The notes beneath the pieces are model-generated. The model was not told the origin of the DNA. It did not search any database and was given only the letters and a program-made list of their open reading frames with translations. Position numbers and translations under genes: made by a program. From an uncultured Gammaproteobacteria bacterium (GTDB lineage Bacteria; Patescibacteriota; Microgenomatia; UBA8517; JACQJR01), in contig CAYTZB010000002.1 in assembly GCA_964442455.1 (NCBI GenBank), positions 11,159 through 75,158 on the forward strand: a DNA stretch of 64,000 bases, written 5' to 3'. Shown here piece by piece: positions 1 to 64,000 of the stretch. Position 1 is the stretch's first letter; the number at the start of each line of letters is the position of its first letter.

Positions 1-376
1 AAGAGAAATTTTCTATGCCTACAATGACGAGGAAAAGGAACAAGTTCTCAAAACCTTGCGGACAAAGGGTGTAGGGAAAAAGACAAAGGATGGGGAAGTA
101 ACTCAGGAAGTACAAGAAGAAGGTGACGGAGAAGCTCCTACTACTACCCGTGGTACTCGTACCATCGTCATCCAAAGATACAAAGGGTTAGGCGAGATGA
201 ACCCAAGCCAACTTTGGGAAACAACAATGAATCCCGAGAAACGGACTTTAAAACAAGTTAACGTCGAGGACGCCGCCGAAGCCGACCGCGTGTTTACGAT
301 GTTAATGGGCGAAGAAGTCCCACCCCGCAAAAGGTTCATCCAAACCCATGCCAAGCTGGCAAATCTGGATATTTAG
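1..376 (+). CDS. gyrB: DNA gyrase subunit B, C-terminal fragment (5' end lies outside the window)
   Basis: Open frame from base 2; the translation ends ...[26 protein letters not shown]...[16 protein letters not shown], which matches the conserved GyrB C-terminus. TAG stop at 374-376. Confidence 0.9.
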
Positions 377-403
377 CTTAATTTTTGATAAAATAACCTC
401 GTT

Positions 404-1240
404 ATGAAGCAAGAAGCAGGAAAAGAACAACCAAAGCCAGAAGTAGTTCATATAGGCGAAAAGTTTTACCTTTTTGATCCAATCAGAACCGAGAGCGGAT
501 GGAATCCCCACTTTAACATAGTAAGATATGAATCGCGAATACTGCTAGAGACTAGGCTTAGGCTACCAATAGCAGCATATACTAGACCTACGTTTGATAT
601 TTTAAGATTGGAAGGTATAACACCGTATAACCCTGAGGCGGGTTACTCTATTTCTCAAACGGATTTTAATTGGGAAACTAGGATACGAAAACTAAAGCAA
701 CTTAGAGGTGAACTGGGAGATTTGAAGGTAGATTCTTCAAAAGCACCGTTAGCCATAATAATAGCGCACAACCCGCTAGAGGAACAAAGCATAGAATTAT
801 ACGATATTTCAAAGGGAGAAGAGATTCCTGATTTCACCGATATCGAACCATCAGATTTAATATCCAGAGTATTGGAGTATTCAACCTTACCCGAAGAAGA
901 ACGTAGGAGAGTTTTTAAGCATACATGGCACTATCCATTTAAAGCTGATGTAATAGAAGTATTAAAAAGATTGCATGTAGAGTTAATTTCTCCAGTTGGT
1001 CGTTTTGAGAGCAAACCATCTTTACGATCGCAAAAATCGGCAACTTTAGCATTTAACTGCTTTTATCCCTTTGGTAATCCACTTCCAGTAGAGGGCCACG
1101 ATTTAAAAGAGATGGGTCTAACTATGGAAGAGGGTTTCTATCTATGTGTGCCTTCCAATTTGGATCAGTTAAGCCAAATCCAAGCTCGATTTATCCTCGC
1201 TCCAGAAGAAGGCCAAGAAGCAAGACCTCCAGAACAGTAA
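404..1240 (+). CDS. hypothetical protein (278 aa)
   Basis: Long ATG-initiated ORF directly after gyrB. No recognisable motif. Confidence 0.5.
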   Translation: MKQEAGKEQPKPEVVHIGEKFYLFDPIRTESGWNPHFNIVRYESRILLETRLRLPIAAYTRPTFDILRLEGITPYNPEAGYSISQTDFNWETRIRKLKQLRGELGDLKVDSSKAPLAIIIAHNPLEEQSIELYDISKGEEIPDFTDIEPSDLISRVLEYSTLPEEERRRVFKHTWHYPFKADVIEVLKRLHVELISPVGRFESKPSLRSQKSATLAFNCFYPFGNPLPVEGHDLKEMGLTMEEGFYLCVPSNLDQLSQIQARFILAPEEGQEARPPEQ

Positions 1241-1291
1241 ACCTAATCCACCACCCATTTTAGTACTTGACACGGGGAACAAGAAACCACA

Positions 1292-1555
1292 ATGATAAAA
1301 ATAAGTATGGTTGAACGACTGGCAGAAGAATTAGCACAAGGGGTTATGGCCGAAGATAGGGTCCTAGGCGCAGCAGCATTTCCAAGAACTCTCGACGAAC
1401 TCTACACCATTCTAGAAGAAGAGGGGGTAGCTCCAGCAAAAACTCTTGAAGTTGTATGGAGATTATCCGAAAATGAAGTATTAGCATTAAGACCTAACGG
1501 TAAATTCCAAGCAATAGGAAACTATCCACACCAACTTTGGTTGATGAACGAGTGA
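1292..1555 (+). CDS. hypothetical protein (87 aa)
   Basis: Small ORF co-oriented with and 50 nt after the preceding ORF. TGA stop. Confidence 0.4.
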   Translation: MIKISMVERLAEELAQGVMAEDRVLGAAAFPRTLDELYTILEEEGVAPAKTLEVVWRLSENEVLALRPNGKFQAIGNYPHQLWLMNE

Positions 1556-1605
1556 AGTATGCTGCTTTACTTTGTGAAAAGCAGATGATATAGTTTTTTC
1601 TACTC

Positions 1606-3609
1606 ATGGTACAGTTTCTTTCGCAGTACACATTCCACATTGTTATCGCTGCCTCAGGAGCAGCGATTCTTTATGCAATTTATCTTATTACCCAAATTTT
1701 AAAACAACCTCGCGGAACTCCTGAAATGATTAACATTGCTGATGCAATAAACGTCGGAGCAGTCGCTTATCTGCGGCGTCAGTACAGTGTTGTTGCAGGC
1801 ATTGCACTTCTTCTGGCAGTACTCATTGCCTGGTTTCTTGGAATGCATGTCGCCGCAGGATTTCTTGTTGGCGCGCTGGCTTCAGCCGTCGCCGGAATTG
1901 TGGGAATGTACATTTCGGTGCGAGCAAACGTTCGCGTCGCAGAAACAGCCAAACAGGGACTCGCTCAAGCGCTTGACCTCTCATTTAAAGGCGGAGCGGT
2001 AACCGGACTTCTGGTTGCCGGACTAGCACTCTTGTCAGTCACCGGCACGTTCCTAGTAGCCCAGCAAAACCTTCCTTTATCGCAAACCTTAACAACCCTT
2101 ATTGGGCTTGGATTTGGTGGCTCGCTCATTTCGGTCTTCGCTCGACTGGGTGGAGGGATCTATACAAAAGCAGCTGACGTCGGAACGGATATGGTCGGGA
2201 AAATTGAACAGGGGATTCCCGAAGATGATCCTCGAAACCCAGGAGTTATCGCCGATCTAGTAGGCGATAATGTTGGAGATTGCGCAGGAATGGCAGCGGA
2301 TTTGTTTGAAACGTATGTTGTCACCGCAGTTGCGACAATGCTTCTTGGGTTTTTAAGCGGAAGAGGGGACGTCGCAATTATTTTCCCGCTCATTCTTGGT
2401 GCAGTAACACTTACTGCAACTATCATTGGTACCTTTTTTGTTAAACTACCACGCGGTGAGAGCATCATGGGAGCACTATACCAGGGGCTGGCTGCAACTG
2501 TTGTTATCAGCGCAATCCTCCTATACCCCATAACCCAGTTTTATCTTGGTACGAACTTATTCTTTGCTGTTCTTGTCGGATTTGGAGTAGCGCTTGCCAT
2601 GGTAGGAATCACCGAATTCTTTACTTCAAAGAAATTTGCAAGCATTAGGAATCTCGCGCAGGCGTCTGAAACCGGACACGCAACCAACATCATTGCAGGA
2701 CTCGCTCTATCGCTTCGGTCAACCTTTCCAGCAATTCTTGTTATTGGATTAGGAATTCTGCTTGCTTACCAGGTTGGAGGACTCTACGCTATAGCAATTG
2801 CGGCAGCAAGCATGCTATCGCTCACTGGTATCGTTGTTGCTATTGACGCATTCGGTCCCATTACCGACAACGCAGGTGGTATTGCTGAGATGGCAAATTT
2901 GCCCGAGAAAGCTAGAAAAGTAACTGATGCACTCGATGCTGTAGGAAACACTACAAAAGCAGTTACTAAAGCGTATGCAATCGCCTCAGCAGGCCTTGCA
3001 GCACTCGTACTTTTTGCGTCCTACATCCAAGAATTAGGGGAGAATAGCCCGATAATCTTTTCTCTCTCTTCACCGTCGGTTCTGGTCGGGCTCTTTCTTG
3101 GGGGAGCACTCCCGTACCTTTTTGCAAGTTTTGCTCTGGAGGCAGTAGGGAAAACAGCAGGAAGTTTAGTTGAGGAAATTCGGCGGCAATTTAAGACCAT
3201 CAAAGGGATAATGGAAGGCAAAACTCGTCCCCAATATGACCGATGTGTTGATGTGGTTACCAAGGGAGCTTTGAAAGAGATGGTTATCCCAGCCCTATTA
3301 CCTGTACTTGTGCCAATTATCGTTGCATTCACTCTTGGAGCTCAAGCACTCGGTGGACTTCTCATAGGGACAATTATTACCGGACTCTTTGTTGCTCTTT
3401 CGATGACGACCGGTGGAGCAGCCTGGGATAACGCAAAAAAATATATTGAAGAGGGACACTTTGGTGGAAAAGGAAGCTTTGCTCATCAAGCAGCAGTAAC
3501 GGGCGATACCGTCGGCGACCCCTATAAAGACACCGCCGGGCCTGCCATAAACCCCATGATTAAGGTTGTAAACATTGTCGCTTTGCTTATTGCCCCGTTA
3601 TTGGCATAA
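1606..3609 (+). CDS. hppA: membrane-bound H+/Na+-translocating pyrophosphatase
   Basis: 667-aa polytopic membrane protein carrying the H+-PPase signature motifs [17 protein letters not shown] and [17 protein letters not shown]. Confidence 0.93.
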
Positions 3610-3631
3610 GTTTCCCAGGGCCACAAGAGCG

Positions 3632-3660
3632 TTGTATTTTGCTTCAAAATCTCGTATAAT
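3632..3660 (+). promoter_or_regulatory. sigma-70-like promoter (TTGTAT, 17-nt spacer, TATAAT) upstream of the gyrA leader
   Basis: ttgtat at 3632-3637, a 17-nt spacer, tataat at 3655-3660. Confidence 0.4.
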
Positions 3661-3677
3661 TATACAGTTTCAGCCTC

Positions 3678-3779
3678 ATGGATATAGGTAAAATTCAACC
3701 AGTTGAGATAAAACACAGTATAAGAAATAATCCAGGATTTAGCGCGCGAGGCGAACTTTGTAAGAAGCGAAGGTAACCC
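3678..3779 (+). CDS. 33-aa leader ORF whose first 11 codons duplicate the gyrA N-terminus ([11 protein letters not shown])
   Basis: atggatataggtaaaattcaaccagttgagataa at 3678-3711 matches the gyrA start at 3947-3980 in 33 of 34 nt. The ORF then diverges and stops at taa 3777-3779. Confidence 0.4.
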
Positions 3780-3885
3780 TTTCGAAAAATGTGTCGAGTC
3801 GTACGAAGAATGAGGTAGGAAGTTCTAATAAGGGATTCCGTATGATGAGACGCAAGCGAGGAGTGGATTATTACACTCGAACTAC

Positions 3886-3908
3886 CGCTCTATACGACGA
3901 GCGTTTTT
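3886..3908 (+). terminator. intrinsic-terminator-like hairpin (CGCTC-tatacga-GAGCG followed by TTTTT) inside the gyrA leader
   Basis: A perfect 5-bp stem with a 7-nt loop, followed by ttttt, located 40 nt upstream of the gyrA ATG. Confidence 0.45.
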
Positions 3909-3946
3909 GAGAAAGGTGTTTCCGAAGCTTAACATAAATAACAAAG

Positions 3947-6535
3947 ATGGACATAGGTAAAATTCAACCAGTTGAGATAACAGAAGAACTTCAAAAGTCG
4001 TACCTCGACTACGCAATGTCGGTCATTGTTGCGCGCGCGTTGCCTGATGTGCGCGATGGACTAAAACCCGTACACCGTCGAATCTTGTACGCAATGCACC
4101 GTCTGGGACTGCGGCCGGGCGGGGGATTCACAAAATCAGCAAAAGTAGTAGGAGAGGTATTAGGAAAGTATCATCCTCATGGTGACATGCCGGTATACGA
4201 CGCTCTCGTCAGGCTTGCTCAAGACTTCTCCATGCGCTATCCGCTGGTTTCGGGACAAGGAAACTTTGGTTCAGTTGATGGGGACCCTCCTGCTGCCATG
4301 CGTTATACCGAAGTGCGTCTCGCATCAGCGGCAAATGCGATGCTAGCGGACTTGGACAGCGACACGGTCGACTGGCTTGATAACTTCGATACGACGCTTA
4401 AAGAGCCCGTTTATTTGCCTGCAAAACTACCAAACCTTCTGCTCGCGGGTGCGGACGGCATTGCGGTCGGAATGGCAACCAAAATTCCGCCTCATAATCT
4501 TCGAGAGGTCGTAAAAGCCGCTCTTGCCACGATTGCACGAGGAACACTAACTCCGGTAGAGAACGGCGAAGAACCACTCGCAACCTTCACCCTAAAAAGA
4601 ATTGAACTCGCGGTAAAAGAAAACCAAGAAAGCGATGATATTCCTATTCCAAAGCTCCAGTTTGCCTCCGAGATTACCACAGAAGAGCTTATTACCCACA
4701 TTCCTGGTCCTGATTTCCCCACGGGAGGCGCAATCTACGACGCGCACTCCCTTATCGAAATGTACGGGAGCGGCCGAGGCAAGATTACCGTTCGTGGAAT
4801 AGCAAAAATTGAGGAAGGAAAGGGAGGAAAACAGCGAATTGTCGTGACAGAGATCCCTTATCAAGTGAATAAAGCACAGCTGGTCGCTCGTATTGCACAA
4901 CTAGCACGCGATAAGAAAATTCAGGGAATCTCGGACATTAGGGATGAGTCTGACAGGGCAGGGATGTCAATTGTTATAGAACTTCGACGTGACGCAAAAC
5001 CCAAGGCAGTGCTCAATAATCTCTATAAACATACCACACTTCAAACAAGCTTTCCTGCAAATTTTGTCGCGTTGGTAGACGGAGTGCCTCATACCTTGGG
5101 TCTTAAACGTATTCTTACTGAATACATTGACCACAGACAGAGAATTATTGTACGACGTACGGTATTTGAACTGCGAGAAGCACGGCGTCGAGCACATATT
5201 TTGGAAGGCTTAAAAATCGCGCTTGATAACTTGGATGCAGTTATTGACACGATAAAGAAAGCGGCGGATGCAGATGAAGCAAAACAGAAATTAATGAGCC
5301 GCTTTGGGTTAACAGAAGTTCAAGCAACGGCAATTTTGGATATGCAACTGCGGCGCTTGGCTCGTCTTGAACGAGAAAAAATTGAGCAGGAATGGAAAGA
5401 ACTGCAGGAACTTATTAAAAAGCTAGAAGGAATTTTAACGACCCCCCAAAAAACACTCGACGTCCTGACTGACGAGCTAGAAGAGCTTGCAAAAGTATAC
5501 GGTGATATTCGGCGCACGAAAATCTATCAAACGAAACTGGGAGAATTCTCGCAAGAAGATTTGGTGGCAAAAGAGGAAACGCTCATCACATTGACTGCTG
5601 GCGGGTATATAAAGCGAGTTCCATTTTCTACCTATCGTCAACAAGCACGAGGCGGAAAGGGAGTAATGGGAACCGCAGTAAAACGTGAGGATGAAATCGT
5701 GCATCTCACCTCTGCCTCAACGCATGACCTCCTTCTCGTATTTACCGATAAGGGGCGAGTGTACGCAACTCCCGTGTGGGAAATTCCCGAAGGAAGCCGA
5801 CTCTCCCGAGGCCAAGCAATTATTAATTTAGTGAATCTTGAAGCTGAAGAAGCAATTCAAACAATCCTTCCTTTAACCAAAAATGGAGACACTAAGTTCC
5901 TCTTTATGGCAACCAAAGGGGGCGAGGTAAAAAAGACTGGAATTCTTAAGTTCGCAAACATTCGGGGACGAGGAATCGTAGCAATTAAACTAGACAAAAA
6001 TGACCGATTAGCATGGGTCAAGCCAACAACAGGGGAAGATGAAATTTTATTGGTTACACAAAAAGGGAAGGCAATCCGCTTTAAGGAGGCACAAATCAGA
6101 CCAACAGGACGTGCCACAATGGGAGTACGGGGGGTTAGGCTTGGAAAAGATGATTCTGTTATCGGAATGGAGGTAATTTACAAAAGAAAAGATGTTGATG
6201 GTCGGAAAAAACCATTCACTGACATTCTCGTGGTCACCGAACGGGGATTAGGGAAACGAACTCCTGTCAAGCTATTTCCGCTTCAAGGAAGGGGAGGAGT
6301 GGGAGTAAAAATTGCAAACATTAATAACAAAACTGGTAATATAATAGTGGCGCTCTTTGCGGTTGAAGATATAAAGCAAATCATTATTACCTCAAAAACA
6401 GGTCAAGTCATTAAATTGCCCATCAGAAATGTCCCTCAATTAGGACGGGCAACCCAGGGGGTAATCCTTATGCGGTTTACAAAAGAAGAAGATGGAGTTG
6501 CCGCAGTTGCAACAGTTGATGAGGGTGAAGAATAA
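3947..6535 (+). CDS. gyrA: DNA gyrase subunit A
   Basis: 862 aa. Contains [24 protein letters not shown], the active-site region and C-terminal beta-pinwheel repeats. Confidence 0.95.
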
Positions 6536-6566
6536 GGCTATACTGAAATTAAAACAAACTTAAAAT

Positions 6567-7301
6567 ATGCTTGGTTATGTCAAACCATTGTTGACCGCAA
6601 TAATCGTCTTTATTCTTGTGGTGCTTTACAGTCGCTTCGGCCCCGGTCTTCCCGTTAATGTAATCTCCACGCAAAAAACAGACCTTTTCACAGTGAATGG
6701 GGAAGGGAAGGTAACTGCAATCCCTGATACTGCAAGAGTTATGATTGGAATCTCTATAGATCGGCCCAACCTTAAAACAGCACAAGAAGAAGCAAATAGA
6801 ATAACCAATACTATTACTGATCAATTGATTAAACTCGGCATCGACAAAAAAGACATTAAAACCACTAACTATAGTATTAATCCATCATATGATTACACAA
6901 GTAGCCCACCTCGCTCGAGCGGTTTTACCATCAACATTACGCAAGAAATTACTGTTAAAAACCTCGACCTTGTAAACCAAGCAATTGACATCACAACAGC
7001 AAATGGAGCAAATATCGTCGGAGGGTTGTACTTTACAGTTAACGATGAAAAACAAAAAGAGTTAGAAGGCGAAGCACGAACGCTCGCAATTAAAGACGCA
7101 AAAGAGAAAGCAGTTCAGATGGCAGATGCCGCTGGAATTACCTTAGGACGAGTTATTAATATTCAAGAAGTTCCTTCTGATTTCCCACGACCAGTTCCAC
7201 TTCGAGCAGTTCCTGAAGGTGGTGCTGGAGGAGAAACTCAAGTTCAACCAGGAACATCCGAGATTACCTCTCAAATTATCCTTACCTTCGAAACCAGATA
7301 G
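6567..7301 (+). CDS. SIMPL/DUF541-domain periplasmic protein (BP26/OMP28-like)
   Basis: N-terminal TM/signal segment followed by a TVNGEGKVTAIPDTARVMIGIS...QEITV pattern typical of SIMPL-domain proteins. Confidence 0.55.
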   Translation: MLGYVKPLLTAIIVFILVVLYSRFGPGLPVNVISTQKTDLFTVNGEGKVTAIPDTARVMIGISIDRPNLKTAQEEANRITNTITDQLIKLGIDKKDIKTTNYSINPSYDYTSSPPRSSGFTINITQEITVKNLDLVNQAIDITTANGANIVGGLYFTVNDEKQKELEGEARTLAIKDAKEKAVQMADAAGITLGRVINIQEVPSDFPRPVPLRAVPEGGAGGETQVQPGTSEITSQIILTFETR

Positions 7302-8240
7302 TCATTTATTCCCTCTATGAAACGCTTCGTGAACATCTCGTAACTGCTTATTAGTTACGTGGGTGTAGATTTGGGTTGTTGAGATGTTTTTGTGGCCGAG
7401 CATTTCTTGGACTGAGCGTAAATCTGCTCCTGCCATCAACAAATCGGTGGCAAACGAGTGTCGCAAGACGTGTGGCGTAGCCTCAACGGGCAATTTTATC
7501 TTACGAACATATTTCTTAATCATGCGTTGAATTGAACGGGGAGTCAGACGCATTGACTCGTCACTTCCTGTTACTTCCTTTTTGCCAGCATAGCGAATGA
7601 ATAATGGCTTATACGGATCATCGCGTGTGGCAAGATAATCGGCAATGTATTGTGCAGCACGCCTTGAAAGAAATACCACGCGGGGGCGCCTTCCTTTCCC
7701 AATAATCCCAAACTCTCGGGAATCAAGATCAAGTTTATCACGGTCAAGAGAGACAAGCTCAGACACACGAAGCCCAGTCGAGAATAAAAGTTCAAGGATT
7801 GCCTTGTCGCGTTTACCTTGTGGAGTCGACAAAGAAGGTGCAGAAAGTAGCCGCTCAACCTGTTCACCGTTCAAAAAATTCGGTGTATGCGCATCTGCCT
7901 TTGGCAAATCAAGCTTTTCAGGAGCAAGTGCTTCATGGTCATTTTTTCGAAGCCATTTTAAAAAAGCACGAAGTGCAATAATATGGTAACTTTGGGTTTT
8001 GCGAGAAAGGGGAGTGTTATGTGAGGTAAGACGAGAGAGGTAAACTCTGTATTGTCGCACACTTTCATTGTTGATATCACGCACGTTGGGCGCCGATTTC
8101 TGTTTCTCTAGCCACTCATAAAACCGCCGCAAATAATGGTTATAGTTACGGATGGTCAATGGCGAAACATTCCGCTCGATCTCTAAATACTCAAAGAACT
8201 GGTTAATGAGATTTTTGAGTTCCATCAGGCAGTTATACAT
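7302..8240 (-). CDS. tyrosine site-specific recombinase, XerC/XerD family
   Basis: C-terminal catalytic motifs HVLRHSFATDLLMAGADLRSVQEMLGHKNISTTQIYTHV, plus an N-terminal SAM-like domain. Confidence 0.85.
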   Translation of the reverse strand: MYNCLMELKNLINQFFEYLEIERNVSPLTIRNYNHYLRRFYEWLEKQKSAPNVRDINNESVRQYRVYLSRLTSHNTPLSRKTQSYHIIALRAFLKWLRKNDHEALAPEKLDLPKADAHTPNFLNGEQVERLLSAPSLSTPQGKRDKAILELLFSTGLRVSELVSLDRDKLDLDSREFGIIGKGRRPRVVFLSRRAAQYIADYLATRDDPYKPLFIRYAGKKEVTGSDESMRLTPRSIQRMIKKYVRKIKLPVEATPHVLRHSFATDLLMAGADLRSVQEMLGHKNISTTQIYTHVTNKQLRDVHEAFHRGNK

Positions 8241-8272
8241 CTAGTTTACACTTCGACAAGCTCAGTGTCAAC

Positions 8273-8286
8273 ATTGTGCGACACAA
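8273..8286. repeat. 14-nt palindromic motif ATTGTGCGACACAA, copy 1 of a direct repeat pair
   Basis: Identical 14-mer recurs at 9115-9128. The internal inverted arms are TTGTG/CACAA. Confidence 0.7.
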
Positions 8287-8349
8287 GCTATTTTTAATCA
8301 TTTTTCTTCTTCTATTATTTGCTTCTAAAGATAAAAATTTTGTATAATC

Positions 8350-8913
8350 TTGTTTATGGAAAGCCTTTTCGGAAGACATACAGTATTTAATGAGGACTTA
8401 AAATCGCTCATTATCAATTATTACACGGGCGTGGACCAAGTCATTTCTGCGTGGTCTTATGAACTTGCTTCTCTAACTGATTTTGAGAGCTCTTACATAA
8501 AGAGCATTATAGACACAGTTTTAGAAGGTGGAGGAGGCGTTGGAATAGTTGAATGGCCTGTGGGCAACCAACCAATGCAAGCGACACTAATAACCAAAAA
8601 TTCCATGCAAAGAGCAATAAACTACAATAATAGATTTCTCCCTTCAGAAGCCTCTTCTCTCCCTGAGGAAGAAACATACGACATACACATTGGAATATCA
8701 CCAAAAGATTTTATAGTGGTATTCAAATCTGCAAGTTTTCAACTACCTTTTGTATTTGATAATGAACCAAAAGGCAGACAAAGAAGAGGTGCTATTCTTT
8801 ATAAAGAGCCGGACGGCAAGTGGAAACCCTTGCTCGGAGTTAACTCTGTAAGGAATCAAATGAATTGGGTTTTATTTGATGAAGCCTACCAACTTTCATT
8901 CACTCAATCTTAA
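8350..8913 (+). CDS. hypothetical protein (187 aa)
   Basis: ORF bracketed by the two ATTGTGCGACACAA copies. No known motif. Confidence 0.4.
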   Translation: MFMESLFGRHTVFNEDLKSLIINYYTGVDQVISAWSYELASLTDFESSYIKSIIDTVLEGGGGVGIVEWPVGNQPMQATLITKNSMQRAINYNNRFLPSEASSLPEEETYDIHIGISPKDFIVVFKSASFQLPFVFDNEPKGRQRRGAILYKEPDGKWKPLLGVNSVRNQMNWVLFDEAYQLSFTQS

Positions 8914-9114
8914 ACGAAAAACAGGACACGTGTGGCCTATAGTAGGGGAGTGGGATTCGGTTAATCTTCGGAAGAGATAAAATACATAGGCGGCTCCAAA
9001 CGGGAGAAACATAAGAAAAATAAGCTTAATTTAACAAAAAAAATTTCAAAACTTGGGTGAAACATAAAGCAATACCATCCCTCCTCCACACACTCATTCT
9101 ACGTCGTAAAAGTA

Positions 9115-9128
9115 TTATTGTGCGACAC
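9115..9128. repeat. 14-nt palindromic motif ATTGTGCGACACAA, copy 2
   Basis: Exact match to 8273-8286. Confidence 0.7.
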
Positions 9129-9610
9129 AATACCACCTTTATTCCCTAGTCAAACAACTCTAGCTTTTTCTTCTTAAAGAGAGTAGGGTCGAAAATAAAC
9201 ATTAGAGCCCCCGAGCCAACTATACTTTTCTTCCCGCATTTCTTCTCGTATTTGTTTGTACTTCTATGACTCTTCCCCAACACTCTCTCCTCAGTTATCC
9301 ACATCCACTTTTCTCCGAACTAAAAACATATATCAAACTATATCATTTAAAGCTAAATAGGTATATTAGAGGGAAAGGAGCGGGAGTAAATGCAGCGCAG
9401 AATTGCTCTTGGAAGGAAAAGAGCTTCGGGTTTTCTTCCCGCAAGCTAATTAGCAGTTTCTTTGTTAATCTGCGTGAAAAGTTATCCTATAATGTGTGAA
9501 AACCCTATAGTAAACTATAGGGTAAATAGTGAGCTTGCCGAACTACTCCCCTTCCCCTGCTCCTGTCAACTAAAAAATTTAGATATTAGACATTAGAAGA
9601 AATTTTAAAG

Positions 9611-10381
9611 CTACCCTCCCCATTTTGAGCTCAAATACACGGCAAGAAGTACGACTAGCCCTACCAAAAGATACTCCTTCACTGTTCGCGCAAATAATCG
9701 GCCAACAAGTTCAGCTTGGAGAAACCCAAGGAGCACATACAGCACTGTCGTCAGAAAGAGTGATGCAACAACCACCGTCACCGGCCAGAGCGATATCATA
9801 AACCCAATCTCCCCCAAAACGGCGCTCACTACCGCAGACCACAGTATCAAGCGAGGGTTCACTCGCTCATCAAGCTCGATACTCCATACGCTCTGTAAAA
9901 CGAGTGGGAAGGAGAGAAGTAATGCACCTCCCCCATTAACCCAAGGAGCAAGCCGAAATGACCACACGGTATCAAACAAAAAGAAAGAAGTCGCGAGAGT
10001 CAATAAAAATCCAACTGCGTGAGCTGCTCGAAGAAGAGCAATCGTACGAATTGCGGCAACATTATAAATATTTGCAGTTAAAAGCAGCGCATACATCCCC
10101 AATCCATACAAGAATACAACAGGAAGCCGCGCCAGTAGTGCGCTCGGGAGCAAAAAGTAGAAAAACCCTACCCCCGCAGTAAATGCAACCGGCAAAACGA
10201 GCGTGAGGAGGGTGGCATTGCGACCGACTGTCTCTCGAAGTGACCAAAGTGAAAGAATGCCCGAGCCCACAACAACCGCCACAATCGCCTCATAGCGAAA
10301 CAGTACATCTGTTAATTGAATAATCAAGAAAGCTCCAGCTAAAATTATTGAAGTGAAAATAAATTTTCTTCTTTTAGACAT
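9611..10381 (-). CDS. hypothetical polytopic membrane protein
   Basis: 256 aa, six or more hydrophobic helices. No catalytic motif recognised. Confidence 0.5.
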   Translation of the reverse strand: MSKRRKFIFTSIILAGAFLIIQLTDVLFRYEAIVAVVVGSGILSLWSLRETVGRNATLLTLVLPVAFTAGVGFFYFLLPSALLARLPVVFLYGLGMYALLLTANIYNVAAIRTIALLRAAHAVGFLLTLATSFFLFDTVWSFRLAPWVNGGGALLLSFPLVLQSVWSIELDERVNPRLILWSAVVSAVLGEIGFMISLWPVTVVVASLFLTTVLYVLLGFLQAELVGRLFARTVKEYLLVGLVVLLAVYLSSKWGG

Positions 10382-10389
10382 GGCTCTTT

Positions 10390-11127
10390 CTATTTACCTA
10401 TTTGTCCAAGAATTTCTTGTGGAATATCAATATTCGCCCAAACATTCTGTACATCATCATGCGCCTGAATATTCTCAAGAAATGAGACTACTTTTTGAGC
10501 CTCACTCGGATTATTAATTGTAACAAGATTTTTGGGCCGCAAAACGAGCTCTAAACTTGCCACATCAAACCCCAGTTCATTTATCTTCTCTCGCAGTGAA
10601 GAAAGCTCGCGAGTGTTAACAAAGATTTCAATTCCATCCGGTGTCTCTTCTAAATCCTCCACTCCTGCATCAATAAGCGCTAACATCTGCTCTTGCGGAG
10701 AGTTAGTTTTTTGTACCACGAGCTGTCCAAGCTCCTCAAATTGATACGAGACACTGCCGGGATTCCCTAGTCTCCCCCCTCCCCGCTCAAACAAGTTTTT
10801 AACTTCCTGTGCAGTTCTGTTCTTATTATCTGTTACTGCTTGAACTACTACCGCAACCCCCGAAGGACCATAGCCTTCATAGGTTGCCTCTTCAACCCCT
10901 GCTCCCCCAACAGCCCTGGTTATAGCTCGCTCAATATTGTCCTTAGGCATGTTAGCAGCTCGCGCTCTATCAATGGCAAGCCGAAGCTTGAAATTGGCAT
11001 CTGGGTTTACCCCCACTTTTCCTGCAATTGTTATTGCACGGGCAAGCTTCGAGAACAACAAACCCCGCTTAATATCCGTTGATTCTTTCTGCCGCTTAAT
11101 TGTTGACCATTTACTGTGTCCAGACAT
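10390..11127 (-). CDS. yebC: YebC/PmpR-family transcriptional regulator
   Basis: MSGHSKWSTIKRQK...GYGPSGVAVVV pattern. Start trimmed to the conserved MSGHSKW. Confidence 0.9.
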   Translation of the reverse strand: MSGHSKWSTIKRQKESTDIKRGLLFSKLARAITIAGKVGVNPDANFKLRLAIDRARAANMPKDNIERAITRAVGGAGVEEATYEGYGPSGVAVVVQAVTDNKNRTAQEVKNLFERGGGRLGNPGSVSYQFEELGQLVVQKTNSPQEQMLALIDAGVEDLEETPDGIEIFVNTRELSSLREKINELGFDVASLELVLRPKNLVTINNPSEAQKVVSFLENIQAHDDVQNVWANIDIPQEILGQIGK

Positions 11128-11248
11128 AACTCTTGTATAGTATAGCAAACACCTTTTAAAAATATTAATAAACCACGAATATACAACCGATAACTGTCCA
11201 TCTACTGCTTGACTTACCTCTTTACCCCGTGTTAAAAATCATCAAAAC

Positions 11249-11614
11249 ATGAGTGCACGACAACCTGAAAGCTTACCACATACTGATACGGCAAATAAAC
11301 TTAGAGAGCTCTCACAATTAAGTGAGGAATTACGTCAATTTGAGAAAGATCTTGGGATCACATGGATGCCAAAAGATACGCCTTCGATGAGTACAAGGCT
11401 TAAACAAATTATCGATAAAGTAGAAGAGAAAGCCCTAGAACAAGGGATGTTAGAAATAGAACCAGGATTTGCTTCAATGTTTTTAGATGCAGTAGTCCAG
11501 GGACTCACAGGAATTCCGTTTAATCAACTCGCTCGAGAAGAACAGCGAAGAGTAATACAAGAGCTTCTCCGCTATGATATTGATCCACGGCAAGATCCCA
11601 GAGAACCTCTTTGA
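11249..11614 (+). CDS. hypothetical protein (121 aa)
   Basis: ORF only. Confidence 0.4.
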   Translation: MSARQPESLPHTDTANKLRELSQLSEELRQFEKDLGITWMPKDTPSMSTRLKQIIDKVEEKALEQGMLEIEPGFASMFLDAVVQGLTGIPFNQLAREEQRRVIQELLRYDIDPRQDPREPL

Positions 11615-11661
11615 GCAATTTTACGGGGTCTGCACCCTAAATTATCGAGATTCGAGGTGGT

Positions 11662-12354
11662 TTGGGGCTTGACAAACTTCTAAAACTTTTTATGATTGTT
11701 CAAGAGTTCCATTACATGAATCCTAATCTTGCTCAACAAGCGATACGGGCAGCGGTTGAAGGCAATTGGCAACACGCCGCTCAACTGAACCGTACCATTC
11801 TTCAAGAAAATCCTGCCGATATTGAGGCAATGCTAAGGCTTGCCCATTCCCTCACCCAACTAGGAAAAACAAAAGAAGCTGCGAGCCTCTACGAAAAAGT
11901 GTTAAAACTTGACCGCTACAATACGTTTGCTCAGCGGGCGCTTCTCAAATTAAAGAAAATGAAAAGAGGGAAAAAGCGGGTAACTCCTGAACTCCATGGT
12001 CTTGAAACTATGTTCCTCGAAGAACCGGGTAAAACCAAAACTGTGGGATTGGTTCATACTGCACCTCCAGCAGTGCTCGCACACCTTGATACAGGACAGC
12101 GGGTACTTCTTGTTCCTCGACGACACCGTATTTCAGTCACTACCGAAGAAGGGGTATATGTAGGCCGGCTTCCTGACGACTTATCGGTGCGACTCCTTGG
12201 GTTTATTTCAGGAGGTAATAAATATGAGGCGGTGGCAAAGGGGGTCAATACCACCGAAGTCAAGGTTTTCATCCAGGAAACCTATCGATGCCCTAAATTT
12301 GAAAAAACTCCTTCTTTTTTCCATGAAGCAAATACCGCAGGGGAGCAGTTGTAA
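11662..12354 (+). CDS. TPR-repeat protein
   Basis: N-terminal TPR-like helical repeats (AIRAAVEGNWQHAAQLNRTILQENPADIEA...ASLYEKVLKLD). The true start is possibly MNPNLAQQ. Confidence 0.5.
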   Translation: MGLDKLLKLFMIVQEFHYMNPNLAQQAIRAAVEGNWQHAAQLNRTILQENPADIEAMLRLAHSLTQLGKTKEAASLYEKVLKLDRYNTFAQRALLKLKKMKRGKKRVTPELHGLETMFLEEPGKTKTVGLVHTAPPAVLAHLDTGQRVLLVPRRHRISVTTEEGVYVGRLPDDLSVRLLGFISGGNKYEAVAKGVNTTEVKVFIQETYRCPKFEKTPSFFHEANTAGEQL

Positions 12355-12367
12355 AGCAGAGAAGTCT

Positions 12368-13369
12368 TTACGGAGCGGGCAGGGAACGAGCAAGCCCCTC
12401 ATTGACAACCAGCTCGACCGGTGCAGATGAGGCACCCTCCGTAATAATGCACCCAAGAAGTTCCTTGAGCCGCTTTACTGTCAAGGTTCCTTCTGTCTCT
12501 TGCCGCGTCCGAAGTGTACAGTGTTCCCCACCCCCGCTTCCCGCTCGCACCCATACGACACGCGCGCCCATCCCCTCCAAAACTCCAGCAATTTGCCCCC
12601 CTGCACCTGCTTTATCGGTTGCATTAACTACTCCTACCCCAATCCGCTCTTGTGCAACCAGCGCATCCTGAAATTCACGAAGCATCACTTCTCGTACTCT
12701 CTCCTTGTCGAGGATAAACCCCATGCTTCCATCGGCACGTCGAACACTCTGCACGATGCGCCGCTCCTGTGTGTTTATCACCCGACGATGCGATGTATCC
12801 ATACCCCCAAGCACTCTAGCAATCCTTACTTTGTCGAAGAATGTAAAGTTGGTGGGAAGACCAATAGAAGAAACTGCGGCAAAAAGCGCCCTCACGCCCG
12901 ATAAGGGATGCGCACCACCCGTAATTTCCTCCTCCTCTCCATAACCAAGAAGCGTTATCCCTTTTCCCTCAATCCATCCATCCACAGGAACCTGAAGCTG
13001 ATATTGTAAACTCTTTGCAAGAAGCGTTCCTCCCACTTTGCGCTGTTTCCCCAACTCGAAAAGTGAGGCAATCTGCCATTCCCCTGCCCCCGAGCTTGCT
13101 TCAATTTCTAACGTTCCAGGAAATGAAATAAGAACCAACTCTCCCGCTTGTGCTTGATAGGAAGCCAGCACTGGAGGGTCAGTGGCAACGACAAAAGTGA
13201 GCCGCTCTTCTCCTTTCCATAATCGGGTATTCCATAACGAAGTGGCCTTCACCATACTCCCCGTAACCAAAATCACAAAAGCAGCGACAAGAAATAGGGT
13301 GAGTAGTTTTGAGGACGAAAACTTCTGTACTTTTCTTCGACTGTTGGGACGACCGCTTCGGGCAGGCAT
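12368..13369 (-). CDS. LytR_C / LCP-family cell-envelope protein
   Basis: N-terminal TM anchor and a C-terminal IGVGVVNATDKAGAGGQIAGVLEGMGARV LytR_C-like motif. Confidence 0.55.
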   Translation of the reverse strand: MPARSGRPNSRRKVQKFSSSKLLTLFLVAAFVILVTGSMVKATSLWNTRLWKGEERLTFVVATDPPVLASYQAQAGELVLISFPGTLEIEASSGAGEWQIASLFELGKQRKVGGTLLAKSLQYQLQVPVDGWIEGKGITLLGYGEEEEITGGAHPLSGVRALFAAVSSIGLPTNFTFFDKVRIARVLGGMDTSHRRVINTQERRIVQSVRRADGSMGFILDKERVREVMLREFQDALVAQERIGVGVVNATDKAGAGGQIAGVLEGMGARVVWVRAGSGGGEHCTLRTRQETEGTLTVKRLKELLGCIITEGASSAPVELVVNEGLARSLPAP

Positions 13370-13400
13370 AGATTAGGAAATTTCTAATTTTTAAATTTTA
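13370..13400 (-). repeat. AT-rich AATTAGAAATTT motif copy abutting the LCP start codon
   Basis: The minus strand reads ...aattagaaatttcctaatcATG. Confidence 0.5.
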
Positions 13401-15116
13401 GGTTAATTTGGATATTTTTGTGTGTTCTGCTTTGATTGTTTTGAGTTTTGCTGCGACCTCTTCCCTATTTAATCCAAATGCTTGGAAAATACGATGCGCA
13501 ACAGAAAGCGCTGCTTCAAATTCCGGCTGAATAACCTCGCTAATACCCAAATTCATAAGTCGAGTTCTATCTTCATCCCGCTGCACACGCGAGATAATCT
13601 GTACTTTACTGCTCAGCTGTTTTGCATGCCCAATCACCAACTCTTGCGTATGTCGGTCGGGTATCGCGATAACCAAAAGACGTGCTTTATCAACTTCTGC
13701 AGCGGCGAGCACTTCCTTATCTCCCGGGTCACCATACACAAACGGAATGCCACGCTCGCTCAATTCTTTTAAAATTTCGTGATTATATTCAACAACTACA
13801 AACGGAATCTGTGCAAGTTGGCACGCTCTCCCAAGCCATGAGCCAAGACGGCCAAACCCGCACAGTACCACATGGTCCGAAATCTCTTCCTGTGCTCCGC
13901 CGGCTGGCTGATGTGCGCGACGGTCCATTCCAACAACACTAGAGAGTACTGGTAGCCGCAAGATAGGTCGGGTTCGCTCCCAAAACACGTGACGAGCAGC
14001 AAATAACAGCGGCGTGGCAAGAAGCGTAACCAGTGCTACTGAGACCGCAATTCCAATCTCCCTCTCGCTCAAAAGCCCTAACTCACCACCGAGGGCCGCA
14101 AGTAAGAATGAAAACTCTCCAATGTTTGCCAGTCCCAGGGCCGTCCAAAATGCCGTTTTCGCGTGATACCCAAACAAAAGAGTCACCAAAAGTGATATAA
14201 GGAACTTAAGTCCCAAGAAAAGGAACGCAAGGGTTAAAATCAGTTGCCAAGAATTAAGAAGAAATGAAGGGGAAAGGAGTGCCCCAAGTGACACAAAGAA
14301 CAAAATCATAAAAATCTCGCGCAAGGGTCGGACTTCCGCAAATACTGCGTGATTCTGTGATGTCTCGGACACAATAAGTCCTGCAAGAAATGCACCTAGA
14401 GCCGGCGAAATGCCCAAAATTTGTGAAAGAAAGGCAACGCCAAAAATAAATGTTACTACTGCCAAAAGGAAGAACTCCCGCGAGTTAGCCCTGACGACCA
14501 AGTTCATAAATTGAGGAACTGCAAATCGACCCGCAACGACCGCTCCCACCACAAGAAGTACAGCCCGGGAAGCTGCTTCTCCCATATCCAGCAGCCCTCC
14601 ATCCTTCCCCACGAGCGTTGGTAAAAGCACCACCATCGGAACAACCGCCAAGTCCTGCACCAACAACCACCCGGTTAAGATTTCGCCATGCAGCGTATCG
14701 AGTTCCGCCCGCTCTTGGAGAAGTTTAACAACCACTGCGGTTGAGGAAAGAGAAAAGCCGAACGCAAGGATAAGCGACGCGGCATGGCTTAAGCCGAATG
14801 AAGGTAAAATGACCAAACCCGCCACGACAGTCGTCAAGATTTGGATTATTCCCCCAGCGACCGCCACTCGAAATACACGAGTAAGCTGGGTAAAGGAAAG
14901 TTCAATGCCGACTGTAAATAACAGGAAAATGATACCGAGTTGTGCTAACGCGAATACACTTCCTCCCGCATGCAACACTCCCGAAAGAGCGGCAAATATG
15001 ACTCCAGAGATAATATATCCGGTCAAAAGTGGAAGGCGAAAAAGAATAGACGTCGCGCCGCCAAGGAGGGCTGCGGCGAGCACGAATCCTAAATCACGGA
15101 AAAGGGCAGATTCCAT
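13398..15116 (-). CDS. CPA2-family K+/H+ antiporter with C-terminal TrkA-N (RCK) domain (Kef-type)
   Basis: Twelve hydrophobic helices followed by a Rossmann motif, VVLCGFGRLGSWLGRA. Confidence 0.85.
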   Translation of the reverse strand: MESALFRDLGFVLAAALLGGATSILFRLPLLTGYIISGVIFAALSGVLHAGGSVFALAQLGIIFLLFTVGIELSFTQLTRVFRVAVAGGIIQILTTVVAGLVILPSFGLSHAASLILAFGFSLSSTAVVVKLLQERAELDTLHGEILTGWLLVQDLAVVPMVVLLPTLVGKDGGLLDMGEAASRAVLLVVGAVVAGRFAVPQFMNLVVRANSREFFLLAVVTFIFGVAFLSQILGISPALGAFLAGLIVSETSQNHAVFAEVRPLREIFMILFFVSLGALLSPSFLLNSWQLILTLAFLFLGLKFLISLLVTLLFGYHAKTAFWTALGLANIGEFSFLLAALGGELGLLSEREIGIAVSVALVTLLATPLLFAARHVFWERTRPILRLPVLSSVVGMDRRAHQPAGGAQEEISDHVVLCGFGRLGSWLGRACQLAQIPFVVVEYNHEILKELSERGIPFVYGDPGDKEVLAAAEVDKARLLVIAIPDRHTQELVIGHAKQLSSKVQIISRVQRDEDRTRLMNLGISEVIQPEFEAALSVAHRIFQAFGLNREEVAAKLKTIKAEHTKISKLT

Positions 15117-15124
15117 CTCCCTTA

Positions 15125-15937
15125 TTATGAAGTACGTGTACGAAGATATGCAAGCACATCCCGAAGCTCTTCTGGAGACTCGCTGGTGATAGTTACTCTC
15201 TTACCACTTATTGGGTGTGCGAACGTAATGCTTTGCGCATGCAAGAAAAGTCGAGGGCACCACTTTCTATCCTCCCTTGAGGTTTTGCGTCCCGCGTAAA
15301 ACTGATCTCCCACAATTGGATGACCAATTGATTTTAGGTGCACCCTCAGTTGGTGTGTTCTCCCTGTCTTTGGGTAAAGCTCCAAAAGAGAAAATTCTTC
15401 ACTTGAAATTGGAAACTGCTCGCCTCGCTGCGAAGCGGGGAAATTGGAAATTGTTTTATACTTCGTTTCCGCTTCCCTCCCGCCCGGCAATACTCCAAAC
15501 CTCTCTCTGTTCCATGGAAGCCTCCCAATAGGAACATTTATTACACCTTCCTCGGGCATTACTTTTCCATGAACTAAAGCGACATAGCTCTTTTGCACTC
15601 CCCGCTCTTTAAACTGCGCTTGTAAGTTCTCAAACGCTTCCGGCGTTTTTGCAACAAGAAGCACCCCACTCGTCTCTTTGTCTATTCGATGAACAATTCC
15701 GCTCCTTTTCACAAAGTCCGAAGGGGGTGACACGGGTGGAAGGGATCCCGACACGCGCGCAGGCGAACGCCGAGCACTGGCGGGAGGGATAACCCGGGGC
15801 AGGACCCCCGAGGACTCAACCCAATCCTGAAGCGTCTCCCCCTTTACCGACTCCGCCCTATTCACCACCATCCCAGCCGGTTTATCAACAACCAGAAGAT
15901 ATTTGTCTTCGTAGAGAATTCGCGGTTCCACGGACAC
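15125..15937 (-). CDS. RluA-family 23S rRNA pseudouridine synthase
   Basis: Catalytic HRIDKETSGVLLVAKT motif. Confidence 0.9.
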   Translation of the reverse strand: MSVEPRILYEDKYLLVVDKPAGMVVNRAESVKGETLQDWVESSGVLPRVIPPASARRSPARVSGSLPPVSPPSDFVKRSGIVHRIDKETSGVLLVAKTPEAFENLQAQFKERGVQKSYVALVHGKVMPEEGVINVPIGRLPWNRERFGVLPGGREAETKYKTISNFPASQRGEQFPISSEEFSLLELYPKTGRTHQLRVHLKSIGHPIVGDQFYAGRKTSREDRKWCPRLFLHAQSITFAHPISGKRVTITSESPEELRDVLAYLRTRTS

Positions 15938-16336
15938 TTACTTTTCTCTCTTCTTTTCGCAGGAGATACAAAGAGTCGCTTCGGGGTAAATCATAAGGCG
16001 ATCGGTATCAATCATTTGGCCACAATTTTCGCAAATTCCATATTTCCCAATCTTAATGCGTGCGAGAGCTTTCTTTGTTTGGACAATTTTCCTGTCAAGT
16101 TCCTGCTTCACAGCAGAAACACGCGCATGGCCAAATTGTACGGCCGCATCTGAATCAGGAGATGCGTTCTCTAGAAGTCGCTTTGTATCCTTAAATGGAT
16201 CTTGGGTTGACACTTCGTGCGCCCGCCGCTCCAAACGCGATAATTGCTGGGTTAAGAAGCTCCCTATGGGATGAAGCAGTTTTTGGGGAATCTGAATGAT
16301 GTTCTCTGTAGTTGTTCGAACAGCGCTTTTTTTCAT
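15938..16336 (-). CDS. DksA/TraR-family C4 zinc-finger protein
   Basis: C-terminal CENCGQMIDTDRLMIYPEATLCISC four-cysteine finger with an upstream coiled coil. Confidence 0.8.
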   Translation of the reverse strand: MKKSAVRTTTENIIQIPQKLLHPIGSFLTQQLSRLERRAHEVSTQDPFKDTKRLLENASPDSDAAVQFGHARVSAVKQELDRKIVQTKKALARIKIGKYGICENCGQMIDTDRLMIYPEATLCISCEKKREK

Positions 16337-16995
16337 CGTGCAAATACCCTCCTTATTCTTGACGTATCCCCCTCTATTCTTCCGGACTGAAAATATACCA
16401 CAATACTACAGACGAGCGCAAGAGACACGCCTGTTGCGATAGTCACCCCTCTCGACATCAAGAATAGCATATGTGGGAAAAGCAGCGCAATAGCTGCCCG
16501 TATTGCAAGATAAAGAATAACGGCGACCAGTGACGCAAATCCCACTTTCCCAGAAGGGTACCACAAAAAACTGCGATAGTATTTCCGCAGCATCCAAAAA
16601 AAGCACAACGCCCCAACGAGCAGTAGCGGTTCGGTAAAAGAATACCAGTAGAACTTCCCCGCACTGCGAAGTATGTTCAGTGAAAAAAAGAAAAGAAAGA
16701 CAAAAAGAGAAGGGACAACTGCCTCGAATACCTCAACAGGGCGCATCGCTAGTCTCTTGCTTCGGAAAAGCGCGAAAAGAAACACAAGAAAGAGTGCACC
16801 CAAAAGATGGTCGCGTCCAAAAATCCATCCCATGAGAGAGAAACCTAGTATTCCCCCAAGCGCAATAAGGAGTCCGAGAGGAAAAATGCGGGCATCCTCA
16901 TAATCATCCTTCAATAGCTCCCAAAAGATGAAGAAGGAGAACAATGCACCAACCGTAAGAATGAGGAATGTCGCAAAATTTGATAAATTTGACAT
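16333..16995 (-). CDS. hypothetical membrane protein
   Basis: Start trimmed to MSNLSNF, which is preceded on the minus strand by tggtataat and a taggag SD. This removes the apparent overlap with the ORF at 17048. Confidence 0.5.
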   Translation of the reverse strand: MSNLSNFATFLILTVGALFSFFIFWELLKDDYEDARIFPLGLLIALGGILGFSLMGWIFGRDHLLGALFLVFLFALFRSKRLAMRPVEVFEAVVPSLFVFLFFFSLNILRSAGKFYWYSFTEPLLLVGALCFFWMLRKYYRSFLWYPSGKVGFASLVAVILYLAIRAAIALLFPHMLFLMSRGVTIATGVSLALVCSIVVYFQSGRIEGDTSRIRRVFAR

Positions 16996-17047
16996 TATGC
17001 TCCTACCCATTATACCATTGAAATAACTCACACGAGTCCTTTTTTGT

Positions 17048-17509
17048 ATGGTTGAATTGCCACACGTATTGGTAGGAGTTGCAATTGCCTCAAAAGTCGG
17101 AAATCCGGCTCTTTCTCTACCTCTCGCACTCGCCAGCCATTTCGTGATGGACCTCATCCCCCATTGGAATCCTCCTATTTACCGGGAAATTAAAAAACTC
17201 GGACGGCTAAAACCAAATACCACTACGTTTATTTTCTTGGACAGTTTCGCGGCGCTTCTTATTGGATCGTTTATTGCGCTTCAAAGTTTGCCTGACCTAT
17301 CTCGTGCAATGATTATTTTACTTGGAGGATTCTTTGCAGTGTTACCTGACTTGTTGGAAGCACCGTATTATCTTATGAACGTCACCCACCCGCTTATCAC
17401 TCGTCTTGTTGAATTTGAACACGCACTGCAAGCGCGCGCACCGCTCATTCCTGGAATACTCACCCAGGTAGCCGTCTGCGCCGCAGCCGTGTGGTGGATC
17501 TTCACTTAG
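17048..17509 (+). CDS. putative membrane-bound metal-dependent hydrolase (YdjM/DUF457-like)
   Basis: 153-aa membrane protein beginning MVELPHVLVG with a conserved His. Weak family call. Confidence 0.4.
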   Translation: MVELPHVLVGVAIASKVGNPALSLPLALASHFVMDLIPHWNPPIYREIKKLGRLKPNTTTFIFLDSFAALLIGSFIALQSLPDLSRAMIILLGGFFAVLPDLLEAPYYLMNVTHPLITRLVEFEHALQARAPLIPGILTQVAVCAAAVWWIFT

Positions 17510-18077
17510 CTCGTTCGATGTACTCGCCTGTTCGTGTGTCGACACGTACGGCGTCTCCAACATTTATAAAAAGCGGTACTTTTATTTGAAGTCCACTCTC
17601 AAGTACAGCCGGTTTCCAGATATTTGTTGCGCTATTTCCCTTGACTCCGGGGCTGGTGTCGGTTACTTTAAGCGTTACTTTTGGAGGCAACTCTATAGTA
17701 AGGGGTACATCCACAGCATCGCCCGAGGACCAAAACAGTACATCCGCTTCTTGACCATCTTTTACGAAACGGATCTCACCTCCTGCAATTCTGCGCGGAA
17801 TTTCTACTTGCTCGAAACTTTGGGGATCCATAAATACGGCATTTTCCTCATCCTTATATAAATACTGAAGGCGTCGTTTAGTGGTTGGTGCTTCCTCTAC
17901 TCTTGTCCCTGAGTTAAATGTTTTTTCTTCAACTCTACCTGTTTTAAGATTGCGCACTTCCACCCTCACCGTTGCCCCACCCCGCCCAAGCTTGGTGTGG
18001 GTATATTTGACCACCACATAAGGAGTTCCTTCTATTTGAAAAGTAGTTCCTGCTCGTAAATCGGTAACGTCAATCAT
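17502..18077 (-). CDS. efp: elongation factor P
   Basis: MIDVTDLRAGTTFQIEGTPYVVVKYTHTKLGRGGATVRVEVRNLKTG. Start trimmed to the conserved methionine. Confidence 0.93.
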   Translation of the reverse strand: MIDVTDLRAGTTFQIEGTPYVVVKYTHTKLGRGGATVRVEVRNLKTGRVEEKTFNSGTRVEEAPTTKRRLQYLYKDEENAVFMDPQSFEQVEIPRRIAGGEIRFVKDGQEADVLFWSSGDAVDVPLTIELPPKVTLKVTDTSPGVKGNSATNIWKPAVLESGLQIKVPLFINVGDAVRVDTRTGEYIERAK

Positions 18078-18223
18078 ATTTAAAATTCGAAATTCGAATA
18101 TCGAAATTCGAAACAATATTCAAAAACAAAAATTTCCAAAATTCAAAACTTTTATTATTTATTTTTTATAATTTTTAATTTGTTTCGTGCTTCGTGCTTA
18201 GAATTTCGTGCTTCCGAGTTTTT

Positions 18224-19612
18224 TCAAAACTCGGTGCCGCTTGTAAAATTCCACCTTTTAATATGCAAAGCCGGCATGCGATTACTTCCGATTTCAAGTT
18301 CAAAACTAGAAAGCGGCACAGCAGTATTGGAAATTGCAGCAACACTGGACAACGCCTCCGGAATACTCTGATTAAAACGAAGATTTTTGACTCCACCAAC
18401 AATCTCTCCGTCCTTAATCAAAAACGTTCCATCTCGCGTCATACCGGTAATTGATAAATGCCTCGGATTCAAAACCCGCACATACCAAAACCGAGTTACA
18501 AGCAGTCCTTTTTTGACTCCCTTTATCATCTCTTCCATCCCCTTTTTACCCGGTTCTATTACTAAATGTAATGGCATCGGCCCACCTGTATTAGGTGCGG
18601 GCAACGCATGACCGGTATTAGGAGCGTCATGCTTCCCAGCATGGTAGGAGTCGTATACCAAATTTTTCAGCACTCCCTCTTTAATTATTTCGACTTTCCG
18701 CTTCGGAACTCCTTCAAAATCAAAAGGCATGGGAAATCCTTCCTCTGATATGGGATCGTCGTATATAGAAATGTTCTTACCTACCACCTTTTCGCCAAGA
18801 CGACCTGAAAAATAGCTTGCCTGCTCGTGATAAATTCGCGCATTTGGCCCAAGCCAAGCAAGAAATGCCATCATTTCATTCACTGCTTGAGGCTCAAGTA
18901 TGACATCCCACTCCCCGGGCTTAACTTCTAGCGGTTTCGTACCACGTTCAACTTTTTCTATTGCTTGTTGTGCAACATCCTCAGCGTTGATATCGGCAAC
19001 TTTTCTTCCTAATTGTGCACCAAATCCCGTTGAGTCTTTCCCAAGTAAAATTGTCGAAAGATCAGACGCAGAGCTCACATGATACGCCCATACACCATGA
19101 GAATTCGCCACTACTATCTCAGTTATCACGCTATCAAACGCGCCCGAAGCCGTAATCTTCTTTTCTCGTGCTTTTGTAATAATTGTTGACACCGCCGCTG
19201 CGCGCTCCTCTGGTGTTGCTTGGTGAACCCATTGTGCAACTTTTGGCAACTTTTGCGGCTTGGGTAAACTCTTAAAATGTGGATCTTCTCTTTGTAATTT
19301 TGCTAAACTTTCTGCTCGTCGCACAACATCACGAAGCGCAGAGGGCGCAAAACTATTTGTGGAGGCAACACCTATTCGTTTCCCAATCACCACACGCACA
19401 GAAATCCCTACATCTTCCCATGCAACATTTTGATGAATCTGAGAGTTCGCAAATCGGGTCAACCCATGATCCGTCACAAATAGCAAAACTTCTGTCTCAA
19501 GTTTACCTCTTCGAGCCTGAGCCTCAGAGCCGAAGGCCTGAGCTGGCCGAAGGGCACGCGATAAGCTCAAAACTTTCTTTGCAATTTCGTGTAATTTCTT
19601 TTCTCCAACCAT
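18224..19612 (-). CDS. pmbA: TldE/PmbA-family metalloprotease partner subunit
   Basis: 462 aa, TldD/PmbA fold, lacks the HExxxH motif. Pairs with the TldD gene at 20778-22325. Confidence 0.8.
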   Translation of the reverse strand: MVGEKKLHEIAKKVLSLSRALRPAQAFGSEAQARRGKLETEVLLFVTDHGLTRFANSQIHQNVAWEDVGISVRVVIGKRIGVASTNSFAPSALRDVVRRAESLAKLQREDPHFKSLPKPQKLPKVAQWVHQATPEERAAAVSTIITKAREKKITASGAFDSVITEIVVANSHGVWAYHVSSASDLSTILLGKDSTGFGAQLGRKVADINAEDVAQQAIEKVERGTKPLEVKPGEWDVILEPQAVNEMMAFLAWLGPNARIYHEQASYFSGRLGEKVVGKNISIYDDPISEEGFPMPFDFEGVPKRKVEIIKEGVLKNLVYDSYHAGKHDAPNTGHALPAPNTGGPMPLHLVIEPGKKGMEEMIKGVKKGLLVTRFWYVRVLNPRHLSITGMTRDGTFLIKDGEIVGGVKNLRFNQSIPEALSSVAAISNTAVPLSSFELEIGSNRMPALHIKRWNFTSGTEF

Positions 19613-19635
19613 ATTCTCACAATTATATCAAATTC

Positions 19636-19664
19636 TGGCAAAATTAAGCTTATTATGGTATAAT
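19636..19664 (+). promoter_or_regulatory. extended -10 promoter (TGGTATAAT) about 12 nt upstream of the ATG, implying a near-leaderless mRNA
   Basis: tggtataat at 19656-19664, ATG at 19676. Confidence 0.4.
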
Positions 19665-19675
19665 CGGGCCATAAA

Positions 19676-20812
19676 ATGAGTACTGAAGCTTTAGGACCAT
19701 CAAAGCCCGAACAAGTCGGTAGGGAACAGCGCGCGTTACTCCCCCAGCAAAGACTACTGGAGGCAGTATTTAGTGAGCCACAACGACCAATTTCCCCTGA
19801 AAAGGGAGAAGAGCTGGCCGAGACTGTTTCTGAAGTTTTAACAAGTACACTCAGGCCACGAGAAGCTGAAGTAATTATCCGTAGATTTGGACTTGCAAGT
19901 GGCACACCAGAAACAATAGCTCAAATAGCTAATGACTTTCAAAGAACAAAAGGGCGCATACGACAAATAGAAGAACGCGCACTTCGTAGGCTACGTTCGC
20001 CAAACAATAGAGACAAATTAAAAGAATATGTTGTTTTGTCTGAAGGCCCTGTTGCCTTCTCAATTGCCGGGCTACAACTTACTTACAGTGATTTAAAAGC
20101 AGTTACCAATGCTCGTCTGGAGGAACTAGGACCAGCAATTCATCTTGCTCGGTATGTTGCCTCGAGGATGGATAGAGAATGGAAAGATGTCGGAGAGCTT
20201 TTGACAGAGAATAGAGAACCCTTTTTAAGGCATCTCTCTGCTGAACAATTAAAACATCTTGGAGATGAACTTCGAAAAGTTTATGAAAGAGCCCAAGCTG
20301 GTTTTTATAAGGAACAGGAAGTCGTCAATCGCTTTCTCCCTTATTTAGAAATAAAACCCGATGTACTTGCTTTAATAGCATCACGCCCCATTGAATCCCT
20401 TGATCTCCCGACAGACATAGGGGGTGATCTCAAGAGACATGGCATTAATACTATTGGTGAAGTTCTTAATAGACCTAAACTCGATTTCCTACGTAATAGC
20501 TGGATAGTGGAGGGGATGGAATGGAGGCTTAAAGCATACATCGAAGCAGTTGAATTCGAAATAAATCCTCCTCCAGAATCGGAGGCGTTTAAAACACTTG
20601 CTGGTATTTCTACGGTTTGGATTAATAAGATAGTGGGAACTCGAGTGAGTTATGCATTAGCTCGTGGAAATATCTATACAGTGGCGCAGGTGCTTAACAT
20701 GACTGAGAAAGAATTATTAAGGGTAAAAGGATTTGGCCAGAAATCTCTTAATGAACTGAAGGCTGCAATAATAAGACTTACCACTTCACAACCCCCACTT
20801 TCACCTTCCTAA
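19676..20812 (+). CDS. novel DNA-binding protein: sigma-70 region-4 domain fused to two RNA polymerase alpha-CTD-like helix-hairpin-helix domains
   Basis: TLRPREAEVIIRRFGL...TIAQIANDFQRTKGRIRQIEERALRRLRSP resembles sigma-70 region 4.2. DLKRHGINTIGEVL and RVSYALARGNIYTVAQVLNMTEKELLRVKGFGQKSLNELKAAI resemble the RpoA alpha-CTD. Confidence 0.6.
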   Translation: MSTEALGPSKPEQVGREQRALLPQQRLLEAVFSEPQRPISPEKGEELAETVSEVLTSTLRPREAEVIIRRFGLASGTPETIAQIANDFQRTKGRIRQIEERALRRLRSPNNRDKLKEYVVLSEGPVAFSIAGLQLTYSDLKAVTNARLEELGPAIHLARYVASRMDREWKDVGELLTENREPFLRHLSAEQLKHLGDELRKVYERAQAGFYKEQEVVNRFLPYLEIKPDVLALIASRPIESLDLPTDIGGDLKRHGINTIGEVLNRPKLDFLRNSWIVEGMEWRLKAYIEAVEFEINPPPESEAFKTLAGISTVWINKIVGTRVSYALARGNIYTVAQVLNMTEKELLRVKGFGQKSLNELKAAIIRLTTSQPPLSPS

Positions 20813-22325
20813 ATCTCGCGGGGCTGGCACCGTGGCCGGTATACATAACCTGTGAAGGTTGGCCTTTGCCACAGTTTGGAGTACCCCAGACAATCCATTC
20901 ATCTTTACCACAAATCGCATCGCACGAGCGCCAAAACTTTGGCGTCATTCCTTGATAGGTTGGATTCTTGAGAATCTTCCCTAACTTTCCATTCTTAATC
21001 TCCCACCCAATTTCTGTCCCAAACTGGAAATTAAGCCGCCTATCATCAATACTCCAGCTTTTGTTTGTTGACATAAAAACTCCCCGTTTGGTGTCGGCTA
21101 TCAAATCTTCCAACTTCCAGGCCGAAGGTCCTGAGCTTGCCGAAGGAGGCTCCAAATTTACATTTGTCATTCGAATTAAAGGAATATACTCCCACCCTGT
21201 TGCCCTCATTGTCCCGTTGCTTCTCCGCCTCGGCTCGCCGACGCGAGACGGGCCCTTTCTTGACTTTCTTAAAATCTTATCTAAATACACTGCTGTCTCA
21301 CGTGACGTCAGATAATCCATAAAGATTCCATTTTTTACTAAAAAGGTTCTTTGGGCAGGAACTCCTTCATCATCGTAACCAAACGTCCCAAGTCCTCCCG
21401 GGATCGTTGCGTCAGCCGTTAAATTGACAATACGCGAGCCATAGCGGAATTTTCCCAATTTCTCAGGAGTCAAGAAACTGGTTCCCGCATAGGATGCCTC
21501 GTAACCCAACACCCTATCAAGTTCTGCTGCATGCCCACAGCTCTCGTGAATTTGAAGAGCAAGTTGATTGCTATCCAAGATAATGTCGTATTCGCCGGTA
21601 GGACATAAGGGGGCGTCAAGAAGCTTTACCGCCTCCTCTCCTACTCGTGGTGCATTTCCCACCAAATCCAACTCCCACACGAGCTCATATCCACGCGTTG
21701 CAAATTGCCCTCCATGCGAATTTGGATAACTTCGGTTTTGAAAATCCCCTTCTCCTGTTGCTGAGGCCTCAAGCCCTGCGCCAGTCCAAACAATTTCCTG
21801 TTCAATAAGAGACCCGTTTGTTGACGCAAAGGTCTTGTGTTCACGATGGGCAGAAAATGAGGTTTGGGAAATTACAATTCTCGGGTCAACCCGCTGCGCG
21901 TTATCAGCTGCCAAAAGTAGTTCAAGTTTTTCCTCAAGAGGAACTTTAAAGGGGTCTTCTTTTATCGGAGTCCTGTAGGTCGCTTTAATGGGAGTCTGTC
22001 GTGCCAACTCAACATCCTCAAGCTTATGTCGGGCAGAACTTTCTGCAATCTCAACTGCTCGCTTGATCGTCCTTTCAATTCCTCGCTTTGTAAAGTCATT
22101 TGATCCAGCAAATCCCCATGCCCCATCTTTTAGAACTCTTATTCCATACCCAAGTGATGTAGAAGACTCAAGTGCTTCAACTACTCCATCTTTTGTAGCA
22201 ATATTTTGCGACTCTTTCTCAATAATCCGCACATCAGCGTAATCTACTTTAGGTATAAGTGAGACGATATTCTTCGCTTCTCGCTTCATGTGCTCAATTG
22301 TACCTAATTTATATTTGGAAAACAA
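20778..22325 (-). CDS. tldD: TldD-family zinc metalloprotease
   Basis: 515 aa with the HESCGHAAE (HExxxH) metal-binding motif. Its 3' end overlaps the preceding gene by 35 nt, convergently. Confidence 0.88.
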   Translation of the reverse strand: MFSKYKLGTIEHMKREAKNIVSLIPKVDYADVRIIEKESQNIATKDGVVEALESSTSLGYGIRVLKDGAWGFAGSNDFTKRGIERTIKRAVEIAESSARHKLEDVELARQTPIKATYRTPIKEDPFKVPLEEKLELLLAADNAQRVDPRIVISQTSFSAHREHKTFASTNGSLIEQEIVWTGAGLEASATGEGDFQNRSYPNSHGGQFATRGYELVWELDLVGNAPRVGEEAVKLLDAPLCPTGEYDIILDSNQLALQIHESCGHAAELDRVLGYEASYAGTSFLTPEKLGKFRYGSRIVNLTADATIPGGLGTFGYDDEGVPAQRTFLVKNGIFMDYLTSRETAVYLDKILRKSRKGPSRVGEPRRRSNGTMRATGWEYIPLIRMTNVNLEPPSASSGPSAWKLEDLIADTKRGVFMSTNKSWSIDDRRLNFQFGTEIGWEIKNGKLGKILKNPTYQGMTPKFWRSCDAICGKDEWIVWGTPNCGKGQPSQVMYTGHGASPARFRKVKVGVVKW

Positions 22326-22401
22326 ATTTAAAATGAGGTATAATTACATTGAGCCGAGGTGGCCAGTCTCGACTAGGCATCGAGCCTAGGAGGGGTATAA
22401 T
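22315..22401 (+). promoter_or_regulatory. candidate tRNA promoter region: TTGGAA, 18-nt spacer, TATAAT, plus a second GGTATAAT 10 nt upstream of the tRNA
   Basis: ttggaa at 22315-22320, tataat at 22339-22344, and tataat at 22396-22401. Confidence 0.35.
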
Positions 22402-22410
22402 TAGTCAGTT

Positions 22411-22496
22411 GCCCGGGTGGCGGAATGGTTTACGCGCACGACTCAAAATCGTGTGGTCTTACGACCATGTGGGTTCGACTCCCGCTCCGGGCACCA
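22411..22496 (+). tRNA. tRNA-Leu (anticodon CAA), long variable arm, encoded CCA
   Basis: 7-bp acceptor stem GCCCGGG/UCCGGGC, anticodon stem CACGA/TCGTG with loop CTCAAAA, variable arm TGGTCTTACGACCA, T-arm GGGTTCGACTCCC, discriminator A followed by CCA. Confidence 0.85.
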
Positions 22497-22502
22497 GGAG
22501 AA

Positions 22503-23222
22503 ATGCCCAAACCCAAACTGCCGCTCAAAACCTTTTCATGGTCTCCTAACTTAGCTTATATTATTGGTCTCTTAGTTACAGATGGAAATCTCTCAAACGA
22601 TGGCAGACATATAATTATGCGATCTTCAGACAGAGACCTTCTTGAAACTTTCAATTCTTGTCTCGATTTAAAGAATAAAATTTCGGAAACAAAAAATAAT
22701 GGTTTCGCAAAACGACCAAGTTACAGAGTTCAATTTGGTAATATCCAATTCTATAAATGGCTAGTTAAAATAGGACTGGCACATAAGAAAACATATAATG
22801 TTGGGGAAATAAAAATTCCCGATAAATACTTTAGAGACTTTTTGAGAGGGCATCTAGATGGAGATGGTACAATTCTAACCTATGATGATAGGTATAATAA
22901 ATACCGAGGGAGAACATATGTAAATCTTAGGGTTTTCCTTTATTTTATTTCTGCAAGCCGTACTCACATTGACTGGCTTATAAGGAAAATCCGAGATCTT
23001 ACTAAAGTAAAAGGATCACTCACATGTAGTAAACCTGTAAAATCTAACCGAGTGCCTATGTGGAGGATAAAATTTTCAAAAAAAGAGGCTGTAAAAATAT
23101 TGCGATGGATGTATTATCAAGAAAATCTTCCTTGCTTGGAAAGAAAAAGAGAGCTCGTGAGGAAGATTTTTAACCTTGTAGTAAATGAAAAGAGGAGAAA
23201 GTATTCCAGAATTACAAGTTAA
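22503..23222 (+). CDS. LAGLIDADG-family homing endonuclease (two motifs)
   Basis: LAYIIGLLVTDGNL and FLRGHLDGDGTI motifs. The ATG at 22503 follows an AGGAG site, 7 nt after the tRNA 3' end. Confidence 0.8.
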   Translation: MPKPKLPLKTFSWSPNLAYIIGLLVTDGNLSNDGRHIIMRSSDRDLLETFNSCLDLKNKISETKNNGFAKRPSYRVQFGNIQFYKWLVKIGLAHKKTYNVGEIKIPDKYFRDFLRGHLDGDGTILTYDDRYNKYRGRTYVNLRVFLYFISASRTHIDWLIRKIRDLTKVKGSLTCSKPVKSNRVPMWRIKFSKKEAVKILRWMYYQENLPCLERKRELVRKIFNLVVNEKRRKYSRITS

Positions 23223-23251
23223 ACGAATTGGCCTCCCTCCCTCGGCACAAA

Positions 23252-23512
23252 TTATTCAATTCCGATAATTTGAAATCCGTATCTTTCTATATTTTTCCTG
23301 GGCCAGAATTTTAAATCATTAGTGCGAAGAACAACTGTGACTTTCTTCTTTAACTTTCTTCCCGTATATTTATTTGTTTTCGGATTCCACTCTTCTAAAA
23401 TCAAAATATCTCCTGTTTTACATTTAAAATCAGCAAGCCGCACATCGAATTTTTTCCTCCCTCTCACTACTTCTTTAAAGAACTCTGGCCAAATTTTCTT
23501 CTTAATAATCAT
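23252..23512 (-). CDS. DUF3850/ASCH-like small protein
   Basis: 86 aa. IWPEFFKEVVRGRKKFDVR...GDILILEEWNP...YTGRKL fits the DUF3850 (PUA/ASCH-fold) pattern. Confidence 0.5.
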   Translation of the reverse strand: MIIKKKIWPEFFKEVVRGRKKFDVRLADFKCKTGDILILEEWNPKTNKYTGRKLKKKVTVVLRTNDLKFWPRKNIERYGFQIIGIE

Positions 23513-24012
23513 GCCTTCTTTACATACTCCCTAATCGCCTCTTTCAAACAATTGAAAGCGATTTTCTCAAATGGAATTTTATTGGGCGGGAAAAAAGCAA
23601 TTTGAGAAAACTCTTCATGAGAAGACGCTATTTGAACATTTCTAAGCTTCCCATAGAAAACAAAACACAAACTAGGAAAATTCATTCCTTGGTAAAAATA
23701 TTTATCCGGATAAGAACCGAGATATTTAAATTCGGCAATATTTATTCCTAGCTCTTCTTTTATTTCCCTCTCAACCGACTCTTCAATATTCTCACCCACG
23801 TCTACAAATCCACCGGGTAAATCCCAATAACCTTTCTTTGGTTGTTTTTTTCTTTTCAAAAATAATATCTCCCCTTTTTCGTTCTCCAGAATCAGTGCAT
23901 TAGCCGGCTTGGGATTGATATAAAAATGGAAATCGCATCTTTTACAAATAAGAAGATTGGGGCCAGAACGCTCCAACTTTCCCCCACAGTTATAACAATA
24001 TCTATATGCCAT
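23509..24012 (-). CDS. NUDIX hydrolase with N-terminal zinc ribbon (NudC-like)
   Basis: CYNCGG...CKRCDF zinc ribbon followed by the Nudix box GGFVDVGENIEESVEREIKEELG. Confidence 0.8.
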   Translation of the reverse strand: MAYRYCYNCGGKLERSGPNLLICKRCDFHFYINPKPANALILENEKGEILFLKRKKQPKKGYWDLPGGFVDVGENIEESVEREIKEELGINIAEFKYLGSYPDKYFYQGMNFPSLCFVFYGKLRNVQIASSHEEFSQIAFFPPNKIPFEKIAFNCLKEAIREYVKKA

Positions 24013-24021
24013 ACTCGAATT

Positions 24022-25353
24022 TTACTCCTTTGCCCTTTTTGTTTCTCGTGGGTAAAAACGAATACGGTCGCCGCGGAAGAAGAGTTTCACTTGTCCCAAG
24101 GGACCGTTTCTGTGCTTGGCAATATCAAGATTAATATTTTCTACATCATCCTCGTCTTCACGCCAGATAAACATCACCACGTCAGCATCCTGCTCAATCG
24201 CTCCTGACTCCCGAAGATCAGCAAGTTGCGGCCGTCGCGTTCCCCGCTGTTCAACTGCCCGAGAAAGTTGAGAAATGGCAAGGATTGGAATTTTGAGCTC
24301 CCGTGCTAAATTCTTCAAGCCTTGCGAAATCTCCGACACCTCTTGCACCCTGTTCTCAAGTTTTCTACCTGCAACTAACTGTAAATAATCAACAATTAAA
24401 AGTTCTATTCCCTGTTCAACCTGCAGCCGCCGCCCCTTCGTTCTCATCTCAAGCACCGTGAGTGCGGGCGTGTCGTCAATAAAGAGCGGCGCCTCAGCAA
24501 GCATTCCCATCGCATCGGAGAGTCGCGTAAAATCCTCATCGGTGAGCCGTCCGGTCTTCAGTCGCCATGCATCAATATCCGCTTGCGAGACAAGGAGGCG
24601 GTCTACTAATTCCTCTTTGCTCATCTCAAGCGAGAAAATTCCCACCGATTTTTTTTCATTCACTGCAACATGCTGGGCAATATTGAGGGCGAGTGCGGTT
24701 TTCCCAATACCAGGACGTGCCGCGAGGATAACTAAGTTGCTGCGTTGAAATCCTGCCAAGGTATTGTCAAGGTCGGAAAAACCCGATGGTACTCCGCGAA
24801 GTCCCCCGGGCGACTTGTGTAGCTCATCCAGCCGATCGAAACTCTCGGCAAGTGCCTCACGAACGGGCATGAAACTTCGTGCTAAATGACGCTGGGTTAG
24901 CGAGAAAACCTCTTGCTCTGCGCGGTCTAAGAGTTCCTCAGCCGAGGTTCCCTCGTCAAATGCAAGCTCAACCAACTTTGTTGCCGCACTCATTAATGTC
25001 CGTTTTGTTGCCACATCTTTGACAATTTTCCCATAATGTTCAACATGCGCAGCAGTTGGCACTTGATTTACCAACTCACCCAAGTAACCCACTCCCCCAA
25101 CTTGGCGCAATGCCCGATTTTTCTTGAGTTTTTCAGCAACTGTTAAAACGTCAATAGGAACTCGTTCTTCATAGAGGTCAAGGATTGCGGTAAAAATCTT
25201 TGCATGGCGCTCATCGTAGAAGTGATGAGGTGCAAGAAATTCAGCAACCGAGATGACCGCATCTTTATCAAGAAGCAACGCCCCCAGCACCGAGATTTCC
25301 GCTTCTCGGGAGTGAGGTGGGATTTTAACTGTTTGGGAACCTCCGTTGGCCAT
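24022..25353 (-). CDS. dnaB: replicative DNA helicase DnaB
   Basis: 443 aa with Walker A (ARPGIGKT), DnaB N-domain and RecA-like core. No intein. Confidence 0.93.
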   Translation of the reverse strand: MANGGSQTVKIPPHSREAEISVLGALLLDKDAVISVAEFLAPHHFYDERHAKIFTAILDLYEERVPIDVLTVAEKLKKNRALRQVGGVGYLGELVNQVPTAAHVEHYGKIVKDVATKRTLMSAATKLVELAFDEGTSAEELLDRAEQEVFSLTQRHLARSFMPVREALAESFDRLDELHKSPGGLRGVPSGFSDLDNTLAGFQRSNLVILAARPGIGKTALALNIAQHVAVNEKKSVGIFSLEMSKEELVDRLLVSQADIDAWRLKTGRLTDEDFTRLSDAMGMLAEAPLFIDDTPALTVLEMRTKGRRLQVEQGIELLIVDYLQLVAGRKLENRVQEVSEISQGLKNLARELKIPILAISQLSRAVEQRGTRRPQLADLRESGAIEQDADVVMFIWREDEDDVENINLDIAKHRNGPLGQVKLFFRGDRIRFYPRETKRAKE

Positions 25354-25359
25354 ATACTA

Positions 25360-25392
25360 AAATTGACCTAATTAACCTAATTTCTAATTTTG
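25360..25392. repeat. AT-rich intergenic motif (TTGACCTAATTAACCTAATTTCTAATTTT) upstream of the dnaB start
   Basis: Shares CTAATTAACCTAA with the 29824 and 32645 copies, and the AATTAGAAATT core in reverse complement. Confidence 0.5.
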
Positions 25393-25455
25393 AGCAAAAG
25401 CGAAAAACAAGCTCTGCTTATTGACCTAAATTGGGGTATTTGGAAATTGGGATTT

Positions 25456-25482
25456 GATTAGAAATTAGTAATTAGAAATTTT
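25456..25482. repeat. AT-rich motif GATTAGAAATTAGTAATTAGAAATTTT
   Basis: Same family as 29866-29898 and the reverse complement of 32619-32647. Confidence 0.5.
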
Positions 25483-26158
25483 AAGATTTTCTCTCCAAAA
25501 TCACAAGTTCCATCTCCTCGGGAATAGTATCTGGTTTTGCTTGATAGGAGGGCATGTGTTTTGGTGTTATTCCCAGCACTTTTACAAACTCCTCAACATT
25601 TTGCAATTTCTCAAATACTTCGGGTAGCAATCCCGGTATTTGATAATGCATAGGAATTACTACTTTTGGTTCAATTTGGGCTACCACTTGCGCGGCTGTT
25701 TCCGGCCCTATCGTATAAAACCCCCCTACCGGCACTAAGAGTATATGCACGTCTCCAATCTCAGATACTTGCTCTTCAGACAGTTTATGACCTAAATCCC
25801 CCAGGTGCGCCAGACGAATGTTGTCAAGTTCTATGACAAATATAATGTTATTCCCCCGCTCCCGACCATCAGACACGTCATGCCACGTCTTTACCCCCCG
25901 TATATTTACACCTCGCACTTCATATTCTCCGGGAGCTCGGATGACTTTGGGAGGAGCAGCTATTCCCGCTACCCCCTCGACATTGTTATGATCCTTATGT
26001 TCATGCGATACCGTCGCTATATCAGCAGTTACCCGGGGCATCGACAATCCTACCATCTCTTTTGCAAATGGGTCCGTTACCACAGTCACACTCTTCCCTC
26101 TTATCCGAAATGATGCATGACCCAGCCAAGTAATATCCATATATAAAGTATCTACCAA
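25481..26158 (-). CDS. MBL-fold metal-dependent hydrolase
   Basis: HEHKDHNN motif and a beta-lactamase-like fold. Confidence 0.8.
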   Translation of the reverse strand: MVDTLYMDITWLGHASFRIRGKSVTVVTDPFAKEMVGLSMPRVTADIATVSHEHKDHNNVEGVAGIAAPPKVIRAPGEYEVRGVNIRGVKTWHDVSDGRERGNNIIFVIELDNIRLAHLGDLGHKLSEEQVSEIGDVHILLVPVGGFYTIGPETAAQVVAQIEPKVVIPMHYQIPGLLPEVFEKLQNVEEFVKVLGITPKHMPSYQAKPDTIPEEMELVILERKS

Positions 26159-26238
26159 CTACAGCAAAAGTAGACTACCACAAGAGGTGTTTGCTTGACA
26201 AGGGGGGGAAGTAACAGCTATCATCCTAACTAGCCCTA

Positions 26239-26679
26239 TTGGTATGTAGGGCCTTTACCATGCGTAAAGAGGTACTTATTGCGATACTACTGGGAGCTAC
26301 ATTGGGACTTGCAATCGCATTCGGGGTATATAGAGCAAACCTCGCACTCCGATCTACCCCCACTACTACTCAAGCAACACCTGCACCAACATCCGCTCCT
26401 TCTTCTAGTACACTTACTATCACTCAGCCAGAGGACGAGGCGCTCGTTGATACCGACAGCATCACTGTTGAAGGTAAAACAGCACCTAACGCAACAGTGG
26501 TAATTACTAGTCCCGTTGACGAGGTCACTGCGCTCGCCGATAACAGCGGCACATTTCGTGCAGAGGTAAAATTGGAACCAGGGGCAAATGCACTTTTGGT
26601 AACTTCATTTGGGGAAGACAATAACTCTGTTGAAAAAGAGCTCACCATAACGTATTCAACGGAGTTTAAGAAAGAATAA
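26239..26679 (+). CDS. hypothetical secreted protein (Ig-like/β-rich?)
   Basis: N-terminal TM/signal segment followed by a Thr/Pro-rich linker. Confidence 0.45.
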   Translation: MVCRAFTMRKEVLIAILLGATLGLAIAFGVYRANLALRSTPTTTQATPAPTSAPSSSTLTITQPEDEALVDTDSITVEGKTAPNATVVITSPVDEVTALADNSGTFRAEVKLEPGANALLVTSFGEDNNSVEKELTITYSTEFKKE

Positions 26680-26681
26680 TT

Positions 26682-27416
26682 ATGAAAGTATCAAGCCTAA
26701 TAATTGGATTATTGGTTTATTGGATTATTGGTTTATTCTCCTTGGCCCACGGCCAAGAACAGGATGCAACCCAACCCGGCAAAAGCATCCGGGATAATTT
26801 GCGAGAGCGGGTAGAGGAACGGCTCGCGCAGCTTTCCCAAAAACCTCGCGCATTTGTGGGTAAAATTACCCAAATCACAGACGGCTCTTTAATGCTTACG
26901 ACAAGAACGGGAACGAAACAAGTAAAAGTTAAAGAAGATGCAATAATACTCCAAGTAGGAAACAGGGGACAGAAAACCGTTAAACCGAGTGATTTAGCAC
27001 TCGAAAATTTTGTGATTGCGATGGGAATACTTGAGGATAAAGATACCTTGAACGCCAGTCGGATTTTGATGAGCACCGAGAATCCTCTTCTCCCCCGTCG
27101 TCCTGTTTATGGGGTGGTCCAGGAAACAGGAAGCGGAACGCTGGTGGTAAAGCACCCAAAAAAGGAGGATGAAGCGTGGACAATAAAGTTCTCTTCCTCA
27201 ACGCGTGTGAGCGCAAAAGTTGATACTAAGATAGAGAAAGTAAATGCGAACACAATTGAAGTTGGTGACCGAATTATTGCGGTCGGAAGCCTGGTAAGCG
27301 GGTCTGTCAATACTATTACCGCCAAGCTCATTCATGTTATTCCCGGTAAGGCAACAGGACTTCTTTCACCTGAACCATCGCCATCACCTACCCAAAAACC
27401 AAGCCCAACACCATAA
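26682..27416 (+). CDS. hypothetical secreted protein
   Basis: Signal peptide, co-oriented with the preceding ORF, Pro/Ser-rich C-terminus. Confidence 0.45.
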   Translation: MKVSSLIIGLLVYWIIGLFSLAHGQEQDATQPGKSIRDNLRERVEERLAQLSQKPRAFVGKITQITDGSLMLTTRTGTKQVKVKEDAIILQVGNRGQKTVKPSDLALENFVIAMGILEDKDTLNASRILMSTENPLLPRRPVYGVVQETGSGTLVVKHPKKEDEAWTIKFSSSTRVSAKVDTKIEKVNANTIEVGDRIIAVGSLVSGSVNTITAKLIHVIPGKATGLLSPEPSPSPTQKPSPTP

Positions 27417-27427
27417 AATCGAAAAAA

Positions 27428-27904
27428 ATGGCTAATGTACCCCCAAAAGCTACTACCAGGGTAGCACTGAACAATAGTCTAATCGCTATTACCATCGGCG
27501 TATTTTTTCTAACAATCAATTTAAAACAAGAACTTCTACTACCAAGAGTTTTGATTTTGCAGTTTATTTTGGCAATACCACTGCTTTTTACTTCATCGCT
27601 AGCATACTCAAAGGTTGGTTATAGGGACAAAATAGAAAGGTGGAATAAACTGGCATGGATAACATTTATACTAGGCTATGCGTTTATACTGAATGTGATA
27701 GGTATTTTCGTGGGGAATATTATCGGTACCTTAGAGTCTATTGTATTTTTTATAATTACCTGGGTTCTGGTAATAATATACTCTTTAGTTGATCTAAGCT
27801 ACAAACAAACTGTATTACGAGAAAGATTGGCTAAGGACAGTATTTTTATTCTAATACAACTTATTCTGGGAATGCTTCCGACTTTAGGAGTAATCTCTTT
27901 CTAA
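27428..27904 (+). CDS. hypothetical membrane protein
   Basis: Four hydrophobic helices. Confidence 0.45.
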   Translation: MANVPPKATTRVALNNSLIAITIGVFFLTINLKQELLLPRVLILQFILAIPLLFTSSLAYSKVGYRDKIERWNKLAWITFILGYAFILNVIGIFVGNIIGTLESIVFFIITWVLVIIYSLVDLSYKQTVLRERLAKDSIFILIQLILGMLPTLGVISF

Positions 27905-27936
27905 ATCCTTAAAAACAAGCTATCATAAAGTTAACT

Positions 27937-28857
27937 ATGCAAAAAGCACCGCCGACACCGAAGGGATTTCGCGATATTCAACCAGAACTTGCGAAAAAAC
28001 GTCGAGGCGTCATTGGAAAAATTGTTGAAGTTTTAGAGGAGTTTGAATTCGTCCCCATAGAAACACCAACTATTGAATTTGCAGAGACCTTAAAGGGAAA
28101 GTATGGTGAGGAAGAGCGGCTTATCTATCAATTCAAAGACCGTGGTGGAAGAGAGTTGGCCTTGCGGTATGACCTGACTGTCCCACTTGCTCGTTATGTA
28201 GCAACGTATCATCCTCCACTTCCATTTCGCCGATACCAAATAGGGCAAGTATTCCGAGGAGAAAATCCTCAAAAAGGCAGATTTAGAGAATTTACTCAGC
28301 TTGACTTTGATACTGTGGGATCGGAAAGAATGGTAGAGGATACAAAGATTATCGCAGCAGCCCTGAAAATTGCCCGACATCTTGGTCTTAAAAATGCCAA
28401 GATGTTCATCAATCACAGAGTTAATTTCGAAGGTATACCAATAGATTTTGTAAGAGCAATTGACAAGATTTACAAGATAGGAATGGATGGAGTCAAAAAA
28501 GAACTCTTAGCTAAAAAATACGAAGAAAAAGACATTAATAACTATATTGAAAAGGTTACAGAGAAGCTAAGAGAAAATATCAACACTCCCAGCTTTGATC
28601 TTTTCAAGATTAATACCCAGCTACAAGATGAATATAAACTTACACTTGGACAAGATTATGACTTTGATGCAAATTTGGCGAGAGGTTTAGATTATTACAC
28701 GGGAACAATCTTTGAATTAAAACCAAACAGCAACCCTGAAAGTCTCACTATCGGCGCGGGTGGCAGATATGATAATTTAATCGGAATGTTTTCTAAAAAA
28801 CAGGTTCCCGCTGTTGGATTTTCATTCGGAGTTGACCGCCTCATCGAAGTGATATAG
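27937..28857 (+). CDS. histidyl-tRNA synthetase-like catalytic core without anticodon-binding domain (HisZ/HisRS paralog)
   Basis: Class II motifs: ...LALRYDLTVPLARY, RRYQIGQVFRGENPQKGRFREFTQLDFDTVG, GAGGRYDNL. Only 306 aa, against about 420 aa for HisRS. Confidence 0.75.
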   Translation: MQKAPPTPKGFRDIQPELAKKRRGVIGKIVEVLEEFEFVPIETPTIEFAETLKGKYGEEERLIYQFKDRGGRELALRYDLTVPLARYVATYHPPLPFRRYQIGQVFRGENPQKGRFREFTQLDFDTVGSERMVEDTKIIAAALKIARHLGLKNAKMFINHRVNFEGIPIDFVRAIDKIYKIGMDGVKKELLAKKYEEKDINNYIEKVTEKLRENINTPSFDLFKINTQLQDEYKLTLGQDYDFDANLARGLDYYTGTIFELKPNSNPESLTIGAGGRYDNLIGMFSKKQVPAVGFSFGVDRLIEVI

Positions 28858-28898
28858 TTATTACTCATATATTCATATATGAATAGAAACATGCCCTC

Positions 28899-29822
28899 AT
28901 GACCAACTCACGACTTACTGCCTACGTAATGCTCTTTTTTACAGCCGCAATTTGGGGTATTGCAACACCAGTTATTAAATTTACTCTTCATGATTTTTCA
29001 CCTGTTTTATTCTTAACCTACCGCTTTTTTCTTACCTCTCTTGTTCTTTTACCAATTCTGGGATTCACCCATCATGATTTCAATATTAAAAATCATCTTA
29101 ACAAACGGGAGTTGTTCGCTTTTGTACTCGTTGCCCTTTTGGGGAGCACCATTAATTTAGGTCTCCTCTTTTGGGGACTTGAGCACACTACCGCAATTTT
29201 TGCTTCACTCCTTAGCGACATCAGTCCTATTTTCGTTGTTGTTGCAGGCGTAATTTTTCTGAAAGAACGAATTAGCAGCTTAGAAAAAATCGGTCTTGGT
29301 ATTGCGTTCACCGGAGCAAGCGTACTTACATTCTCGCCTTCTATTGCCGACGGAAATTCAACTGTGTTTGGTAACCTTTTAATTCTACTTGCTAACTTTG
29401 CCTGGGTAGCCTATGTCATCCTCGCAAAAATAGAGCTCAAGCAACGTGTTTCTCCACTTTTGCTCGTAACGAGTTCTTTTCTTTTAGGGTTTATCACTAT
29501 GTTGCCGCTTGCTATTTGGCAAACAGGATCACTTGCTGCTCTTATTTCATTTATTGCACAACAACCACTCGCTTCTCATGCGGGCGTATGGTATATGGCC
29601 ATCATCTCAGGTGCTCTTGCATACTGGCTTTTCCAGGAAGGGCAACGAAGAGTTGAGGCAGGCGAAGCAACAATTTTTATGTATCTTTCGCCTCTTTTTG
29701 CAATTCCACTTTCAGTCATCTGGCTCCATGAAACAATTACACTCCCGATTATTATTGGCGCAACAATTACAGTGATAGGAGTGGTAATTGCTGAATACAA
29801 GAGAAGAAGGAAATCAAATTAA
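28899..29822 (+). CDS. EamA/DMT-family transporter
   Basis: Ten TM helices arranged as two EamA repeats. Confidence 0.8.
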   Translation: MTNSRLTAYVMLFFTAAIWGIATPVIKFTLHDFSPVLFLTYRFFLTSLVLLPILGFTHHDFNIKNHLNKRELFAFVLVALLGSTINLGLLFWGLEHTTAIFASLLSDISPIFVVVAGVIFLKERISSLEKIGLGIAFTGASVLTFSPSIADGNSTVFGNLLILLANFAWVAYVILAKIELKQRVSPLLLVTSSFLLGFITMLPLAIWQTGSLAALISFIAQQPLASHAGVWYMAIISGALAYWLFQEGQRRVEAGEATIFMYLSPLFAIPLSVIWLHETITLPIIIGATITVIGVVIAEYKRRRKSN

Positions 29823-29865
29823 CCTAATTAACCTAAATTTAGACATTAGGTCATTGAGATTTATT

Positions 29866-29898
29866 TAGAAATTAGGAATTAGAATAATTAGAAATTGA
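29866..29898 (+). repeat. AT-rich motif TTAGAAATTAGGAATTAGAATAATTAGAAATTG upstream of rpmE
   Basis: Near-identical to the reverse complement of the 29-mer at 32619-32647 and 58687-58715. Confidence 0.55.
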
Positions 29899-29932
29899 AT
29901 TTAGCCTTAGTTTCTGGTAATATATACTTACT

Positions 29933-30256
29933 ATGAAAGCAGCAATTCATCCCCAATGGTATTCGGAGGCGCGAGTTACGTGTGGTAGCTGCGGAACAAC
30001 GTTTACCGTGGGATCAACGGTTCCAGAAATCCACGTTGAAGTATGTTCCAATTGCCATCCATTCTTTACTGGCGAGGCAAAGTTTATTGACACAAAGGGG
30101 CGCGTTGACCGATTCCGAGAACTGCAAGAAAAGAAAGTTTCGCAAATCTTGTCAAAGAAAGAAAAAAGAAAACTAAAAAGGGAAAAGAGAATTAAAGAAG
30201 AGCTTGAACGACCGGAAAGCTTGAAAGAACTACGAAAAGTGGCAAATAAAAAGTAA
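29933..30256 (+). CDS. rpmE: 50S ribosomal protein L31 with Lys-rich C-terminal extension
   Basis: [10 protein letters not shown]...CGSCG...[10 protein letters not shown] zinc-ribbon L31, plus a [12 protein letters not shown] tail. Confidence 0.9.
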
Positions 30257-30309
30257 CATGTAACACGTTTTCATCCTTCCTGTTACTTGCCAACCATTAC
30301 CTACTAACC

Positions 30310-31017
30310 ATGAATGATAATCAAGTCCAAACCATATATCTTGAAACTCGCCCAGCTGCAGGGGGTGATGAAGCCTCAATATGGGCTTCTGATTTACTCC
30401 GTATGTACACGCGATTTGCAGGCAGATGTGGATGGAAGGCAACCCAAGTGGACGACAATGTAATTAAAATCTCTGGCACAAATGTTTTTGGGGAGTTAAA
30501 ACACGAGTCAGGGGTTCATAGAGTCCAAAGAATTCCGGAAACAGAACGCAGAGGAAGAATTCATACCTCCACTGCAACAGTCGCTGTCCTCCCAGAGATT
30601 GCTGAAAAGGATATTTCAATTAATCAAAATGACCTGGATTGGCAATTTTACAGAGCATCGGGACACGGTGGTCAAAATGTTCAAAAAGTTTCAACAGCGG
30701 TCCGTTTGCGACATATTCCTACCGGCATCGTTGTCACTGCTCAACAAGAACGCTTCCAAGAACAAAATAGAAAAATCGCTCTAAGCTTGCTTCGAGCGAA
30801 GTTATACGAGCGAGAAGAAGAGGAAAAAATGCGTACCATTGCAGGATACCGATCAGTTATTGGTCGTGGCATGCGTGCAGAAAAAATTAGAACGTATAAT
30901 TTCCCCCAAAGCAGAATAACAGATCACCGAATCGGCAAATCCTGGGGAAATTTAGAAGATGTTATGGAAGGAAATTTAGATAAGATTACAACTGCACTTT
31001 CTACTTACACTGGTTGA
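30310..31017 (+). CDS. class I peptide chain release factor lacking N-terminal domain 1 (RF1-like PxT and GGQ present)
   Basis: RVQRIPETERRGRIHTST (PxT-type tripeptide) and SGHGGQNVQKV. Only 235 aa. No upstream frame for a frameshifted N-terminal domain. Confidence 0.85.
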   Translation: MNDNQVQTIYLETRPAAGGDEASIWASDLLRMYTRFAGRCGWKATQVDDNVIKISGTNVFGELKHESGVHRVQRIPETERRGRIHTSTATVAVLPEIAEKDISINQNDLDWQFYRASGHGGQNVQKVSTAVRLRHIPTGIVVTAQQERFQEQNRKIALSLLRAKLYEREEEEKMRTIAGYRSVIGRGMRAEKIRTYNFPQSRITDHRIGKSWGNLEDVMEGNLDKITTALSTYTG

Positions 31018-31445
31018 GTTTGGTTAACAAGAGGTAGGGATATTCTCCGGGTCATCTTGATCTCATCAAGGTTCAGATTATATTCTTCGTATAAACTATC
31101 GATATAAAAACCAATAAGCATTCTACGGATAGAGTGACCCCTGCCTTTCGAGGCACGCAATACCAGAACTTTTGGTACAATCCTACCCTCTTCATCTTTT
31201 TTTAGACCATTTCTGAAAACTACCCTTTGGAGTAAAAGAATCCCACCGGCTCCTTCAATTAATTCACAACTTACTCCTATATCAGTCTCTCCCAGTTGAA
31301 TTCCTTGGCCCTCCCTTAATCTAATAGCACGAATCCCATCGGAAATTACTGGACTTACTATACCAATTCGTTGCAATAATGCTACTGTATCGTCTCTATT
31401 TAGATATTCTATATTCCGTTGAATTAATCCTTCTTTCAAACTCAT
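31005..31445 (-). CDS. hypothetical protein (146 aa)
   Basis: ORF only. Its 3' end overlaps the RF gene by 13 nt, convergently. Confidence 0.4.
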   Translation of the reverse strand: MSLKEGLIQRNIEYLNRDDTVALLQRIGIVSPVISDGIRAIRLREGQGIQLGETDIGVSCELIEGAGGILLLQRVVFRNGLKKDEEGRIVPKVLVLRASKGRGHSIRRMLIGFYIDSLYEEYNLNLDEIKMTRRISLPLVNQTQPV

Positions 31446-31451
31446 TTTTGA

Positions 31452-32618
31452 TTATTCCCCTGACTCAACAAGGGTTGTAGAAACTGTGAGGGCTTGACCA
31501 CCTGTCTGCGCAGGCAGGTCGCGCCACAATTCAATGCTCACTCTATCCCCAACTTTTCTCTTATTAATCAAGGAGGCCAAACCACCAGTCTCTTCTTTTA
31601 TCGCTTCTCCATCAAGTTTTGTCAAGATATCATTTTCCTCTATTCCCGCTGTCTTGGCAGGACTTCCTTCAACTACCTCAACGACATAAGCACCTTGAGG
31701 GACTTCATTCAAAATTGCTGCTTCACCACTTATCATCTGATAACGAACGCCTAAAAATGGACGTGAGAAACGACCGGTTTGCTCAAAGTTTTGGATTGAG
31801 TCCTTGACAATGTTTATTGGAATAGCAAATCCCACATTTTCCGCCCCAGCAGCCACCGCCACATTAACACCTATAACTTGTCCGGCTGAATTAAGAAGTG
31901 GCCCTCCCGAATTTCCCGGATTGATTGCCGCGTCTGTTTGAATAACATTATCCAAACGCTCAACGAACCCTTCAAAAGGCGTCCCCGCAGTAATTCCCCG
32001 TCCCAGCCCAGATATAACACCGGTTGTAACGGTGTGGCGGAATTCACCAAGTGCGGTACCGATTGCAATCACGAACTGTCCGACTTTAAGGTTACTTGAG
32101 TCGCCTAAATCAACAGGTTTTAGTCCTGAGGTGGCCGTTGGACTTACTTTAAGGATTGACAAGTCATTGGCCGGGTCCCGATAAATTTTTTCAACAACAA
32201 ATTCCTTATCATCTTTTGTAATCACCTTATATTGCACGCCTGATTCGGAAACCACATGTTTATTAGTAACAATAAGGCCGTCAACGGAAATAATAAACCC
32301 TGTCGCAATATCCTGTTTGCCTCCTTCCTCTCTTACTCCGAGTCCCCCAAAAGGAGAAAACTGAAGAACCTTTCTGCGGGGCGACTCCCGGGAAATGGTA
32401 ACAACCGACGGAGATACTCTTTCTGCAACATCAATCACTACCGATTCCTCGGTCAATATTTTTTGCTCTACCTCCCCGGTACGAAGACCCCCACTGCGAG
32501 GAAACAGTTTATCAAGGGGTTTAATACCAAATAAACGATCGGCAATCGCTCCTCCGAAAATGGAAGCAAGAACTACCACACCAACTGCAATACCTATTAG
32601 GAAACGACGGACTCTCAT
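31452..32618 (-). CDS. HtrA/DegP-family serine protease (trypsin domain + PDZ)
   Basis: GNSGGPLLNSAGQVIGVN active-site region, C-terminal PDZ domain, N-terminal TM segment. Confidence 0.9.
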   Translation of the reverse strand: MRVRRFLIGIAVGVVVLASIFGGAIADRLFGIKPLDKLFPRSGGLRTGEVEQKILTEESVVIDVAERVSPSVVTISRESPRRKVLQFSPFGGLGVREEGGKQDIATGFIISVDGLIVTNKHVVSESGVQYKVITKDDKEFVVEKIYRDPANDLSILKVSPTATSGLKPVDLGDSSNLKVGQFVIAIGTALGEFRHTVTTGVISGLGRGITAGTPFEGFVERLDNVIQTDAAINPGNSGGPLLNSAGQVIGVNVAVAAGAENVGFAIPINIVKDSIQNFEQTGRFSRPFLGVRYQMISGEAAILNEVPQGAYVVEVVEGSPAKTAGIEENDILTKLDGEAIKEETGGLASLINKRKVGDRVSIELWRDLPAQTGGQALTVSTTLVESGE

Positions 32619-32647
32619 AAAAATTTCTAATTATTCTAATTTCTAAT
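32619..32647. repeat. 29-nt AT-rich motif AAAATTTCTAATTATTCTAATTTCTAATT abutting the htrA start codon
   Basis: Identical 29-mer at 58687-58715. A reverse-complement variant lies at 29866-29898. Confidence 0.65.
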
Positions 32648-32737
32648 TAACCTAATCAAATCCCAATTTCTCAAATTTCTAAAATTAGTCATTGGTCATT
32701 ATTTAGAAATTAGGTCAATTAGAGCAATTAGGTTAAT

Positions 32738-33973
32738 TTATTTTACTAGCTCCTCAACCGCTCTTTGTAATTGTTCGTCTTCTTCAGTATCCGCTTTGTC
32801 TTCCACTTTTATATCCGGTTCAAGACCTTTCTCGTTTACCCAGGTTCCATTAGGGGTTAACCACCGAGCTGTTGTAATATGAAGTCCTGCTCCTCCCAGC
32901 AACTCCTGTGCCTCCTGGATTGTCCCTTTTCCAAACGTTGCCTCGCCTATCAGCTTTGCCCCTCTCAAATCGCGCAACGCTCCCGCGACAATTTCACTCG
33001 CCGAAGCCGACCCTTTGTTCATCAACACAACTGTAGGAAAGTTACTTAAGCGGCCTTTACCAGTTGCCGTAAAGTTTTGTCTATTCCCTTCTGCATTTTC
33101 TTGCATAACAATCGTTCCGCTCCTTACAAACTCCGACGCAAAGTATACTGCGCCATTTAAGAAACCCCCAGGGTTATTTCTAACATCAAGAATCACGCCT
33201 TTTATTCCTGGTTTTTTAAGAATCTCAGATACCTTCGTATCCCATTCCTTATTTGTACTTTCCCCAAAGCGCAGGAGCTTAAGATGAGCAAGAGACTCTC
33301 CTTCTCCTACAAATGAAAGCTCGACAGAGGGAACATCAATCTTTGCACGCATGACGTTAACTTCAAAAGGTTCGAGGACTCCTTCACGGCTTACCGTCAA
33401 TTTTACTTCCGTCCCCGCGGGACCACGTATAGCTTCAACAGCCGTCGGCAAATCAATTCCCACTGTCCCTTTCTCTATTCCTCTCTTTTCATCTTTTATA
33501 AACAAGATAAAATCGCCAGCTTTGAGACCTGCTTTTTGGGCCGGAGTCCCCTCAAGCGGCGCAATTACTGCAAGTTGTGTTCCACGAAATCCAATCTGAA
33601 TACCCACTCCTTCAAATGAGCCGGATAAATCTTCTACCGTCCTTTTTTGCTCACTTGGCGGCAAAAAGGTAGTGTAGGGATCGCCAGCTCCAGCAACCAT
33701 CCCTTTAATAGCCCCATAAATCAATGCGCGGTTGTCGAGTTTTTCTTTTTCTAGGTAGTCACGATGGAGTCTATCCCACACATCCCAAAAGAGGGAAAAT
33801 TGGAGCTCCTGTTTGCCGGGAGGCAGTTCTCTTGAAATGATTACTCTTGGTTTTGAGTCCTGGAAATTGATAGTCAATCCTGCCTGCCCGAGCCAATATC
33901 CGGCACCAAAGAACGCCACCGCACCAACCACAAAAAACAGAACTCGGCGAGCAATTGAGCGGCTAATCTTCAT
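32738..33973 (-). CDS. carboxyl-terminal processing peptidase (S41, CtpA-like)
   Basis: PDZ domain plus S41 catalytic region, GSASASEIVAGALRDLRGAKLIGEATFGKGTIQ. Confidence 0.88.
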   Translation of the reverse strand: MKISRSIARRVLFFVVGAVAFFGAGYWLGQAGLTINFQDSKPRVIISRELPPGKQELQFSLFWDVWDRLHRDYLEKEKLDNRALIYGAIKGMVAGAGDPYTTFLPPSEQKRTVEDLSGSFEGVGIQIGFRGTQLAVIAPLEGTPAQKAGLKAGDFILFIKDEKRGIEKGTVGIDLPTAVEAIRGPAGTEVKLTVSREGVLEPFEVNVMRAKIDVPSVELSFVGEGESLAHLKLLRFGESTNKEWDTKVSEILKKPGIKGVILDVRNNPGGFLNGAVYFASEFVRSGTIVMQENAEGNRQNFTATGKGRLSNFPTVVLMNKGSASASEIVAGALRDLRGAKLIGEATFGKGTIQEAQELLGGAGLHITTARWLTPNGTWVNEKGLEPDIKVEDKADTEEDEQLQRAVEELVK

Positions 33974-34191
33974 AGATGGACTCTTTGTGCAAAGGGAAGA
34001 AGCGCTAAAAAGCGAGCTCGTTTAATTTCTTTCGTCAGCTGGCGTTGATGCTTTGCACACACCCCTGTTCGTTTCCTCCCAACAATTTTACCCCTATCAG
34101 TTAGGAATTTGCCCAATGCGACAGTATCCCCCAAATAGGGGGCTTTGTCGCTATGACAAAATGGACATGGACGTTTCCTTGTTTGAACCAT
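33970..34191 (-). CDS. rpsR: 30S ribosomal protein S18
   Basis: CPFC...YLGDTVALGKFLTDRGKIVGRKRTGVCAKHQRQLTKEIKRARFLALLP. Confidence 0.9.
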   Translation of the reverse strand: MVQTRKRPCPFCHSDKAPYLGDTVALGKFLTDRGKIVGRKRTGVCAKHQRQLTKEIKRARFLALLPFAQRVHL

Positions 34192-34727
34192 TAGAACGGC
34201 ATCTCCTCATTTTCGGGTACTTCTTTTTCTTCTGAGGCAGATGTGCCCTCGGTCTGCTTTTTACCCTTACTCTTCTTGGGTTGTGACTGTTGGTCGGGAG
34301 GAGCGGCTTCTGTCACCTCTCCTTCTGACACGCCCTCTAAAGGCAGCTCTCCACCAACTTCAGCCGGCACCTCAATTTCTGCTGCAACTCCCCTGCTGTC
34401 AAGAATAATCATATCGTGTGCAACGATTTCAGTTATCTGTCGCTGTGCACCATCCTGACCAGTAAAGGAACGGTTTGAGAGCCGCCCCTCAATATACACT
34501 CTTCTCCCTTTAGAGAGCAACTGACTGCAGATTTCCGCCAACTTGTTCCACGCTACAATTCGATGAAAATCCGCCTCTTCTCTCTTTTCGCCGCTATCGG
34601 TTGTCCACTGCCTATTGGTCGCTATGGAAAAGGTGCATACCGCACTCCCTTGAGGGGTATAGCGCAGTTCCGGATCTCTAGTCAAGTTGCCAATTAACTG
34701 TACCTTATTCAGTGACCGTGTTGCCAT
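34191..34727 (-). CDS. ssb: single-stranded DNA-binding protein
   Basis: LNKVQLIGNLTRDPELRYTPQGSAVCTFSIATNRQW OB-fold with an acidic C-terminal tail ending in PF. Confidence 0.9.
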   Translation of the reverse strand: MATRSLNKVQLIGNLTRDPELRYTPQGSAVCTFSIATNRQWTTDSGEKREEADFHRIVAWNKLAEICSQLLSKGRRVYIEGRLSNRSFTGQDGAQRQITEIVAHDMIILDSRGVAAEIEVPAEVGGELPLEGVSEGEVTEAAPPDQQSQPKKSKGKKQTEGTSASEEKEVPENEEMPF

Positions 34728-34746
34728 ACTCTATATATTCCCCTAC

Positions 34747-35157
34747 TCACCCCCTCTTTTTCTTCACTGGCGTTTTTGCTTTCTTTGTCTCCCGTTTTGG
34801 TTTTGCCTCGGCAGTGGAGGCTTTTTTCTCCTCATCCTTGTCGCTTTTTTGTTTACTTTCTTGCACTGTTTCGGGCGTCTTTTGCGCAATTCTTTTTACC
34901 AGTAAATGACGCAACACATGCTCCTCTAGGCGAAGCTCGTGAGAAAGCTGGGAAGAGTGTGTAGGGGAAAGTGTGAGTTTTACCACAAAAAAAGAAGCGG
35001 CACTCTGCTTTTTAATCGGATACGTAAGGTCCTTTGTGCCCCATTCCACCACCTCATCGACTGTACCCTGAAAACCACCGATAAGTTTTTTTACGTGCTC
35101 AAGAATGCTGTCACCCTGGCTATCTTGCGTCAAAATAACCAACTCGTACTGTTGCAT
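34747..35157 (-). CDS. rpsF: 30S ribosomal protein S6 with Lys-rich C-terminal extension
   Basis: MQQYELVILTQ... S6 fold. Forms an rpsF-ssb-rpsR operon. Confidence 0.88.
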   Translation of the reverse strand: MQQYELVILTQDSQGDSILEHVKKLIGGFQGTVDEVVEWGTKDLTYPIKKQSAASFFVVKLTLSPTHSSQLSHELRLEEHVLRHLLVKRIAQKTPETVQESKQKSDKDEEKKASTAEAKPKRETKKAKTPVKKKRG

Positions 35158-35235
35158 ACTTCTGTGAGTATACCAAATTCAATTTTCAATTATCAATTGC
35201 CAATTTTAAACTCTATAACGTCCCATTCTTAAATA

Positions 35236-36351
35236 TTACTTAAGACGAGTAATGAAATCATCAAAGTTTGGTGCATTATCATCCGACATACTCAAAATTA
35301 TGCCTAAGCCGTATGCATCCCGCTTAAAATTGGTATCAAAGGAAAGCCCACTTTGGGAAGCCAAAAATCTTGCCAATCCGAAAAAGTCACTTTCCATATG
35401 GAACTTTTGAAAAACCTTCTCCCAAGAACGACGCTTTTTAAAAAGAGCTTCCAAACGGTTCACCACGCGATCAATCTTTATTCCGGGAGTACCTGTCTCT
35501 CCTTCTGGACTAGACTCATACACAACAAACCCGCTCATTTGTCTTTCAACTGTAGAAACCAGGTAAGTAACAAAACCTTCATCAAAAGATCCACTAAATT
35601 TTGATTGACCTGACTCTTTATTCACATATTCGAGAGTAAACCCATGAATGGCTTCTAAATGGTAATCTTTATTGTCAGCCTTCACGATCATTTCAAGCCC
35701 TTGCTCTGGCTTCCTATTACTCCCAAATGCCGCTTTGTGGAAGAATTCATGCCAATATACTGTCCTTGCACGAGACAATGTACTCCAGTATGGCAAAACA
35801 TCCTTGGGCTGTGCGTTAAATGTACTACGAAACGAGGGTGATTCTGAACTTATAAAAATATCGCCTGTTGTATGTTCTGCATGTCCAACCACTCCTTCAC
35901 CAAATCGAGCCTCAAACTCTTGAAGAGGGAGCCAATGTACCGATTCAACTAGTTTTTCTTTGGTAAGCGGCGTCCCAGAATAGCGTGCAAAAAATTCTAC
36001 TGCAAGCTCTAAATGGTGTAGGAGAGTAGCGGAATCACCCAATAAATCTTCCCTTGTATAACCAGCCTCAAAATTTACAATTTTCTGCACTAAAGCTCTC
36101 TCAACATGAGGAAGTGGCTTAGCACCCTTCAGATCGGGATGAGAAAGGAACATTTCCTGTGGCCTACTCTCCCAGGGCCGCCAAATACCCAAACCCACTG
36201 CCGCTATCCCTGCCGTGCCCAAACCTAAAAGTTTTAAAAGATGGCGACGTGACTTAGCAAATTCAGAAAGTTTTTCTTGAGTTTCTTTCGTCCTTTTTGG
36301 CCGCCGACGCTGTTCTCTTCGCAGTAAATGCTCATCCTCCATAAAATTCAA
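35236..36351 (-). CDS. hypothetical Tat-signal protein with HExxH motif (putative secreted metallopeptidase)
   Basis: SRRHLLKLLGLGTAGIAAVG twin-arginine-like signal, and WHEFFHKAAFG (HExxH). Confidence 0.5.
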   Translation of the reverse strand: MNFMEDEHLLRREQRRRPKRTKETQEKLSEFAKSRRHLLKLLGLGTAGIAAVGLGIWRPWESRPQEMFLSHPDLKGAKPLPHVERALVQKIVNFEAGYTREDLLGDSATLLHHLELAVEFFARYSGTPLTKEKLVESVHWLPLQEFEARFGEGVVGHAEHTTGDIFISSESPSFRSTFNAQPKDVLPYWSTLSRARTVYWHEFFHKAAFGSNRKPEQGLEMIVKADNKDYHLEAIHGFTLEYVNKESGQSKFSGSFDEGFVTYLVSTVERQMSGFVVYESSPEGETGTPGIKIDRVVNRLEALFKKRRSWEKVFQKFHMESDFFGLARFLASQSGLSFDTNFKRDAYGLGIILSMSDDNAPNFDDFITRLK

Positions 36352-37466
36352 CTCCCAGTCTTGAATTCTATCACATCTCCATCCTGCACGACATACTCTT
36401 TTCCTTCGAACCTAACCTTCCCTTGTTCACGAGCTTTACTCCATCCTCCCACACGAACCAGTTCCTCAAAATGAATCACATCCGCTTTAATGAAATGTTT
36501 CTCAAAGTCAGAATGAATAACTCCTGCAGCTTGGGGAGATTTTGTGCCTTTCTTAATCGTCCATGCACGAACTTCCTTGGGGCCTGCCGTTAGAAAAGAA
36601 ATAAGCCCCAAAAGTTGATACGCCTTCTTAATTAGTCGCTCAAGACCGGTTTGTTCAAGTCCGACTGACGCAAGATACTCTCTCCTTTCATCCTCTGATA
36701 AATCCGCTAAATCTTCCTCCAGCTTTGCACAGATTACCAATTCATCTTCGCCCTGGACATTTTCTTCACGATCGTGAACTTTTTGTCCATACTCTTCTTC
36801 ACTCACATTGTATACAAATAAAACTGGCTTAATTGATAAAAGAGGCAATTTTTCAAACCAAATTTTCAATCGTTCATCTCGCAGACCCTGAGCGAAGTCG
36901 AAGGACTTCACTCTCTTTCCCTGTTCAAAACTTGCTTTTAAATTATTCAAAATCTCTAGCTTTTCAGCTTCTAATTTATCCTGAGCTTGCCGAATGGATT
37001 TTTCTTGCGCATCTATTAACTTCTCAATCGTTTGCAGATCAGCGAGCGCAAGTTCTGTCTCAACCGTTTCGCGATCAGACACGGGATCTGTACTCCCCGC
37101 TCGTACGACATTCTCATCATTAAAATCCCGAAGAACATGAACAATTGCGTCTACTTCCCGAATATGCGAAAGAAACTGGTTACCCAACCCTTCCCCTTTG
37201 TGGGCACCTTTTACCAAACCTGCAATATCAACAAATTGAACAACCGGTGGTACTATCGGTGGCAATTCCTCCATCTTTTCCTCATTCTTCACAAGCTCTG
37301 CTAAATTTTCTAATCTTTCATCAGGGACCGCAACGACCCCTACGTTTGGTTCAACCGTTGCAAATGGATAATTCGCCGATAACGCAACACGCTTCTTAAG
37401 AAGCGCATTAAACAGCGTCGACTTCCCCACATTCGGAAGTCCTATAATGCCAACCGATAGGTTCAT
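36348..37466 (-). CDS. ychF: ribosome-binding ATPase YchF/Ola1
   Basis: [17 protein letters not shown] Walker A, TGS-like C-terminus. Confidence 0.93.
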
Positions 37467-38830
37467 ATCCCACCTTTCCTTTCTCGCAACCTTTGTACAT
37501 CACGCCAACCAATATCGGTCCTAAAATGAAGATTATTGCCATCGATACTTACAACTGACATAGCCTCGTATGCTTTTCTTCTTGCATCGATAACTGTTTC
37601 ACCTTCACCTACTATATAAAACACCCTACCTCCATTGGCATAGTATCTTCCCTCTTCTTCTTCAATCCCTGCTCCATAAAGTCTTACTCCATCAATTTTT
37701 CTTGCTTCATCCAGTCCGTAAATCTGTCTACCTCGTACTTCTTTATAATCACCTGGATAGCCTTTTGAAGCCCCTGTTACAACAACCCTTGCTTTATTAT
37801 CTGTTTGTAGCTGAATACCACTTATATCTCCCCGAGCAATTGCCATACTTACCTCAAATAAATCATTAATAAGTCCTGGTAACACTACTTGAACTTCGGG
37901 ATCGCCCCATCTAGCATTAAATTCAATCACATAAGGACTCAAAGGTCCCCCTTCTCTTATTGCCATTCCGCCTAAATACAAAACACCTCTATAAGGACGA
38001 CCTTCTGAGTGTAATCCAGCAATGACTCTATCAAGAACTCCTATTTCTACATTTTTCATTAGTTCTGGAGTTAAAACTAATGGTGGAGTACTACAACCCA
38101 TCCCTCCTGTATTCTCGCCTTCATCAAAGTTGTTCACTCTTTTATGATCTTGAGCATTCCCTATAACTTTATATCGTTCACCATCACTAAAAATAAAGGT
38201 TGAAAATTCTTCTCCTGCGGAACCATCATCACTTTTTAGCCATTTCTCTATAAGAAACACCTTGCCTGCATCTCTGAAACGCTCCATTTCTTTTACTCGC
38301 TCTAAAGCTTCTCGGTTATTTCTTGCTGGTAAAGCACCCTTACCTTCTGCAAGCCCTGAGGCTTTTATAAACCAAGGTTGATCTGGTTGTGATTGGATAT
38401 AATTAAAACCTTCCTGTTGACTAAGACAAATTCTAAAAGAAGGTTGTGGAATCCCATGTCTCTCCCCAAATTCTCTTGCCCATGCTTTGTCCCATTCAAT
38501 TTGGCCTGCATTTCTTGTAGGCCCCACAGTAGGAACGCCTCTTTCTATAAGTGTATCAACAAGTCCAGCTTCAACTGCATTATCTTGTGCTATATCTACT
38601 AAATTAACACTTTCTCTTTCACAAATTTCTAGAATTTCTGGAACACTAGTAGTCTTTAATTGAGGATAGATTTGGACAGGTTTATCGGTGTTAATTCTCA
38701 TTAAATCATTGCCAGGCACGGCTAAAATTTTCTCAATATGTTCACTTTGAGCATATTTATCTACTAATGTAGCTCCACGCCCACCCCCATCCACTACCAA
38801 TACAGTATTACCTACACTTCGTTCTTTCAT
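37463..38830 (-). CDS. purD: phosphoribosylamine--glycine ligase (PurD)
   Basis: VLVVDGGGRGATL, AQDHKRV...ENTGGMG, IEFNARWGDPE, GYPGDY, NGGRVF and DIGWR motifs align to PurD. Confidence 0.85.
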   Translation of the reverse strand: MKERSVGNTVLVVDGGGRGATLVDKYAQSEHIEKILAVPGNDLMRINTDKPVQIYPQLKTTSVPEILEICERESVNLVDIAQDNAVEAGLVDTLIERGVPTVGPTRNAGQIEWDKAWAREFGERHGIPQPSFRICLSQQEGFNYIQSQPDQPWFIKASGLAEGKGALPARNNREALERVKEMERFRDAGKVFLIEKWLKSDDGSAGEEFSTFIFSDGERYKVIGNAQDHKRVNNFDEGENTGGMGCSTPPLVLTPELMKNVEIGVLDRVIAGLHSEGRPYRGVLYLGGMAIREGGPLSPYVIEFNARWGDPEVQVVLPGLINDLFEVSMAIARGDISGIQLQTDNKARVVVTGASKGYPGDYKEVRGRQIYGLDEARKIDGVRLYGAGIEEEEGRYYANGGRVFYIVGEGETVIDARRKAYEAMSVVSIDGNNLHFRTDIGWRDVQRLRERKGGI

Positions 38831-38957
38831 AAATTATTTAATACTAAATCCTTCCTACTTTTTAAATTCGGCAAACCGAAACTAAACTTGAATTCAAATT
38901 GTGGAATAGTGTAATTACTATCCCGACTTTCAAAGACATATTTGGATTATAACAGGA

Positions 38958-38988
38958 TTCAAGAAAACCGCGACCCGTAAGGTCGCGG
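38958..38988 (-). terminator. rho-independent terminator for the Cys-rich protein gene (stem CCGCGACC/GGTCGCGG, loop CGTAA, T-run on the minus strand)
   Basis: Perfect 8-bp stem at 38968-38988. The minus strand continues with TTTTCTT. Confidence 0.5.
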
Positions 38989-39002
38989 ATGAATTGAACG
39001 CT

Positions 39003-39064
39003 GATATGTCATCCTCCTTTAGAGGTGTAAACCCCGTTCGTAAGAACGGGGAGGATGTCATATC
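39003..39064. other. long imperfect inverted repeat (GATATGTCATCCTCC ... GGAGGATGTCATATC) enclosing an inner hairpin CCCCGTTC-gtaa-GAACGGGG
   Basis: 15-nt outer arms with one central mismatch, plus a perfect 8-bp inner stem. Lies between the Cys-rich gene stop and the first terminator. Confidence 0.5.
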
Positions 39065-39098
39065 AAGAATGCGAAAGGAAATTATTCAGAAGTTTAAA

Positions 39099-40730
39099 TT
39101 AAAATTCCAGCCAATCTAAAATAATCTGGAGTAAACCCCGAGCAGTGCTTACCCCTTGCACTCCTGATGGAGGAGCTTGTGGTTGAGATTGCTGTTGCTG
39201 GGGCTGTTGATTTTGTTGATATTGCTGCTGTCCTTGCTCTCCAGAAGATCCACCTCCGCCATATTGTCCAACGTATGGAGCGCAGGCTGAATCTTTAGGG
39301 TTTGACTTACAATAAGATGTACAGGAAGCCTCATCCGTACATCCTCCGGGACCAGAAAATCCTCCTCCATATTGTCCAGCGTATTTAGCACATTCACTAT
39401 CCTTCGGATTACTTTTACAATACGATGTACATGAAGCTTCATCGCTACAACCACCGGGCCCGGAAATTCCTCCACCATATTGACTTGCCATCTGTTTACA
39501 AGCTTCATCTTGGGAATTGGCTGTGCAGTAGGCTTTACATGAGCTTTCCGAATTACAACCACCGGGCCCGGAAACCCCACCACCATACTGGCTTGAGTAT
39601 TTTTGACATTCAGAATCTTGAGAGTGTTCTTTACAATAGGCAGTACACGAACCAACGTCACTACACCCGCCCGGCCCGCTGAATCCGCCATATTGACCGC
39701 TATATTGTTTGCATTCTGCATCAGAAGGATTGGCCCGACAATAAGCTTCACAGGAACTTTCATCCTCACACCCCCCAGGCCCTTTAAAGCCTTCGTATTT
39801 ACTACTATACTTTTTACACTCCGGGTCAGAAGAGTTTTGTTTGCAGTAAGCACTACACGAGGCAATATCACTACATCCTCCAGGACCTTGGAAATCTACT
39901 TCTATTTCCTGATCATCTGCATAGTTTAAGCAGACTCTTTGATTATATGGTTGACTGCAGAAAGCTTGGCATTCTTGCTCTGTTTTACATCCTCCAGGAC
40001 CGGTTGAACCATACTGTCTGGCCAGCTCTGCCTCCTCTTCTGTAATAAATCCTAATGCTAAAGCCATATCAAGACACTCCTCCGAGTGTCCGGGGTCAGC
40101 ACAATACGCTTCACATGCTGTCTTCGAATCACACCCGCCAGCACTCTTGCCACTTCTAATAAGATCAACAAATCTTTGAGCTTCAGGTGATAGTTCTAAA
40201 GGTATACCAATTTGTTCTTGCCACGTTAAGCACTCTTGCCAGTTTCCTTCTAAAGAACAATAGATTTCACATTCATTCTCGCCGCGGCAATTCCCAGGGG
40301 GCAGTATGGCATCCTCCCCTTTCATACCGGCTGCTACTTGGCGAGCTTTTTGCAACTCATCAGGTGTTGCAAACCCGTTTTCTTCAGCAAAATCCAAACA
40401 CTGGTCTAGATTGGCATAATCATTACAAAATACCTCTACTGAACAACCCTCATCAGTTCTGCACCATCCAGGTCCTCCGGTTGTAGCCAGCTGGGTAAAT
40501 CTTTCTGCTCTATCAAGCTCTTCTTGAGTTACAAGGTTGTGTTCTTTGGCAAAGGGAAAACAGGGTGACATTTTATTTTCTGGTATATCACAGAAAGCCC
40601 GACACTCTGCTTCATCTTCACATCCTCCAAGCTCTGCCACAGGAAAAGTAATATCATCTCCTGATGAAGCATATACCATTCCGATTGTTAGGAAAAACAT
40701 AATAAAGGGCAGGAAAAGTAATTGTTTCAT
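39099..40730 (-). CDS. secreted cysteine-rich tandem-repeat protein (about 11 four-Cys modules, poly-Q tail)
   Basis: Signal peptide MKQLLFLPFIMFFLTIGMVYA. Six near-identical ~33-aa repeats GPGGC(S/T)DE(A/S)SC(T/E)AYC(K)xNxxDxEC(K)xYxxQYGGGxS, plus five degenerate N-terminal modules. C-terminal QQQYQQNQQPQQQQSQPQ. Confidence 0.7.
   Translation of the reverse strand: MKQLLFLPFIMFFLTIGMVYASSGDDITFPVAELGGCEDEAECRAFCDIPENKMSPCFPFAKEHNLVTQEELDRAERFTQLATTGGPGWCRTDEGCSVEVFCNDYANLDQCLDFAEENGFATPDELQKARQVAAGMKGEDAILPPGNCRGENECEIYCSLEGNWQECLTWQEQIGIPLELSPEAQRFVDLIRSGKSAGGCDSKTACEAYCADPGHSEECLDMALALGFITEEEAELARQYGSTGPGGCKTEQECQAFCSQPYNQRVCLNYADDQEIEVDFQGPGGCSDIASCSAYCKQNSSDPECKKYSSKYEGFKGPGGCEDESSCEAYCRANPSDAECKQYSGQYGGFSGPGGCSDVGSCTAYCKEHSQDSECQKYSSQYGGGVSGPGGCNSESSCKAYCTANSQDEACKQMASQYGGGISGPGGCSDEASCTSYCKSNPKDSECAKYAGQYGGGFSGPGGCTDEASCTSYCKSNPKDSACAPYVGQYGGGGSSGEQGQQQYQQNQQPQQQQSQPQAPPSGVQGVSTARGLLQIILDWLEF
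39290..39925 (-). repeat. ~100-nt coding tandem repeats (six copies) inside the Cys-rich gene
   Basis: The repeats generate several spurious overlapping ORFs in other frames (39149-39871, 39425-39682, 39603-39929). Confidence 0.65.
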
Positions 40731-40975
40731 TTTGTTTCTCGAAATGGATTTGGATAAATATCTTTGAATGGATTAGTCTTTGCCTGAAATACATCAACTT
40801 CAGGTAGCTTATTTTTTATGGGGTTTTGAGCTTCTTTGAATATCTGCTCTCCCAAAGATGGTTGCCTCATTTTTGTATTCCAGTACCAAAAACCAAAAAG
40901 CCCTGCAAGAACAAGAAGTACGAGAAGAATCGGAACAACAGTTCCTCTTTGAGAAGTCAGATTTCTCTGGGGCAT
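40727..40975 (-). CDS. small hypothetical membrane protein (82 aa)
   Basis: Single TM helix. Overlaps the start of the Cys-rich gene by 4 nt, suggesting co-transcription. Confidence 0.4.
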   Translation of the reverse strand: MPQRNLTSQRGTVVPILLVLLVLAGLFGFWYWNTKMRQPSLGEQIFKEAQNPIKNKLPEVDVFQAKTNPFKDIYPNPFRETK

Positions 40976-41110
40976 TAATTAATTATTGCTCTCCAAAATT
41001 AAGGTTGTCAAGTCAAAGTGGTACGGGGCAGGTTCTAAATGTGGGATAGCGTAACTTGAATTCCGCACAGATAACGACATGAAGATATTCTATTAGAGAT
41101 TTTAGAAAAG

Positions 41111-41743
41111 TTAGTAGGAGATTACAACTGTTTTGTCCAACCACTCATTGTTCGTTAATGATTTGAGCATAAAGTCCGCAACATCGGCTCTCGAGATACT
41201 ATCTCCTGGCTTAACATCGAGCTTCTCGCCTACTCGGTACTTACCAGTTTTTTCTCCGTCTGTGAGCGATAAGGGGCGTATAATTAGATAGTCCAACCCA
41301 CTTTCACGCGTCTCACTTTCTTGTTTAATCTTGTCATCTATCATAGGTCGCGCAAGCGTAATTTGTTCTTCGGTCATACCAGAATTTTTTAAAAATTCCA
41401 TTCCCTCTGGTGAGCCGCTCATTGGATACGAACTTTGGACAATTAACCGTTTGGTGTTGTGCTTCTTCATGAATTTTATGATATTGGTTGTCCCTTGAGC
41501 CATCACATTTCCCCCATCAGGTTTTGGGCCAAGTGCGACTACTACAGCATCAACACCGTCTACTCCAGCATCAACCGTTTCAGATTTTACAACATCTCCT
41601 TGGACAAAGGAGAGCTTGTCATTTTTGATCGTCATTTTTTGGGAATCTCTGACAAATGCTTTAACCTCTATACCTTGCTCCAAGGCCTGCTGCACTACCT
41701 GCATACCAGTTTTACCTGTTGCCCCAAACACTGCAATTTTCAT
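41111..41743 (-). CDS. NAD(P)H-binding protein (NmrA/flavin reductase-like SDR)
   Basis: MKIAVFGATGKTGMQVVQQALEQGIEV Rossmann N-terminus. Start trimmed to MKIAVFG, which follows a GGAGG site. Confidence 0.8.
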   Translation of the reverse strand: MKIAVFGATGKTGMQVVQQALEQGIEVKAFVRDSQKMTIKNDKLSFVQGDVVKSETVDAGVDGVDAVVVALGPKPDGGNVMAQGTTNIIKFMKKHNTKRLIVQSSYPMSGSPEGMEFLKNSGMTEEQITLARPMIDDKIKQESETRESGLDYLIIRPLSLTDGEKTGKYRVGEKLDVKPGDSISRADVADFMLKSLTNNEWLDKTVVISY

Positions 41744-42038
41744 TTCTCTCACTTCCCCTCCTCTTTTTGGTGTAATATAAATTTCAACAATTTGCAAGAG
41801 GTTATTACTCAGCATTTACCACCTGAAAGGTGGATTACTTTGACACCTAGGAGAATTTTACTCAGCCTTCGTTAGAATCAAAACAACAAAATTTGTCTTA
41901 TTTGATGCAGTTAACTTTCCCAACAACTCCAGCCAAGAACTCAATCTTTAACCCACCTCCAAAAACTACAAAACTTTCTAGGTGAATAAAATCAAATTAG
42001 ATTATGTTATGTGCGATTCTCCACTTTCCGGGGCATTG

Positions 42039-42545
42039 TTAGAACGATCCTTCCAACACGTGGGCTTCGGGTTTGCCGTCCAAACCTTGGACTTCGGTTT
42101 CCTCGGTAACCACCACATCTTTATAATCGGGGTAATTTTGTGATGCAGTAAAGGTGAGAACGTAATCACTGCCCTGTTTTGTCAACTTTCCCGTTGAGAA
42201 GAAGGTAAGCGAAGGTATCTTCTTAACAAGCCATCCTTCATAGAATTTCCCTTTTTTCAGATCTTCCAGGCTTGCCCGCACTGTATGGGTAAATGTTGTT
42301 CCGTCAAAACTTCTGGTGGCAGTACCTGATCCCTTATACTTGCCAACGGCCGAGAGCGTTGCTGTCTCAACAGTTGCCTCTTTTTCTTCATCCACGGATG
42401 GAAACCCTTGCTCGGTTTGAGGAGAATACGGTAGTTTGTACCCACCCCCTGGACGCAAAAAGAAATAATAAACTCCACCGTAAATAATTACCCCGATCAA
42501 CGCATAAATCAGTACTCGCTGCCAAAAAGGTCTTTTACCGTACAT
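42039..42545 (-). CDS. hypothetical membrane-anchored protein
   Basis: N-terminal TM helix, β-rich remainder. Confidence 0.45.
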   Translation of the reverse strand: MYGKRPFWQRVLIYALIGVIIYGGVYYFFLRPGGGYKLPYSPQTEQGFPSVDEEKEATVETATLSAVGKYKGSGTATRSFDGTTFTHTVRASLEDLKKGKFYEGWLVKKIPSLTFFSTGKLTKQGSDYVLTFTASQNYPDYKDVVVTEETEVQGLDGKPEAHVLEGSF

Positions 42546-42666
42546 ATTTTATGTAGACATATTTTTAGTATCTTGTCAATTTTTACACCTGCATATCTTC
42601 TGGGGAATTCCAAACATCTTGAAGGTCAAGAACAAATTTTAGGACTTTTGGGGAATTTTAGCACTT

Positions 42667-43263
42667 TTATTGATTTAGAACATCTTGTGGGGGTAAAGGA
42701 CGGAGGGTGAACCTAACATCCAAACGAAATTCGTCATAAAAATCTCTAAGTTTTTGAGAATCATCCTTGATTTCTCTAAACTTTTTCTCTACTTCTTCTC
42801 GATCAACTAAAGGAGTAAGCATATCGCGTGTAATTCCTATAGCCATACCAATAGGATGATAAGTCATAGGCAATAAAACAGGGTCAGGTTGTTCATTAGC
42901 AATTTCCCATCCCCACTCCAATAAAACAGTAAGCCTCGTGAGAAATTGACGTTGTTGTTCTGAAAACGTAACTTCTGGAACTTTTACCGCTCCTTCTTTC
43001 AATTTGGTCTGAAATTCTTCCAAGTACTCATAGATACCTTGGTTCCTTTCGTGCTCATACAAAAATGGGTCATCGTTAGTAATTATCCGAAGTGTGTCTA
43101 TGGTAAGTTCATTTAAAATTCCTAACCGAGATCTTCCTAAACTCATCCCAGCAACGGATAAAGCAAACGCTTGATAGCGACATACCGTAAATACTTGACG
43201 TAAATATTCTTTCGTCTCTTGGTTCAAATGTTCAGAATATTGCCCGAATTCTTTAGGTGTCAT
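42667..43263 (-). CDS. hypothetical protein (198 aa)
   Basis: ORF only. Confidence 0.45.
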   Translation of the reverse strand: MTPKEFGQYSEHLNQETKEYLRQVFTVCRYQAFALSVAGMSLGRSRLGILNELTIDTLRIITNDDPFLYEHERNQGIYEYLEEFQTKLKEGAVKVPEVTFSEQQRQFLTRLTVLLEWGWEIANEQPDPVLLPMTYHPIGMAIGITRDMLTPLVDREEVEKKFREIKDDSQKLRDFYDEFRLDVRFTLRPLPPQDVLNQ

Positions 43264-43291
43264 AGCACAACGGATTTTACCATTTTTGAGG

Positions 43292-43945
43292 CTAAGAGGC
43301 TATATAATAATCTGATCCTTCAACAAATACCGCTTGTTCGTTTGTTATTTTAATGAGTTCATATTTATTTCCATACTCCTCAATAATTTTTTGAAATTTA
43401 TCTTCATATTTTTTATCTCCGTAATGTGGTAGTACCACAAAATTAACTAGATTTAATCCCTCAGTTGATTGAAGATCAGGTGCAGCTGATGGATCATCAA
43501 GTAATTCAACTGGTTTGATATCTGGGCCTGCTAAAGTAGCTCCTGCGCTTGAACCGATATACAAAACTCTTTCCCCGAAAACTAATCTTTTTACTACCTT
43601 ATCAAAGCCACTTTTTTGTACCTTATCAAGTAGGTAAAAGGTATTTCCACCCGCAACAAAAATTATATCTATATTTCTTAGCTCTTCCCCTAGTTCTCTT
43701 TTTGTTTTATCTTTTATATCAACATCAAAAACATCAAAGCCTACTTCAACTAATTTATTTCTATCTTCTTTTACAAACCATTTATCTTTATATGGATTAG
43801 CTGCTGTAGGAATAAACGCTACTCGAGTCTGATTTCTAGGTTTATTAGGAAATAAATTAGCAGCTTTGTCTAGTGATTTAGAAGCAACAGATGCAAGAAA
43901 TAATCTCGGAGTAACACTACTAACTTTCACTGTAACCTGAGACAT
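43292..43945 (-). CDS. peptidase S51 family (dipeptidase E-like)
   Basis: VAFIPTA...IIFVAGGNTFYLL...LYIGSSAGATLAGPDI, giving the Ser/His/Glu arrangement of PepE. Confidence 0.7.
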   Translation of the reverse strand: MSQVTVKVSSVTPRLFLASVASKSLDKAANLFPNKPRNQTRVAFIPTAANPYKDKWFVKEDRNKLVEVGFDVFDVDIKDKTKRELGEELRNIDIIFVAGGNTFYLLDKVQKSGFDKVVKRLVFGERVLYIGSSAGATLAGPDIKPVELLDDPSAAPDLQSTEGLNLVNFVVLPHYGDKKYEDKFQKIIEEYGNKYELIKITNEQAVFVEGSDYYIAS

Positions 43946-43983
43946 GAGTAAAATCTATAACCTTTGTGGCATATTATCTAGAT

Positions 43984-44931
43984 TTAACTGACTACATTCT
44001 GAGGTTTTCCTTTGAGAAAACCTTCTATATTACCAATGAAGATTTCTTGCTTAGCTATCCTCGCCTCATCTGAAATATAACCAATAGGCGGATACAATAT
44101 ACAATTTTTATACTTTGATAATTTCTTAGCATCTTTCGGATCTAATTCATCCGAATGATCTGATATAAATGTTATGTCTCCCTTTTTTAATCTTTCTTCT
44201 AACGCATCTAAATCTGTTATCTCGTTCGGAACTGTACTGATAATCAAAGCTCTTGGTTTAATACTATTTATCCTTTTTTTATTTAAGAAATGTTTAGTTT
44301 CCGGAGTTTCAGCCAAGTGAAGAGAAATAATATCTGCCTTTGAAATCAACTCATCTACATTTTGATACTTAATACCAGCTTTTTCTAAATCTTTTTTCCT
44401 ATGCTCTGACCAATATCTCACATCTGCCCCAAAACCTTTCGCAATTTCTGCTACTCTACTCCCAATTCTTCCTAAACCAATTATCCCAAATAATTTATCC
44501 TTTATTTCTGTGGCTTTAAATTCTGCTTCTGAATAATTACCCTTACGTGCTTGTTCCTTTGCTTTTGTTATCTCTCTTATTTTTTCTAAAAGTACCGCAA
44601 AAACAAATTCTGCAACTGATTCTGTAGCATAGCCCGGAACATTTGAGACAATTATTTTTTTCTTTTTTGCATAGCCAACATCAACTTTTCCATACGCCGT
44701 TGCCAAAACACCAACAAATTTTAAATGAGGGGCTCTATCTATTTCTTTTTTACCAACATCAATTTGAAATCCTGTTAATATACAGTCCGTATCAGATAAT
44801 TCTCTTGAGATTTGAAGACTATCTTTTGGCAAAAATACCTTTTTCTCAATTATTGCATCAAGCTTTTGCCAATACTTTTTATCAAGGCTTGGGGTAGTAA
44901 TATTAATAAAGAGTACTTTCTTAAATTTCAT
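43984..44931 (-). CDS. D-isomer-specific 2-hydroxyacid dehydrogenase
   Basis: GIIGLGRIGSRVAEIAKGFGADV NAD-binding motif. Start trimmed to MKFKKVLF. Confidence 0.85.
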   Translation of the reverse strand: MKFKKVLFINITTPSLDKKYWQKLDAIIEKKVFLPKDSLQISRELSDTDCILTGFQIDVGKKEIDRAPHLKFVGVLATAYGKVDVGYAKKKKIIVSNVPGYATESVAEFVFAVLLEKIREITKAKEQARKGNYSEAEFKATEIKDKLFGIIGLGRIGSRVAEIAKGFGADVRYWSEHRKKDLEKAGIKYQNVDELISKADIISLHLAETPETKHFLNKKRINSIKPRALIISTVPNEITDLDALEERLKKGDITFISDHSDELDPKDAKKLSKYKNCILYPPIGYISDEARIAKQEIFIGNIEGFLKGKPQNVVS

Positions 44932-44981
44932 AATCAAGCACATTCTACTCCTTTAAGGAAAGGATTGCCAGAGATATGAGG

Positions 44982-45518
44982 TTAAGTCGTAGTTAGAGTT
45001 GGTTGGAGCTTTCGACTCATAGTCCTTAATCCCTTTTTAATTTCTTGAAACGCACGGAGGTTTGTTCGGTAATACTGATCTCCACCAGTTTCTCTTACTA
45101 GTCTTCTAGTGCGATCAATTTCTATCTGGGTAGCTGTAAGTAACATTGCGTATTTTGCTTCATCACCTGCTAAACCATGAGTGGCAAGGAAATCTGGATA
45201 CCGTGCTATTAAGGCAGCTGTTATCTCTAATGTATTTTCCTCTTCAGGGTCGTAATATGCATCTATTTGTTCAACCAAAGCTTCACCTATTTGTATAGGA
45301 TTTAATCTTCCTTCCCCATAAAAATCGCGGAATTGATAAGCATCCGTAAAAAATTTAAGTCGTAATCTGGCTTGGGAATAATCTGCAGGAAAAGCAAGTT
45401 GTTGGGCAATCGACTCAGGAGTGGGTGAAAAAAGTTCACCTTTATCAAAAGTTCTACCGGCAAAAGTTATCTCTGTTCTCCTGCCTATCGATACTTCACT
45501 CGCGCTTGGCATATACAA
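44982..45518 (-). CDS. hypothetical protein (178 aa)
   Basis: ORF only. Confidence 0.4.
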   Translation of the reverse strand: MYMPSASEVSIGRRTEITFAGRTFDKGELFSPTPESIAQQLAFPADYSQARLRLKFFTDAYQFRDFYGEGRLNPIQIGEALVEQIDAYYDPEEENTLEITAALIARYPDFLATHGLAGDEAKYAMLLTATQIEIDRTRRLVRETGGDQYYRTNLRAFQEIKKGLRTMSRKLQPTLTTT

Positions 45519-45588
45519 GGATTATATCTTTAAAGCTTAATTTGTCAAATCTCTAATTGGGGTTGTGTGCATTTTACCATTTTTGAGG

Positions 45589-45804
45589 CTATTTTAGTTT
45601 AATGAATTCTTTCTCGGTAGATTTAGCTTGTTTAATAATCCCTAGCAGCAATCCCCTTCTAACATCCCTTGAATGCATTGGGACTGAAATAGTGATTTTC
45701 GAAACAGGATGGAAAATAATAACATGACTACCGGATTGTCTTCTTTTTATATAACCCAACTTCTGAAGAATTGAAACAATTTCTTTGGGTCTAAAAGAAG
45801 CCAT
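45589..45804 (-). CDS. hicA: HicA-family mRNA interferase toxin
   Basis: 71 aa. LQKLGYIKRRQSGSHVIIFHP...VPMHSRDVRRGLLLGIIKQA matches the HicA/YcfA pattern. Confidence 0.75.
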   Translation of the reverse strand: MASFRPKEIVSILQKLGYIKRRQSGSHVIIFHPVSKITISVPMHSRDVRRGLLLGIIKQAKSTEKEFIKLK

Positions 45805-46061
45805 TAAAGTGAGGCAATGGGTACACTAACTTTAGTGACGATTACATCCTCATTCTCAGTAGGAACTTTTTGGCCTTCGTCTTTCAACACTGCCAGGTAA
45901 CCCTCGATTGCATCTTTTGCCATTGCCATCGCTTCTTCAAAAGTATCACCTTCTGTAATACAACCAGGTAAAACAGGCACTGTTACCACATACCCACCTT
46001 CTTCAGCTGGTTCAAAAACCGCAGTATATTTTAAAACTTTTGCAACTTTGTTTTTAGCCAT
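45804..46061 (-). CDS. hicB: HicB-family antitoxin (N-terminal domain only)
   Basis: YTAVFEPAEEGGYVVTVPVLPGCITEGDTFEEAMAMAKDAIEGYL. Its stop overlaps the hicA start (ATGA-type coupling). Confidence 0.75.
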   Translation of the reverse strand: MAKNKVAKVLKYTAVFEPAEEGGYVVTVPVLPGCITEGDTFEEAMAMAKDAIEGYLAVLKDEGQKVPTENEDVIVTKVSVPIASL

Positions 46062-46176
46062 AAGCGTAGCTTGTGGCTAAGCTTTGCTTAACCATAGCTC
46101 TGTAATTATAGCACAATTTCTCTTGTTAATAACCTGCTTGATCTTTAATATTTTTAATAAAACTCATTGTAGAATC

Positions 46177-46644
46177 CTAATTTAATAATACTATTGCTAC
46201 GTTTAAAACAGAAGCAAAGCTGACCCACAAGATATACGGAACCAACAAATATGCTGCCAATTTTGAAATTGGATAAAAGTATTTAATTGTCAAAAATATC
46301 GTTATCCATAAAGCTACTATCTCAATAAACGCTAAAGTTGGATTTTTAAGTCCAAAAAATAAAATGGACCATAATGCATTCAGTCCTAATTGGATAAAAA
46401 ATAAAGTAAGTACTTTTTGTTTAATTTTACTTTTGGAAACCCACACAAAGTAAAGCGATATTCCCATTAAAATATAAAGCGTTGTCCATACAGGGGCAAA
46501 AACCCAATTAGGAGGAGAAAAGATGGGTTTATTTAATGTTGCATACCAGGTGGGAATTGCGGAAACTGTAAAAAATGAACCAATGAAACCTGCCCCCAAG
46601 CAAACTCCAATTGACAGAAGCAGTTGTGGAATTTTAACGGACAT
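46177..46644 (-). CDS. tspO: TspO/MBR tryptophan-rich sensory protein
   Basis: Five TM helices, with WYATLNKPIFSPPNWVFAPVWTTLYILMGIS. Confidence 0.85.
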   Translation of the reverse strand: MSVKIPQLLLSIGVCLGAGFIGSFFTVSAIPTWYATLNKPIFSPPNWVFAPVWTTLYILMGISLYFVWVSKSKIKQKVLTLFFIQLGLNALWSILFFGLKNPTLAFIEIVALWITIFLTIKYFYPISKLAAYLLVPYILWVSFASVLNVAIVLLN

Positions 46645-46674
46645 TAATAAGGGAGATTATCCTAGACAATGGTT

Positions 46675-47454
46675 CTACTTCTTTCTTCTATTTCTACCTT
46701 TAAAAACAAGTACAATAATAATTCCTATAATTAGACCAGCAACGAGGCCGGAATTCTTTTGGTGGAAAATGTCTCTTGACTTTTCAGCAAACTGGATCAT
46801 AGTATCACCCAAACTCACTTCTTCCTCTTCCACTATTTCTATGTGTTCTGGAGGAATTTGATAGCGTTTATCTTTATCCGGAGGTTCAGGTACTTTTGGC
46901 TGCTCCTCTTCGCTTATCTCCCCGTCAGCGCAAAGGCGGTTATACTCTGGTCTAGGAACGACCTGAACATCAACTGAGAACCCAAACTCAGAATTTGCTG
47001 CACCAAATTGACCTTGGCCTGCCCCGATTACTAGACCCAAAGTACTTACATCCCACCCAGTTGCATCCGAATCATTTAAGGTCATCATTATAGTAAAAGA
47101 CCTTTCTAGGGGCGTGCAGTTCAAATGGTTATATATAACCATAGGAAAAGTCCCGGGGAAAGTGGTTATTGGGGGTGCACTCACACTCACATACCCAGTG
47201 GTAGGAATACTGCCTGTAACTGGATTATGCTTAGGCTGGGTTACTGTATAATCAAGTGAAAGTTCACCGGAAGCAAAAGTATCCATGTCGTCGGCAACAC
47301 TAACGCTTATGAGCCGAATAACCTCCTGATATGCAGGTGGTCTTGGTGGGTCGAGATGGGCTAGAGCTAATCCTGGAGTAAACAAAGCAACATTAAAAAG
47401 AAGCAAAATTATAAAAAGTTTTGTAGTGAATCTTTTTAAGGCAGAAAATCTCAT
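46675..47454 (-). CDS. hypothetical secreted protein with C-terminal TM anchor
   Basis: Signal peptide. Last gene of the ABC-exporter cluster. Confidence 0.45.
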   Translation of the reverse strand: MRFSALKRFTTKLFIILLLFNVALFTPGLALAHLDPPRPPAYQEVIRLISVSVADDMDTFASGELSLDYTVTQPKHNPVTGSIPTTGYVSVSAPPITTFPGTFPMVIYNHLNCTPLERSFTIMMTLNDSDATGWDVSTLGLVIGAGQGQFGAANSEFGFSVDVQVVPRPEYNRLCADGEISEEEQPKVPEPPDKDKRYQIPPEHIEIVEEEEVSLGDTMIQFAEKSRDIFHQKNSGLVAGLIIGIIIVLVFKGRNRRKK

Positions 47455-47508
47455 CGGAAATTTACCCTATATCTAGTTTTCCCTTTTAAAAATCTTTTGT
47501 CAAGTGCC

Positions 47509-48723
47509 TTATTCATAACGAAGTGCTTCAATCGGGCTCAATTTTGAGGCGCGGCGGGCAGGCATTACGCCGAAAACAATCCCAACAATAACCGAAACTC
47601 CAAATGCAACAAGAATAGCCCACAAGTTAACCGTTGTTGTAATAAAGCGCCCGACAAGTAAACTCCCGGCAACACCTATTAATATCCCCATCATTCCCCC
47701 TCCGACCGAAAGCACAACCGCCTCGGTCAAGAATTGCATCAAAATAATCTTGGGAGTCGCACCAACTGCTTTACGAAGTCCTATCTCTCGTGTCCGCTCT
47801 GTAACAGACACCAACATAATGTTCATAATACCAATTCCTCCCACCAAAAGGGATATTGCCGCTATTCCCCCAAGCGCTAAGGTAAGCGTGTTTAAAATAT
47901 TGGATACTGTTGAAAGAATTTCTTTTTGGTCAATAATAGTGAATTCATCCGGATCCAAATGCTCCTCAAGGACTGTTTGAACATCACGAGCCACAGTAGG
48001 TATATCTTGCGCTTTTTCGACTTGAATATAAATAAAACTTATATTATCTAAATTAAACTGCTGCCGGAGAGTTGTTATTGGTACAATCACTTGATCATCA
48101 ACACTTGTCTGACCAAAGCCGCCTGTTTTTTCCAAAATCCCGATTACCGTATAACGAACGTCTCCCATAACTACCCTACTGCCTACCCCCTCCTCGCTAC
48201 TGCCAAATAAGTTTTCTGCAACGGTTGAGCCAAGCACTACCACACGCGAGGCTCTTGAAACGTCAGCTGTGGTAAAGAAGTCACCCCTACCTACGCTTGT
48301 GTTTCTAACGCTGGGAAACTCTGTTGTTGTCCCAATAATCTGAACGCCTTTTCTCTCATCTGCGTATCGGATTGAGCTTCCAGCATATGCTACTCCGACT
48401 GCCTCAACAATTCCTGAGACGTTCTCTCGAATCCTCTCGACATCCTCTTCTTTAATTTTTGAGGTAGTGAACGAGCCCAGTGCTCCCCCACCCGCCGCCG
48501 GACCACCACGACTTACCTCAAGCTCTCCCGGAACAACCAAAAGAAGATTTGAGCCTAATCCTTGTAACTCTCCGGTTACGAGAGTTCTGAATCCTGACCC
48601 AATAGAAACCAAAAGGATAACTGAGGAAACACCAATAATAACACCCAACATTGTCAGAAATGACCTAAATCTATTTGCAAGAAGTGCTCGTAGCGCGATG
48701 GTTGCAAGTTGCTCAAGTTGCAT
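47509..48723 (-). CDS. ABC transporter permease, MacB/FtsX family
   Basis: N-terminal TM helix, large periplasmic domain, C-terminal FtsX three-helix bundle. Confidence 0.88.
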   Translation of the reverse strand: MQLEQLATIALRALLANRFRSFLTMLGVIIGVSSVILLVSIGSGFRTLVTGELQGLGSNLLLVVPGELEVSRGGPAAGGGALGSFTTSKIKEEDVERIRENVSGIVEAVGVAYAGSSIRYADERKGVQIIGTTTEFPSVRNTSVGRGDFFTTADVSRASRVVVLGSTVAENLFGSSEEGVGSRVVMGDVRYTVIGILEKTGGFGQTSVDDQVIVPITTLRQQFNLDNISFIYIQVEKAQDIPTVARDVQTVLEEHLDPDEFTIIDQKEILSTVSNILNTLTLALGGIAAISLLVGGIGIMNIMLVSVTERTREIGLRKAVGATPKIILMQFLTEAVVLSVGGGMMGILIGVAGSLLVGRFITTTVNLWAILVAFGVSVIVGIVFGVMPARRASKLSPIEALRYE

Positions 48724-49405
48724 GCTTTGTAATTTTGCCGTCTTTTAAATAGATAATCCTTCGGGCTTGTCGGGCAATAGATGCTTCGTGTGTCACAATA
48801 ATCACAGTTTTTCCTTGTCTATTGAGTTGTTTAAAGATACTAACAATTTCCGCCGTTGTTCGCGAATCAAGATTGCCGGTGGGCTCATCGGCCAACAAAA
48901 ATTTGGGATTATTAACAAGCGCCCGTGCAATTGCAACACGCTGTTGCTGGCCTCCAGATAATTGATTCGCATGATGTTGTGCGTGTTCAAGAAGACCAAC
49001 GCTTCGCAGTGCCTCAAGCGCTTGCTCATTCCTTTCTACTTCTAGTGTTTCACTGTAAAGAAGAGGCAAGGCAACGTTTTCCAGTGCAGTCGTTCGTTCA
49101 AGAAGATTAAACTGTTGAAATACAAAACCAAGTTTTTTATTTCGTACTGTAGCAAGTTCACTCTCGGACAGTTGAGAAATGTCCTCTCCTTCAAAAATAA
49201 CACTTCCAACTGTCGGGGTATCAAGAAGTCCAATAATATGCATTAATGTCGATTTACCAGAACCAGACGCGCCCGTGATTGACACAAATTCTCCTTCTTT
49301 AATTGTCAAGGATACATTGTCTAACGCATGAACCGTATGCTCGCCCACCTTATACAGTTTGGATACATTAACAAGTTCGATTAATACCTTATTCACTCCT
49401 CTCAT
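48713..49405 (-). CDS. ABC transporter ATP-binding protein (MacB/LolD-type)
   Basis: [10 protein letters not shown] Walker [16 protein letters not shown] signature, Walker [12 protein letters not shown]. Confidence 0.9.
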
Positions 49406-50456
49406 CGCCTACTCCATCAACTATTACTGTATCACCCGCGTGTAAGCCCTCCGTAACTTCAACTTCTCTATCACTCTCAAGCCCTAATGAAACAGTCTGT
49501 CGTATCCGCTCCTGGCCACGGAGAACATATACAAACACATCGTTATCACTTCTTTTTATCACACGCCGCGGAACAACAAGAGCATCTTTTTTCTCATTAA
49601 TAATAAACTCTGCCTCTCCTGATAATCCTATGATAAATCGCTGATCTTGGGGGAGTGAAATTTTAACAGGAATTGCTGTACCACCGGTTGATGTTTGCTC
49701 TGCTACTTTTTTAATCTGTATAACTTTACCATTAAATTCTTCGTTTGGAAACGCATCAAGCACAACAATCACTTTTTGGTCTGTCTTTACTTTTCCAAAA
49801 TCAGCCTCATCAACAAGTGCGGTAAATACAATCGTCTGTGTACCAACAAGAGTAATAGTGTCTCCCGAAGAAACATTATTGCCCACAACCATTCCTTCTG
49901 TAACAGTAGCAATAATGCCGTCAAACGGCGCGAGGAGCGTTGCATCATTCAAATCTTTCTGTGCTTTTACAACCGCTTCATATGCTTTATCCTTTGCAAC
50001 CTCGGCGAGTGTTCGTTTTTCTTTTTGAGTAAAAGTTTCGTCAGTCTCATGACCTTTTACTTCATCATATACTCGTTCAAGCGTTGCCTCGGCTGCCCGT
50101 AAATCTGATAAAGCTCTCTGATAATCTGCGTTTAATTTTGTCGCATCAAGAGAAGCCAGCGCCTGTCCTCGAGTAACAGCATCTCCCTCGCGAGCATCAA
50201 TCCATGCAAGTTTCCCGGGAGTCTGAAACCGAAGTATTGCGCGGTTCTCTGTTGTAACCGAACCAGACGCAGAAACAGTAACACGTAAGTCCTTCTTAAC
50301 CACTTTTTCTGTCTCGAGGTTTTGCGGAGTTCTTCCTAAGAATCGTGCACCAAGAGGAGTTTGAGTAAATAAAAACAATCCTATAGCCCCAATGACCATC
50401 CCAATAAAAAATCGTCTGATATTTATTTTCGGAAACATCGTCCTATAGTTTAGCAC
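49389..50456 (-). CDS. HlyD/MacA-family periplasmic adaptor
   Basis: N-terminal TM helix, coiled coil, biotinyl-lipoyl-like β-barrel. Confidence 0.8.
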   Translation of the reverse strand: MLNYRTMFPKINIRRFFIGMVIGAIGLFLFTQTPLGARFLGRTPQNLETEKVVKKDLRVTVSASGSVTTENRAILRFQTPGKLAWIDAREGDAVTRGQALASLDATKLNADYQRALSDLRAAEATLERVYDEVKGHETDETFTQKEKRTLAEVAKDKAYEAVVKAQKDLNDATLLAPFDGIIATVTEGMVVGNNVSSGDTITLVGTQTIVFTALVDEADFGKVKTDQKVIVVLDAFPNEEFNGKVIQIKKVAEQTSTGGTAIPVKISLPQDQRFIIGLSGEAEFIINEKKDALVVPRRVIKRSDNDVFVYVLRGQERIRQTVSLGLESDREVEVTEGLHAGDTVIVDGVGDERSE

Positions 50457-50492
50457 ATTCGTTACTGGAGCGCAAAGTGGATCAGGAGCTAT

Positions 50493-51014
50493 TCACTCTT
50501 TCTTTTGTCTCATAAGCAATGGTATTGCAACTAAAAGTAAAATAGAAAAGAGCACAATTGGTACAATAACCGGTCCAACCCACGGGACCGGTACCAAGAA
50601 AAACACATCAATCTCCCAAAGACTTTTTGGCCATCCAAGAGTCCTATTAAGAAAAAGATAATATCCTAAATCCCATATAGAAAATGTAAAAATAAATGCC
50701 CAAAAACGTTCAATCTTGTCTTTCCCCCATATCCACGCAATCGAACCCAGCATAGTCAATGTTGCAAGTTCTCGTACATGTTCTATCCTCAAAAGCCATT
50801 GGTCGGGGAAAAGTGTCCCCGGACTTTTCAAGAATGCAATAAAAGGAAGTGTGAGTATTGTCGGAGGAGGTTCGTAAGAAAGTTTATGGGTTTCTTCAAT
50901 TGGCAAAATCTGATGCAAATATACAACAACGGCTGCCTCAACAAAGGCAAAAGCAAGAGAGAAGATACCCAAAACCAGTAATCTTTTCCTCACTACCCAT
51001 ATTATACCAGTCAC
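50493..51014 (-). CDS. hypothetical membrane protein
   Basis: Four to five TM helices. Confidence 0.4.
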   Translation of the reverse strand: MTGIIWVVRKRLLVLGIFSLAFAFVEAAVVVYLHQILPIEETHKLSYEPPPTILTLPFIAFLKSPGTLFPDQWLLRIEHVRELATLTMLGSIAWIWGKDKIERFWAFIFTFSIWDLGYYLFLNRTLGWPKSLWEIDVFFLVPVPWVGPVIVPIVLFSILLLVAIPLLMRQKKE

Positions 51015-52286
51015 CTACTCATTTATTACTTTGTACACCACCCCTGCCTTGTCGTCTGAGATATATAAGCTTCCTTCTTTGTCAAAAATTAAATCCACTG
51101 GGCGACCTAAAGTCTGTGAACCTTGCAAGAAATCGGTAATAAAATCCTCCTCACCGCGCACCGTATTTCCCTCAACATCAAGTCGCACCACTTTATACCC
51201 AATTGGTGTTGAGCGATTCCAAGAACCATGATACGAAACTAATAAATCTCCCTGCCATTCTTTTGGAAATTGCGATGAGTTAATAAGCGAAGCTTGTTCC
51301 TCTCTGACGCTCGGAATAAACGTTAATCCCAACGGCGCTGAGTGGGCAGGGATTTCATAAACTGGCGGCTCGGTAGTCCCACAAGGCAGCTGAGGAATAA
51401 TTTGGATATAAGCTCTTTTATCAAAATCTGTATCGTGTACCCTGGTGCCGTAACAAACTGGCCAGCCGTAATCTTTTCCATCTTTAATAATATTTACCTC
51501 GTCAGGTGGCAAGTTGTCCCCCAACCAGTCCCGTCCCATTTCTGTTCCCCATAATTCACCGGTCTGGGGGTTGACTGTTATAAACACACTATTGCGTAGC
51601 CCTTTCGCCCACACTCTAGGACTCGTACCATCCTCATCGGAAACAATAACGCCTGCCAACCACTCGTGTTTTTCAAAACAGACGTCACAGGTTGAACCAA
51701 TGGAAACAAACATCTGACCGACTTGCCCTGAGCGCCTGTCCTGAGTTTGACCGAAGGATGCCGAGGGGTTAAATGAAATAGAGCGGGTGAAATGCCTTCC
51801 GCCTTTTGGCAGAGAAAAAAGCACCTTGTCTTTGGTTGCTGTTAAGTTTTCTTCATCCCATTTATATCGCACCACTTGTGTCTCCTCAGCCACGAAAAGC
51901 TTTCCATTGTAAAACGCTAATCCATGAGGTCTCTCCAAATTTGTTAAAACATCAATTACACTATCCGCAACTCCATTCCCATCTCTATCCGGCAATGCAA
52001 CCACTCGACCATCTGCTGGAATAGATAAAAGTAACGTGCCGCGAGATGTAAATTCTAGATCCCTTGCGTTCCCAAGGTTTTTGGCAAAAATTCCAATTTG
52101 AAATCCTTGAGGAAGTTTAAGAGGAAAACTTGGGGTGTCACCAACCGATGGTATATTCGATACACCCGTAATACTCTCGCGCGGAGGCAACAACGCAGGC
52201 CTCACATCCCCCACTCTTTGTCGTACAATCCATATTCCACCCAAAAACAAGCCAATGATTATTGCCGCAATAATAATATTCCTCAT
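51015..52286 (-). CDS. PQQ-dependent soluble sugar/aldose dehydrogenase (YliI/SGL-type β-propeller)
   Basis: Signal/TM segment followed by glucose/sorbosone dehydrogenase propeller motifs (...GRPVDLIFDKEGSLYISDDKAGVVYKV). Confidence 0.8.
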   Translation of the reverse strand: MRNIIIAAIIIGLFLGGIWIVRQRVGDVRPALLPPRESITGVSNIPSVGDTPSFPLKLPQGFQIGIFAKNLGNARDLEFTSRGTLLLSIPADGRVVALPDRDGNGVADSVIDVLTNLERPHGLAFYNGKLFVAEETQVVRYKWDEENLTATKDKVLFSLPKGGRHFTRSISFNPSASFGQTQDRRSGQVGQMFVSIGSTCDVCFEKHEWLAGVIVSDEDGTSPRVWAKGLRNSVFITVNPQTGELWGTEMGRDWLGDNLPPDEVNIIKDGKDYGWPVCYGTRVHDTDFDKRAYIQIIPQLPCGTTEPPVYEIPAHSAPLGLTFIPSVREEQASLINSSQFPKEWQGDLLVSYHGSWNRSTPIGYKVVRLDVEGNTVRGEEDFITDFLQGSQTLGRPVDLIFDKEGSLYISDDKAGVVYKVINE

Positions 52287-52289
52287 ATC

Positions 52290-52940
52290 TCACAAACTCT
52301 GAAGCAATTCGGGTGTAATCTCGCCAAAACTAACAACCGCCGCATCAGCTTTAGGAAAATCCTTTGCACTCGTCCCATTATTGAGAATTGCAATTGCTTT
52401 CATACCAGCTCTTTTGGCTGCAATAATGCCAGATGGCGAATCTTCAATGACCACACAATTTTCTGGCTCGACGTCAAGTTTCTTCGCCGCCTCAAGAAAA
52501 AGGTCAGGAGCTGGTTTTGTTTCATCAACCTCCTCACCAGTTGTCACAACATCAAAGTAATCATGAAGTTTGAACTCATCAAGATCCCGTTCAACCAACC
52601 ACCAAGCATTGGATGTTGCCAGTGCAGTCAGTACACCCGAATCACGTAAATCCTTAATAAAGTTAAAAAAACCTGGTTTTAAATGAACCTTTGACAAATT
52701 ATCAAGATATTCTTTCTGTGTTTGTGCAGTAAGTTCCTCAGCGGTTTTGTCGGTATGGACGTTATAACGACTAATCAACTTTGGCCAATTTTCTTTGACT
52801 CCTATTCCTCCAATATGTGGCCTTTCTGGAATATTCCGCACCCCTAAGGTTTGCAACACTTTCTTAAAAGCCGCACCATACACATCCTCATTTGCTAAGA
52901 TTGTTCCGTCTAAATCAAAAATAACAGCTGAAACTTTCAT
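52290..52940 (-). CDS. HAD-family hydrolase (β-phosphoglucomutase-like)
   Basis: DLDGT motif I, plus motifs II-IV (ALATSN...VIEDSPSG). Confidence 0.85.
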   Translation of the reverse strand: MKVSAVIFDLDGTILANEDVYGAAFKKVLQTLGVRNIPERPHIGGIGVKENWPKLISRYNVHTDKTAEELTAQTQKEYLDNLSKVHLKPGFFNFIKDLRDSGVLTALATSNAWWLVERDLDEFKLHDYFDVVTTGEEVDETKPAPDLFLEAAKKLDVEPENCVVIEDSPSGIIAAKRAGMKAIAILNNGTSAKDFPKADAAVVSFGEITPELLQSL

Positions 52941-52973
52941 AGTTTAAGTGCCAAGTATCAATAATTCAATGAA

Positions 52974-53351
52974 TCAATGATTCTGGAATTTCTTAACTAT
53001 AGTAGAAAAGATTTTTACAAGCTCCATTGAGTCATCAATCAACGGCTTTATTTTTGAAGCAAAACCTGGATTAGCTCTGAAAAGTAACGTAAGCCAGTAA
53101 TGTGATTCTCGCGCTTCTTTCTTAGAAATTCTAATTTTATGGACGAAATCTTTACTAGATTCTGCCTCACATCCTTCTCTATAATTTGCACCCACTGACG
53201 TAACAGCTCTTATAGTTTGCCCAACCAGCACATTGTTAATCGAATTTTTTGGTAACTCAACAGCAACTTCTAGTATTGTCTCAGAAAATCGTTGGGTTCT
53301 CTCTAATAAGTCTCTGTTATCTACTAATCTTCTTGATTTCACGATTCTCAT
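52974..53351 (-). CDS. four-helix-bundle protein (the family often encoded in 23S rRNA intervening sequences)
   Basis: 125 aa, ...HYWLTLLFRANP... pattern characteristic of the TIGR02436-type four-helix-bundle proteins. Confidence 0.65.
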   Translation of the reverse strand: MRIVKSRRLVDNRDLLERTQRFSETILEVAVELPKNSINNVLVGQTIRAVTSVGANYREGCEAESSKDFVHKIRISKKEARESHYWLTLLFRANPGFASKIKPLIDDSMELVKIFSTIVKKFQNH

Positions 53352-53398
53352 CTCGGCAATTTTAGTCTAATTGAATTATTGTTTTATTGAATCTTGAA

Positions 53399-54049
53399 TC
53401 ATTCAGTAACTATCTTTATCCTTCCTGAATCAAACGAGGCTTCGTATCCTGTTAATGATTTCATTTGTACTCTATACACGTTTTTACCACTCAAAAAAGT
53501 AAGAGGAGATGATTCTATTAAAGAATATGAAACGCTTTTGGTTGAAATCTCTGAACCCGGTACTGCAACACCATGTGTGGCATCAAAAAGACGAGCAAAC
53601 ACTTCCCCATTTTGAAAGATTTTGAGATTAACTGACCAACGAATTTCTTTAATCTTACCGTACTCACCCATGTCAAAAAAGAAATCAGTGTTATAAAGAT
53701 TTGCCCAATCAGTATTAGTGGTTGAACCCGCACCGCCAACGGGAATGTACGAAATTTGTTCCTGGGAGGTTGTAGTGGGAGGAGGTGTTGTTTTGAGAAT
53801 TTTTGTCGGTTGTGCAGTTGGTTTGGCTGATAAAGTAGAAATGGCTTGGGCTACTGTCTCGGTAATTTTCTGTTCGCACTCTTGACCACATTTTTCAATT
53901 AATTGAAATCCTTCTTGCTTATCAGGGATGCTGTCTTCCTTTTGTTCTCCTACACGATTGAAAAATAGGAATCCTCCCATAAAGAGTATACTTACAATGA
54001 GCAAGATTTTGATAGGTGCATCAAATCGAATAAAGAACCTGTTAATCAT
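53399..54049 (-). CDS. hypothetical membrane-anchored protein
   Basis: N-terminal TM helix, Thr/Pro-rich linker. Confidence 0.4.
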   Translation of the reverse strand: MINRFFIRFDAPIKILLIVSILFMGGFLFFNRVGEQKEDSIPDKQEGFQLIEKCGQECEQKITETVAQAISTLSAKPTAQPTKILKTTPPPTTTSQEQISYIPVGGAGSTTNTDWANLYNTDFFFDMGEYGKIKEIRWSVNLKIFQNGEVFARLFDATHGVAVPGSEISTKSVSYSLIESSPLTFLSGKNVYRVQMKSLTGYEASFDSGRIKIVTE

Positions 54050-55548
54050 ATAGACAGTGTTTTCTTTGCTTTCACTATCGGTCCTTTCTCTGTATCATCA
54101 ATTACATATCCCATTTCTTCTATCTCTTTCCTTATCTTATCAGCTTCCTTCCACTTTCCTTCTTTCCTCAATTTTTCTCTCTCTTCCACTAATTCTTTAA
54201 TCTCCCGTGGTACTCGTGATACTCGTGGTACACTTACTGCTCTTAAGTTAAGCCCTAACACTTCATCAAATGAAAATAACAACTCTTGTTTATCTTGATT
54301 TGGTATATTACTTTTAAGTATTTTCCATACCACGGAGAGTGCAGCAGGCGTTCCTAAATCATTATTCATTTGGCTAGTAAACTCTTCTCTGTATTTTTCA
54401 ATCGATTGTCCCACAGAGCGGGATCCCGCTTCGCGGGAAAACTTTTCTGCCCTTACAAAATCTACCAGCCTATCATAAGCATTTTGAGCCGCCTTTAAGC
54501 TTTCCCAGGTAAAATTCAATTTATCCCGGTAGTGAGTAGTCAAAAAAAGATAACGAAGCGCAAGAGGGCTAAATCCACGCGCAGTGACATCTTGCAGGGT
54601 ATATACATTTCCTAAACTTTTACTCATCTTTTTCCCATCAACCAAAACAAATTCATTATGGAGCCAATAGCGGACAAACTCTTTTCCGGTTGCTGATTCT
54701 GATTGGGCAATTTCATTGGTATGGTGAACAGGAACATGGTCTATTCCACCAGTATGAATATCGATGGTTCGGCTTCGCTCACCACGAAATGTCCCATCTT
54801 CGAATGCATCTCCCAAGTATTCCAAACTCATCGCGCTACATTCAATATGCCAACCAGGAAAACCAACTCCCCAGGGACTCTCCCATTCCATTTGTCTCTT
54901 GGTTTGGCCCGAGCCATTCGGCACTGAGCTCATGGCCGAAGTGCCCGGCCGAGGGCTAAACTTCCACAAGGCGAAATCTGTAGGATGTCGCTTCCCCACT
55001 ACCACTTCAATCCGTGCGCCAGCTTTTATCCCTTCCTTTCCTCCAGCAAAATCTCCATATTTTGGAAATTTAGAAGTATCAAAATAAATCCCATCTTCTA
55101 TCTTGTAGGTATAACCCTTCTCCTCAAGTGTTTTAATTAATTGAATTTGCTCTTGTATGTGGTCTGTTGCTCGGGGAACTACTGTGGGTCGTCTAATATT
55201 AAGAGCATCAAGATTTTTGAAAAATTCATCTATGTACTTTTTAGCAATATCCCATGCTGAAACTTTTTCTTTTTCTGCCTCATACTCTAATTTATCCTCC
55301 CCAATTCTTGCCTGGTCACCTTCTTCAAATAAATGACCAACGTCGGTAATATTCATTACATGCGTTACCTCATACCCCGCTGTCTCAAGAGTTCGCCGTA
55401 GGATATCGACAAATACATAAGCCCTTAAATTTCCAACATGCGGACTGGAATAAACCGTCGGTCCACACGAATACATCCCCACTTTTTTACCTTCAAGCGG
55501 CACGAATTCCTCAACTTTACGAGTTTTGGTATTAAAAAGTCTAACCAT
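54046..55548 (-). CDS. cysS: cysteine--tRNA ligase
   Basis: HVGNLRAYVFVDILRR (HIGH) and KMSKSLGN motifs. Confidence 0.93.
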   Translation of the reverse strand: MVRLFNTKTRKVEEFVPLEGKKVGMYSCGPTVYSSPHVGNLRAYVFVDILRRTLETAGYEVTHVMNITDVGHLFEEGDQARIGEDKLEYEAEKEKVSAWDIAKKYIDEFFKNLDALNIRRPTVVPRATDHIQEQIQLIKTLEEKGYTYKIEDGIYFDTSKFPKYGDFAGGKEGIKAGARIEVVVGKRHPTDFALWKFSPRPGTSAMSSVPNGSGQTKRQMEWESPWGVGFPGWHIECSAMSLEYLGDAFEDGTFRGERSRTIDIHTGGIDHVPVHHTNEIAQSESATGKEFVRYWLHNEFVLVDGKKMSKSLGNVYTLQDVTARGFSPLALRYLFLTTHYRDKLNFTWESLKAAQNAYDRLVDFVRAEKFSREAGSRSVGQSIEKYREEFTSQMNNDLGTPAALSVVWKILKSNIPNQDKQELLFSFDEVLGLNLRAVSVPRVSRVPREIKELVEEREKLRKEGKWKEADKIRKEIEEMGYVIDDTEKGPIVKAKKTLSI

Positions 55549-55962
55549 CTATGCTGCTTTTGGAAGTCGCGTTTCCACTCGACGTTTTAGTCTTCTGGTA
55601 ACAAGTTTGAGGCCTTTTTGGAAAAACGTTTCACTTTTAGCTTCCTCTACCTGTTTCTTCTCCTCTTCTTTCTTCTCTTCTGCCATATTTTGCGCTTCTG
55701 CCTCCCTTACCCGGTTTTCTCTTTGTCTTGTAACTTCCTCTTCAAGCTCTCTCCGATGCGCAGCGAGAATCCTCTCTTTTTTCTGCTCCTCAAGGGATGG
55801 AGTCACCTGTTTGAGTGGTTGGGTAGTTTGTTGTTGTCCACCAGTTTCAAATGGCGCCACCTGTTCTCCCACATCTTTTAATATCTCAGTGGGCTCCTGT
55901 AAAATTTGTTTTACGGCTCCTTTTGCAACTGCCCCTAGTTGTCCTTTTGCTCCTTGTGCCAT
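55549..55962 (-). CDS. hypothetical Lys/Glu-rich protein
   Basis: ORF directly upstream of cysS. Low complexity. Confidence 0.4.
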   Translation of the reverse strand: MAQGAKGQLGAVAKGAVKQILQEPTEILKDVGEQVAPFETGGQQQTTQPLKQVTPSLEEQKKERILAAHRRELEEEVTRQRENRVREAEAQNMAEEKKEEEKKQVEEAKSETFFQKGLKLVTRRLKRRVETRLPKAA

Positions 55963-55979
55963 AACTTATTAGTTGTTAA

Positions 55980-56597
55980 TTAAAACTCTCGTCGTCCTTC
56001 AATTGCCTGAATAATCGTCGTTTCGTCCGCATATTCAATATCAGCACCCGTTGGAATTCCCACACCAAGTCGAGTTATTTCGATATGATGTTTTCCATTA
56101 CCAAGCTCCTGAATTTGCTTTTTAATATACATCGCCGTTGCTTCTCCCTCCATAGTAGGATTAGTTGCAAGGATAACTTCCACTCTTTTATCCTCCAAGT
56201 CTCCCATCCTCTTAGTGAGCTCTTTAATAAAAATTTCATCAGGTCCAATGTTCTCAAGTGGATTTATTGCTCCATGAAGCACATGATACACACCTTTATA
56301 TTTCCCTGTCCGCTCAATTGCAAGGATGTCAAGTGGTTGCTCAACAACCATCATAATGCTCTGATCACGGGTTGGGTCACTACATATACTGCAAGGATCT
56401 GTCTCTGCTACATTTTTACATACGGAGCACAACACCGTTTCTTTTTTCAACGCAACTAAGTTTTGTGCAAAGTTCTCAAGTTCTATTTGGGGTACATGAA
56501 GAAGATAGAAAGTTAACCTTTGAGCAGTTTTAGGTCCAATTCCCGGCAACCTTTCAAATGATTCAATTAATCGTAAAACAACGCTTGGGATACGCAT
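55980..56597 (-). CDS. recR: recombination protein RecR
   Basis: HhH motif LPGIGPKTAQRL, C4 zinc finger, Toprim domain. Confidence 0.93.
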   Translation of the reverse strand: MRIPSVVLRLIESFERLPGIGPKTAQRLTFYLLHVPQIELENFAQNLVALKKETVLCSVCKNVAETDPCSICSDPTRDQSIMMVVEQPLDILAIERTGKYKGVYHVLHGAINPLENIGPDEIFIKELTKRMGDLEDKRVEVILATNPTMEGEATAMYIKKQIQELGNGKHHIEITRLGVGIPTGADIEYADETTIIQAIEGRREF

Positions 56598-56646
56598 GGC
56601 TTTAGTATAACACGTTGATTATTTCAGGAGTAGCGCATAAAATAAT

Positions 56647-58401
56647 GTGATGGCAGAAGACACCCCAGAACAAGAACAACAACAAGAACCATCTAAATCT
56701 TCTCTAACCACTCAACCAATTTCGCGAAGAACTGCCATTAAAATTGGAGTTGGTGCAATAGCAACGTTGCTTGCGGGTGGAAAAGATACTCCTCGCCAAG
56801 CAAAAGTGGAAACAGCGCTCGAAAAAGGGATAAATGCTCTGGGCGTGCGGATAGAAAACTCTCAACTCTCTGCCTCTGGGGATAAAAATGAATGGACAAA
56901 AGCAACACTACGTGAATTTTTAGAAAGTACAAAAAGAGCAGTAGTAAATTTAGAAGTGTTAGCTACGCAACCAGAAACCGAAAAAATTAGAGAGATTGTA
57001 AGACAAAAATTCTCAAATCCTGATATTGACCCAGATAATCAAGTATTTTTCTTAAGAGACAAAAAAATATTAGAGGCGGCCCTTGGCAAACTTGAACAAC
57101 TTCCGTTTGAGACCGAAGAGCAAGCAATACTCCAAGCAAAACTAAAGAAAATTTTGGATACGTCAACTTATCCTATAACATTTAGAGAACTACGTTCTTC
57201 ATCCAGTGAAAGAAGTCTTACTCCAAGAAATATTGTATCAAATTATGAAAGATTGGGTAGTAAAAAATCAGGGACAATTGAAGTGAGCACGGGTATTGAA
57301 AATGAAAGCGAGACAAGTAAAGAAAGATTAAGACAAGTAAACGAAGAAGTAACAAGAAGACTAGCTGCGCTGCCTTTGACTGATTTAAGTTTATCAATTG
57401 TAATTTGGGATACATGGAAAGATGCAGAACCCCTTAGGGGTAAATTTAATTACGAGCCCTGGTCCGATAAAACACCATCCATTGAATATCATTTCAAGGG
57501 AAAACCCGCAGAGGCACCTTTTGGTCTTGAGCGGGAAACTTTGTTTATTCTGCATGAGGCGGCTCATGCACTAGACATAGAAAGCAATCCCACAATAATG
57601 CAATTTCTTACTCCTCCCCAAATTACTCATTTAGTTTACCTACGGGAACTGGCAACTTTAGAATCTTTCTCTCCTGATATCGAAAGTTTACTCGCGATTA
57701 AACAATTGAGAGGAGAAAAAATTTGGCCTGTTTCAGGTACAATTGGTAAGGACAGAGATAGTCACTTCGACTGGCGAAGTTGGTTTTTATCAAAAAGCAA
57801 GGAGGAGCCTATAAAACCAGAAGAGTTAAATTTACTTGTGAGAGCATATCCTGAATCAGGATGGCTTGGGTTTTATCCCCTTTCGGAGAAATGGTTGGAA
57901 GATTTTCAATTACGACTTAGATTCGGAATATTTGGAGGATACTCAACTGGATTCCTAAATTCCTGGGAAGAGTTTATTAACTCTCAATCAAATATGCTCA
58001 ATAATTTAGCAAGAACCGACCCAATTTTAAGGCATGGATTACAACTTCTAACAACAAGAATAAACTCGTTGGATACAGAAGATTTTAGAGAAAAGTCAGC
58101 TGTAGCATGGCAATCTTCCTTCGCCAAAGCTCTACAAGCGGTTCTGGCTGAAGACTTAATGAAAGCAGGCACAAGTAAAGAGGCCTTCAAACCCGAATTT
58201 TATACTCACCTTTTGAAAGAATTTCAAATTGATTATAGAGGAGCAGAAAGAGAGGGTTTGGCAGACGGCATCGCATTTCTTCTCTTTCTAGAGTCAGAGA
58301 GAGGACAAAATCCTAACGAACTCCGCTCCCCATACTGGAATTACTACCAGGAATTAAGGAAACTGATAAAAGAAAAACCAAGAATAGTAACTGTAGAATG
58401 A
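56647..58401 (+). CDS. hypothetical Tat-signal protein with HExxH motif (584 aa)
   Basis: ISRRTAIKIGVGAIATLLAGG twin-arginine-like signal, and LFILHEAAHALD (HExxH). Confidence 0.5.
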   Translation: MMAEDTPEQEQQQEPSKSSLTTQPISRRTAIKIGVGAIATLLAGGKDTPRQAKVETALEKGINALGVRIENSQLSASGDKNEWTKATLREFLESTKRAVVNLEVLATQPETEKIREIVRQKFSNPDIDPDNQVFFLRDKKILEAALGKLEQLPFETEEQAILQAKLKKILDTSTYPITFRELRSSSSERSLTPRNIVSNYERLGSKKSGTIEVSTGIENESETSKERLRQVNEEVTRRLAALPLTDLSLSIVIWDTWKDAEPLRGKFNYEPWSDKTPSIEYHFKGKPAEAPFGLERETLFILHEAAHALDIESNPTIMQFLTPPQITHLVYLRELATLESFSPDIESLLAIKQLRGEKIWPVSGTIGKDRDSHFDWRSWFLSKSKEEPIKPEELNLLVRAYPESGWLGFYPLSEKWLEDFQLRLRFGIFGGYSTGFLNSWEEFINSQSNMLNNLARTDPILRHGLQLLTTRINSLDTEDFREKSAVAWQSSFAKALQAVLAEDLMKAGTSKEAFKPEFYTHLLKEFQIDYRGAEREGLADGIAFLLFLESERGQNPNELRSPYWNYYQELRKLIKEKPRIVTVE

Positions 58402-58680
58402 CTACCCCCCAAGTAGTCCGGAGAGTCCTCCGCCCATTTGTTGGAGCTTTTTAGCGGCTATTTCTTGGGATTTTTTAAGTGCTTTGTTTAAAACTTCTGC
58501 AACTTTTTTTTGATCTTCACCGCTAATTGTCAATTTCTGAATCTGCTGATCTCCGGTCATAACCACCTGTATTCCATCTTCTTCGACCGTAATCGTTTCA
58601 GCCCGCAGCGCTTTTTGCATTTGCATTGCCTGGTCACGAAGCTGCTTTAGTTTTTTAAGTTGTTGAAGTTTGTCAAACAT
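58402..58680 (-). CDS. ybaB: nucleoid-associated protein YbaB/EbfC
   Basis: 92 aa, ...MQKALRAETITVEEDGIQVVMTGDQQIQKLTI... Confidence 0.88.
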   Translation of the reverse strand: MFDKLQQLKKLKQLRDQAMQMQKALRAETITVEEDGIQVVMTGDQQIQKLTISGEDQKKVAEVLNKALKKSQEIAAKKLQQMGGGLSGLLGG

Positions 58681-58686
58681 AGTTGG

Positions 58687-58715
58687 AAAATTTCTAATTA
58701 TTCTAATTTCTAATT
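58687..58715. repeat. 29-nt AT-rich motif AAAATTTCTAATTATTCTAATTTCTAATT upstream of ybaB
   Basis: Identical to 32619-32647. Confidence 0.65.
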
Positions 58716-58779
58716 CCTAAAATTTAGTTATTTGTTTTCTTTAGGTCAATTTAAATATTACCATGTAATATTTGTCAGG

Positions 58780-60561
58780 TCAATTCTGTAATTTTCCTCC
58801 AAAAATCTCCTCGGCAACCGTAATGATATCCTCATCCTCCTTCGCGCCTACTCCGCCGGAGCTGCTTCGGCTGCGAAGGCCGGGCAAGGCTTCGGAGGAC
58901 GCTTCCTCATCATCTATCTCCTCTTCCTTCTTTTCTGCACTCCCTCTTTCCTCAACTTCTTGCTTTGGCCCCTCCAGGCCAGAGACCCTCTGGGCCGGTG
59001 GCTTCTCTCCTAATTCAAACACCATTCGAAGCGGACTCGTTTCCAACACTTTTTCGGCAACCTCCTCTATAATTCTTCTATTCACTTCCTCTTCTAATTT
59101 TTCTTTATGAAATTGATAAAATACGGAAATTATAAGTGTACCGCCATCAAAGCCAAGTGGCCTACTTGACCTGAGAAGTGCTTCAATTGAATGGTTATGA
59201 GTTTTCACCTCAGCAAGTAGTTTTCTCCAAAGCTCATCTGTTATCTCCTTTTCTTTCTTTACTTTCCCTTCATTAGAAGTCGATACTGTCGCCGAACGCA
59301 CACCTAACTCTCCCTTCTCAGAAGACGAACCAGGCGATGAATGAAGCTCTCGTTTGTCTGAGGTAGTTCCGAGTGACTGAAGTTGACGCGCAGACGTCAC
59401 GGAAGTCCGAGGAACGGTTCCGTCTTTGGCGGGAACCGAGTTACGAGACGAATGAATCGCCTGCGAGTCTTCAATCTTCTCTCCACACCACTCAATAACT
59501 GCCAACTCCAACGGCAATTCGGGAATTGGCGAAGTGCGCATTCCCTCAAGCCCAGTTAGAAGTAGTGTAAGGAGTTGCGTCAAATCTTGCTGAGGCATTT
59601 TAATATCTTCTTCGCTGCCTAGTCCATGTTTCGCCAAAAGTCCACTTCGTAATATTTCAATTAATTGAACGGTAAACTGTCTCATGTTTACGCCGCGATG
59701 TGCCAATTCTTCGATCTGAGAGAGTAACCCTTTCTCATCTCTCTTAATAAGAAATTCAAGAAAGGTGCGTGGATTGCTAAGATTTTGAGAAAAAAATGCT
59801 ATGGCTACTCCCCGCTTCACTTTCCCCTCACCTGCTATTTGTTCCAAAAATTTTATCGCATCCCTGAAACTTCCTTCACAATACTGCGTAATCATTTCAA
59901 GCACCTCATGCTCTACTTCTACTTTCTCGTGTTGTGCCACCCGTGTCAGTGCACGTAAAACTTCCATTTTAGTTGCTTGACCAAAGTGAACTGTTACCGC
60001 CCGAGATTTAATGGTTTCAGGAATTTTGTGTACTTCTGTGGTTGCAAGAATAAATACAACATTAGGTGGTGGCTCTTCCAATGTTTTAAGCAATGCATTA
60101 AACGCTTCAGTCGTTAGCATGTGCGCTTCGTCAATAATGTAAACTTTTGTGCGTCCCCCAGCCGGTGCAAGCTTGACTGCATCCCGTAATGAACGGATAT
60201 CTTCAATCCCCCGATGAGATGCTCCATCCAGTTCAACCACGGCGAGCGATGTCCCATTAGTAATTTCTATGCAACTCGTGCATTGGTTGCATGGTTCAGC
60301 AAGTCCCCCAGCTGGCGTATTCTCGCAATTAAGAATTTTGGCAATAAGGCGAGCGGCTGAAGTTTTACCTGTTCCCTTTGGTCCCGCAAAAAGAAGAGCG
60401 TGAGGAACAGAGCCACGTTTTATAAAAAACAGAAGTGCTTCTCTTACCTGTTCCTGGTCAAGTTCAGAAACTTGTTGGGGACGATGTGCGACATACCAAC
60501 CGCGCCCCACATTGGTTGCTCGCACGTTCTCCGAACTTTGCTTTGGTTCATGCCTCTTCAT
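58780..60561 (-). CDS. dnaX: DNA polymerase III subunit gamma/tau
   Basis: AAA+ clamp-loader motifs (GPKGTGKTSAARL, DEAHML, zinc module CNQCTSC), acidic C-terminus. About 25-aa N-terminal extension. Confidence 0.9.
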   Translation of the reverse strand: MKRHEPKQSSENVRATNVGRGWYVAHRPQQVSELDQEQVREALLFFIKRGSVPHALLFAGPKGTGKTSAARLIAKILNCENTPAGGLAEPCNQCTSCIEITNGTSLAVVELDGASHRGIEDIRSLRDAVKLAPAGGRTKVYIIDEAHMLTTEAFNALLKTLEEPPPNVVFILATTEVHKIPETIKSRAVTVHFGQATKMEVLRALTRVAQHEKVEVEHEVLEMITQYCEGSFRDAIKFLEQIAGEGKVKRGVAIAFFSQNLSNPRTFLEFLIKRDEKGLLSQIEELAHRGVNMRQFTVQLIEILRSGLLAKHGLGSEEDIKMPQQDLTQLLTLLLTGLEGMRTSPIPELPLELAVIEWCGEKIEDSQAIHSSRNSVPAKDGTVPRTSVTSARQLQSLGTTSDKRELHSSPGSSSEKGELGVRSATVSTSNEGKVKKEKEITDELWRKLLAEVKTHNHSIEALLRSSRPLGFDGGTLIISVFYQFHKEKLEEEVNRRIIEEVAEKVLETSPLRMVFELGEKPPAQRVSGLEGPKQEVEERGSAEKKEEEIDDEEASSEALPGLRSRSSSGGVGAKEDEDIITVAEEIFGGKLQN

Positions 60562-60765
60562 ATCCTCCTTCTGGTTTTCCGCAGCATCCTCTCTCGCTCG
60601 TACCGTTCTCGAGATGGCTTAATATACCGTTCTCTCTTTTTCAGTTCGAGCAGTATCCCTGATTCGGCAACCTTTTTTCTAAATTTGGCAATAAGTTTCT
60701 CATCCGATTCTCCCGGCTCTTTTTTGACAATGGTCATTGTCTTTTTACATCTCCACCTCCCTTAT

Positions 60766-61098
60766 TCAGCCAACATCCCTCACCCATTCTCCTCCGAGCA
60801 AGTGCCAATGGAGATGGGGAACATGTTGAAATACTCCTCCATTAAATGTCATTCTGTATTTTTTTTCTACCCCTTTTTCTTTTATAAGTTGTTGCGCAAC
60901 GCTAATCATCTCAGAAATCACTTCTTTGTGGTTATCCTGTATGTCGGTAAAGGTCGGAATGTGCTCTTTTGGGACAATCAGAATATGCACATACGCTGCG
61001 GGTTTAACGTCAGGAAACGCTATAACACGCTCTCCCTCGTACAAAAATTCTGCTGGAATTTCTTTCTTTATAATTTTGCAGAATACACATTCTTCCAT
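60766..61098 (-). CDS. HIT-family (histidine triad) protein
   Basis: C-terminal HVPHLHWHLLGG triad. Confidence 0.85.
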   Translation of the reverse strand: MEECVFCKIIKKEIPAEFLYEGERVIAFPDVKPAAYVHILIVPKEHIPTFTDIQDNHKEVISEMISVAQQLIKEKGVEKKYRMTFNGGVFQHVPHLHWHLLGGEWVRDVG

Positions 61099-61187
61099 CC
61101 AACTATACAGTATATCTCCTTTTTAAAAACCCAACAAGTCGGAAATTTACGCTCGGAAATCAACTCGTTATTCCTCGACAAGCTTAA

Positions 61188-62228
61188 TTAGAGAAGTTTT
61201 ATCAAAGTTTTTGCTAATTTTTGGGGACTATGACGGATAAGGTGGGTCGTGTCAATACCGTTTTCTACAAAATTCCCACGTAGTGTTTGAAACGATAGCG
61301 TCCCATTGAGGTCCGCCGGACCAGAAAGTCCCTCTCCGAACCTTGAGGTTCTCCGAACCGGAGGTCTGGACTGGAGGTCGTCTTTGACTGGTTGGGCTTT
61401 AAATCTTTTATACCAAGAGAGAATTTTCCCTTTAGGTAAACTGTCGTTAACTATGACACAGGAAAGCTTACGAGCCGCTCCATCGAGGTAACACTTTATC
61501 TCCTTTACAAATTCTGATGTAGTAAAGTTGTCAGTCTCTCCATGTTTAGTCATTAAATTAACAACAAATATAATCTTCCCACGAGATTTGGCAATCGCGT
61601 GAGTCACACCCGAAACCAGTAGATTTGGAATAATGCTTGTATAAAGATCGCCTGGACCCAAAACTATGAGGTCTGCTTTTAAAATCGCATCACGCGCTTG
61701 AGAGAACACTCGTGCCTTGGGTCGAAGATATACCTTTTTAATTGGTACTTTCGGCTTTTCTTCTCGAATATCAATACGCCGCTCCCCTACTATTCGTGAA
61801 CCATCCGCAAGCACTGCACATAAATGAGTATTGTCCAACGTCACGGGCAAAACTCGACCGGAAACGGCTAAAATCCGCTCGGCTTCTGCAATTGCTTTTT
61901 CTGGACTACCTGTGATTTGGGTCAATGCTGCCAAAAAGATATTTCCCAACGAGTGGCCTCGCAGCTCCTTCCCGTTTTTAAAACGAAAATCAAATAATCG
62001 TTCGAGTGTTTTCTCGCGGATGGGCAAGGAGGAAAGCGCAAGGAGTGCCCGCCGAATATCTCCCGGTGGGAGCATACCAAACTCCGTTCGGAGCCGCCCC
62101 GATGAGCCGCCGGAATCAGACATTGCGACAACTGCAGAGAGTTCGAGTTGTGGATACTGCTTGAGGCCGACCAATACCTGGTATGTCCCTGTTCCTCCGC
62201 CTATGACAACGACGTGTTTTTTGGTCAT
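61188..62228 (-). CDS. yvcK: YvcK/CofD-family gluconeogenesis factor (UPF0052)
   Basis: MTKKHVVVIGGGTGTYQVLVGLKQY N-terminal motif. Confidence 0.85.
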   Translation of the reverse strand: MTKKHVVVIGGGTGTYQVLVGLKQYPQLELSAVVAMSDSGGSSGRLRTEFGMLPPGDIRRALLALSSLPIREKTLERLFDFRFKNGKELRGHSLGNIFLAALTQITGSPEKAIAEAERILAVSGRVLPVTLDNTHLCAVLADGSRIVGERRIDIREEKPKVPIKKVYLRPKARVFSQARDAILKADLIVLGPGDLYTSIIPNLLVSGVTHAIAKSRGKIIFVVNLMTKHGETDNFTTSEFVKEIKCYLDGAARKLSCVIVNDSLPKGKILSWYKRFKAQPVKDDLQSRPPVRRTSRFGEGLSGPADLNGTLSFQTLRGNFVENGIDTTHLIRHSPQKLAKTLIKLL

Positions 62229-62375
62229 GGCACATCAAAAGTGCCTACCTCGCCATAAGGTGGGTGGGCAGCACTCGCGTTTCGTACCTCTACTGTACTA
62301 CAGGATGTCAAGGTCCGCAATACCCCAAAAGAACTTATTTGATTTTACCCATCTCACTATGATAAAAAGTGGGCA

Positions 62376-62936
62376 ATGAGACCTCCTGAAGTTCCTGGTT
62401 CTTCTCCTGAAGAGATTAATAATCCTTCTCTCTTTCCTATTAGATACGAGTACAGTGGTAATTTTTACTCAGATGTTAATTTCAACCCAGAAATTATCCA
62501 ACGGCTAATTAGAATCATCGGTCGTCCAAAAACACCCCTCATAATTAGGGATGGGAATTTAAGTAGAGAAGATTTTATAAAGATTCCGGTTATGGATTCT
62601 CGTGGCTGGCCAACTATTATTCCATTAGGAGAAAATAAACCTAATGTCTCAATCGATAGAATAAATGATGCGATTATTGCCTCGATAAATTCTGCGGTTA
62701 TTGATGGGAGAATTCAAAAAGAACATCCAAACTTCACTCTACAAATCTACAAAAGCTCATTTATTGAAACGCTCATTAAAACTATTTCTGCAGCCATTTT
62801 TATCTGGTCACTAAATATAATGGTTGAAAATCTTAGGGGAAGACCACGATGGGAATTGGCAACCGTACCAGCTGCTTTCTTGACATTTTGGGTAAGGAAT
62901 AGAAAAGGCATAATTACTCCTTCAACCGCTCAATAG
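62376..62936 (+). CDS. hypothetical protein (186 aa)
   Basis: ORF only, with one C-terminal TM segment. Confidence 0.4.
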   Translation: MRPPEVPGSSPEEINNPSLFPIRYEYSGNFYSDVNFNPEIIQRLIRIIGRPKTPLIIRDGNLSREDFIKIPVMDSRGWPTIIPLGENKPNVSIDRINDAIIASINSAVIDGRIQKEHPNFTLQIYKSSFIETLIKTISAAIFIWSLNIMVENLRGRPRWELATVPAAFLTFWVRNRKGIITPSTAQ

Positions 62937-64000
62937 CCTCCTCAAGAGAAATAAGCTCAGCTTTATCACTATCTCGCTTTTTCCATTCCACCTTATCGCC
63001 GGTCTGCTCGGAAACCACAAGCCGAACAGGGACTCCCACTAAATCTGCATCCGCAAATTTTTCACCAGCAGACACATCCTTTCTATCATCATACAAAACT
63101 TCCACGCCGGCTTTATTCAGCATTTCATACACATCATCTGTTTTATTACTTATTGCGTTTTGCTCATTGCTTACTGCCACCAAGTGGCATTCATAAGGTG
63201 CAACTTCCTTTGGCCAAATAATTCCTCGCTCATCATGGAATAATTCTACCAATGTTCCGATAAGTCGCGTCACTCCTATACCATAACTTGCAAAATACGG
63301 ATAACGCTTTTCTCCTTTCTCACCAGTAAGTGTTACACTCATCTTCTCACTATAGCTTGTCCAAAAGCGGAAAATATTTCCGACTTCTATTGACTTACCC
63401 ATTTGTATCTTTCCTTCCTTGCAGTTTGTACACGCATTACCTTCTCGCACCTCGGCAATTTCCTTGTTCTGGGCAAATTCACAATTGTCGCAATAAAAAA
63501 TTGTATCTTCTCCTCCTTCGTTTAAAACCTGAAACTCATGAGTATTTTCTTCGGTAAAAACTCCCCCTCCAGATTCAGTAACTTTTACCTCAAATCCAAT
63601 TCTCTTAAAAATCTTCTTGTACGCTTCCGCAACTTCCCAGTAGTATTTGTTCATATCTTCCTCTGTTGTATGGGCACTGTAAAGATCCTTCATTAAAAAT
63701 TCTCTGCCTCGCAGAATTCCCGACCTAGCACGCGGTTCGTCTCGGAATTTAGTTGAAAAATGGTATATTTTTATCGGATAATCCTTATAGCTTGATGCGT
63801 GTTTTCGGATAAGGTCCAGTACTATTTCTTCGTGAGTAAATGAGAGGGCGTACTCTTTATTATCTTTTTTGAATTGATACATCACTTCTCGCGCACTATC
63901 CCATCTTCCGGTTTCATTCCAAATTTCTTTAGGGTGCAAAAGCGGCATTAGGATCTCTTGTGCTCCCGTTGCGTTCATTCCCTTACGAACAATTTCTTGG
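62914..64000 (-). CDS. proS: proline--tRNA ligase, C-terminal part (N-terminus beyond window end)
   Basis: RGREFLMKDLYSAH class II motif 2 region, plus a C-terminal zinc-binding CDNCEF...CTNC. The frame stays open up to the window edge. Confidence 0.85.
   Translation of the reverse strand, partial: QEIVRKGMNATGAQEILMPLLHPKEIWNETGRWDSAREVMYQFKKDNKEYALSFTHEEIVLDLIRKHASSYKDYPIKIYHFSTKFRDEPRARSGILRGREFLMKDLYSAHTTEEDMNKYYWEVAEAYKKIFKRIGFEVKVTESGGGVFTEENTHEFQVLNEGGEDTIFYCDNCEFAQNKEIAEVREGNACTNCKEGKIQMGKSIEVGNIFRFWTSYSEKMSVTLTGEKGEKRYPYFASYGIGVTRLIGTLVELFHDERGIIWPKEVAPYECHLVAVSNEQNAISNKTDDVYEMLNKAGVEVLYDDRKDVSAGEKFADADLVGVPVRLVVSEQTGDKVEWKKRDSDKAELISLEEAIERLKE

Follow-up and report, generated by a model that had tools for sequence, protein, structure and literature searches.

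A probable strain-variable insertion in the first codons of gyrA in a Candidatus Microgenomates bacterium

The trpL, pheL, and hisL attenuators are laid out as a promoter, a short open reading frame (ORF), a hairpin with a U-run, and then the gene. The SXT/R391 elements integrate in the 5′ end of prfC, a housekeeping gene that stays intact while its 5′ sequence is repeated on both sides of the insertion (PMC2791158), and the insertion sequences IS1549 and IS1634 make long target-site duplications of variable length, from 8 to 514 bp (PMC2266710). Homology-facilitated illegitimate recombination (HFIR), which accompanies natural transformation or other import of DNA, is described for several bacteria (PMC3240628). 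In phage T4 gene 60, a topoisomerase subunit gene carries a mobile 50-nt insert that ribosomes bypass, according to the outline in 10.1101/2022.08.31.505936.

Here we describe the gyrA start of an uncultivated Candidatus Microgenomates (CPR) bacterium from groundwater, contained in a 64-kb stretch of a 114-kb contig, the whole of which stretch is hereafter called the window. The source groundwater samples belong to the project of runs SRR12113383, SRR12113420, and SRR12113430. The first 34 nt of gyrA occur there twice, set apart by a 235-nt spacer that ends in a terminator-like hairpin and a promoter-like site. On balance, this arrangement is probably an insertion, variable between strains, among the first codons of gyrA and not a regulatory leader, an account that extends to a proposed import of DNA and to the use of the promoter-like site, P2, by the gene.

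The order of parts at this locus is that of the trpL, pheL, and hisL attenuators, but it has no antiterminator, no run of regulatory codons, and no conservation, and its ORF came about when the start of the gene itself was duplicated. The likeness to SXT/R391 and prfC lies in an insertion at the 5′ end of an intact housekeeping gene with direct repeats of a core on both sides, 34 nt in the window and 24 nt in the relative L004, the site being empty in the relatives L092–L094; by contrast, the repeats enclose just 235 nt of non-coding DNA in the window and 50 nt in L004, with no associated integrase, conjugation genes, or shared attachment-site arms. As with IS1549 and IS1634, the insert lies between direct repeats whose length is unusual and varies (24 and 34 nt), but inverted termini, a transposase remnant, and other copies are lacking. 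HFIR (PMC3240628) would be matched by a proposed junction in homology (gyrA), another that is apparently non-homologous (+34 of the resident gene), and a short, apparently converted tract beside the insertion; HFIR as described usually replaces or deletes recipient DNA, whereas here a 34-nt duplication was left, and a donor with the spacer beside a homologous anchor was not found. T4 gene 60 likewise has a short non-coding insert early in a type II topoisomerase gene that varies among relatives, and the upstream ORF of L004 stops (CCA TAA) at the junction, with a matching CCA 74 nt downstream. Here the insert is followed by a complete, regenerated start codon and N-terminus, so that bypass is not needed. 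The likeness is an analogy only.

The duplicated gyrA start and its spacer

The features of the locus are collected in Table 1. The order hppA–gyrA is kept in L004, L005, L010, L092, and L097, and the window's GyrA aligns from residue 1 with GyrA of relatives. The direct repeat reported in the earlier note (3678–3711 and 3947–3980, one mismatch) was confirmed: its copies agree at 33 of 34 positions at a spacing of 269 nt. The repeat reads ATGGA[T/C]ATAGGTAAAATTCAACCAGTTGAGATAA (BLAST E ~1e-10) and, bar one coding tandem repeat, is the only close direct repeat of at least 18 nt in the window. The gyrA intergenic region is base-for-base identical between the window and Logan assemblies from other sequencing runs (L001, L002, L003), both repeat copies being present in L001 and L003, while L002 starts within the spacer and so holds copy 2 only. 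Since these assemblies are independent, the duplication is not an assembly artefact. A simple tandem duplication was also rejected, given that the sequences preceding the two copies are unrelated.

Table 1. Features at and around the gyrA start, in window positions
Feature	Positions	Strand	Remarks
hppA, membrane pyrophosphatase	1606–3609	+	PF03030 on identical product; conserved upstream neighbour of gyrA
P1, ancestral gyrA promoter	3632–3660	+	TTGTAT 3632–3637, 17-nt spacer, TATAAT 3655–3660
Ancestral 5′ UTR, tatacagtttcagcctc	3661–3677	+	Identical to the UTR abutting the gyrA ATG in the empty-site allele
Copy 1 of repeat	3678–3711	+	Orphaned duplicate of gyrA's first 34 nt; GAT at codon 2
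Upstream ORF	3678–3776	+	32 codons + TAA; no Pfam match
Promoter-like TTGAGA-17-AATAAT	3703–3731	+	10/12; −35 in copy 1, −10 in spacer; lead only
Strain-specific spacer, 235 nt	3712–3946	+	Absent from L092–L094; unrelated to the L004 spacer
Terminator-like hairpin, CGCTC-8 nt-GAGCG then T5	3886–3908	+	−7.2 kcal/mol, z = −1.7
P2, promoter-like TTGAGA-17-TAACAT	3907–3935	+	Ends 11 nt before gyrA ATG
Insertion junctions of window allele			GAGATAAAACACAGTA and AACAAAGATGGACATAGG
Copy 2 of repeat, true gyrA start	3947–3980	+	GAC at codon 2; N-terminus aligns with relatives' GyrA
Right-hand high-identity tract	3947–4029	+	2/83 mismatches to L004/L092; adjoins 26%-diverged gyrA
gyrA, 862 aa	3947–6535	+	PF00521 + PF03989; 95% identical to P0001 and P0122
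Xer-like tyrosine recombinase	7302–8240		Outside repeats; syntenic with gyrA across the clade, also in relatives without the duplication

The TTGTAT-17-TATAAT promoter described upstream of copy 1 is indeed present and is homologous to the gyrA promoter of relatives, although the gap from its −10 box to the ATG is 17 nt and not 18. This promoter, P1, scores 9/12, equal to the best promoters of the window; the promoter-site search left it out, its −35 hexamer having only 3/6 matches. It is 94–96% identical to the promoter directly before gyrA in L092–L094 and L004, and it resembles the gyrA promoters of L005, L007, and L010. The leader ORF opens at copy 1 as had been described, but it comprises 32 codons with TAA at 3774–3776 rather than 33 residues with a stop at 3779. 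It is out of frame with gyrA (269 = 3 × 89 + 2), contains no run of regulatory codons, and has as its counterpart in L004 only the peptide MDIGKIQP followed by a stop. Judged from the sequence, it is a by-product of the duplication and is not conserved.

The spacer has stops in all six frames, its small ORFs have no match in Pfam, and its 38-aa open frame has no homologue among 1.84 billion representative proteins; on these grounds its origin as a decayed coding fragment was rejected. No further copies occur in the 64-kb window or in the 98 fetched loci that formed the comparison set, no source was found among phages and plasmids, and six exact 21- to 24-mer scans gave no match in viral contigs. 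Exact-pattern scans for the spacer upstream of gyrA elsewhere, as in a donor, found none among the loci listed. Rfam returned one chance-level snoRNA match only for the region 3550–4050 at E ≤ 10, and one tRNA only for the whole window at gathering thresholds. Inverted repeats of at least 12 nt are absent within or bounding 3712–3946. The Pfam scan, which covered every window ORF of at least 300 aa and a few smaller ones, found no transposase, homing endonuclease, or RNA-guided nuclease, the sole recombinase being the Xer-like one.

At its 3′ end the spacer runs from the hairpin and T5 into P2 and then the gyrA start. The stem and T5 of the terminator-like hairpin reported earlier are there, the stem-loop itself occupying 3886–3903 with an 8-nt loop and the whole lying 38 nt, not 40, before the ATG; the stem has 5 bp, T5 spans 3904–3908, and 12 of 200 shuffles fold equally well. 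Terminator-like and promoter-like sites in 3400–4200 are not more numerous than expected from shuffles. Across the window, a 9/12 site at most 60 nt from the start is found in 17.5% of real upstream regions as against 3.5% of coding controls. Most window genes have no Shine-Dalgarno sequence (9 of 41 do, even by a loose definition) and have a −10 box 9–22 nt before the start, and the distance of P2 from the ATG is that seen at hppA and two other genes. P2 is probably the working gyrA promoter in this strain, P2 and the terminator being consensus matches only.

Three alleles among relatives

Genomes with 95–99% identical GyrA are the window, L001, L003, L004, L092, L093, and L094, the last three being Hainich groundwater assemblies and the window's nearest relatives, with GyrA 95% identical to its own; L005, L007, L009, L010, L097, and L098 were compared as more distant ones. 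Three alleles exist at the gyrA start: empty (L092, L093, L094), +74 bp (L004, known from one assembly), and +269 bp (window, L001, L003). In the empty allele, a P1-type promoter and UTR are fused straight to gyrA, with neither a duplication nor a compensating structure. The 74-bp insertion consists of a 24-nt repeat and an unrelated 50-nt spacer, with an upstream ORF of 8 codons, and the 269-bp insertion of the 34-nt repeat and the 235-nt spacer. The hppA–gyrA spacing is 71, 145, and 337 nt across the three alleles, and the insertions are therefore of 74 and ~269 nt; ahead of the −35 box, the window sequence has diverged as well and contains small indels. Both the empty-site allele and this arithmetic support the alternative that the earlier note had offered, namely that an insertion of ~270 bp left this scar and regenerated the 5′ end of gyrA. 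The 50-nt spacer has no predicted terminator or promoter and no P2-like site, and L004 must therefore express gyrA another way.

The two insertion alleles are built alike. In both, the repeat begins at the A of ATG, and codon 2 is GAT in copy 1 but GAC in copy 2, as it also is in the empty-site allele; copy 1 of L004 is the same GAT copy shortened to 24 nt. The window and L004 spacers have no homology on either strand. To share the GAT/GAC pattern while carrying unrelated spacers needs one of three routes: the insertion may have arisen once, its spacer being wholly replaced later; it may have arisen twice in parallel, each time in a resident with GAT; or an element may have brought the GAT copy. 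A 12-mer match of the L004 spacer to the gyrA 5′ end of L009, reached by 1 of 500 shuffles, was dropped because BLAST gave several equally good chance 12-mers (E ~0.9).

Among the more distant relatives, a single gyrA start stands behind a homologous promoter in L005, L007, L009, L010, L097, and L098. A scan of metagenomes for the promoter-plus-ATGGA pattern returned only the Hainich empty-site contig, already known, and a scan of genome contigs for the GyrA N-terminus gave, among the matches listed, only distant GyrA genes (at most 78%).

The sequence around the site is unusually similar between lineages. Mismatches between window and L004 gyrA amount to 2/83 in nt 1–83, ~26% in nt 84–498, and ~7% beyond, and the contrast of nt 1–83 with later gyrA has a Fisher P of 3.6e-6, or ~0.007 once general 5′-end conservation is corrected for. 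Upstream, the promoter and UTR are 94–96% identical, whereas the adjoining 22 nt and hppA have diverged. Overall, lineages whose flanks differ by 22–26% are ~97% identical from −46 to +83; this tract ends abruptly at +83, and the left junction (+34) has no homology to the spacer. Such a short high-identity tract points to recent recombination, and selection could partly account for its conservation. The pattern of junctions and tract appears compatible with HFIR but not exclusive to it. Recombination mosaics are common in this region, given that identity at 4-fold degenerate sites spreads from 0.51 to 0.85 among neighbouring genes.

Origin of the insertion and competing accounts

In the insertion account that we favor, P1 and its 17-nt UTR would have abutted the gyrA ATG ancestrally, as they still do in the Hainich genomes, and 269 bp would have come, in the window lineage, to part P1, UTR, and copy 1 from copy 2, where the gyrA start was regenerated intact. 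Recombination would have imported a gyrA 5′ end together with different upstream DNA, the present spacer, and the import would have been joined illegitimately inside the resident gene at +34 and through homology further downstream. Homology between donor and resident that began at the ATG would explain why the repeat starts exactly there. The import step is one we infer, since the spacer donor was not found in the collections searched; if the donor was L092-like, its upstream region must differ from that of L092 itself. The whole block may then have moved among related lineages by homologous recombination, a transfer that would have left the ~97% identical tract (−46 to +34 and +1 to +83). P1 would now drive a short orphan transcript that encodes a meaningless 32-codon ORF and that ends at, or passes, the hairpin and T5 at 3886–3908, while gyrA would be transcribed from P2, 11 nt before its ATG. 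A start of this kind would be this organism's usual one, with a short leader and no Shine-Dalgarno sequence.

A possible, if unlikely, alternative is that the insertions are remnants of a mobile or integrative element that targeted the gyrA start and has since lost most of its length, so that 235 nt remain in the window and 50 nt in L004. The element could have an attachment site identical to gyrA +1 to +24/34 with GAT and have entered by site-specific or Campbell-type integration, or it could be an insertion sequence whose target duplications are long and of variable length, for which the 8–514 bp of IS1549 and IS1634 (PMC2266710) provide a precedent. The presumed intact element would carry ATGGATATAGGTAAAATTCAACC. 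Unrelated inserts flanked by direct repeats at the same site in two genomes, beside an existing empty site, fit such an origin, and a GAT copy on the element together with a crossover in ATGGA would explain the GAT, the GAC, and the empty-site GAC without coincidence. The hppA–gyrA interval is, moreover, an insertion hotspot in relatives, where it holds a GIY-YIG remnant, Y1 transposase genes, and extra ORFs. Against these points, terminal inverted repeats are absent in and around the spacer, a second copy of which occurs neither in the window nor among the 98 fetched loci, and neither a transposase nor an element-type integrase is encoded among the Pfam-scanned ORFs; the downstream Xer-like recombinase is syntenic with gyrA in relatives that have no duplication. 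The two spacers also have no common end sequences, unlike remnants of related elements, and their 50 and 235 nt fall far short of what an element by itself would need.

A more speculative proposal, which we consider decidedly unlikely, is that undescribed, very small CPR insertion cassettes, marked by GAT, use the first 24–34 nt of gyrA as their site of attachment or homology, swap promoters, and spread between lineages. Each cassette would carry its own GAT-marked gyrA start and land between the native promoter and the gene, and spread between lineages would occur with short co-converted flanks. The gyrase promoter of the window would thereby have been swapped for a terminator-plus-promoter module. 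If this were true, the site would be an active, recurrent point of re-wiring of an essential supercoiling gene and not the place of a single accident.

Very improbable is the leader-peptide or attenuator unit that the earlier note proposed, in which translation of the GyrA-mimicking ORF decides termination at the hairpin (3886–3908) before gyrA. Promoter, short ORF, hairpin with T5, and gene are all in the right order, and the predicted fold of the leader's + strand is slightly better than those of shuffled sequences (z = −2.1). The comparison with related gyrA upstream regions nonetheless went against it: the arrangement is missing from the closest relatives, L092–L094, which have neither the duplication nor a compensating structure, and the insertion allele of L004 has an 8-codon ORF and no terminator, so that neither the leader ORF nor the hairpin is conserved. 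A search for mutually exclusive terminator and antiterminator structures found no competing helix. The pair probabilities of the hairpin (3886–3903) are 0.87–0.99 whether 3678–3790 is left free or forced unpaired to mimic coverage by a ribosome, and the attenuator reading fails because the hairpin is thus predicted to form whether or not the region of the leader ORF is blocked. The hairpin is also weak (−7.2 kcal/mol, matched by the 12 of 200 shuffles), 110 nt separate it from the ORF stop upstream, and the ORF lacks a run of regulatory codons. A literature search on a gyrA leader peptide or attenuation returned no relevant paper. A tempting but wrong idea, control of gyrase by a GyrA-mimicking leader peptide, is thereby removed.

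It is extremely improbable that the spacer is a small-RNA gene (~3738–3908), transcribed from TTGAGA-17-AATAAT and ended by the hairpin, perhaps guide-like in the layout of an omega RNA. The 10/12 promoter-like site at 3703–3731 with a terminator-like hairpin 170 nt downstream, and a modest structure (z = −2.2 for 3785–3930), would suit such a gene, and in the guide-like version the 5′ flank would have the sense-strand sequence of the gyrA start, after the layout of IscB/TnpB omega RNAs. The putative transcript itself, however, reaches only z = −1.4 and resembles no Rfam family at E ≤ 10, the IscB omega RNA family (HEARO) included; no spacer homologue was found that could lend covariation support, and close relatives lack the feature. 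The guide-RNA version was rejected outright: a scaffold family is lacking, the Pfam-scanned ORFs include no effector gene such as IscB, TnpB, or Cas, nor any other candidate, and the likely transcription start, ~3738, lies downstream of the gyrA-identical 34 nt, which would consequently not be in the RNA.

The chance of an assembly artefact, in which two strain variants were chimerically joined at a k-mer common to both, is next to negligible: every dataset is a metagenome assembly and one contig (L008) breaks 4 nt before the gyrA ATG, but both junctions are identical in the window and the Logan assemblies L001 and L003 (L002 spans the right junction only), the copies of the repeat match exactly over 28 nt, which is shorter than typical assembly k-mers, and a different allele of the same kind occurs in an unrelated sample.

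Gyrase expression and CPR genomes

For uncultivated Microgenomates, the locus documents a clean series of three alleles, empty, +74 bp, and +269 bp, at the point where an essential gene has its start codon. Transcription of gyrA in model bacteria is stimulated by relaxation of DNA, the supercoiling feedback being built into gyrA promoters. If the spacer promoter works, closely related strains would transcribe gyrA from unrelated promoters, and if P2 drives the gene, this feedback could, by analogy with the model bacteria, be altered. The tract around the site is a small but clear case of fine-scale recombination in CPR populations. Start-codon duplications of this kind create spurious upstream ORFs in metagenome-assembled genomes, and they may also bring contig breaks or mis-called starts, of which the broken L008 contig is an example.

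The repeat and its neighbourhood

The 34-nt segment ATGGATATAGGTAAAATTCAACCAGTTGAGATAA lies at 3678-3711 and recurs at 3947-3980, the true gyrA start, with C for T at its sixth base (BLAST E ~1e-10 between the copies). This pair is the sole close direct repeat of at least 18 nt in the 64 kb, excepting a coding tandem repeat at 39253-39789, which consists of four 108-nt copies, 62-75% identical, within a 543-aa ORF lacking a Pfam match. The duplicated structure is not an assembly artefact, because the intergenic region is identical, with zero base differences, in Logan assemblies from further sequencing runs; both copies are contained in two of these (L001 and L003), and a third (L002) begins within the spacer. 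The duplication observation is real and statistically secure. The earlier note had described it correctly, along with the promoter (P1) before the upstream copy, apart from small coordinate slips: the upstream ORF exists, at 32 codons instead of 33 aa with a stop at 3779, and the hairpin with its T5 tract is present, with a loop of 8 instead of 7 nt.

Features of the window around gyrA and elsewhere
Feature	Position	Strand	Remarks
ORF of 278 aa	404-1240	+	no Pfam match
hppA	1606-3609	+	membrane pyrophosphatase, upstream of gyrA
Promoter P1	3632-3660	+	TTGTAT-17-TATAAT, 17 nt 5' of copy 1
Upstream ORF	3678-3776	+	opened by copy 1; 32 codons, TAA 3774-3776
Hairpin	3886-3908	+	5 bp, 8-nt loop, then T5
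gyrA	3947-6535	+	starts at copy 2; 862 aa, PF00521 and PF03989
Xer-like recombinase gene	7302-8240	-	tyrosine recombinase
PmbA/TldD metallopeptidase gene	18224-19612
Gene for 378-aa protein	19676-20812	+	sigma-70 region 4, RNA polymerase alpha C-terminal domain
PmbA/TldD metallopeptidase gene	20778-22325
ORF of 543 aa	39099-40730	-	contains the tandem repeat

The best GyrA matches are proteins of Candidatus Microgenomates (CPR/Patescibacteria) of groundwater origin, and the gene order hppA-gyrA is kept in relatives. The Pfam scan covered every ORF of at least 300 aa and a few smaller ones; these either are housekeeping genes or match nothing. Neither a transposase nor a homing endonuclease nor an RNA-guided nuclease is among them; the sole recombinase is the Xer-like one, syntenic with gyrA across the clade. 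An Xer-like gene also lies close 3' of gyrA in the relatives' loci L004, L005, L007, L009, L010 and L092 (7347-8270 in L092) and is missing from L093, though L093 and L092 encode identical GyrA. The 278-aa ORF has the 3' end of gyrB (56-376) on one side and an 87-aa ORF on the other; L004 and L092 lack it, and these neighbours stand ~65 nt apart there. It is a second indel specific to the strain, located 2.4 kb upstream of that at gyrA. Elsewhere, the 378-aa protein between the two metallopeptidase genes joins sigma-70 region 4 (residues 58-107) to the alpha C-terminal domain (residues 323-364).

Alleles and recombination at the gyrA start

We compared the loci of the 90%-identity GyrA cluster, which holds three full-length proteins, and found three alleles at the gyrA start: empty, +74 nt and +269 nt. 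The empty allele occurs in three Hainich groundwater assemblies (L092, L093 and L094), whose GyrA shares 95% identity with the window protein and 99% with that of L004. In these, ATGGACATAGGTAAAATTCAACCAGTTGAGATAACAG comes immediately after ...ccttgtatttttgcttcaaaatcctgtataattatacagtttcagcctc: the window's promoter and 17-nt UTR lead into a single gyrA start, 71 nt from hppA. In L004, this promoter and UTR precede ATGGATATAGGTAAAATTCAACCA (24 nt), which a 50-nt spacer separates from ATGGAC...; the allele exceeds the empty one by 74 nt, and its upstream ORF encodes only MDIGKIQP*. The window allele adds 269 nt, made up of the 34-nt copy and a 235-nt spacer, and its spacer resembles that of L004 in neither orientation. 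More distant relatives (L005/L006, L007, L009, L010/L011, L097 and L098; GyrA 64-77% identical) possess a single gyrA start after a homologous TTGxxx-17-(G/A)TATAAT promoter. The duplication is thus polymorphic, present in some and absent from others of a set of very close genomes, and neither leader ORF nor hairpin is conserved.

With empty, +74 and +269 nt alleles at one site, the fallback reading of the earlier note, the scar of an insertion that regenerated the gyrA 5' end, is right. The event is of a known kind, an insertion with duplication at a gene 5' end, and the data examined hold no evidence of a new mechanism; what is unusual are the three alleles, the start-codon-anchored repeat, the probable replacement of the gyrA promoter and a co-conversion-like tract.

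In comparison with L004/L092, gyrA reads as a three-part recombination mosaic: 2/83 mismatches in nt 1-83 (~98% identity to L004), 17-29 mismatches per 83 nt in nt 84-498 (~26%, or ~74% identity, equal to the divergence between the window and the 77% relative L008), and ~7% mismatches from nt 499 to the end (~93% identity). The first tract differs from the rest at P = 3.6e-6 (Fisher), or P ~0.007 once 5'-end conservation is allowed for with L008 as yardstick. Identity is 94-96% over promoter, UTR and copy 1; the 22 nt 3' of the hppA stop and hppA itself have diverged (78% nucleotide identity, 0.51 at 4-fold degenerate sites). Given this high identity from -46 to +83 against diverged flanks, the insertion site lies within a short block probably shared recently between lineages, independently of its flanks. 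Recombination mosaics are the rule here, since 4-fold site identity swings from 0.51 to 0.85 between neighbouring genes.

The hppA-gyrA interval is also an insertion hotspot in relatives (L005/L006, L009, L010). L005 (3548-4000; L006 alike) carries a ~300-nt GIY-YIG-like ORF remnant between inverted repeats (tcattgcgag... / ...ctcgcaatga); a Y1 transposase gene is oriented divergently from gyrA in L009 (1735-2382), and another lies downstream in L005; L010 (595-3000) holds three small ORFs and an 84-nt GTAAC-rich hairpin leader. The contig of L008 (GCA_016204955.1; GyrA 77% identical) starts 4 nt 5' of the gyrA ATG (GATC, then ATGGATATAGG, codon GAT); a break in assembly at precisely this point could reflect a similar repeat or strain variation there, and the hppA contig of that genome was looked for and not found.

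Origin of the insertion

Three facts constrain the history: in both insertion alleles the repeat starts exactly at the A of ATG; both have GAT in copy 1 and GAC in copy 2, the empty allele having GAC; and the two spacers are unrelated along their full length, junction to junction. We prefer import of a gyrA 5' end with different upstream DNA, an origin that we infer, since neither donor nor intact element was found when looked for. The imported end would have been joined illegitimately in the first codons of the resident gene and by homology downstream, and the repeat would begin at ATG because donor-resident homology starts there. The spacer would be donor upstream DNA, terminator and promoter included; the block would then have spread by homologous recombination, and L092 would be an uninvaded allele or a revertant through deletion between the repeats.

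The spacer has stops in six of six frames, no inverted termini, and no second copy in the window or 98 fetched loci. Phage and plasmid collections and viral contigs (six exact-pattern scans) gave no match to it, nor did 1.84 billion representative proteins to its 38-aa open frame. The main rival, that the insert is what remains of an element with an attachment site mimicking gyrA +1 to +24/34, is the most economical explanation of the GAT/GAC pattern. Every other hallmark of an element is missing: there is no integrase, no inverted ends, no additional copy and no arms in common. Partial precedents for these accounts are homology-facilitated illegitimate recombination (PMC3240628), SXT/R391 integration in the 5' end of prfC (PMC2791158) and IS1549/IS1634 duplications of 8-514 bp (PMC2266710). 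A recurrent mini-cassette system targeting the gyrA start is improbable.

Leader folding and promoter layout

The regulatory interpretation of the gyrA leader, a GyrA-mimicking leader peptide governing an attenuator, is wrong. We reject it because relatives lack the duplication without any compensating structure, and because of how the leader folds. The hairpin stem (3886-3903) forms with pair probabilities of 0.87-0.99 in the full leader and 0.90-0.98 with 3678-3790 forced single-stranded to mimic ribosome occupancy, and ViennaRNA predicts no competing pairing in either state, hence no mutually exclusive terminator and antiterminator. The hairpin is weak (-7.2 kcal/mol; 12/200 shuffles fold equally well), and the leader's folding advantage over shuffles is slight (z = -2.1 for 3668-3960, -1.4 for 3738-3912, -0.15 for the minus strand). 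Rfam families gave no match at E<=10 for the leader region, and no terminator or promoter is predicted in the L004 spacer.

The spacer's 3' end is laid out like an ordinary gene start of this genome: the hairpin and T5 overlap TTGAGA (3907-3912), followed by 17 nt, TAACAT (3930-3935), 11 nt and ATG, a promoter-like arrangement (P2) with no equivalent in L004. Promoter- and terminator-like sites in 3400-4200 are not enriched over shuffles. A loose Shine-Dalgarno or better precedes only 9/41 window genes in the upstream regions examined, and the best -10 boxes, which many genes have, lie 9-22 nt 5' of start codons (11 nt for hppA and two other genes); this suggests that the organism's genes normally have very short leaders. 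Within 60 nt of the start, a promoter match of 9 of 12 occurs in 17.5% of genes vs 3.5% of coding controls, and P1 also scores 9 of 12. Judged from these consensus matches, gyrA of this strain would be transcribed from P2, P1 would yield a short orphan transcript with the meaningless 32-codon ORF, and the promoter of an essential gene has probably been replaced.

Follow-up and report, generated by a model that had tools for sequence, protein, structure and literature searches.

The dif site of Escherichia coli comprises 28 bp (11 + 6 + 11) with the XerC arm GGTGCGCATAA, and its centre is flanked by AA/TT. Other systems employ one Xer gene linked to a dif-type site, such as XerS/difSL in Streptococcus and Lactococcus and XerH/difH in Helicobacter and Campylobacter; such linkage has been described as a hallmark of Xer systems with one recombinase (PMC5357621). 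For archaea, the criteria in the search for dif were an 11-6-11 architecture, a noncoding location, uniqueness and conservation (PMC2958812). In Pseudoalteromonas chromids, dif2 is located near ori2, replication is unidirectional, and the skew lacks a two-replichore pattern; these secondary replicons are plasmid derived, dif lies 4 to 27 kb from ori, and marker-frequency proof has been provided (PMC7858055). For complete Microgenomates genomes, Kadnikov et al. (PMC7143001) reported a monotonic GC skew that was left unexplained, and hypothesized that origin and terminus are adjacent or that theta replication proceeds in one direction. Our literature search retrieved no paper on dif or Xer in Patescibacteria and no follow-up of the unidirectional-replication idea.

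The stretch of DNA analysed here (64 kb, referred to as the window) is part of a Microgenomates (CPR/Patescibacteria) chromosome. It contains a gene for an Xer-family tyrosine recombinase (xer, 7302..8225, minus strand), which adjoins a short repeat and is divergently oriented, as described in an earlier note on this DNA; as an ORF it spans 7302-8240. The ATG at 8225, giving a protein of 307 aa, is the more likely start than the ORF end at 8240: the predicted −10 box reaches to 8243, and alignments with homologues begin at residues 1–9 of the 307-aa version. The deduced protein matched the Pfam families Phage_integrase (E = 8e-43) and SAM-like N-terminal domain (E = 2e-16) and aligned end to end with XerD (1a0p) and XerA (4a8e). 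Among the NCBIfam models, the cut-off was passed for XerA_Arch (233.5 versus 220), whereas the scores stayed below it for XerC (271 versus 335), XerD (261 versus 330) and XerS (139.5 versus 267), and far below it for the integron integrase (122.8 versus 265). With the low XerS score and only a weak PDB match to XerH (5jjv, E = 1e-13 versus 6e-40 for XerD), the protein was not placed in the XerS/XerH clade. Across 80 Microgenomates genomes Xer is 58–78% identical. The catalytic Arg, His-x-x-Arg, His and Tyr are present (GLRVSE, HVLRH, LGH and IYTH), and the β-hairpin motif GKGxKxR reads GKGRRPR, with an Arg in place of the catalytic Lys; about 59 of 81 relatives have Arg and about 22 have kept Lys at this hairpin position. 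No second Xer-like gene was found within the 64-kb window.

The repeated 14-mer ATTGTGCGACACAA was confirmed as an exact match on the plus strand at 8273-8286; its second copy is located at 9117-9130, two positions from the 9115-9128 reported before, and no further match with ≤2 mismatches was detected in the 64-kb window. The note had described a palindrome with TTGTG/CACAA around a 3-nt CGA core. These letters are present, but the 14-nt palindrome as a functional unit was not supported: the last four bases, from which the symmetry arises, are not conserved among ~190 related loci, and the conserved unit is a 10-nt arm. In the closest relative with the same neighbouring ORF, copy 2 reads ATTGTGCGACATAT, and the palindromic tail is lost. 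The 10-mer ATTGTGCGAC (plus strand; GTCGCACAAT on the xer strand) recurs at both positions in most of the ~190 related Microgenomates loci, and for this reason the repeat is counted as real. Elsewhere the arm motif is nearly absent: background sequence of 0.67 Mb and of 0.51 Mb gave a single match each. Judged by adjacency and geometry, the repeated sequence is most likely the recognition arm of the neighbouring Xer recombinase. The earlier link between the repeat and the adjacent tyrosine recombinase was supported, the equivalence of the two copies was not: one is half of a two-arm site, the other a lone arm.

The two-arm site (site B, 28 bp, 9101..9128, minus strand) consists of two inverted arms of 9–11 bp around a 6-bp centre and reads GT-GTCGCACAA-TAATAC-TTTTACGAC-GT on the xer strand. 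Copy 2 of the 14-mer covers its left arm, and this arm (9117-9126) pairs across the centre with an inverted, slightly different partner (GTCGTAAAA, 9103-9111). The consensus AT-GTCGYACAA-TRWWAC-TTTTRCGAC-GT has the 11-6-11 architecture of dif, so that the dif comparison suggested in the note proved to be the right lead. In 66 loci, the arms and the flanking bases of the centre were invariant, and the inner four bases of the centre varied. The arm centres are ~14 bp apart, fitting two tyrosine-recombinase monomers. Site B occurred once and in one orientation in 68 of 80 genome loci selected by xer; the other 12 had no recognisable site B within the available flank. An independent pattern scan with site B alone yielded at least 120 further metagenome loci, with one match per contig among the matches listed, where the single-match contigs included five of 0.79–1.19 Mb. 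In the complete Microgenomates genome CP066686.1, site B is located near 0.85 Mb. The site is unique in the 64-kb window, and no second complete site was found within ~14 kb in 189 loci (≤3 mismatches, 2.8 Mb, both strands). A weak recurrent second match inside the DUF5656 coding sequence was explained by coding conservation. Site B was always intergenic, between DUF5656/YebC and xer. Both locus sets showed a distance of 83–5522 bp between site and gene and a constant relative orientation; xer was on the same side and strand of the site in nearly every locus with enough flank.

With its partially symmetric arms, short centre, noncoding location, conservation in relatives and linkage to a recombinase gene, site B has features of dif and of the single-recombinase Xer modules. 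Unlike classical dif sites, it is not located at a sign change of the replication-associated GC skew; this speaks against the assignment, as do the Arg at the catalytic Lys position of the recombinase and the loci in which a site B or a lone promoter arm was not recognised. We consider it reasonably probable that site B is the dif-type core site of the adjacent Xer, that the lone arm at the xer promoter is an Xer operator, and that the ORF between them is cargo not mobilised by the two copies. From the sequence features we infer that Xer binds the arm and recombines site B. According to this proposal, the arm would pair with its inverted partner across the 6-bp centre to form the 28-bp core site, which would be bound by two Xer monomers, and two copies of site B on a dimeric chromosome would synapse and recombine, resolving the dimer.

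The lone left arm (site A, GTCGCACAAT, 8273..8282, minus strand) precedes, at a distance of 1 nt, the −35 box of a predicted sigma-70-type xer promoter (8243..8271, minus strand). This promoter comprises TTGACA (8271-8266), a 17-nt spacer and TAAACT (8248-8243), and matches the consensus at 10 of 12 positions in a consensus scan; the layout TTGACA ... GTAAACT is repeated in relatives. Of the two locus sets, 65 of 79 and 50 of 74 (115/153 together) had the arm motif in the 260 nt preceding xer, compared with ~0.0005 expected, and a clear site A was missing in about 25–30% of loci. The distance from the arm to a following TTGAC-type −35 box was 1 nt in 54 loci and 4 nt in another 21. The arm touched the −35 box in 84 of 153 loci and overlapped the −10 box in ~24, and in some distant relatives its 3' half is itself the −10 box. 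No conserved second arm was found at site A. A full pseudo-dif at this position was rejected, as CGAC appeared at the right-arm register in a few loci only. The note had alternatively proposed that the two copies form an operator pair; the copy at 8273 sits where an operator would, and the other is half of a full two-arm site. Site A is a putative autoregulatory operator of xer, from which bound Xer would repress. A Xer monomer on site A would compete with RNA polymerase at the xer promoter, resulting in negative autoregulation. Against Xer as the sole cause, the 3' half of the arm (YACAAT) resembles a −10 hexamer, and the conservation at the promoter could partly reflect RNA polymerase rather than Xer. 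We found no description of autoregulation by a reused site arm for Xer systems in the literature.

The slot between sites B and A carries an orphan protein gene (8356..8913, plus strand, 185 aa), for which the ATG at 8356 is a more likely start than the TTG at 8350. It is a real gene (dN/dS 0.26) and, as stated in the note, lacks a recognisable function, with no Pfam, NCBIfam or PHROGs family assigned; an AlphaFold model was unusable (pLDDT 34). The gene has its own promoter with TTGCTT (8319-8324), 18 nt spacing and TATAAT (8343-8348), the ATG following 7 nt after the −10 box. Two exhaustive database searches identified a single homologue cluster, located in the same slot of one relative (L204), where the promoter letters are conserved. 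In 69 loci, the slot contained 52 gene families, among them HAD-type phosphatases, hydrolases, IS200-like and unknown proteins and no integrases; it was empty in 19 loci, and in 10 it held extra arm copies, which sometimes bracketed a gene (L065, L067). Comparison of the loci indicates that the slot is permissive and turns over fast, and that the ORF is lineage-specific cargo in it, which the two arm copies do not mobilise as a unit.

On the far side of the ORF, 8914-9610 had been described as unusually long noncoding DNA. No ORF was supported here, in line with that description, but the stretch is not empty: it is densely conserved and rich in motifs, with 83–86% identity exceeding the conservation of synonymous sites of the ORF (dS 0.86), and contains a phylum-wide motif set. 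Next to site B, a right module (8936..9087, minus strand) was delimited from the composition profile of 189 loci and the motif positions. On the xer strand, it comprises a G-rich box GGAGGAGGG (9079-9087), a T-rich tract of ~80 nt (about 8986-9066, 60–140 nt from site B) with 70–78% A+T in the 189 loci, a direct repeat CCGAA-N6-CCGAA (8956-8971) and a C-rich box ending with CTCCCCTACTATAGG (8936-8955). To the other side of site B, a perfect DnaA box TTATCCACA (9295..9303, plus strand) is the sole one in the 64-kb window. Loci with this box in the same orientation, 60–500 nt away from site B, numbered 43 of 61 and 57 of 100 in the two sets (0.002–0.003 expected); the median distance was 211 nt. 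It is followed by a conserved 16-mer ATGATATAGTTTGATA (9331..9346, minus strand), whose motif GATAYAGT was shared by 48 of 61 and by 65 of 100 loci (0.008–0.016 expected). Further out lies an iteron-like pair of TTTTCAYR boxes 22 bp apart with a hairpin (9473..9522, minus strand; boxes at 9473-9480 and 9495-9502 in plus-strand numbering); each box is followed by a CCTATA element, and next comes the perfect hairpin palindrome CCCTATAGTAAACTATAGGG (9503-9522). Most loci had two TTTTCAYR copies, spaced by 22–23 bp in 78 cases and by 19–23 bp in 101, and the enrichment amounted to 1.2–1.7 copies per locus versus 0.04 expected. The array is bounded by genes for a DUF5656 membrane protein (9611-10381) and a YebC/TACO1-family protein (10390-11148), both on the minus strand and assigned by Pfam; they were always located across site B from xer, with synteny in 69 and at least 120 loci. 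Independently of this array, a tRNA/tmRNA scan of the window detected tRNA-Leu at 22411 only, and the source contig in Logan, which is ~4 kb longer, adds gyrB, a deacetylase gene, a holB-like gene and one gene on the opposite strand.

The array was compared with known origin types. One DnaA box is perfect and conserved, the two TTTTCAYR boxes deviate from the DnaA box consensus at 3–4 positions, and there is no cluster of near-consensus boxes; an adjacent AT-rich region is present by composition. Two further marks of a classical oriC, a minimum of the cumulative GC skew and a position next to dnaA/dnaN, were not seen: the skew does not change sign, and a search of the window and the loci with one dnaA query sequence detected no match. 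As to an iteron-type origin, only two repeats 22–23 bp apart are present, with the DnaA box and the AT-rich tract nearby, and no Rep-like gene was identified. As a further observation, the position of site B between the DnaA box and the AT-rich tract speaks against the dif assignment in that the site could bind an origin-associated protein instead.

The raw GC skew flips at ~9 kb because the coding strand changes there; a terminus deduced from the raw skew was rejected, since fourfold-site and per-strand analyses identified the flip as a coding-strand effect. Between −15 and +15 kb of the site, the replicative component of the fourfold-site skew kept one sign in all bins, matching the monotonic skew published for Microgenomates (PMC7143001), and gene orientation converges on site B. 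A more tentative proposal, which we regard as possible but would not yet call probable, is that the Microgenomates main chromosome replicates one way from a DnaA-box/iteron-type origin at most ~0.5 kb from dif, with xer wired to it by the dif half-site in its promoter. The region 8936-9560 of the window would then be a combined ori/ter/dif region, and with the origin within ~0.5 kb of dif, origin and terminus would therefore coincide.

Other readings of the repeat have to be weighed against the assignment as a dif-type site with a promoter-borne operator. When the window was simulated by a first-order Markov model, 23% of the runs contained an exact 14-mer pair within 1 kb, at least two pattern matches were obtained in 4 of 100 shuffles, and dozens of comparable short repeats were found in the vicinity by a repeat search, so that the 14-mer repeat alone is not beyond chance. 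The comparative data nevertheless refute a functionless chance match, to which we assign a negligible probability: the 10-mer core is found at both homologous positions in most of ~190 independent loci, as opposed to a background of ~1 match per 0.5 Mb. One of the two possibilities named in the note was a cassette with attL/attR-like sites, between which the recombinase excises or integrates the single ORF. The copies are indeed direct repeats beside a tyrosine recombinase, and the hypervariability of the slot and the occasional extra arms around a gene would fit as well. However, in the 19 of 69 relatives with an empty slot no single attB-like site is left; both B and A are retained, and the cassette idea fails for this reason. 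Exchange by a tyrosine recombinase requires paired cleavages, for which a single arm such as site A does not suffice, and no locus among 189 has two complete sites. Moreover, ~190 nt of conserved noncoding, non-cargo DNA lies between site B and the ORF, the cargo does not consist of mobile-element genes, and the sole homologue found for the ORF is inherited at the same place. We therefore consider the cassette very improbable and largely refuted. Use of the site by a phage or an IMEX was likewise rejected, with zero matches in viral contigs and a cargo without integrases.

The arm could alternatively be the target of another DNA-binding protein, for instance one that acts at the origin, in partition or on the nucleoid, with site B as an origin-like component and xer merely regulated. 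The embedding of site B in the origin-like array, with the DnaA box to one side, the G-box and AT-rich tract 40–140 nt to the other and the 22-bp-spaced repeat pair further out, would agree with this, as would the replication-type skew that is not reversed at B. Yet the 11-6-11 spacing with ~14 bp between arm centres is the core geometry of tyrosine recombinases and is not typical of helix-turn-helix dimers, and among the genes only xer invariably occurs with the motif and also has it in its own promoter. Apart from YebC, no other conserved DNA-binding protein gene was found adjacent, and YebC is not known to recognise such sites; binding by another protein appears rather unlikely. Still less likely, in our assessment, is that the motif is mainly a transcription signal or RNA element, with GTCG + YACAAT as a −10-type element and site B as a hairpin (GUCGC...GCGAC) with which a noncoding RNA running through the right module starts. 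This would account for the ~24 loci in which the 3' half of the arm takes the place of a −10 box, correctly spaced from a TTGACA −35 box, for the TAtAAT-like hexamer preceding site B, and for the ~200 conserved nt downstream of B, in which a 5' purine-rich and a 3' pyrimidine-rich box could pair. In the majority class, however, the arm cannot be the −10 box of the xer promoter because it lies upstream of a complete −35/−10 pair, and there is no conserved −35 box before site B. RNAalifold revealed no consensus structure on either strand of 55 aligned right-module sequences, and Rfam gave no credible match, with no known RNA family beyond chance-level matches in 8200-9700. The sole variable stem position combines freely, with C/A frequent and no covariation.

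In the preferred assignment as a dif-type site of the adjacent Xer, the linkage of gene and site resembles, by analogy, the XerS/difSL and XerH/difH modules. The arms are imperfectly symmetric as in these systems, and one arm, here the left, looks preferred because it is reused at the xer promoter. Unlike XerS and XerH (~355 aa), the protein is of the XerC/D/A type, the centre of the site has 6 rather than 11 bp, a variable slot separates gene and site, a lone arm occupies the promoter, and the site is found beside a DnaA box, where the skew keeps its sign. Compared with E. coli dif, the left arm ATGTCGCACAA is similar to the XerC arm, AA/TT likewise flank the centre, and the site is also noncoding and, within the 64-kb window, unique. 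In contrast to E. coli, the right arm departs from the consensus of the XerD arm, the only recombinase gene seen is linked to the site, and the skew does not reverse there. A score above the XerA_Arch cut-off, the 11-6-11 site with conserved AT-rich flanks and the same defining criteria are shared with archaeal XerA/dif, whereas archaeal dif is not beside xerA (PMC2958812) and the host here is a bacterium. The dif-type site near a putative origin, on a replicon whose skew lacks a two-replichore pattern, recalls dif2/ori2 of Pseudoalteromonas; here, the arrangement would concern the main chromosome, with a predicted distance of ~0.2–0.4 kb. As in IMEX, Acinetobacter pdif modules and integrons, variable genes are found beside sites of Xer or tyrosine recombinases, and xer is divergent from the variable slot as intI is from attI; unlike these elements, which have two complete sites or attC, the locus has one complete site and a lone arm, both kept when the slot is empty, and in contrast to integrons the recombinase is not an integron integrase by score.

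With this locus, an entire class of uncultivated bacteria obtains a candidate dif site and a candidate Xer operator. Reuse of one site arm as an element of the recombinase promoter would be a simple autoregulatory design, for which xer is a candidate, and the invariant flanks around a hypervariable slot offer a useful landmark when gain and loss of genes are compared among these genomes. The DnaA box ~200 nt from the site may help to explain the one-directional strand bias of the group, and the site together with the same-sign skew gives the hypothesis of Kadnikov et al. (PMC7143001) testable coordinates. If true, one-way replication from an origin next to dif would give the monotonic GC skew of complete Microgenomates genomes a sequence basis.

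The exact 14-mer ATTGTGCGACACAA is present twice, at 8273–8286 and 9117–9130 (the earlier note had placed the second copy 2 nt off), with no further match in the 64-kb window at ≤2 mismatches. Because two identical 14-mers no more than 1 kb apart turn up in approximately 23% of windows simulated with a first-order Markov model, and comparable short repeats are numerous in the surrounding region, the repeat taken alone is weak evidence. The signal is nevertheless real, but was wrongly parsed. In 80 Microgenomates (CPR/Patescibacteria) genomes with one recombinase homologue each (58–78% identity), the palindrome TTGTG-N3-CACAA that had been regarded as the unit is almost never present; what recurs instead, in two constant contexts referred to as sites B and A, is the 10-mer GTCGCACAAT (reverse complement, ATTGTGCGAC). 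Many public MAG records with a Microgenomates-type recombinase locus (L002, L005, L006, L010, and others) are titled 'uncultured Gammaproteobacteria' or 'Pseudomonadales', probably reflecting mislabelled taxonomy in third-party assemblies.

In context B, the 10-mer lies within GTCGYACAAT-RWWA-CTTTTRCGAC, which with its flanks reads AT-GTCGYACAA-TRWWAC-TTTTRCGAC-GT and gives a dif-like site of 11 + 6 + 11 bp (9101–9128, minus strand); the second 14-mer consists of its left arm and four bases that are not conserved. Site B was found in 68 of the 80 loci, once each, in constant orientation relative to the tyrosine recombinase gene xer (7302–8225, minus strand) and 0.33–3.9 kb upstream of it. Arm positions and the two outermost bases of the centre do not vary, unlike its four inner bases. 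A scan of metagenome contigs for the pattern of site B, made with no reference to xer, yielded at least 120 stretches, one per contig, some contigs being 0.79–1.19 Mb long. In nearly all of these loci with sufficient flank, DUF5656 and YebC genes lie on one side of site B and xer on the other, 83–5522 bp away on the same strand and usually followed by gyrA; xer was absent from three loci with 3.7–7.9 kb of flank on that side. The pattern had no match in viral contigs. A weak look-alike with 4–5 mismatches (e.g. TCCGTACAATTGCTCTTTTGCGGG in L029) occurs inside the DUF5656 gene of the window (~10027–10050) and of L023, L027, L029, L066, and L166, in a segment encoding RTIALLR, and probably represents coding conservation rather than a site.

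Context A is a solitary copy of the 10-mer immediately 5′ of a TTGACA −35 box. A promoter scan placed the xer −35 box at 8271–8266 and the −10 box (TAAACT) at 8248–8243, both on the minus strand, leaving 1 nt between the arm (8273–8282, minus strand) and the −35 box. In 65/79 and 50/74 loci the arm occurs within the 260 nt preceding xer, versus approximately 0.0005 expected, and a −35-like hexamer follows after 1 nt in 54 loci and after 4 nt in 21. Among more distant loci, about 24 have the 3′ half of the arm, YACAAT, as the −10 box itself, properly spaced from TTGACA (TACAAT, TAAAAT, or CACATT 16–18 nt past TTGACA in L034, L042, L053, L058, L067, L070, L077, and others), a second way in which the arm overlaps the xer core promoter. 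No conserved second arm was found beside site A. The inner part of the promoter spacer (8249–8265), CACTGAGCTTGTCGAAGTG, is an exact inversion of the segment in the relatives compared (L031, L076, L008; CACTTCGACAAGCTCAGTG in L031) and a short inverted repeat, CACT/AGTG, brackets it; this inversion, common to the window and L204, a relative carrying a homologue of the slot ORF, looks like a small hairpin-flip.

The minus-strand neighbour of the repeat was confirmed as a tyrosine recombinase by domain search. It has both Xer domains, aligns over its full length with the structures of XerD and XerA, passes only the XerA cut-off of NCBIfam, and retains the catalytic Arg, His-x-x-Arg, His, and Tyr. 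The β-hairpin Lys (GKGxKxR) is replaced by Arg (GKGRRPR, residues ~170–176), as in ~59 of the 81 Microgenomates Xer proteins from the window and L001–L080; ~22 keep Lys. No second Xer-like gene was found in the 64-kb window.

As described earlier, an ORF (8356–8913, plus strand, 185 aa) lies between the 14-mer copies and is followed by a gene-free stretch (8914–9610). The ORF matched no family in Pfam, NCBIfam, or PHROGs; two very large searches gave a single homologue cluster (64–65% identity), and this homologue occupies the same slot in a related genome. Its dN/dS of 0.26 at a dS of 0.86 identifies it as a real gene; the AlphaFold model of its product (pLDDT 34) was not usable. Within 8343–8358, the TATAAT box of the ORF stops 7 nt before the ATG at 8356, leaving no space for a ribosome-binding site. 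This points to a leaderless mRNA. L204 keeps the letters of both the −35 and the −10 box. The slot between B and A is empty in 19 of 69 loci, contains one gene in 36, and two to four in 14; its genes fall into 52 families, 47 of them singletons. The proposal of an attL/attR mini-cassette fails because loci with an empty slot retain both B and A and B and the slot genes are kept apart by ~190 nt of conserved DNA that is not cargo; moreover, no second complete site B exists among 189 loci. Ten loci have extra arm copies within the slot, some on either side of a gene, and on this account involvement of the recombinase in turnover of the slot retains a low probability.

The stretch 8914–9610, called noncoding by the earlier note, is gene-free but strongly constrained: the two intergenic regions are 83–86% identical between the window and L204, compared with a dS of 0.86 at synonymous sites of the ORF, which argues for strong constraint on noncoding DNA. 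Many motifs are conserved across loci. On the xer strand, in order after the DUF5656 stop, these are a G-rich box and a hairpin palindrome (CCTATA...TATAGG), two TTTTCAYR boxes in the same orientation 22–23 bp apart, the 16-mer ATGATATAGTTTGATA, a perfect DnaA box (TGTGGATAA), site B at a median of 211 nt beyond the DnaA box, a G-rich box followed by an 80-nt T-rich tract (70–78% A+T), and CCGAA-N6-CCGAA followed by a C-rich box. The DnaA box was present in 43/61 and 57/100 loci versus 0.002–0.003 expected, and is the only perfect one in the 64-kb window. Apart from chance-level hits, no known RNA family matched 8200–9700, and 55 aligned sequences of the module between site B and the slot gave no consensus RNA structure on either strand.

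Raw GC skew reverses near 9 kb, where genes also converge. An initial reading of this flip as a terminus was dropped once coding-strand and replicative effects were separated, using skew at fourfold-degenerate sites compared by strand in the window, 68 genome loci, and 120 of the metagenome loci. In all three sets, plus- and minus-strand genes differ in the same direction on either side of B; between −15 and +15 kb around B, each bin has a replicative component of +0.05 to +0.23, while the coding-strand majority flips at B from 82–96% to 8–17%. The same strand therefore looks 'leading' on both sides. This unchanged sign matches the near-linear cumulative GC skew that Kadnikov et al. reported for complete Microgenomates genomes, where they hypothesized that origin and terminus lie side by side or that theta replication proceeds in one direction (PMC7143001). 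In unidirectionally replicating Pseudoalteromonas chromids, dif adjoins ori (PMC7858055); here the dif-like site has a DnaA box at a distance of 0.2 kb, and iteron-like repeats and an AT-rich tract accompany them. The arrangement is compatible with, though not proof of, a unidirectional, ori-next-to-dif picture. Reasons for caution are the single strong DnaA box, the failure to find dnaA within 14 kb, and the genes just past xer (gyrA and others), which would meet outgoing forks head-on.

In 1606–6535 together with a ~4-kb contig extension (L081), genes for a membrane H+-pyrophosphatase and an unknown 278-aa protein lie between gyrB, which is on the extension, and gyrA; by fourfold-site skew, all of them look lagging-strand encoded. 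A second copy of the first ~11 codons of gyrA lies 268 nt upstream (3679–3711 and 3947–3980, including an exact 28-mer, 3684–3711 = 3953–3980). The upstream copy comes right after a TCGTATAAT box and opens a short ORF, and Rfam gave no match there; possible explanations of the duplication are mimicry of a leader peptide and an insertion that duplicated its target.

Across the loci, a conserved 11-6-11 site, found once per locus, is linked to xer, a lone arm sits on the xer core promoter, and a variable slot lies between. Instead of the palindromic operator pair suggested earlier, the repeat is best read as a dif-type site and a dif half-site on the recombinase promoter, inside a dense, origin-like conserved region. 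The arms would be bound by Xer monomers, and two B sites of a dimeric chromosome would be recombined across the 6-bp centre, on the model of XerS/difSL and XerH/difH (PMC5357621) and XerA/dif (PMC2958812). Xer at site A would obstruct RNA polymerase, giving negative feedback on xer. The main rival is recognition of the arm by another protein, possibly origin-associated. As a dif/Xer module, the variant described here is new and its general kind already known; the part worth pursuing is that, in a lineage whose skew is monotonic, site B lies so near a DnaA box.

Follow-up and report, generated by a model that had tools for sequence, protein, structure and literature searches.

The AATTAG/CTAATT blocks of the window, the whole 64-kb stretch of DNA analysed here, are best read as miniature members of a mobile element family that resembles intervening sequences (IVSs). 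Each block is probably a miniature copy, lacking a gene, of an insertion element that is palindromic, built of modules and spread across the CPR/Patescibacteria. This element seems to be related, in a form without a gene, to the long-enigmatic rRNA "intervening sequences". Copies insert at AATT sites beside stop codons, where they fill the spacer between stop and start codon, and they are present or absent among close relatives.

Enrichment of the motifs in gene spacers

AATTAGRAATT occurs 9 times in the window, compared with 0.37 ± 0.61 expected from 100 dinucleotide-preserving shuffles, none of which reached 9. CTAATTNNNCTAA occurs 8 times against an expectation of 0.24. All copies of AATTAGRAATT are confined to five short gene-to-gene spacers. 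When only the spacers were considered (4250 nt of intergenic DNA, 36% GC), AATTAG and CTAATT together were found 24 times, compared with 6.2 ± 2.4 (maximum 13) in an AT-matched background, and their density is 5.65 per kb in spacers and 0.54 per kb in coding DNA. Four spacers contain 8, 10, 10 and 6 TTAG/CTAA motifs, with 0-4 elsewhere; a fifth strong site, at 58681-58779 in the dnaX/ybaB spacer, lies beyond the range of the preliminary description of this DNA. That description had seen in the AT-rich blocks more structure than AT-richness alone, a view that the enrichment over the AT-matched background bears out, and the strings that it quoted were all found in place. Two of the motif matches, 25360-25392 (preceding dnaB) and 13370-13400, read on the minus strand, in the sense of the genes that come after them.

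Structure of the element

Each AATTAG/CTAATT cluster is a single element of 50-185 bp; across the elements compared, core length is 51-185 bp (median 108). The left arm contains 2-5 tandem units, either of 9 bp (CTAATT followed by R-N-Y) or of 7 bp (CTAATTT), the right arm is its mirror image made of AATTAG units, and the centre often carries CCAAT/ATTGG-type units. In the unit consensus, CTAATT-R-N-Y, R and Y are each conserved at 97%. Most comparison loci were picked by the presence of the motif itself, and their genes were called by a simple ORF rule. In 934 kb, 227 arrays (at least three TTAG/CTAA at 7-10 nt spacing) were detected, compared with 5 in shuffles; within arrays the units are 9 nt apart in 431 cases and 7 nt apart in 191. 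The arms follow the order CTAATT to AATTAG 75 times and the opposite order once.

AATT forms the right terminus in 117 and the left terminus in 109 of 129 elements. With AATT at both ends, adjoining the stop codon, the element occupies the whole stop-to-start spacer: compact elements (n = 41, in spacers of at most 180 nt) extend from the stop codon to the next start. Between the end of the right arm and the ATG there are 3-28 nt, in most cases 8-15 nt.

Copies in the window

Five copies of the element were found in the 64 kb, and the window has no rRNA gene. Only blocks of 27-33 nt are common between copies; within the genome they are mosaics of shared units, unlike the near-identical copies of a young MITE burst.

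Three copies are full elements with flanking genes recognised by Pfam. The first, at 25354..25480 on the minus strand, fills the spacer between an MBL-fold hydrolase gene (stop at 25481) and dnaB (ATG at 25353) and reads, in the sense of the genes, TAA-AATTTCTAATTACTAATTTCTAATCAAATCCC ... AAAATTAGAAATTAGGTTAATTAGGTCAATT-TTAGTAT-ATG; it takes in both of the sub-sites listed earlier, 25360-25392 and 25456-25482, and its hairpin has an MFE of -25.1 kcal/mol (z = -3.9). Also on the minus strand, the element at 32619..32738 lies between an S41 peptidase gene (stop at 32738-32740) and an HtrA-like protease gene (ATG at 32616-32618); it reads TAA-ATTAACCTAATTGCTCTAATTGACCTAATTTCTAAATAATGACCAATGAC ... 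GGGATTTGATTAGGTTAATTAGAAATTAGAATAATTAGAAATT-TTT-ATG in sense, with a hairpin of -26 kcal/mol (z = -4.2). The full short element at 29816..29896, on the plus strand, reads AAATTAACCTAATTAACCTAAATTTAGACATTAGGTCATTGAGATTTATTTAGAAATTAGGAATTAGAATAATTAGAAATT, with a fold z of -1.7. It follows an EamA transporter gene, whose stop at 29820-29822 falls within the first unit, and precedes the promoter/leader of rpmE, which is conserved.

A partial element at 58681..58755 (minus strand) in the dnaX/ybaB spacer combines a single left unit, AAATTGACCTAA, with a right arm of four units, TTTTAGGAATTAGAAATTAGAATAATTAGAAATT, that stops 9 nt short of the ybaB ATG. It has an exact 29-mer in common with 32620-32648 and shows no significant fold. 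The minimal or collapsed copy at 13373..13409 (minus strand), between a Na+/H+ exchanger gene and the gene 12368-13369, contains in order the left-type AAATTAACCTAA, in which TAA serves as stop codon for the exchanger gene, AATTTAA, the right-type AAATTAGAAATT, and TCCTAATCT-ATG of gene 12368-13369; no fold signal was detected in this copy. Gene 12368-13369, formerly labelled LCP, has no Pfam match. The site at 9575..9600 (plus strand), in a convergent-gene spacer, was rightly described as a weaker relative: its sequence, TTAGATATTAGACATTAGAAG, has three inner-type ATTAGAN heptamer units after CTAAAAAATTTAG, that is, three TTAG at 7-nt spacing, and gives no fold signal.

The window also contains a related long element of another repeat dialect at 52941..53398 (minus strand). 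It encloses a four-helix-bundle gene, 52974-53351 (125 aa; PF05635 23S_rRNA_IVP, TIGR02436), with ATTCAAT/TCAATAA-type units upstream of the gene and TGATTCATTGAATTATTGA downstream.

Empty sites in close relatives

The element is missing at all 4 of the 4 junctions tested (S41/HtrA, MBL/DnaB, EamA/L31 and DnaX/YbaB) in relatives at about 90% protein identity, and the syntenic relatives L360-L365, L373 and L374 have no arms whatsoever. The MBL/DnaB junction is empty in L360-L362, with a spacer of 4 nt (CATAATTTCGTG) in L360 and L361. At EamA/L31, these two loci read GCGCTAATTGAATCTAAAG... and keep the downstream TTGAAT...TGnTAnAAT...ATG, with the element missing. The S41/HtrA spacer measures 6 nt in L360, 10 nt in L363 and L364, and 5 nt in L365, and is a 4-nt overlap in L361 and L362. 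At DnaX/YbaB, the spacer of L373 is 31 nt long and free of units, and that of L374 retains the ancestral part alone, ...AATATTACATGTTAATATTTAAATTAACCTA-ATG. The long cassette 52941..53398 is likewise missing in L373, in which the same flanking genes, with 88-90% identical proteins, are 28 nt apart. The blocks are also missing at orthologous junctions in relatives at 50-56% protein identity. Conservation across relatives, which had been put forward as a check, was not found at the same junctions, where flanking proteins are about 50-93% identical.

Where a site is filled, AATT is present at either end of the element; the empty S41/HtrA, MBL/DnaB and EamA/L31 sites carry it once, at the stop. 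A target-site duplication would be indistinguishable from the element's own ends, since AATT is a palindrome and also belongs to the unit. The well-formed copies are probably recent insertions in this lineage; parsimony, applied to one sister lineage and two outgroups, suggests gain of the element rather than loss. Of the earlier proposal of decayed miniature repeat elements, the miniature repeat is upheld, but "decayed" does not suit well-formed modular palindromes that were probably inserted recently.

Copies inside rRNA genes and distribution across lineages

In other CPR genomes, the CTAATT/AATTAG element is inserted at the tips of rRNA helices. In L133 (same contig as L020), a 157-nt insert takes the place of a loop of 4 nt around position 831-835 of the 16S model, L070 has a 134-nt insert at 23S model position about 166-170, and L085 has a copy within its 23S gene. 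At these 16S and 23S helix tips the element is therefore an rRNA IVS in those genomes, apart from the copies of the window.

An exact 20-mer from the arms, AATTAGAATAATTAGAAATT, was found in at least 119 genome contigs, nearly all of CPR lineages among the matches listed. Judged by their record titles, Saccharibacteria, Microgenomates, Parcubacteria and Berkelbacteria lineages are among them, and most have the same flanking architecture. A partner arm accompanies 62 of 133 metagenome arrays and none of 124 arrays in viral contigs, where the 20-mer gave just 2 chance matches. Copies were also found inside the S10/spc, infC-rpmI-rplT, pheST and rplU-rpmA gene clusters. No paper describing the element was found in the literature.

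Long forms with a four-helix-bundle gene

In long forms of the element, a gene for an S23p / 23S rRNA intervening sequence protein (Avd-like) sits between the arms. Among the PF05635 genes of the loci, identified with Pfam and NCBIfam, 13 of 18 have a CTAATT array on one side and an AATTAG array on the other. The proteins of these 13 genes form one cluster, with 67% identity within it and 47% to the others, and two loci have one PF05635 gene of each repeat dialect. Four homologues chosen blind to the motif have inverted arrays of other 8-nt units around the gene. As judged from these sequences, the protein subfamily tracks the repeat dialect. Because of this co-variation, the four-helix-bundle protein is a putative partner, which may recognise the repeat units and aid the spread of the element. 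In the PDB, its sequence matches 2rld alone, a protein that is itself uncharacterised.

The element has several properties of MITEs: it is small, has no ORF, ends in terminal inverted repeats, occurs in multiple copies, and is polymorphic with recognisable empty sites. In the loci examined, no parent element with a transposase and the same ends was found, and no transposase or other known mobility enzyme is linked to the element; the sole gene between the arms is that of the PF05635 four-helix-bundle protein, which is not known to be a transposase. Properties of IVSs are found in the family as well, namely location at an rRNA helix tip, inverted termini with an extended stem, and an optional S23p/23S_rRNA_IVP ORF.

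Possible processing and alternative explanations

Transcripts of the element would fold into a long AU-rich hairpin, and RNase III may cut it out or cut through it. Known rRNA IVSs are removed in this way, and such removal would explain why insertion is tolerated in rRNA and within essential operons. The stem is a putative RNase III substrate and would be an interrupted one, because the arms do not match each other in register at their variable triplets (complementary positions 6 vs 12.3 ± 3.1; 12 vs 15.6 ± 3.6); no RNase III signature was found within the window. For dnaB, rpmE, htrA and ybaB, the effect would be one of mRNA processing or punctuation, with no dedicated regulator.

The preliminary description favoured operators of a global regulator or nucleoid-associated protein, which would bind AATTAG half-sites and control the downstream genes. 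The units are indeed constrained beyond the needs of pairing, in the R-N-Y triplet; the absence of covariation between the arms fits recognition of the units by a protein, and the right arm ends shortly before the ATG. However, the sites are conserved at orthologous junctions neither at about 90% nor at 50-56% protein identity, and the idea is largely refuted thereby. The genes downstream (dnaB, rpmE, htrA and ybaB; elsewhere those of L6, L2, L20, pheT, L27, recR and murG) have no common function. Copies are located within 16S and 23S genes and the ribosomal and pheST clusters named above, and they occur in both orientations relative to the genes, so that operators are quite improbable. Host-selected punctuation between cistrons, in which a generic signal (a terminator working in both directions, a promoter, or an AU-rich region for translation initiation) arose in place and is immobile, would agree with compact elements spanning stop to start, with the preference for co-directional gene pairs (91/7/6 co-directional/convergent/divergent around elements vs 601/93/88 in the background), with the terminator-like shape of the centre, which is often AAATAAATCCCAAT...ATTGGGATTTATTTAG, and with following genes that lack Shine-Dalgarno motifs. 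It is nevertheless rather unlikely: promoter-like sites in the elements are at the shuffled level, elements lie inside rRNA genes and inside operons whose genes other bacteria transcribe together, spacers of 4-38 nt suffice at the same junctions in close relatives, and one complex palindrome would hardly have originated separately, in place, at five junctions. The intrinsic terminator in particular, a G+C-rich stem with a U tract after it, was rejected, since no terminator-like site was called inside the elements, convergent spacers hold about as many elements as divergent spacers (7 vs 6, with about 12 each expected), and elements occur within operons.

A structured non-coding RNA acting from a single strand, whether leader, sRNA or riboswitch-like, would account for the strong hairpin potential; the median z of 41 elements is -3.9 relative to shuffles, and 98% have z below -2. 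Both strands, however, fold alike, with mean MFE of -27.7 (sense) and -28.1 kcal/mol (antisense; Wilcoxon p = 0.58) and 122 vs 144 G-U pairs. The arms of one element pair no better than arms mixed across elements, and no compensatory change (covariation) was found in the variable triplets. A search of Rfam 15 returned tRNA alone at gathering score and, at E <= 1, just a spurious plant miRNA model. Such an RNA is thus a very remote prospect. There is next to no chance that the blocks are TIGR (tandem interspaced guide RNA) arrays of TIGR-Tas systems, even though these systems are known from CPR bacteria and phages and the elements combine tandem short repeats with palindromes in CPR. Guide arrays, in which box C and box D flank spacer pairs beside a tas gene, were rejected on their defining motifs: box C (RUGAUGA, searched as RTGATGA) is present in 0 of 5 elements, box D (CUGA) is represented by a single CTGA over all five, and the elements are dispersed singly among housekeeping genes.

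Comparison with known systems

With the blocks read as miniature copies of an IVS-like mobile element, several known systems invite comparison. Correia elements of Neisseria and ERIC/IRU sequences of enterobacteria are MITEs of about 100-150 bp, without ORF, with inverted ends and many copies; they reside in spacers, are co-transcribed with their neighbours and give hairpin transcripts, and processing by RNase III is documented for Correia elements. The present element is similarly small, ORF-less, inverted at its ends, multicopy and located in spacers, where it would be co-transcribed with its neighbours, with predicted hairpin transcripts. It differs in having no known transposase-encoding parent, its sole associated gene being that of the four-helix-bundle protein, and in consisting of unit mosaics that are conserved across phylum-level lineages rather than near-identical copies in one genus.

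REP sequences are single palindromes of 20-40 nt with a GTAG head, and their RAYT partner is an HUH Y1 transposase ("REPtrons"). Like the present element, REP/BIME and RAYT combine short palindromes, placed in spacers of genes that are transcribed together, with a small gene between inverted repeat copies, and their repeat type goes with a protein type. In the present case, however, the palindromes are arrays of 7/9-bp units, and the flanked protein is PF05635, not an HUH Y1 transposase. The PF05635 family, to which the long-form protein belongs, resembles Avd, the accessory protein of diversity-generating retroelements (PMC10053308). Unlike Avd, the protein stands alone between arrays, with no reverse transcriptase and no template/variable repeats beside the elements examined.

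The IVSs of rRNA genes occur with or without an S23p ORF in Coxiella, Leptospira, Salmonella and others; excision by RNase III without ligation is known for those of Coxiella and Salmonella, and the RNase III-excised Coxiella IVS, with its S23p ORF and tandem heptamer repeats, is a proposed mobile element (PMC4990558). The rRNA genes of CPR bacteria have many short ORF-less insertions, some insertions containing 23S_rRNA_IVP ORFs (PMC11270868). The present element resembles rRNA IVSs in its inverted termini, which would form a long stem, its insertion at 16S and 23S helix tips, its optional central PF05635 four-helix-bundle gene, its patchy distribution and its suspected mobile origin, and it resembles the Coxiella IVS in the tandem heptamer repeats adjoining the PF05635 gene. 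Unlike rRNA IVSs, the copies of the window and most others occupy spacers of protein-coding genes, in many cases within conserved operons, and each arm repeats a defined unit of 7/9 bp that is conserved over a superphylum. For this element, moreover, the insertion polymorphism is seen directly among close relatives.

Repeat arrays in the spacers of the window

A family of AATTAG-type motifs had been reported at gene boundaries between positions 13370 and 32737 and interpreted either as the operator family of a regulator or as decayed miniature repeats. The strings quoted in this preliminary description were all found in place, and the motifs were commoner than chance: for AATTAGRAATT, 9 matches were counted where shuffling with dinucleotides preserved predicts 0.37, and CTAATTNNNCTAA gave 8 matches against 0.24. 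When AT-matched shuffling was limited to the spacers (4250 nt, 36% GC), 24 copies of AATTAG plus CTAATT were counted against 6.2 ± 2.4, so the family also stands out from its own AT-rich surroundings.

The motifs are concentrated in five spacers, located between a Na+/H+ exchanger and an unknown protein (13370-13397), an MBL-fold hydrolase and DnaB (25354-25480), an EamA transporter and ribosomal protein L31 (29823-29932), an S41 peptidase and an HtrA-like protease (32619-32737), and, beyond the range first reported, DnaX and YbaB (58681-58779). The gene beside the 13370 site, earlier named an LCP gene, has no Pfam match. An exact look-up of the window's YbaB protein gave no result. The palindrome AATATTACATGGTAATATT directly follows the dnaX stop (58750-58770), is separate from the AATTAG arm, and is kept at 7655-7690 of comparison contig L374, where DnaX is 54% identical. 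A perfect 8-bp inverted repeat, CCCTATAG-TAAA-CTATAGGG, opens its spacer at 9505-9530. It comes just after a short ORF (9266-9499), and a weak TTAG array follows about 50 nt downstream.

On the sense strand, each spacer follows one plan: a CTAATT run at the upstream stop codon, a variable centre, and an AATTAG run that ends a few bases short of the next ATG. Arrays were defined as at least three TTAG or CTAA at 7-10 nt spacing and searched in the window and 119 fetched loci; 227 were found against 5 in shuffled sequence. Spacing between units was 9 nt in 431 cases and 7 nt in 191, and the CTAATT arm preceded the AATTAG arm in 75 cases, with one case of the opposite order. Units of 9 bp read CTAATT-R-N-Y, the purine and the pyrimidine each being present in 97% of them, and units of 7 bp read CTAATTT. 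AATT stands at the start of 109 of 129 elements and at the end of 117; the core measures 51-185 bp (median 108). A hairpin spans the whole spacer in the two longest copies of the window (z = -4.2 and -3.9); folding is weak in the rpmE copy (z = -1.7) and absent from the ybaB and 13370 copies, which are partial. The window copies are mosaics sharing blocks of 27-33 nt rather than near-identical sequences, implying fast turnover, by unit slippage or recombination, or a mode of spread unlike classical cut-and-paste.

Insertion polymorphism among relatives

Comparison with relatives showed that the positions of the elements are not kept. Syntenic contigs were found through homologues of the HtrA-like protein, with identities of 93% (L360), 92% (L361, L362), 78% (L363, L364) and 72% (L365). 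No arm was detected anywhere in these six contigs, and three elements are present in the corresponding 10 kb of the window. The S41/HtrA spacer measures 119 nt in the window, 6 nt in L360, 10 nt in L363 and L364, and 5 nt in L365, and the two genes overlap by 4 nt in L361 and L362. The MBL/DnaB spacer is 127 nt in the window and 4 nt in L360-L362; the EamA/L31 spacer is 110 nt in the window and 38 nt in L360 and L361, with the rpmE promoter and leader conserved. In a second search, conducted via DnaX, the DnaX/YbaB spacer was 99 nt in the window, 31 nt in L373 (same sample as L360) and 38 nt in L374.

At S41/HtrA, MBL/DnaB and EamA/L31, each empty site has AATT once, at the stop codon, as TAATT or TAAATT, and the filled sites have AATT at both element ends; the repeat unit itself includes this palindromic AATT, which masks any duplication. 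At S41/HtrA the sister lineage and two outgroups are empty, so gain in the lineage of the window is the parsimonious reading, with polarity taken from few relatives. The elements could mark recent genome change and serve as candidate neutral insertion sites. At the MBL/DnaB junction of L365, a 128-nt spacer (18829-18956) consists of GTACCAC/GTGGTAC-type units and folds into a hairpin (z = -3.2); this G+C-richer type of repeat unit, or dialect, appears to have invaded the junction independently.

Distribution

The species-representative genome collection yielded at least 119 stretches with an exact 20-mer, AATTAGAATAATTAGAAATT, that is common to three copies of the window. Among the matches listed, almost all are from Patescibacteria, the candidate phyla radiation (CPR), by record title, which is the source of all taxon names here, and most have the same flanking architecture as in the window. 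They include Saccharibacteria; Curtiss-, Roizman-, Woese-, Levyi- and Gottesmanbacteria of the Microgenomates type; Yanofsky-, Doudna-, Vogel-, Portnoy- and Sungiibacteria and Paceibacterota of the Parcubacteria type; and Berkelbacteria. The window is itself from a Candidatus Microgenomates bacterium: an NCBI protein so labelled is 100% identical to one that it encodes. The handful of matches outside CPR do not have the architecture and look like chance matches. Typical CPR-type elements were also seen in MAGs titled "uncultured Gammaproteobacteria" (L011, L012, L015, L031, L067, L072, L078-L080), one of which, L015, also carries a cassette of the kind described below with CTAATT-type arms; the labels of these nine loci may be wrong.

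Most comparison loci were chosen by the motif itself, and the longest ORFs in them were taken as genes. Metagenome and viral contigs were scanned with a motif-neutral pattern consisting of three CTAATT spaced 9 nt apart. Metagenome contigs yielded at least 133 arrays, with a partner arm in 62 of the 133 among the matches listed. In viral contigs (IMG/VR) a partner arm accompanied 0 of 124 arrays among the matches listed, and the 20-mer matched only twice, neither time with the architecture; a phage origin was rejected on these matches. Rfam gave no family for the elements at gathering score nor at E ≤ 1, and no description of the element was found in the literature by sequence string or keywords. 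A non-coding sequence family is conserved across a whole bacterial superphylum, its exact 20-mer occurring in at least 119 contigs, and for CPR genome annotation the elements account for many odd AT-rich spacers.

Long forms with a PF05635 gene

A 125-aa four-helix-bundle protein of PF05635/TIGR02436 (23S_rRNA_IVP, or S23p) is encoded on the minus strand of the window at 52974-53351. Its cassette (52941-53398, minus strand) has inverted repeat arms of its own, of the ATTCAAT/TCAATAA type. In the fetched loci, 13 of 18 homologues lie exactly between a 5' CTAATT array and a 3' AATTAG array, and these 13 long forms have inner CCAAT/ATTGG-type units in common with the gene-less elements. With the same arms and inner units, the gene-less elements look like internal-deletion derivatives of the long forms.

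The other homologues are flanked by inverted arrays of different 7-9-nt units, namely TCAATAA, TCAGTAA, TTTGAAAT, CAAATGA and GTTTAA, and four found by protein similarity alone (L369-L372) likewise lie between inverted arrays of other units. Proteins with CTAATT arms form one cluster, with 67% identity within it and 47% to the rest. Two loci, L112 and L121, carry one gene of each dialect apiece, and each gene clusters with its own dialect; thus, the association of protein and dialect is not simply taxonomic. This co-variation of protein subfamily and dialect provides a direct testable hypothesis for the function of PF05635. In L373, the TCAAT-dialect cassette of the window is absent and the same two neighbours (88-90% identical proteins) are 28 nt apart, so the gene-carrying form is also an insertion polymorphism. 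No transposase was seen in the loci examined, and the sole PDB sequence match of the protein was 2rld, an uncharacterised protein.

A solo heptamer array, AATTGGC AATTGAT AATTGAA AATTGAA, is located on the minus strand at 35158-35235, upstream of the gene 34747-35157, with a TATACT box and the ATG following closely. It seems to represent a further repeat dialect and resembles the arms around the second of the PF05635 genes of L112.

Alternative explanations

The operator reading supposes that one regulator recognizes sites kept before its target genes. This reading was rejected, since the positions are not conserved and the downstream genes have no common function. The S41/HtrA spacer is free of the element in a Roizmanbacteria locus syntenic with the window (proteins 50-56% identical), and the same is true of the region before dnaB in another genome; in yet another an element precedes recR, where the window has a normal promoter. 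Elements also occur within S8-L6, L23-L2, IF3/L35/L20, PheS-PheT and L21-L27, gene clusters that are co-transcribed across bacteria. In L021, for example, two full elements (4553-5003) stand on either side of rpmI, the small L35 gene located between infC and rplT, and the same 8-kb locus has a third between pheS and pheT, showing the density that elements can reach. Full elements lie between co-directional, convergent and divergent genes in 91, 7 and 6 cases against a background of 601, 93 and 88, a mild co-directional preference with no terminator-like excess at convergent ends. A consensus scan called no terminator in the elements and found promoter-like sites at the shuffled level; canonical promoters and terminators thus offer nothing element-specific, and the variable position of the TTGACC unit allows no fixed -35/-10 geometry. 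By eye, the TTAGG/TTAGA units show no convincing complementarity for Shine-Dalgarno/anti-SD pairing. Provision of stop codons in all frames was rejected because the 9-nt period holds the TAGs in one frame. A DNA uptake sequence is unlikely given the low density and the roughly tenfold depletion in coding sequence (0.54 vs 5.65 per kb). TIGR arrays, met in the literature, were rejected on their defining box C/D motifs: the elements have no box C and a single box D-like CTGA.

A structured RNA acting from one strand was also rejected. In 41 compact elements both strands fold equally (mean MFE -27.7 kcal/mol sense vs -28.1 antisense, p = 0.58), and G-U pairs show no skew (122 vs 144). In a duplex model of motif-selected elements, pairing was no stronger between the two arms of one element than between arms drawn from separate elements. 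The test was repeated on a sample unbiased for the second arm, where in-register triplet complementarity showed no excess over partner shuffling and was if anything lower (6 vs 12.3 ± 3.1; 12 vs 15.6 ± 3.6). Neither test supports co-evolution of the two arms. The variable triplets are tightly restricted despite this lack of complementarity, which favours recognition of the units as such over selection for a fully paired stem.

Other features of the window

A 34-nt direct repeat (97% identity) occupies 3678-3711 and 3947-3980. Its second copy is the first 34 nt of the gene 3947-6535, with the ATG, and the other lies 269 nt upstream within a 337-nt spacer. A 108-nt unit occurs four times at 39253-39789 inside a 543-aa ORF (39099-40730); two copies are adjacent and two more lie 216 and 321 nt further along, and identity to the first copy is 62-75%. 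An 83-nt tRNA (Rfam, 54.6 bits) at 22411-22493 runs into the beginning of ORF 22425-23222; the start assigned to this mechanically called ORF is probably wrong.

Relationship to rRNA intervening sequences

Through the 20-mer, the element was found inside rRNA genes at three loci. In L133 (same contig as L020), a 157-nt insert stands in place of a 4-nt apical loop at about 831-835 of the 16S model; in L070, a 4-nt loop at about 166-170 of the 23S model has given way to an insert of 134 nt; and L085 has a further copy in its 23S gene. These copies are intervening sequences in the classical sense. Intervening sequences of this kind are thus not specific to rRNA: they also occur between protein-coding genes, inside essential operons, and they vary among close relatives. 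The miniature-repeat reading was borne out and can be sharpened: the elements are probably gene-less members of a mobile element family spanning CPR and resembling rRNA intervening sequences (IVS).

Transcripts of the elements may fold and be cut by RNase III, as in known intervening sequences. Such cutting would render the insertions harmless both in rRNA and between cistrons, and would leave downstream genes with very short leaders. In many genes of the window the distance from a TATAAT-like box to the ATG is only 6-11 nt, TTGACA often lies 16-18 nt further upstream, and Shine-Dalgarno motifs are few; this suggests that the mRNAs of this organism often have very short leaders or none. Starts of this type are seen, for example, at the genes 18224-19612, 19676-20812, 34747-35157 and 55980-56597. 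The four-helix-bundle protein, as putative partner, may recognize the units and contribute to their spread.

A bolder proposal, which we put forward tentatively and consider rather doubtful, is that the PF05635 protein and its arrays constitute an unrecognised class of mobile element, occupying rRNA helix tips and stop-to-start spacers across CPR and shedding gene-less AATTAG/CTAATT miniatures. Spread might then be RNA-mediated, and a hairpin released by RNase III could be the intermediate. If true, this would explain what the protein family does, for which no function has been available since rRNA intervening sequences were first described.

Several known systems have features in common with this family. 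CPR rRNA genes contain many short insertions of unexplained nature with no ORF, and some with a 23S_rRNA_IVP ORF (PMC11270868); the element family is identical with some of these unexplained short insertions. Diversity-generating retroelements have a protein, Avd, to which PF05635 is similar (PMC10053308). The IVS of Coxiella is excised by RNase III, carries an S23p ORF, and has tandem heptamer repeats in variable number beside that ORF; an old proposal regards it as a mobile element whose ORF serves mobility (PMC4990558).
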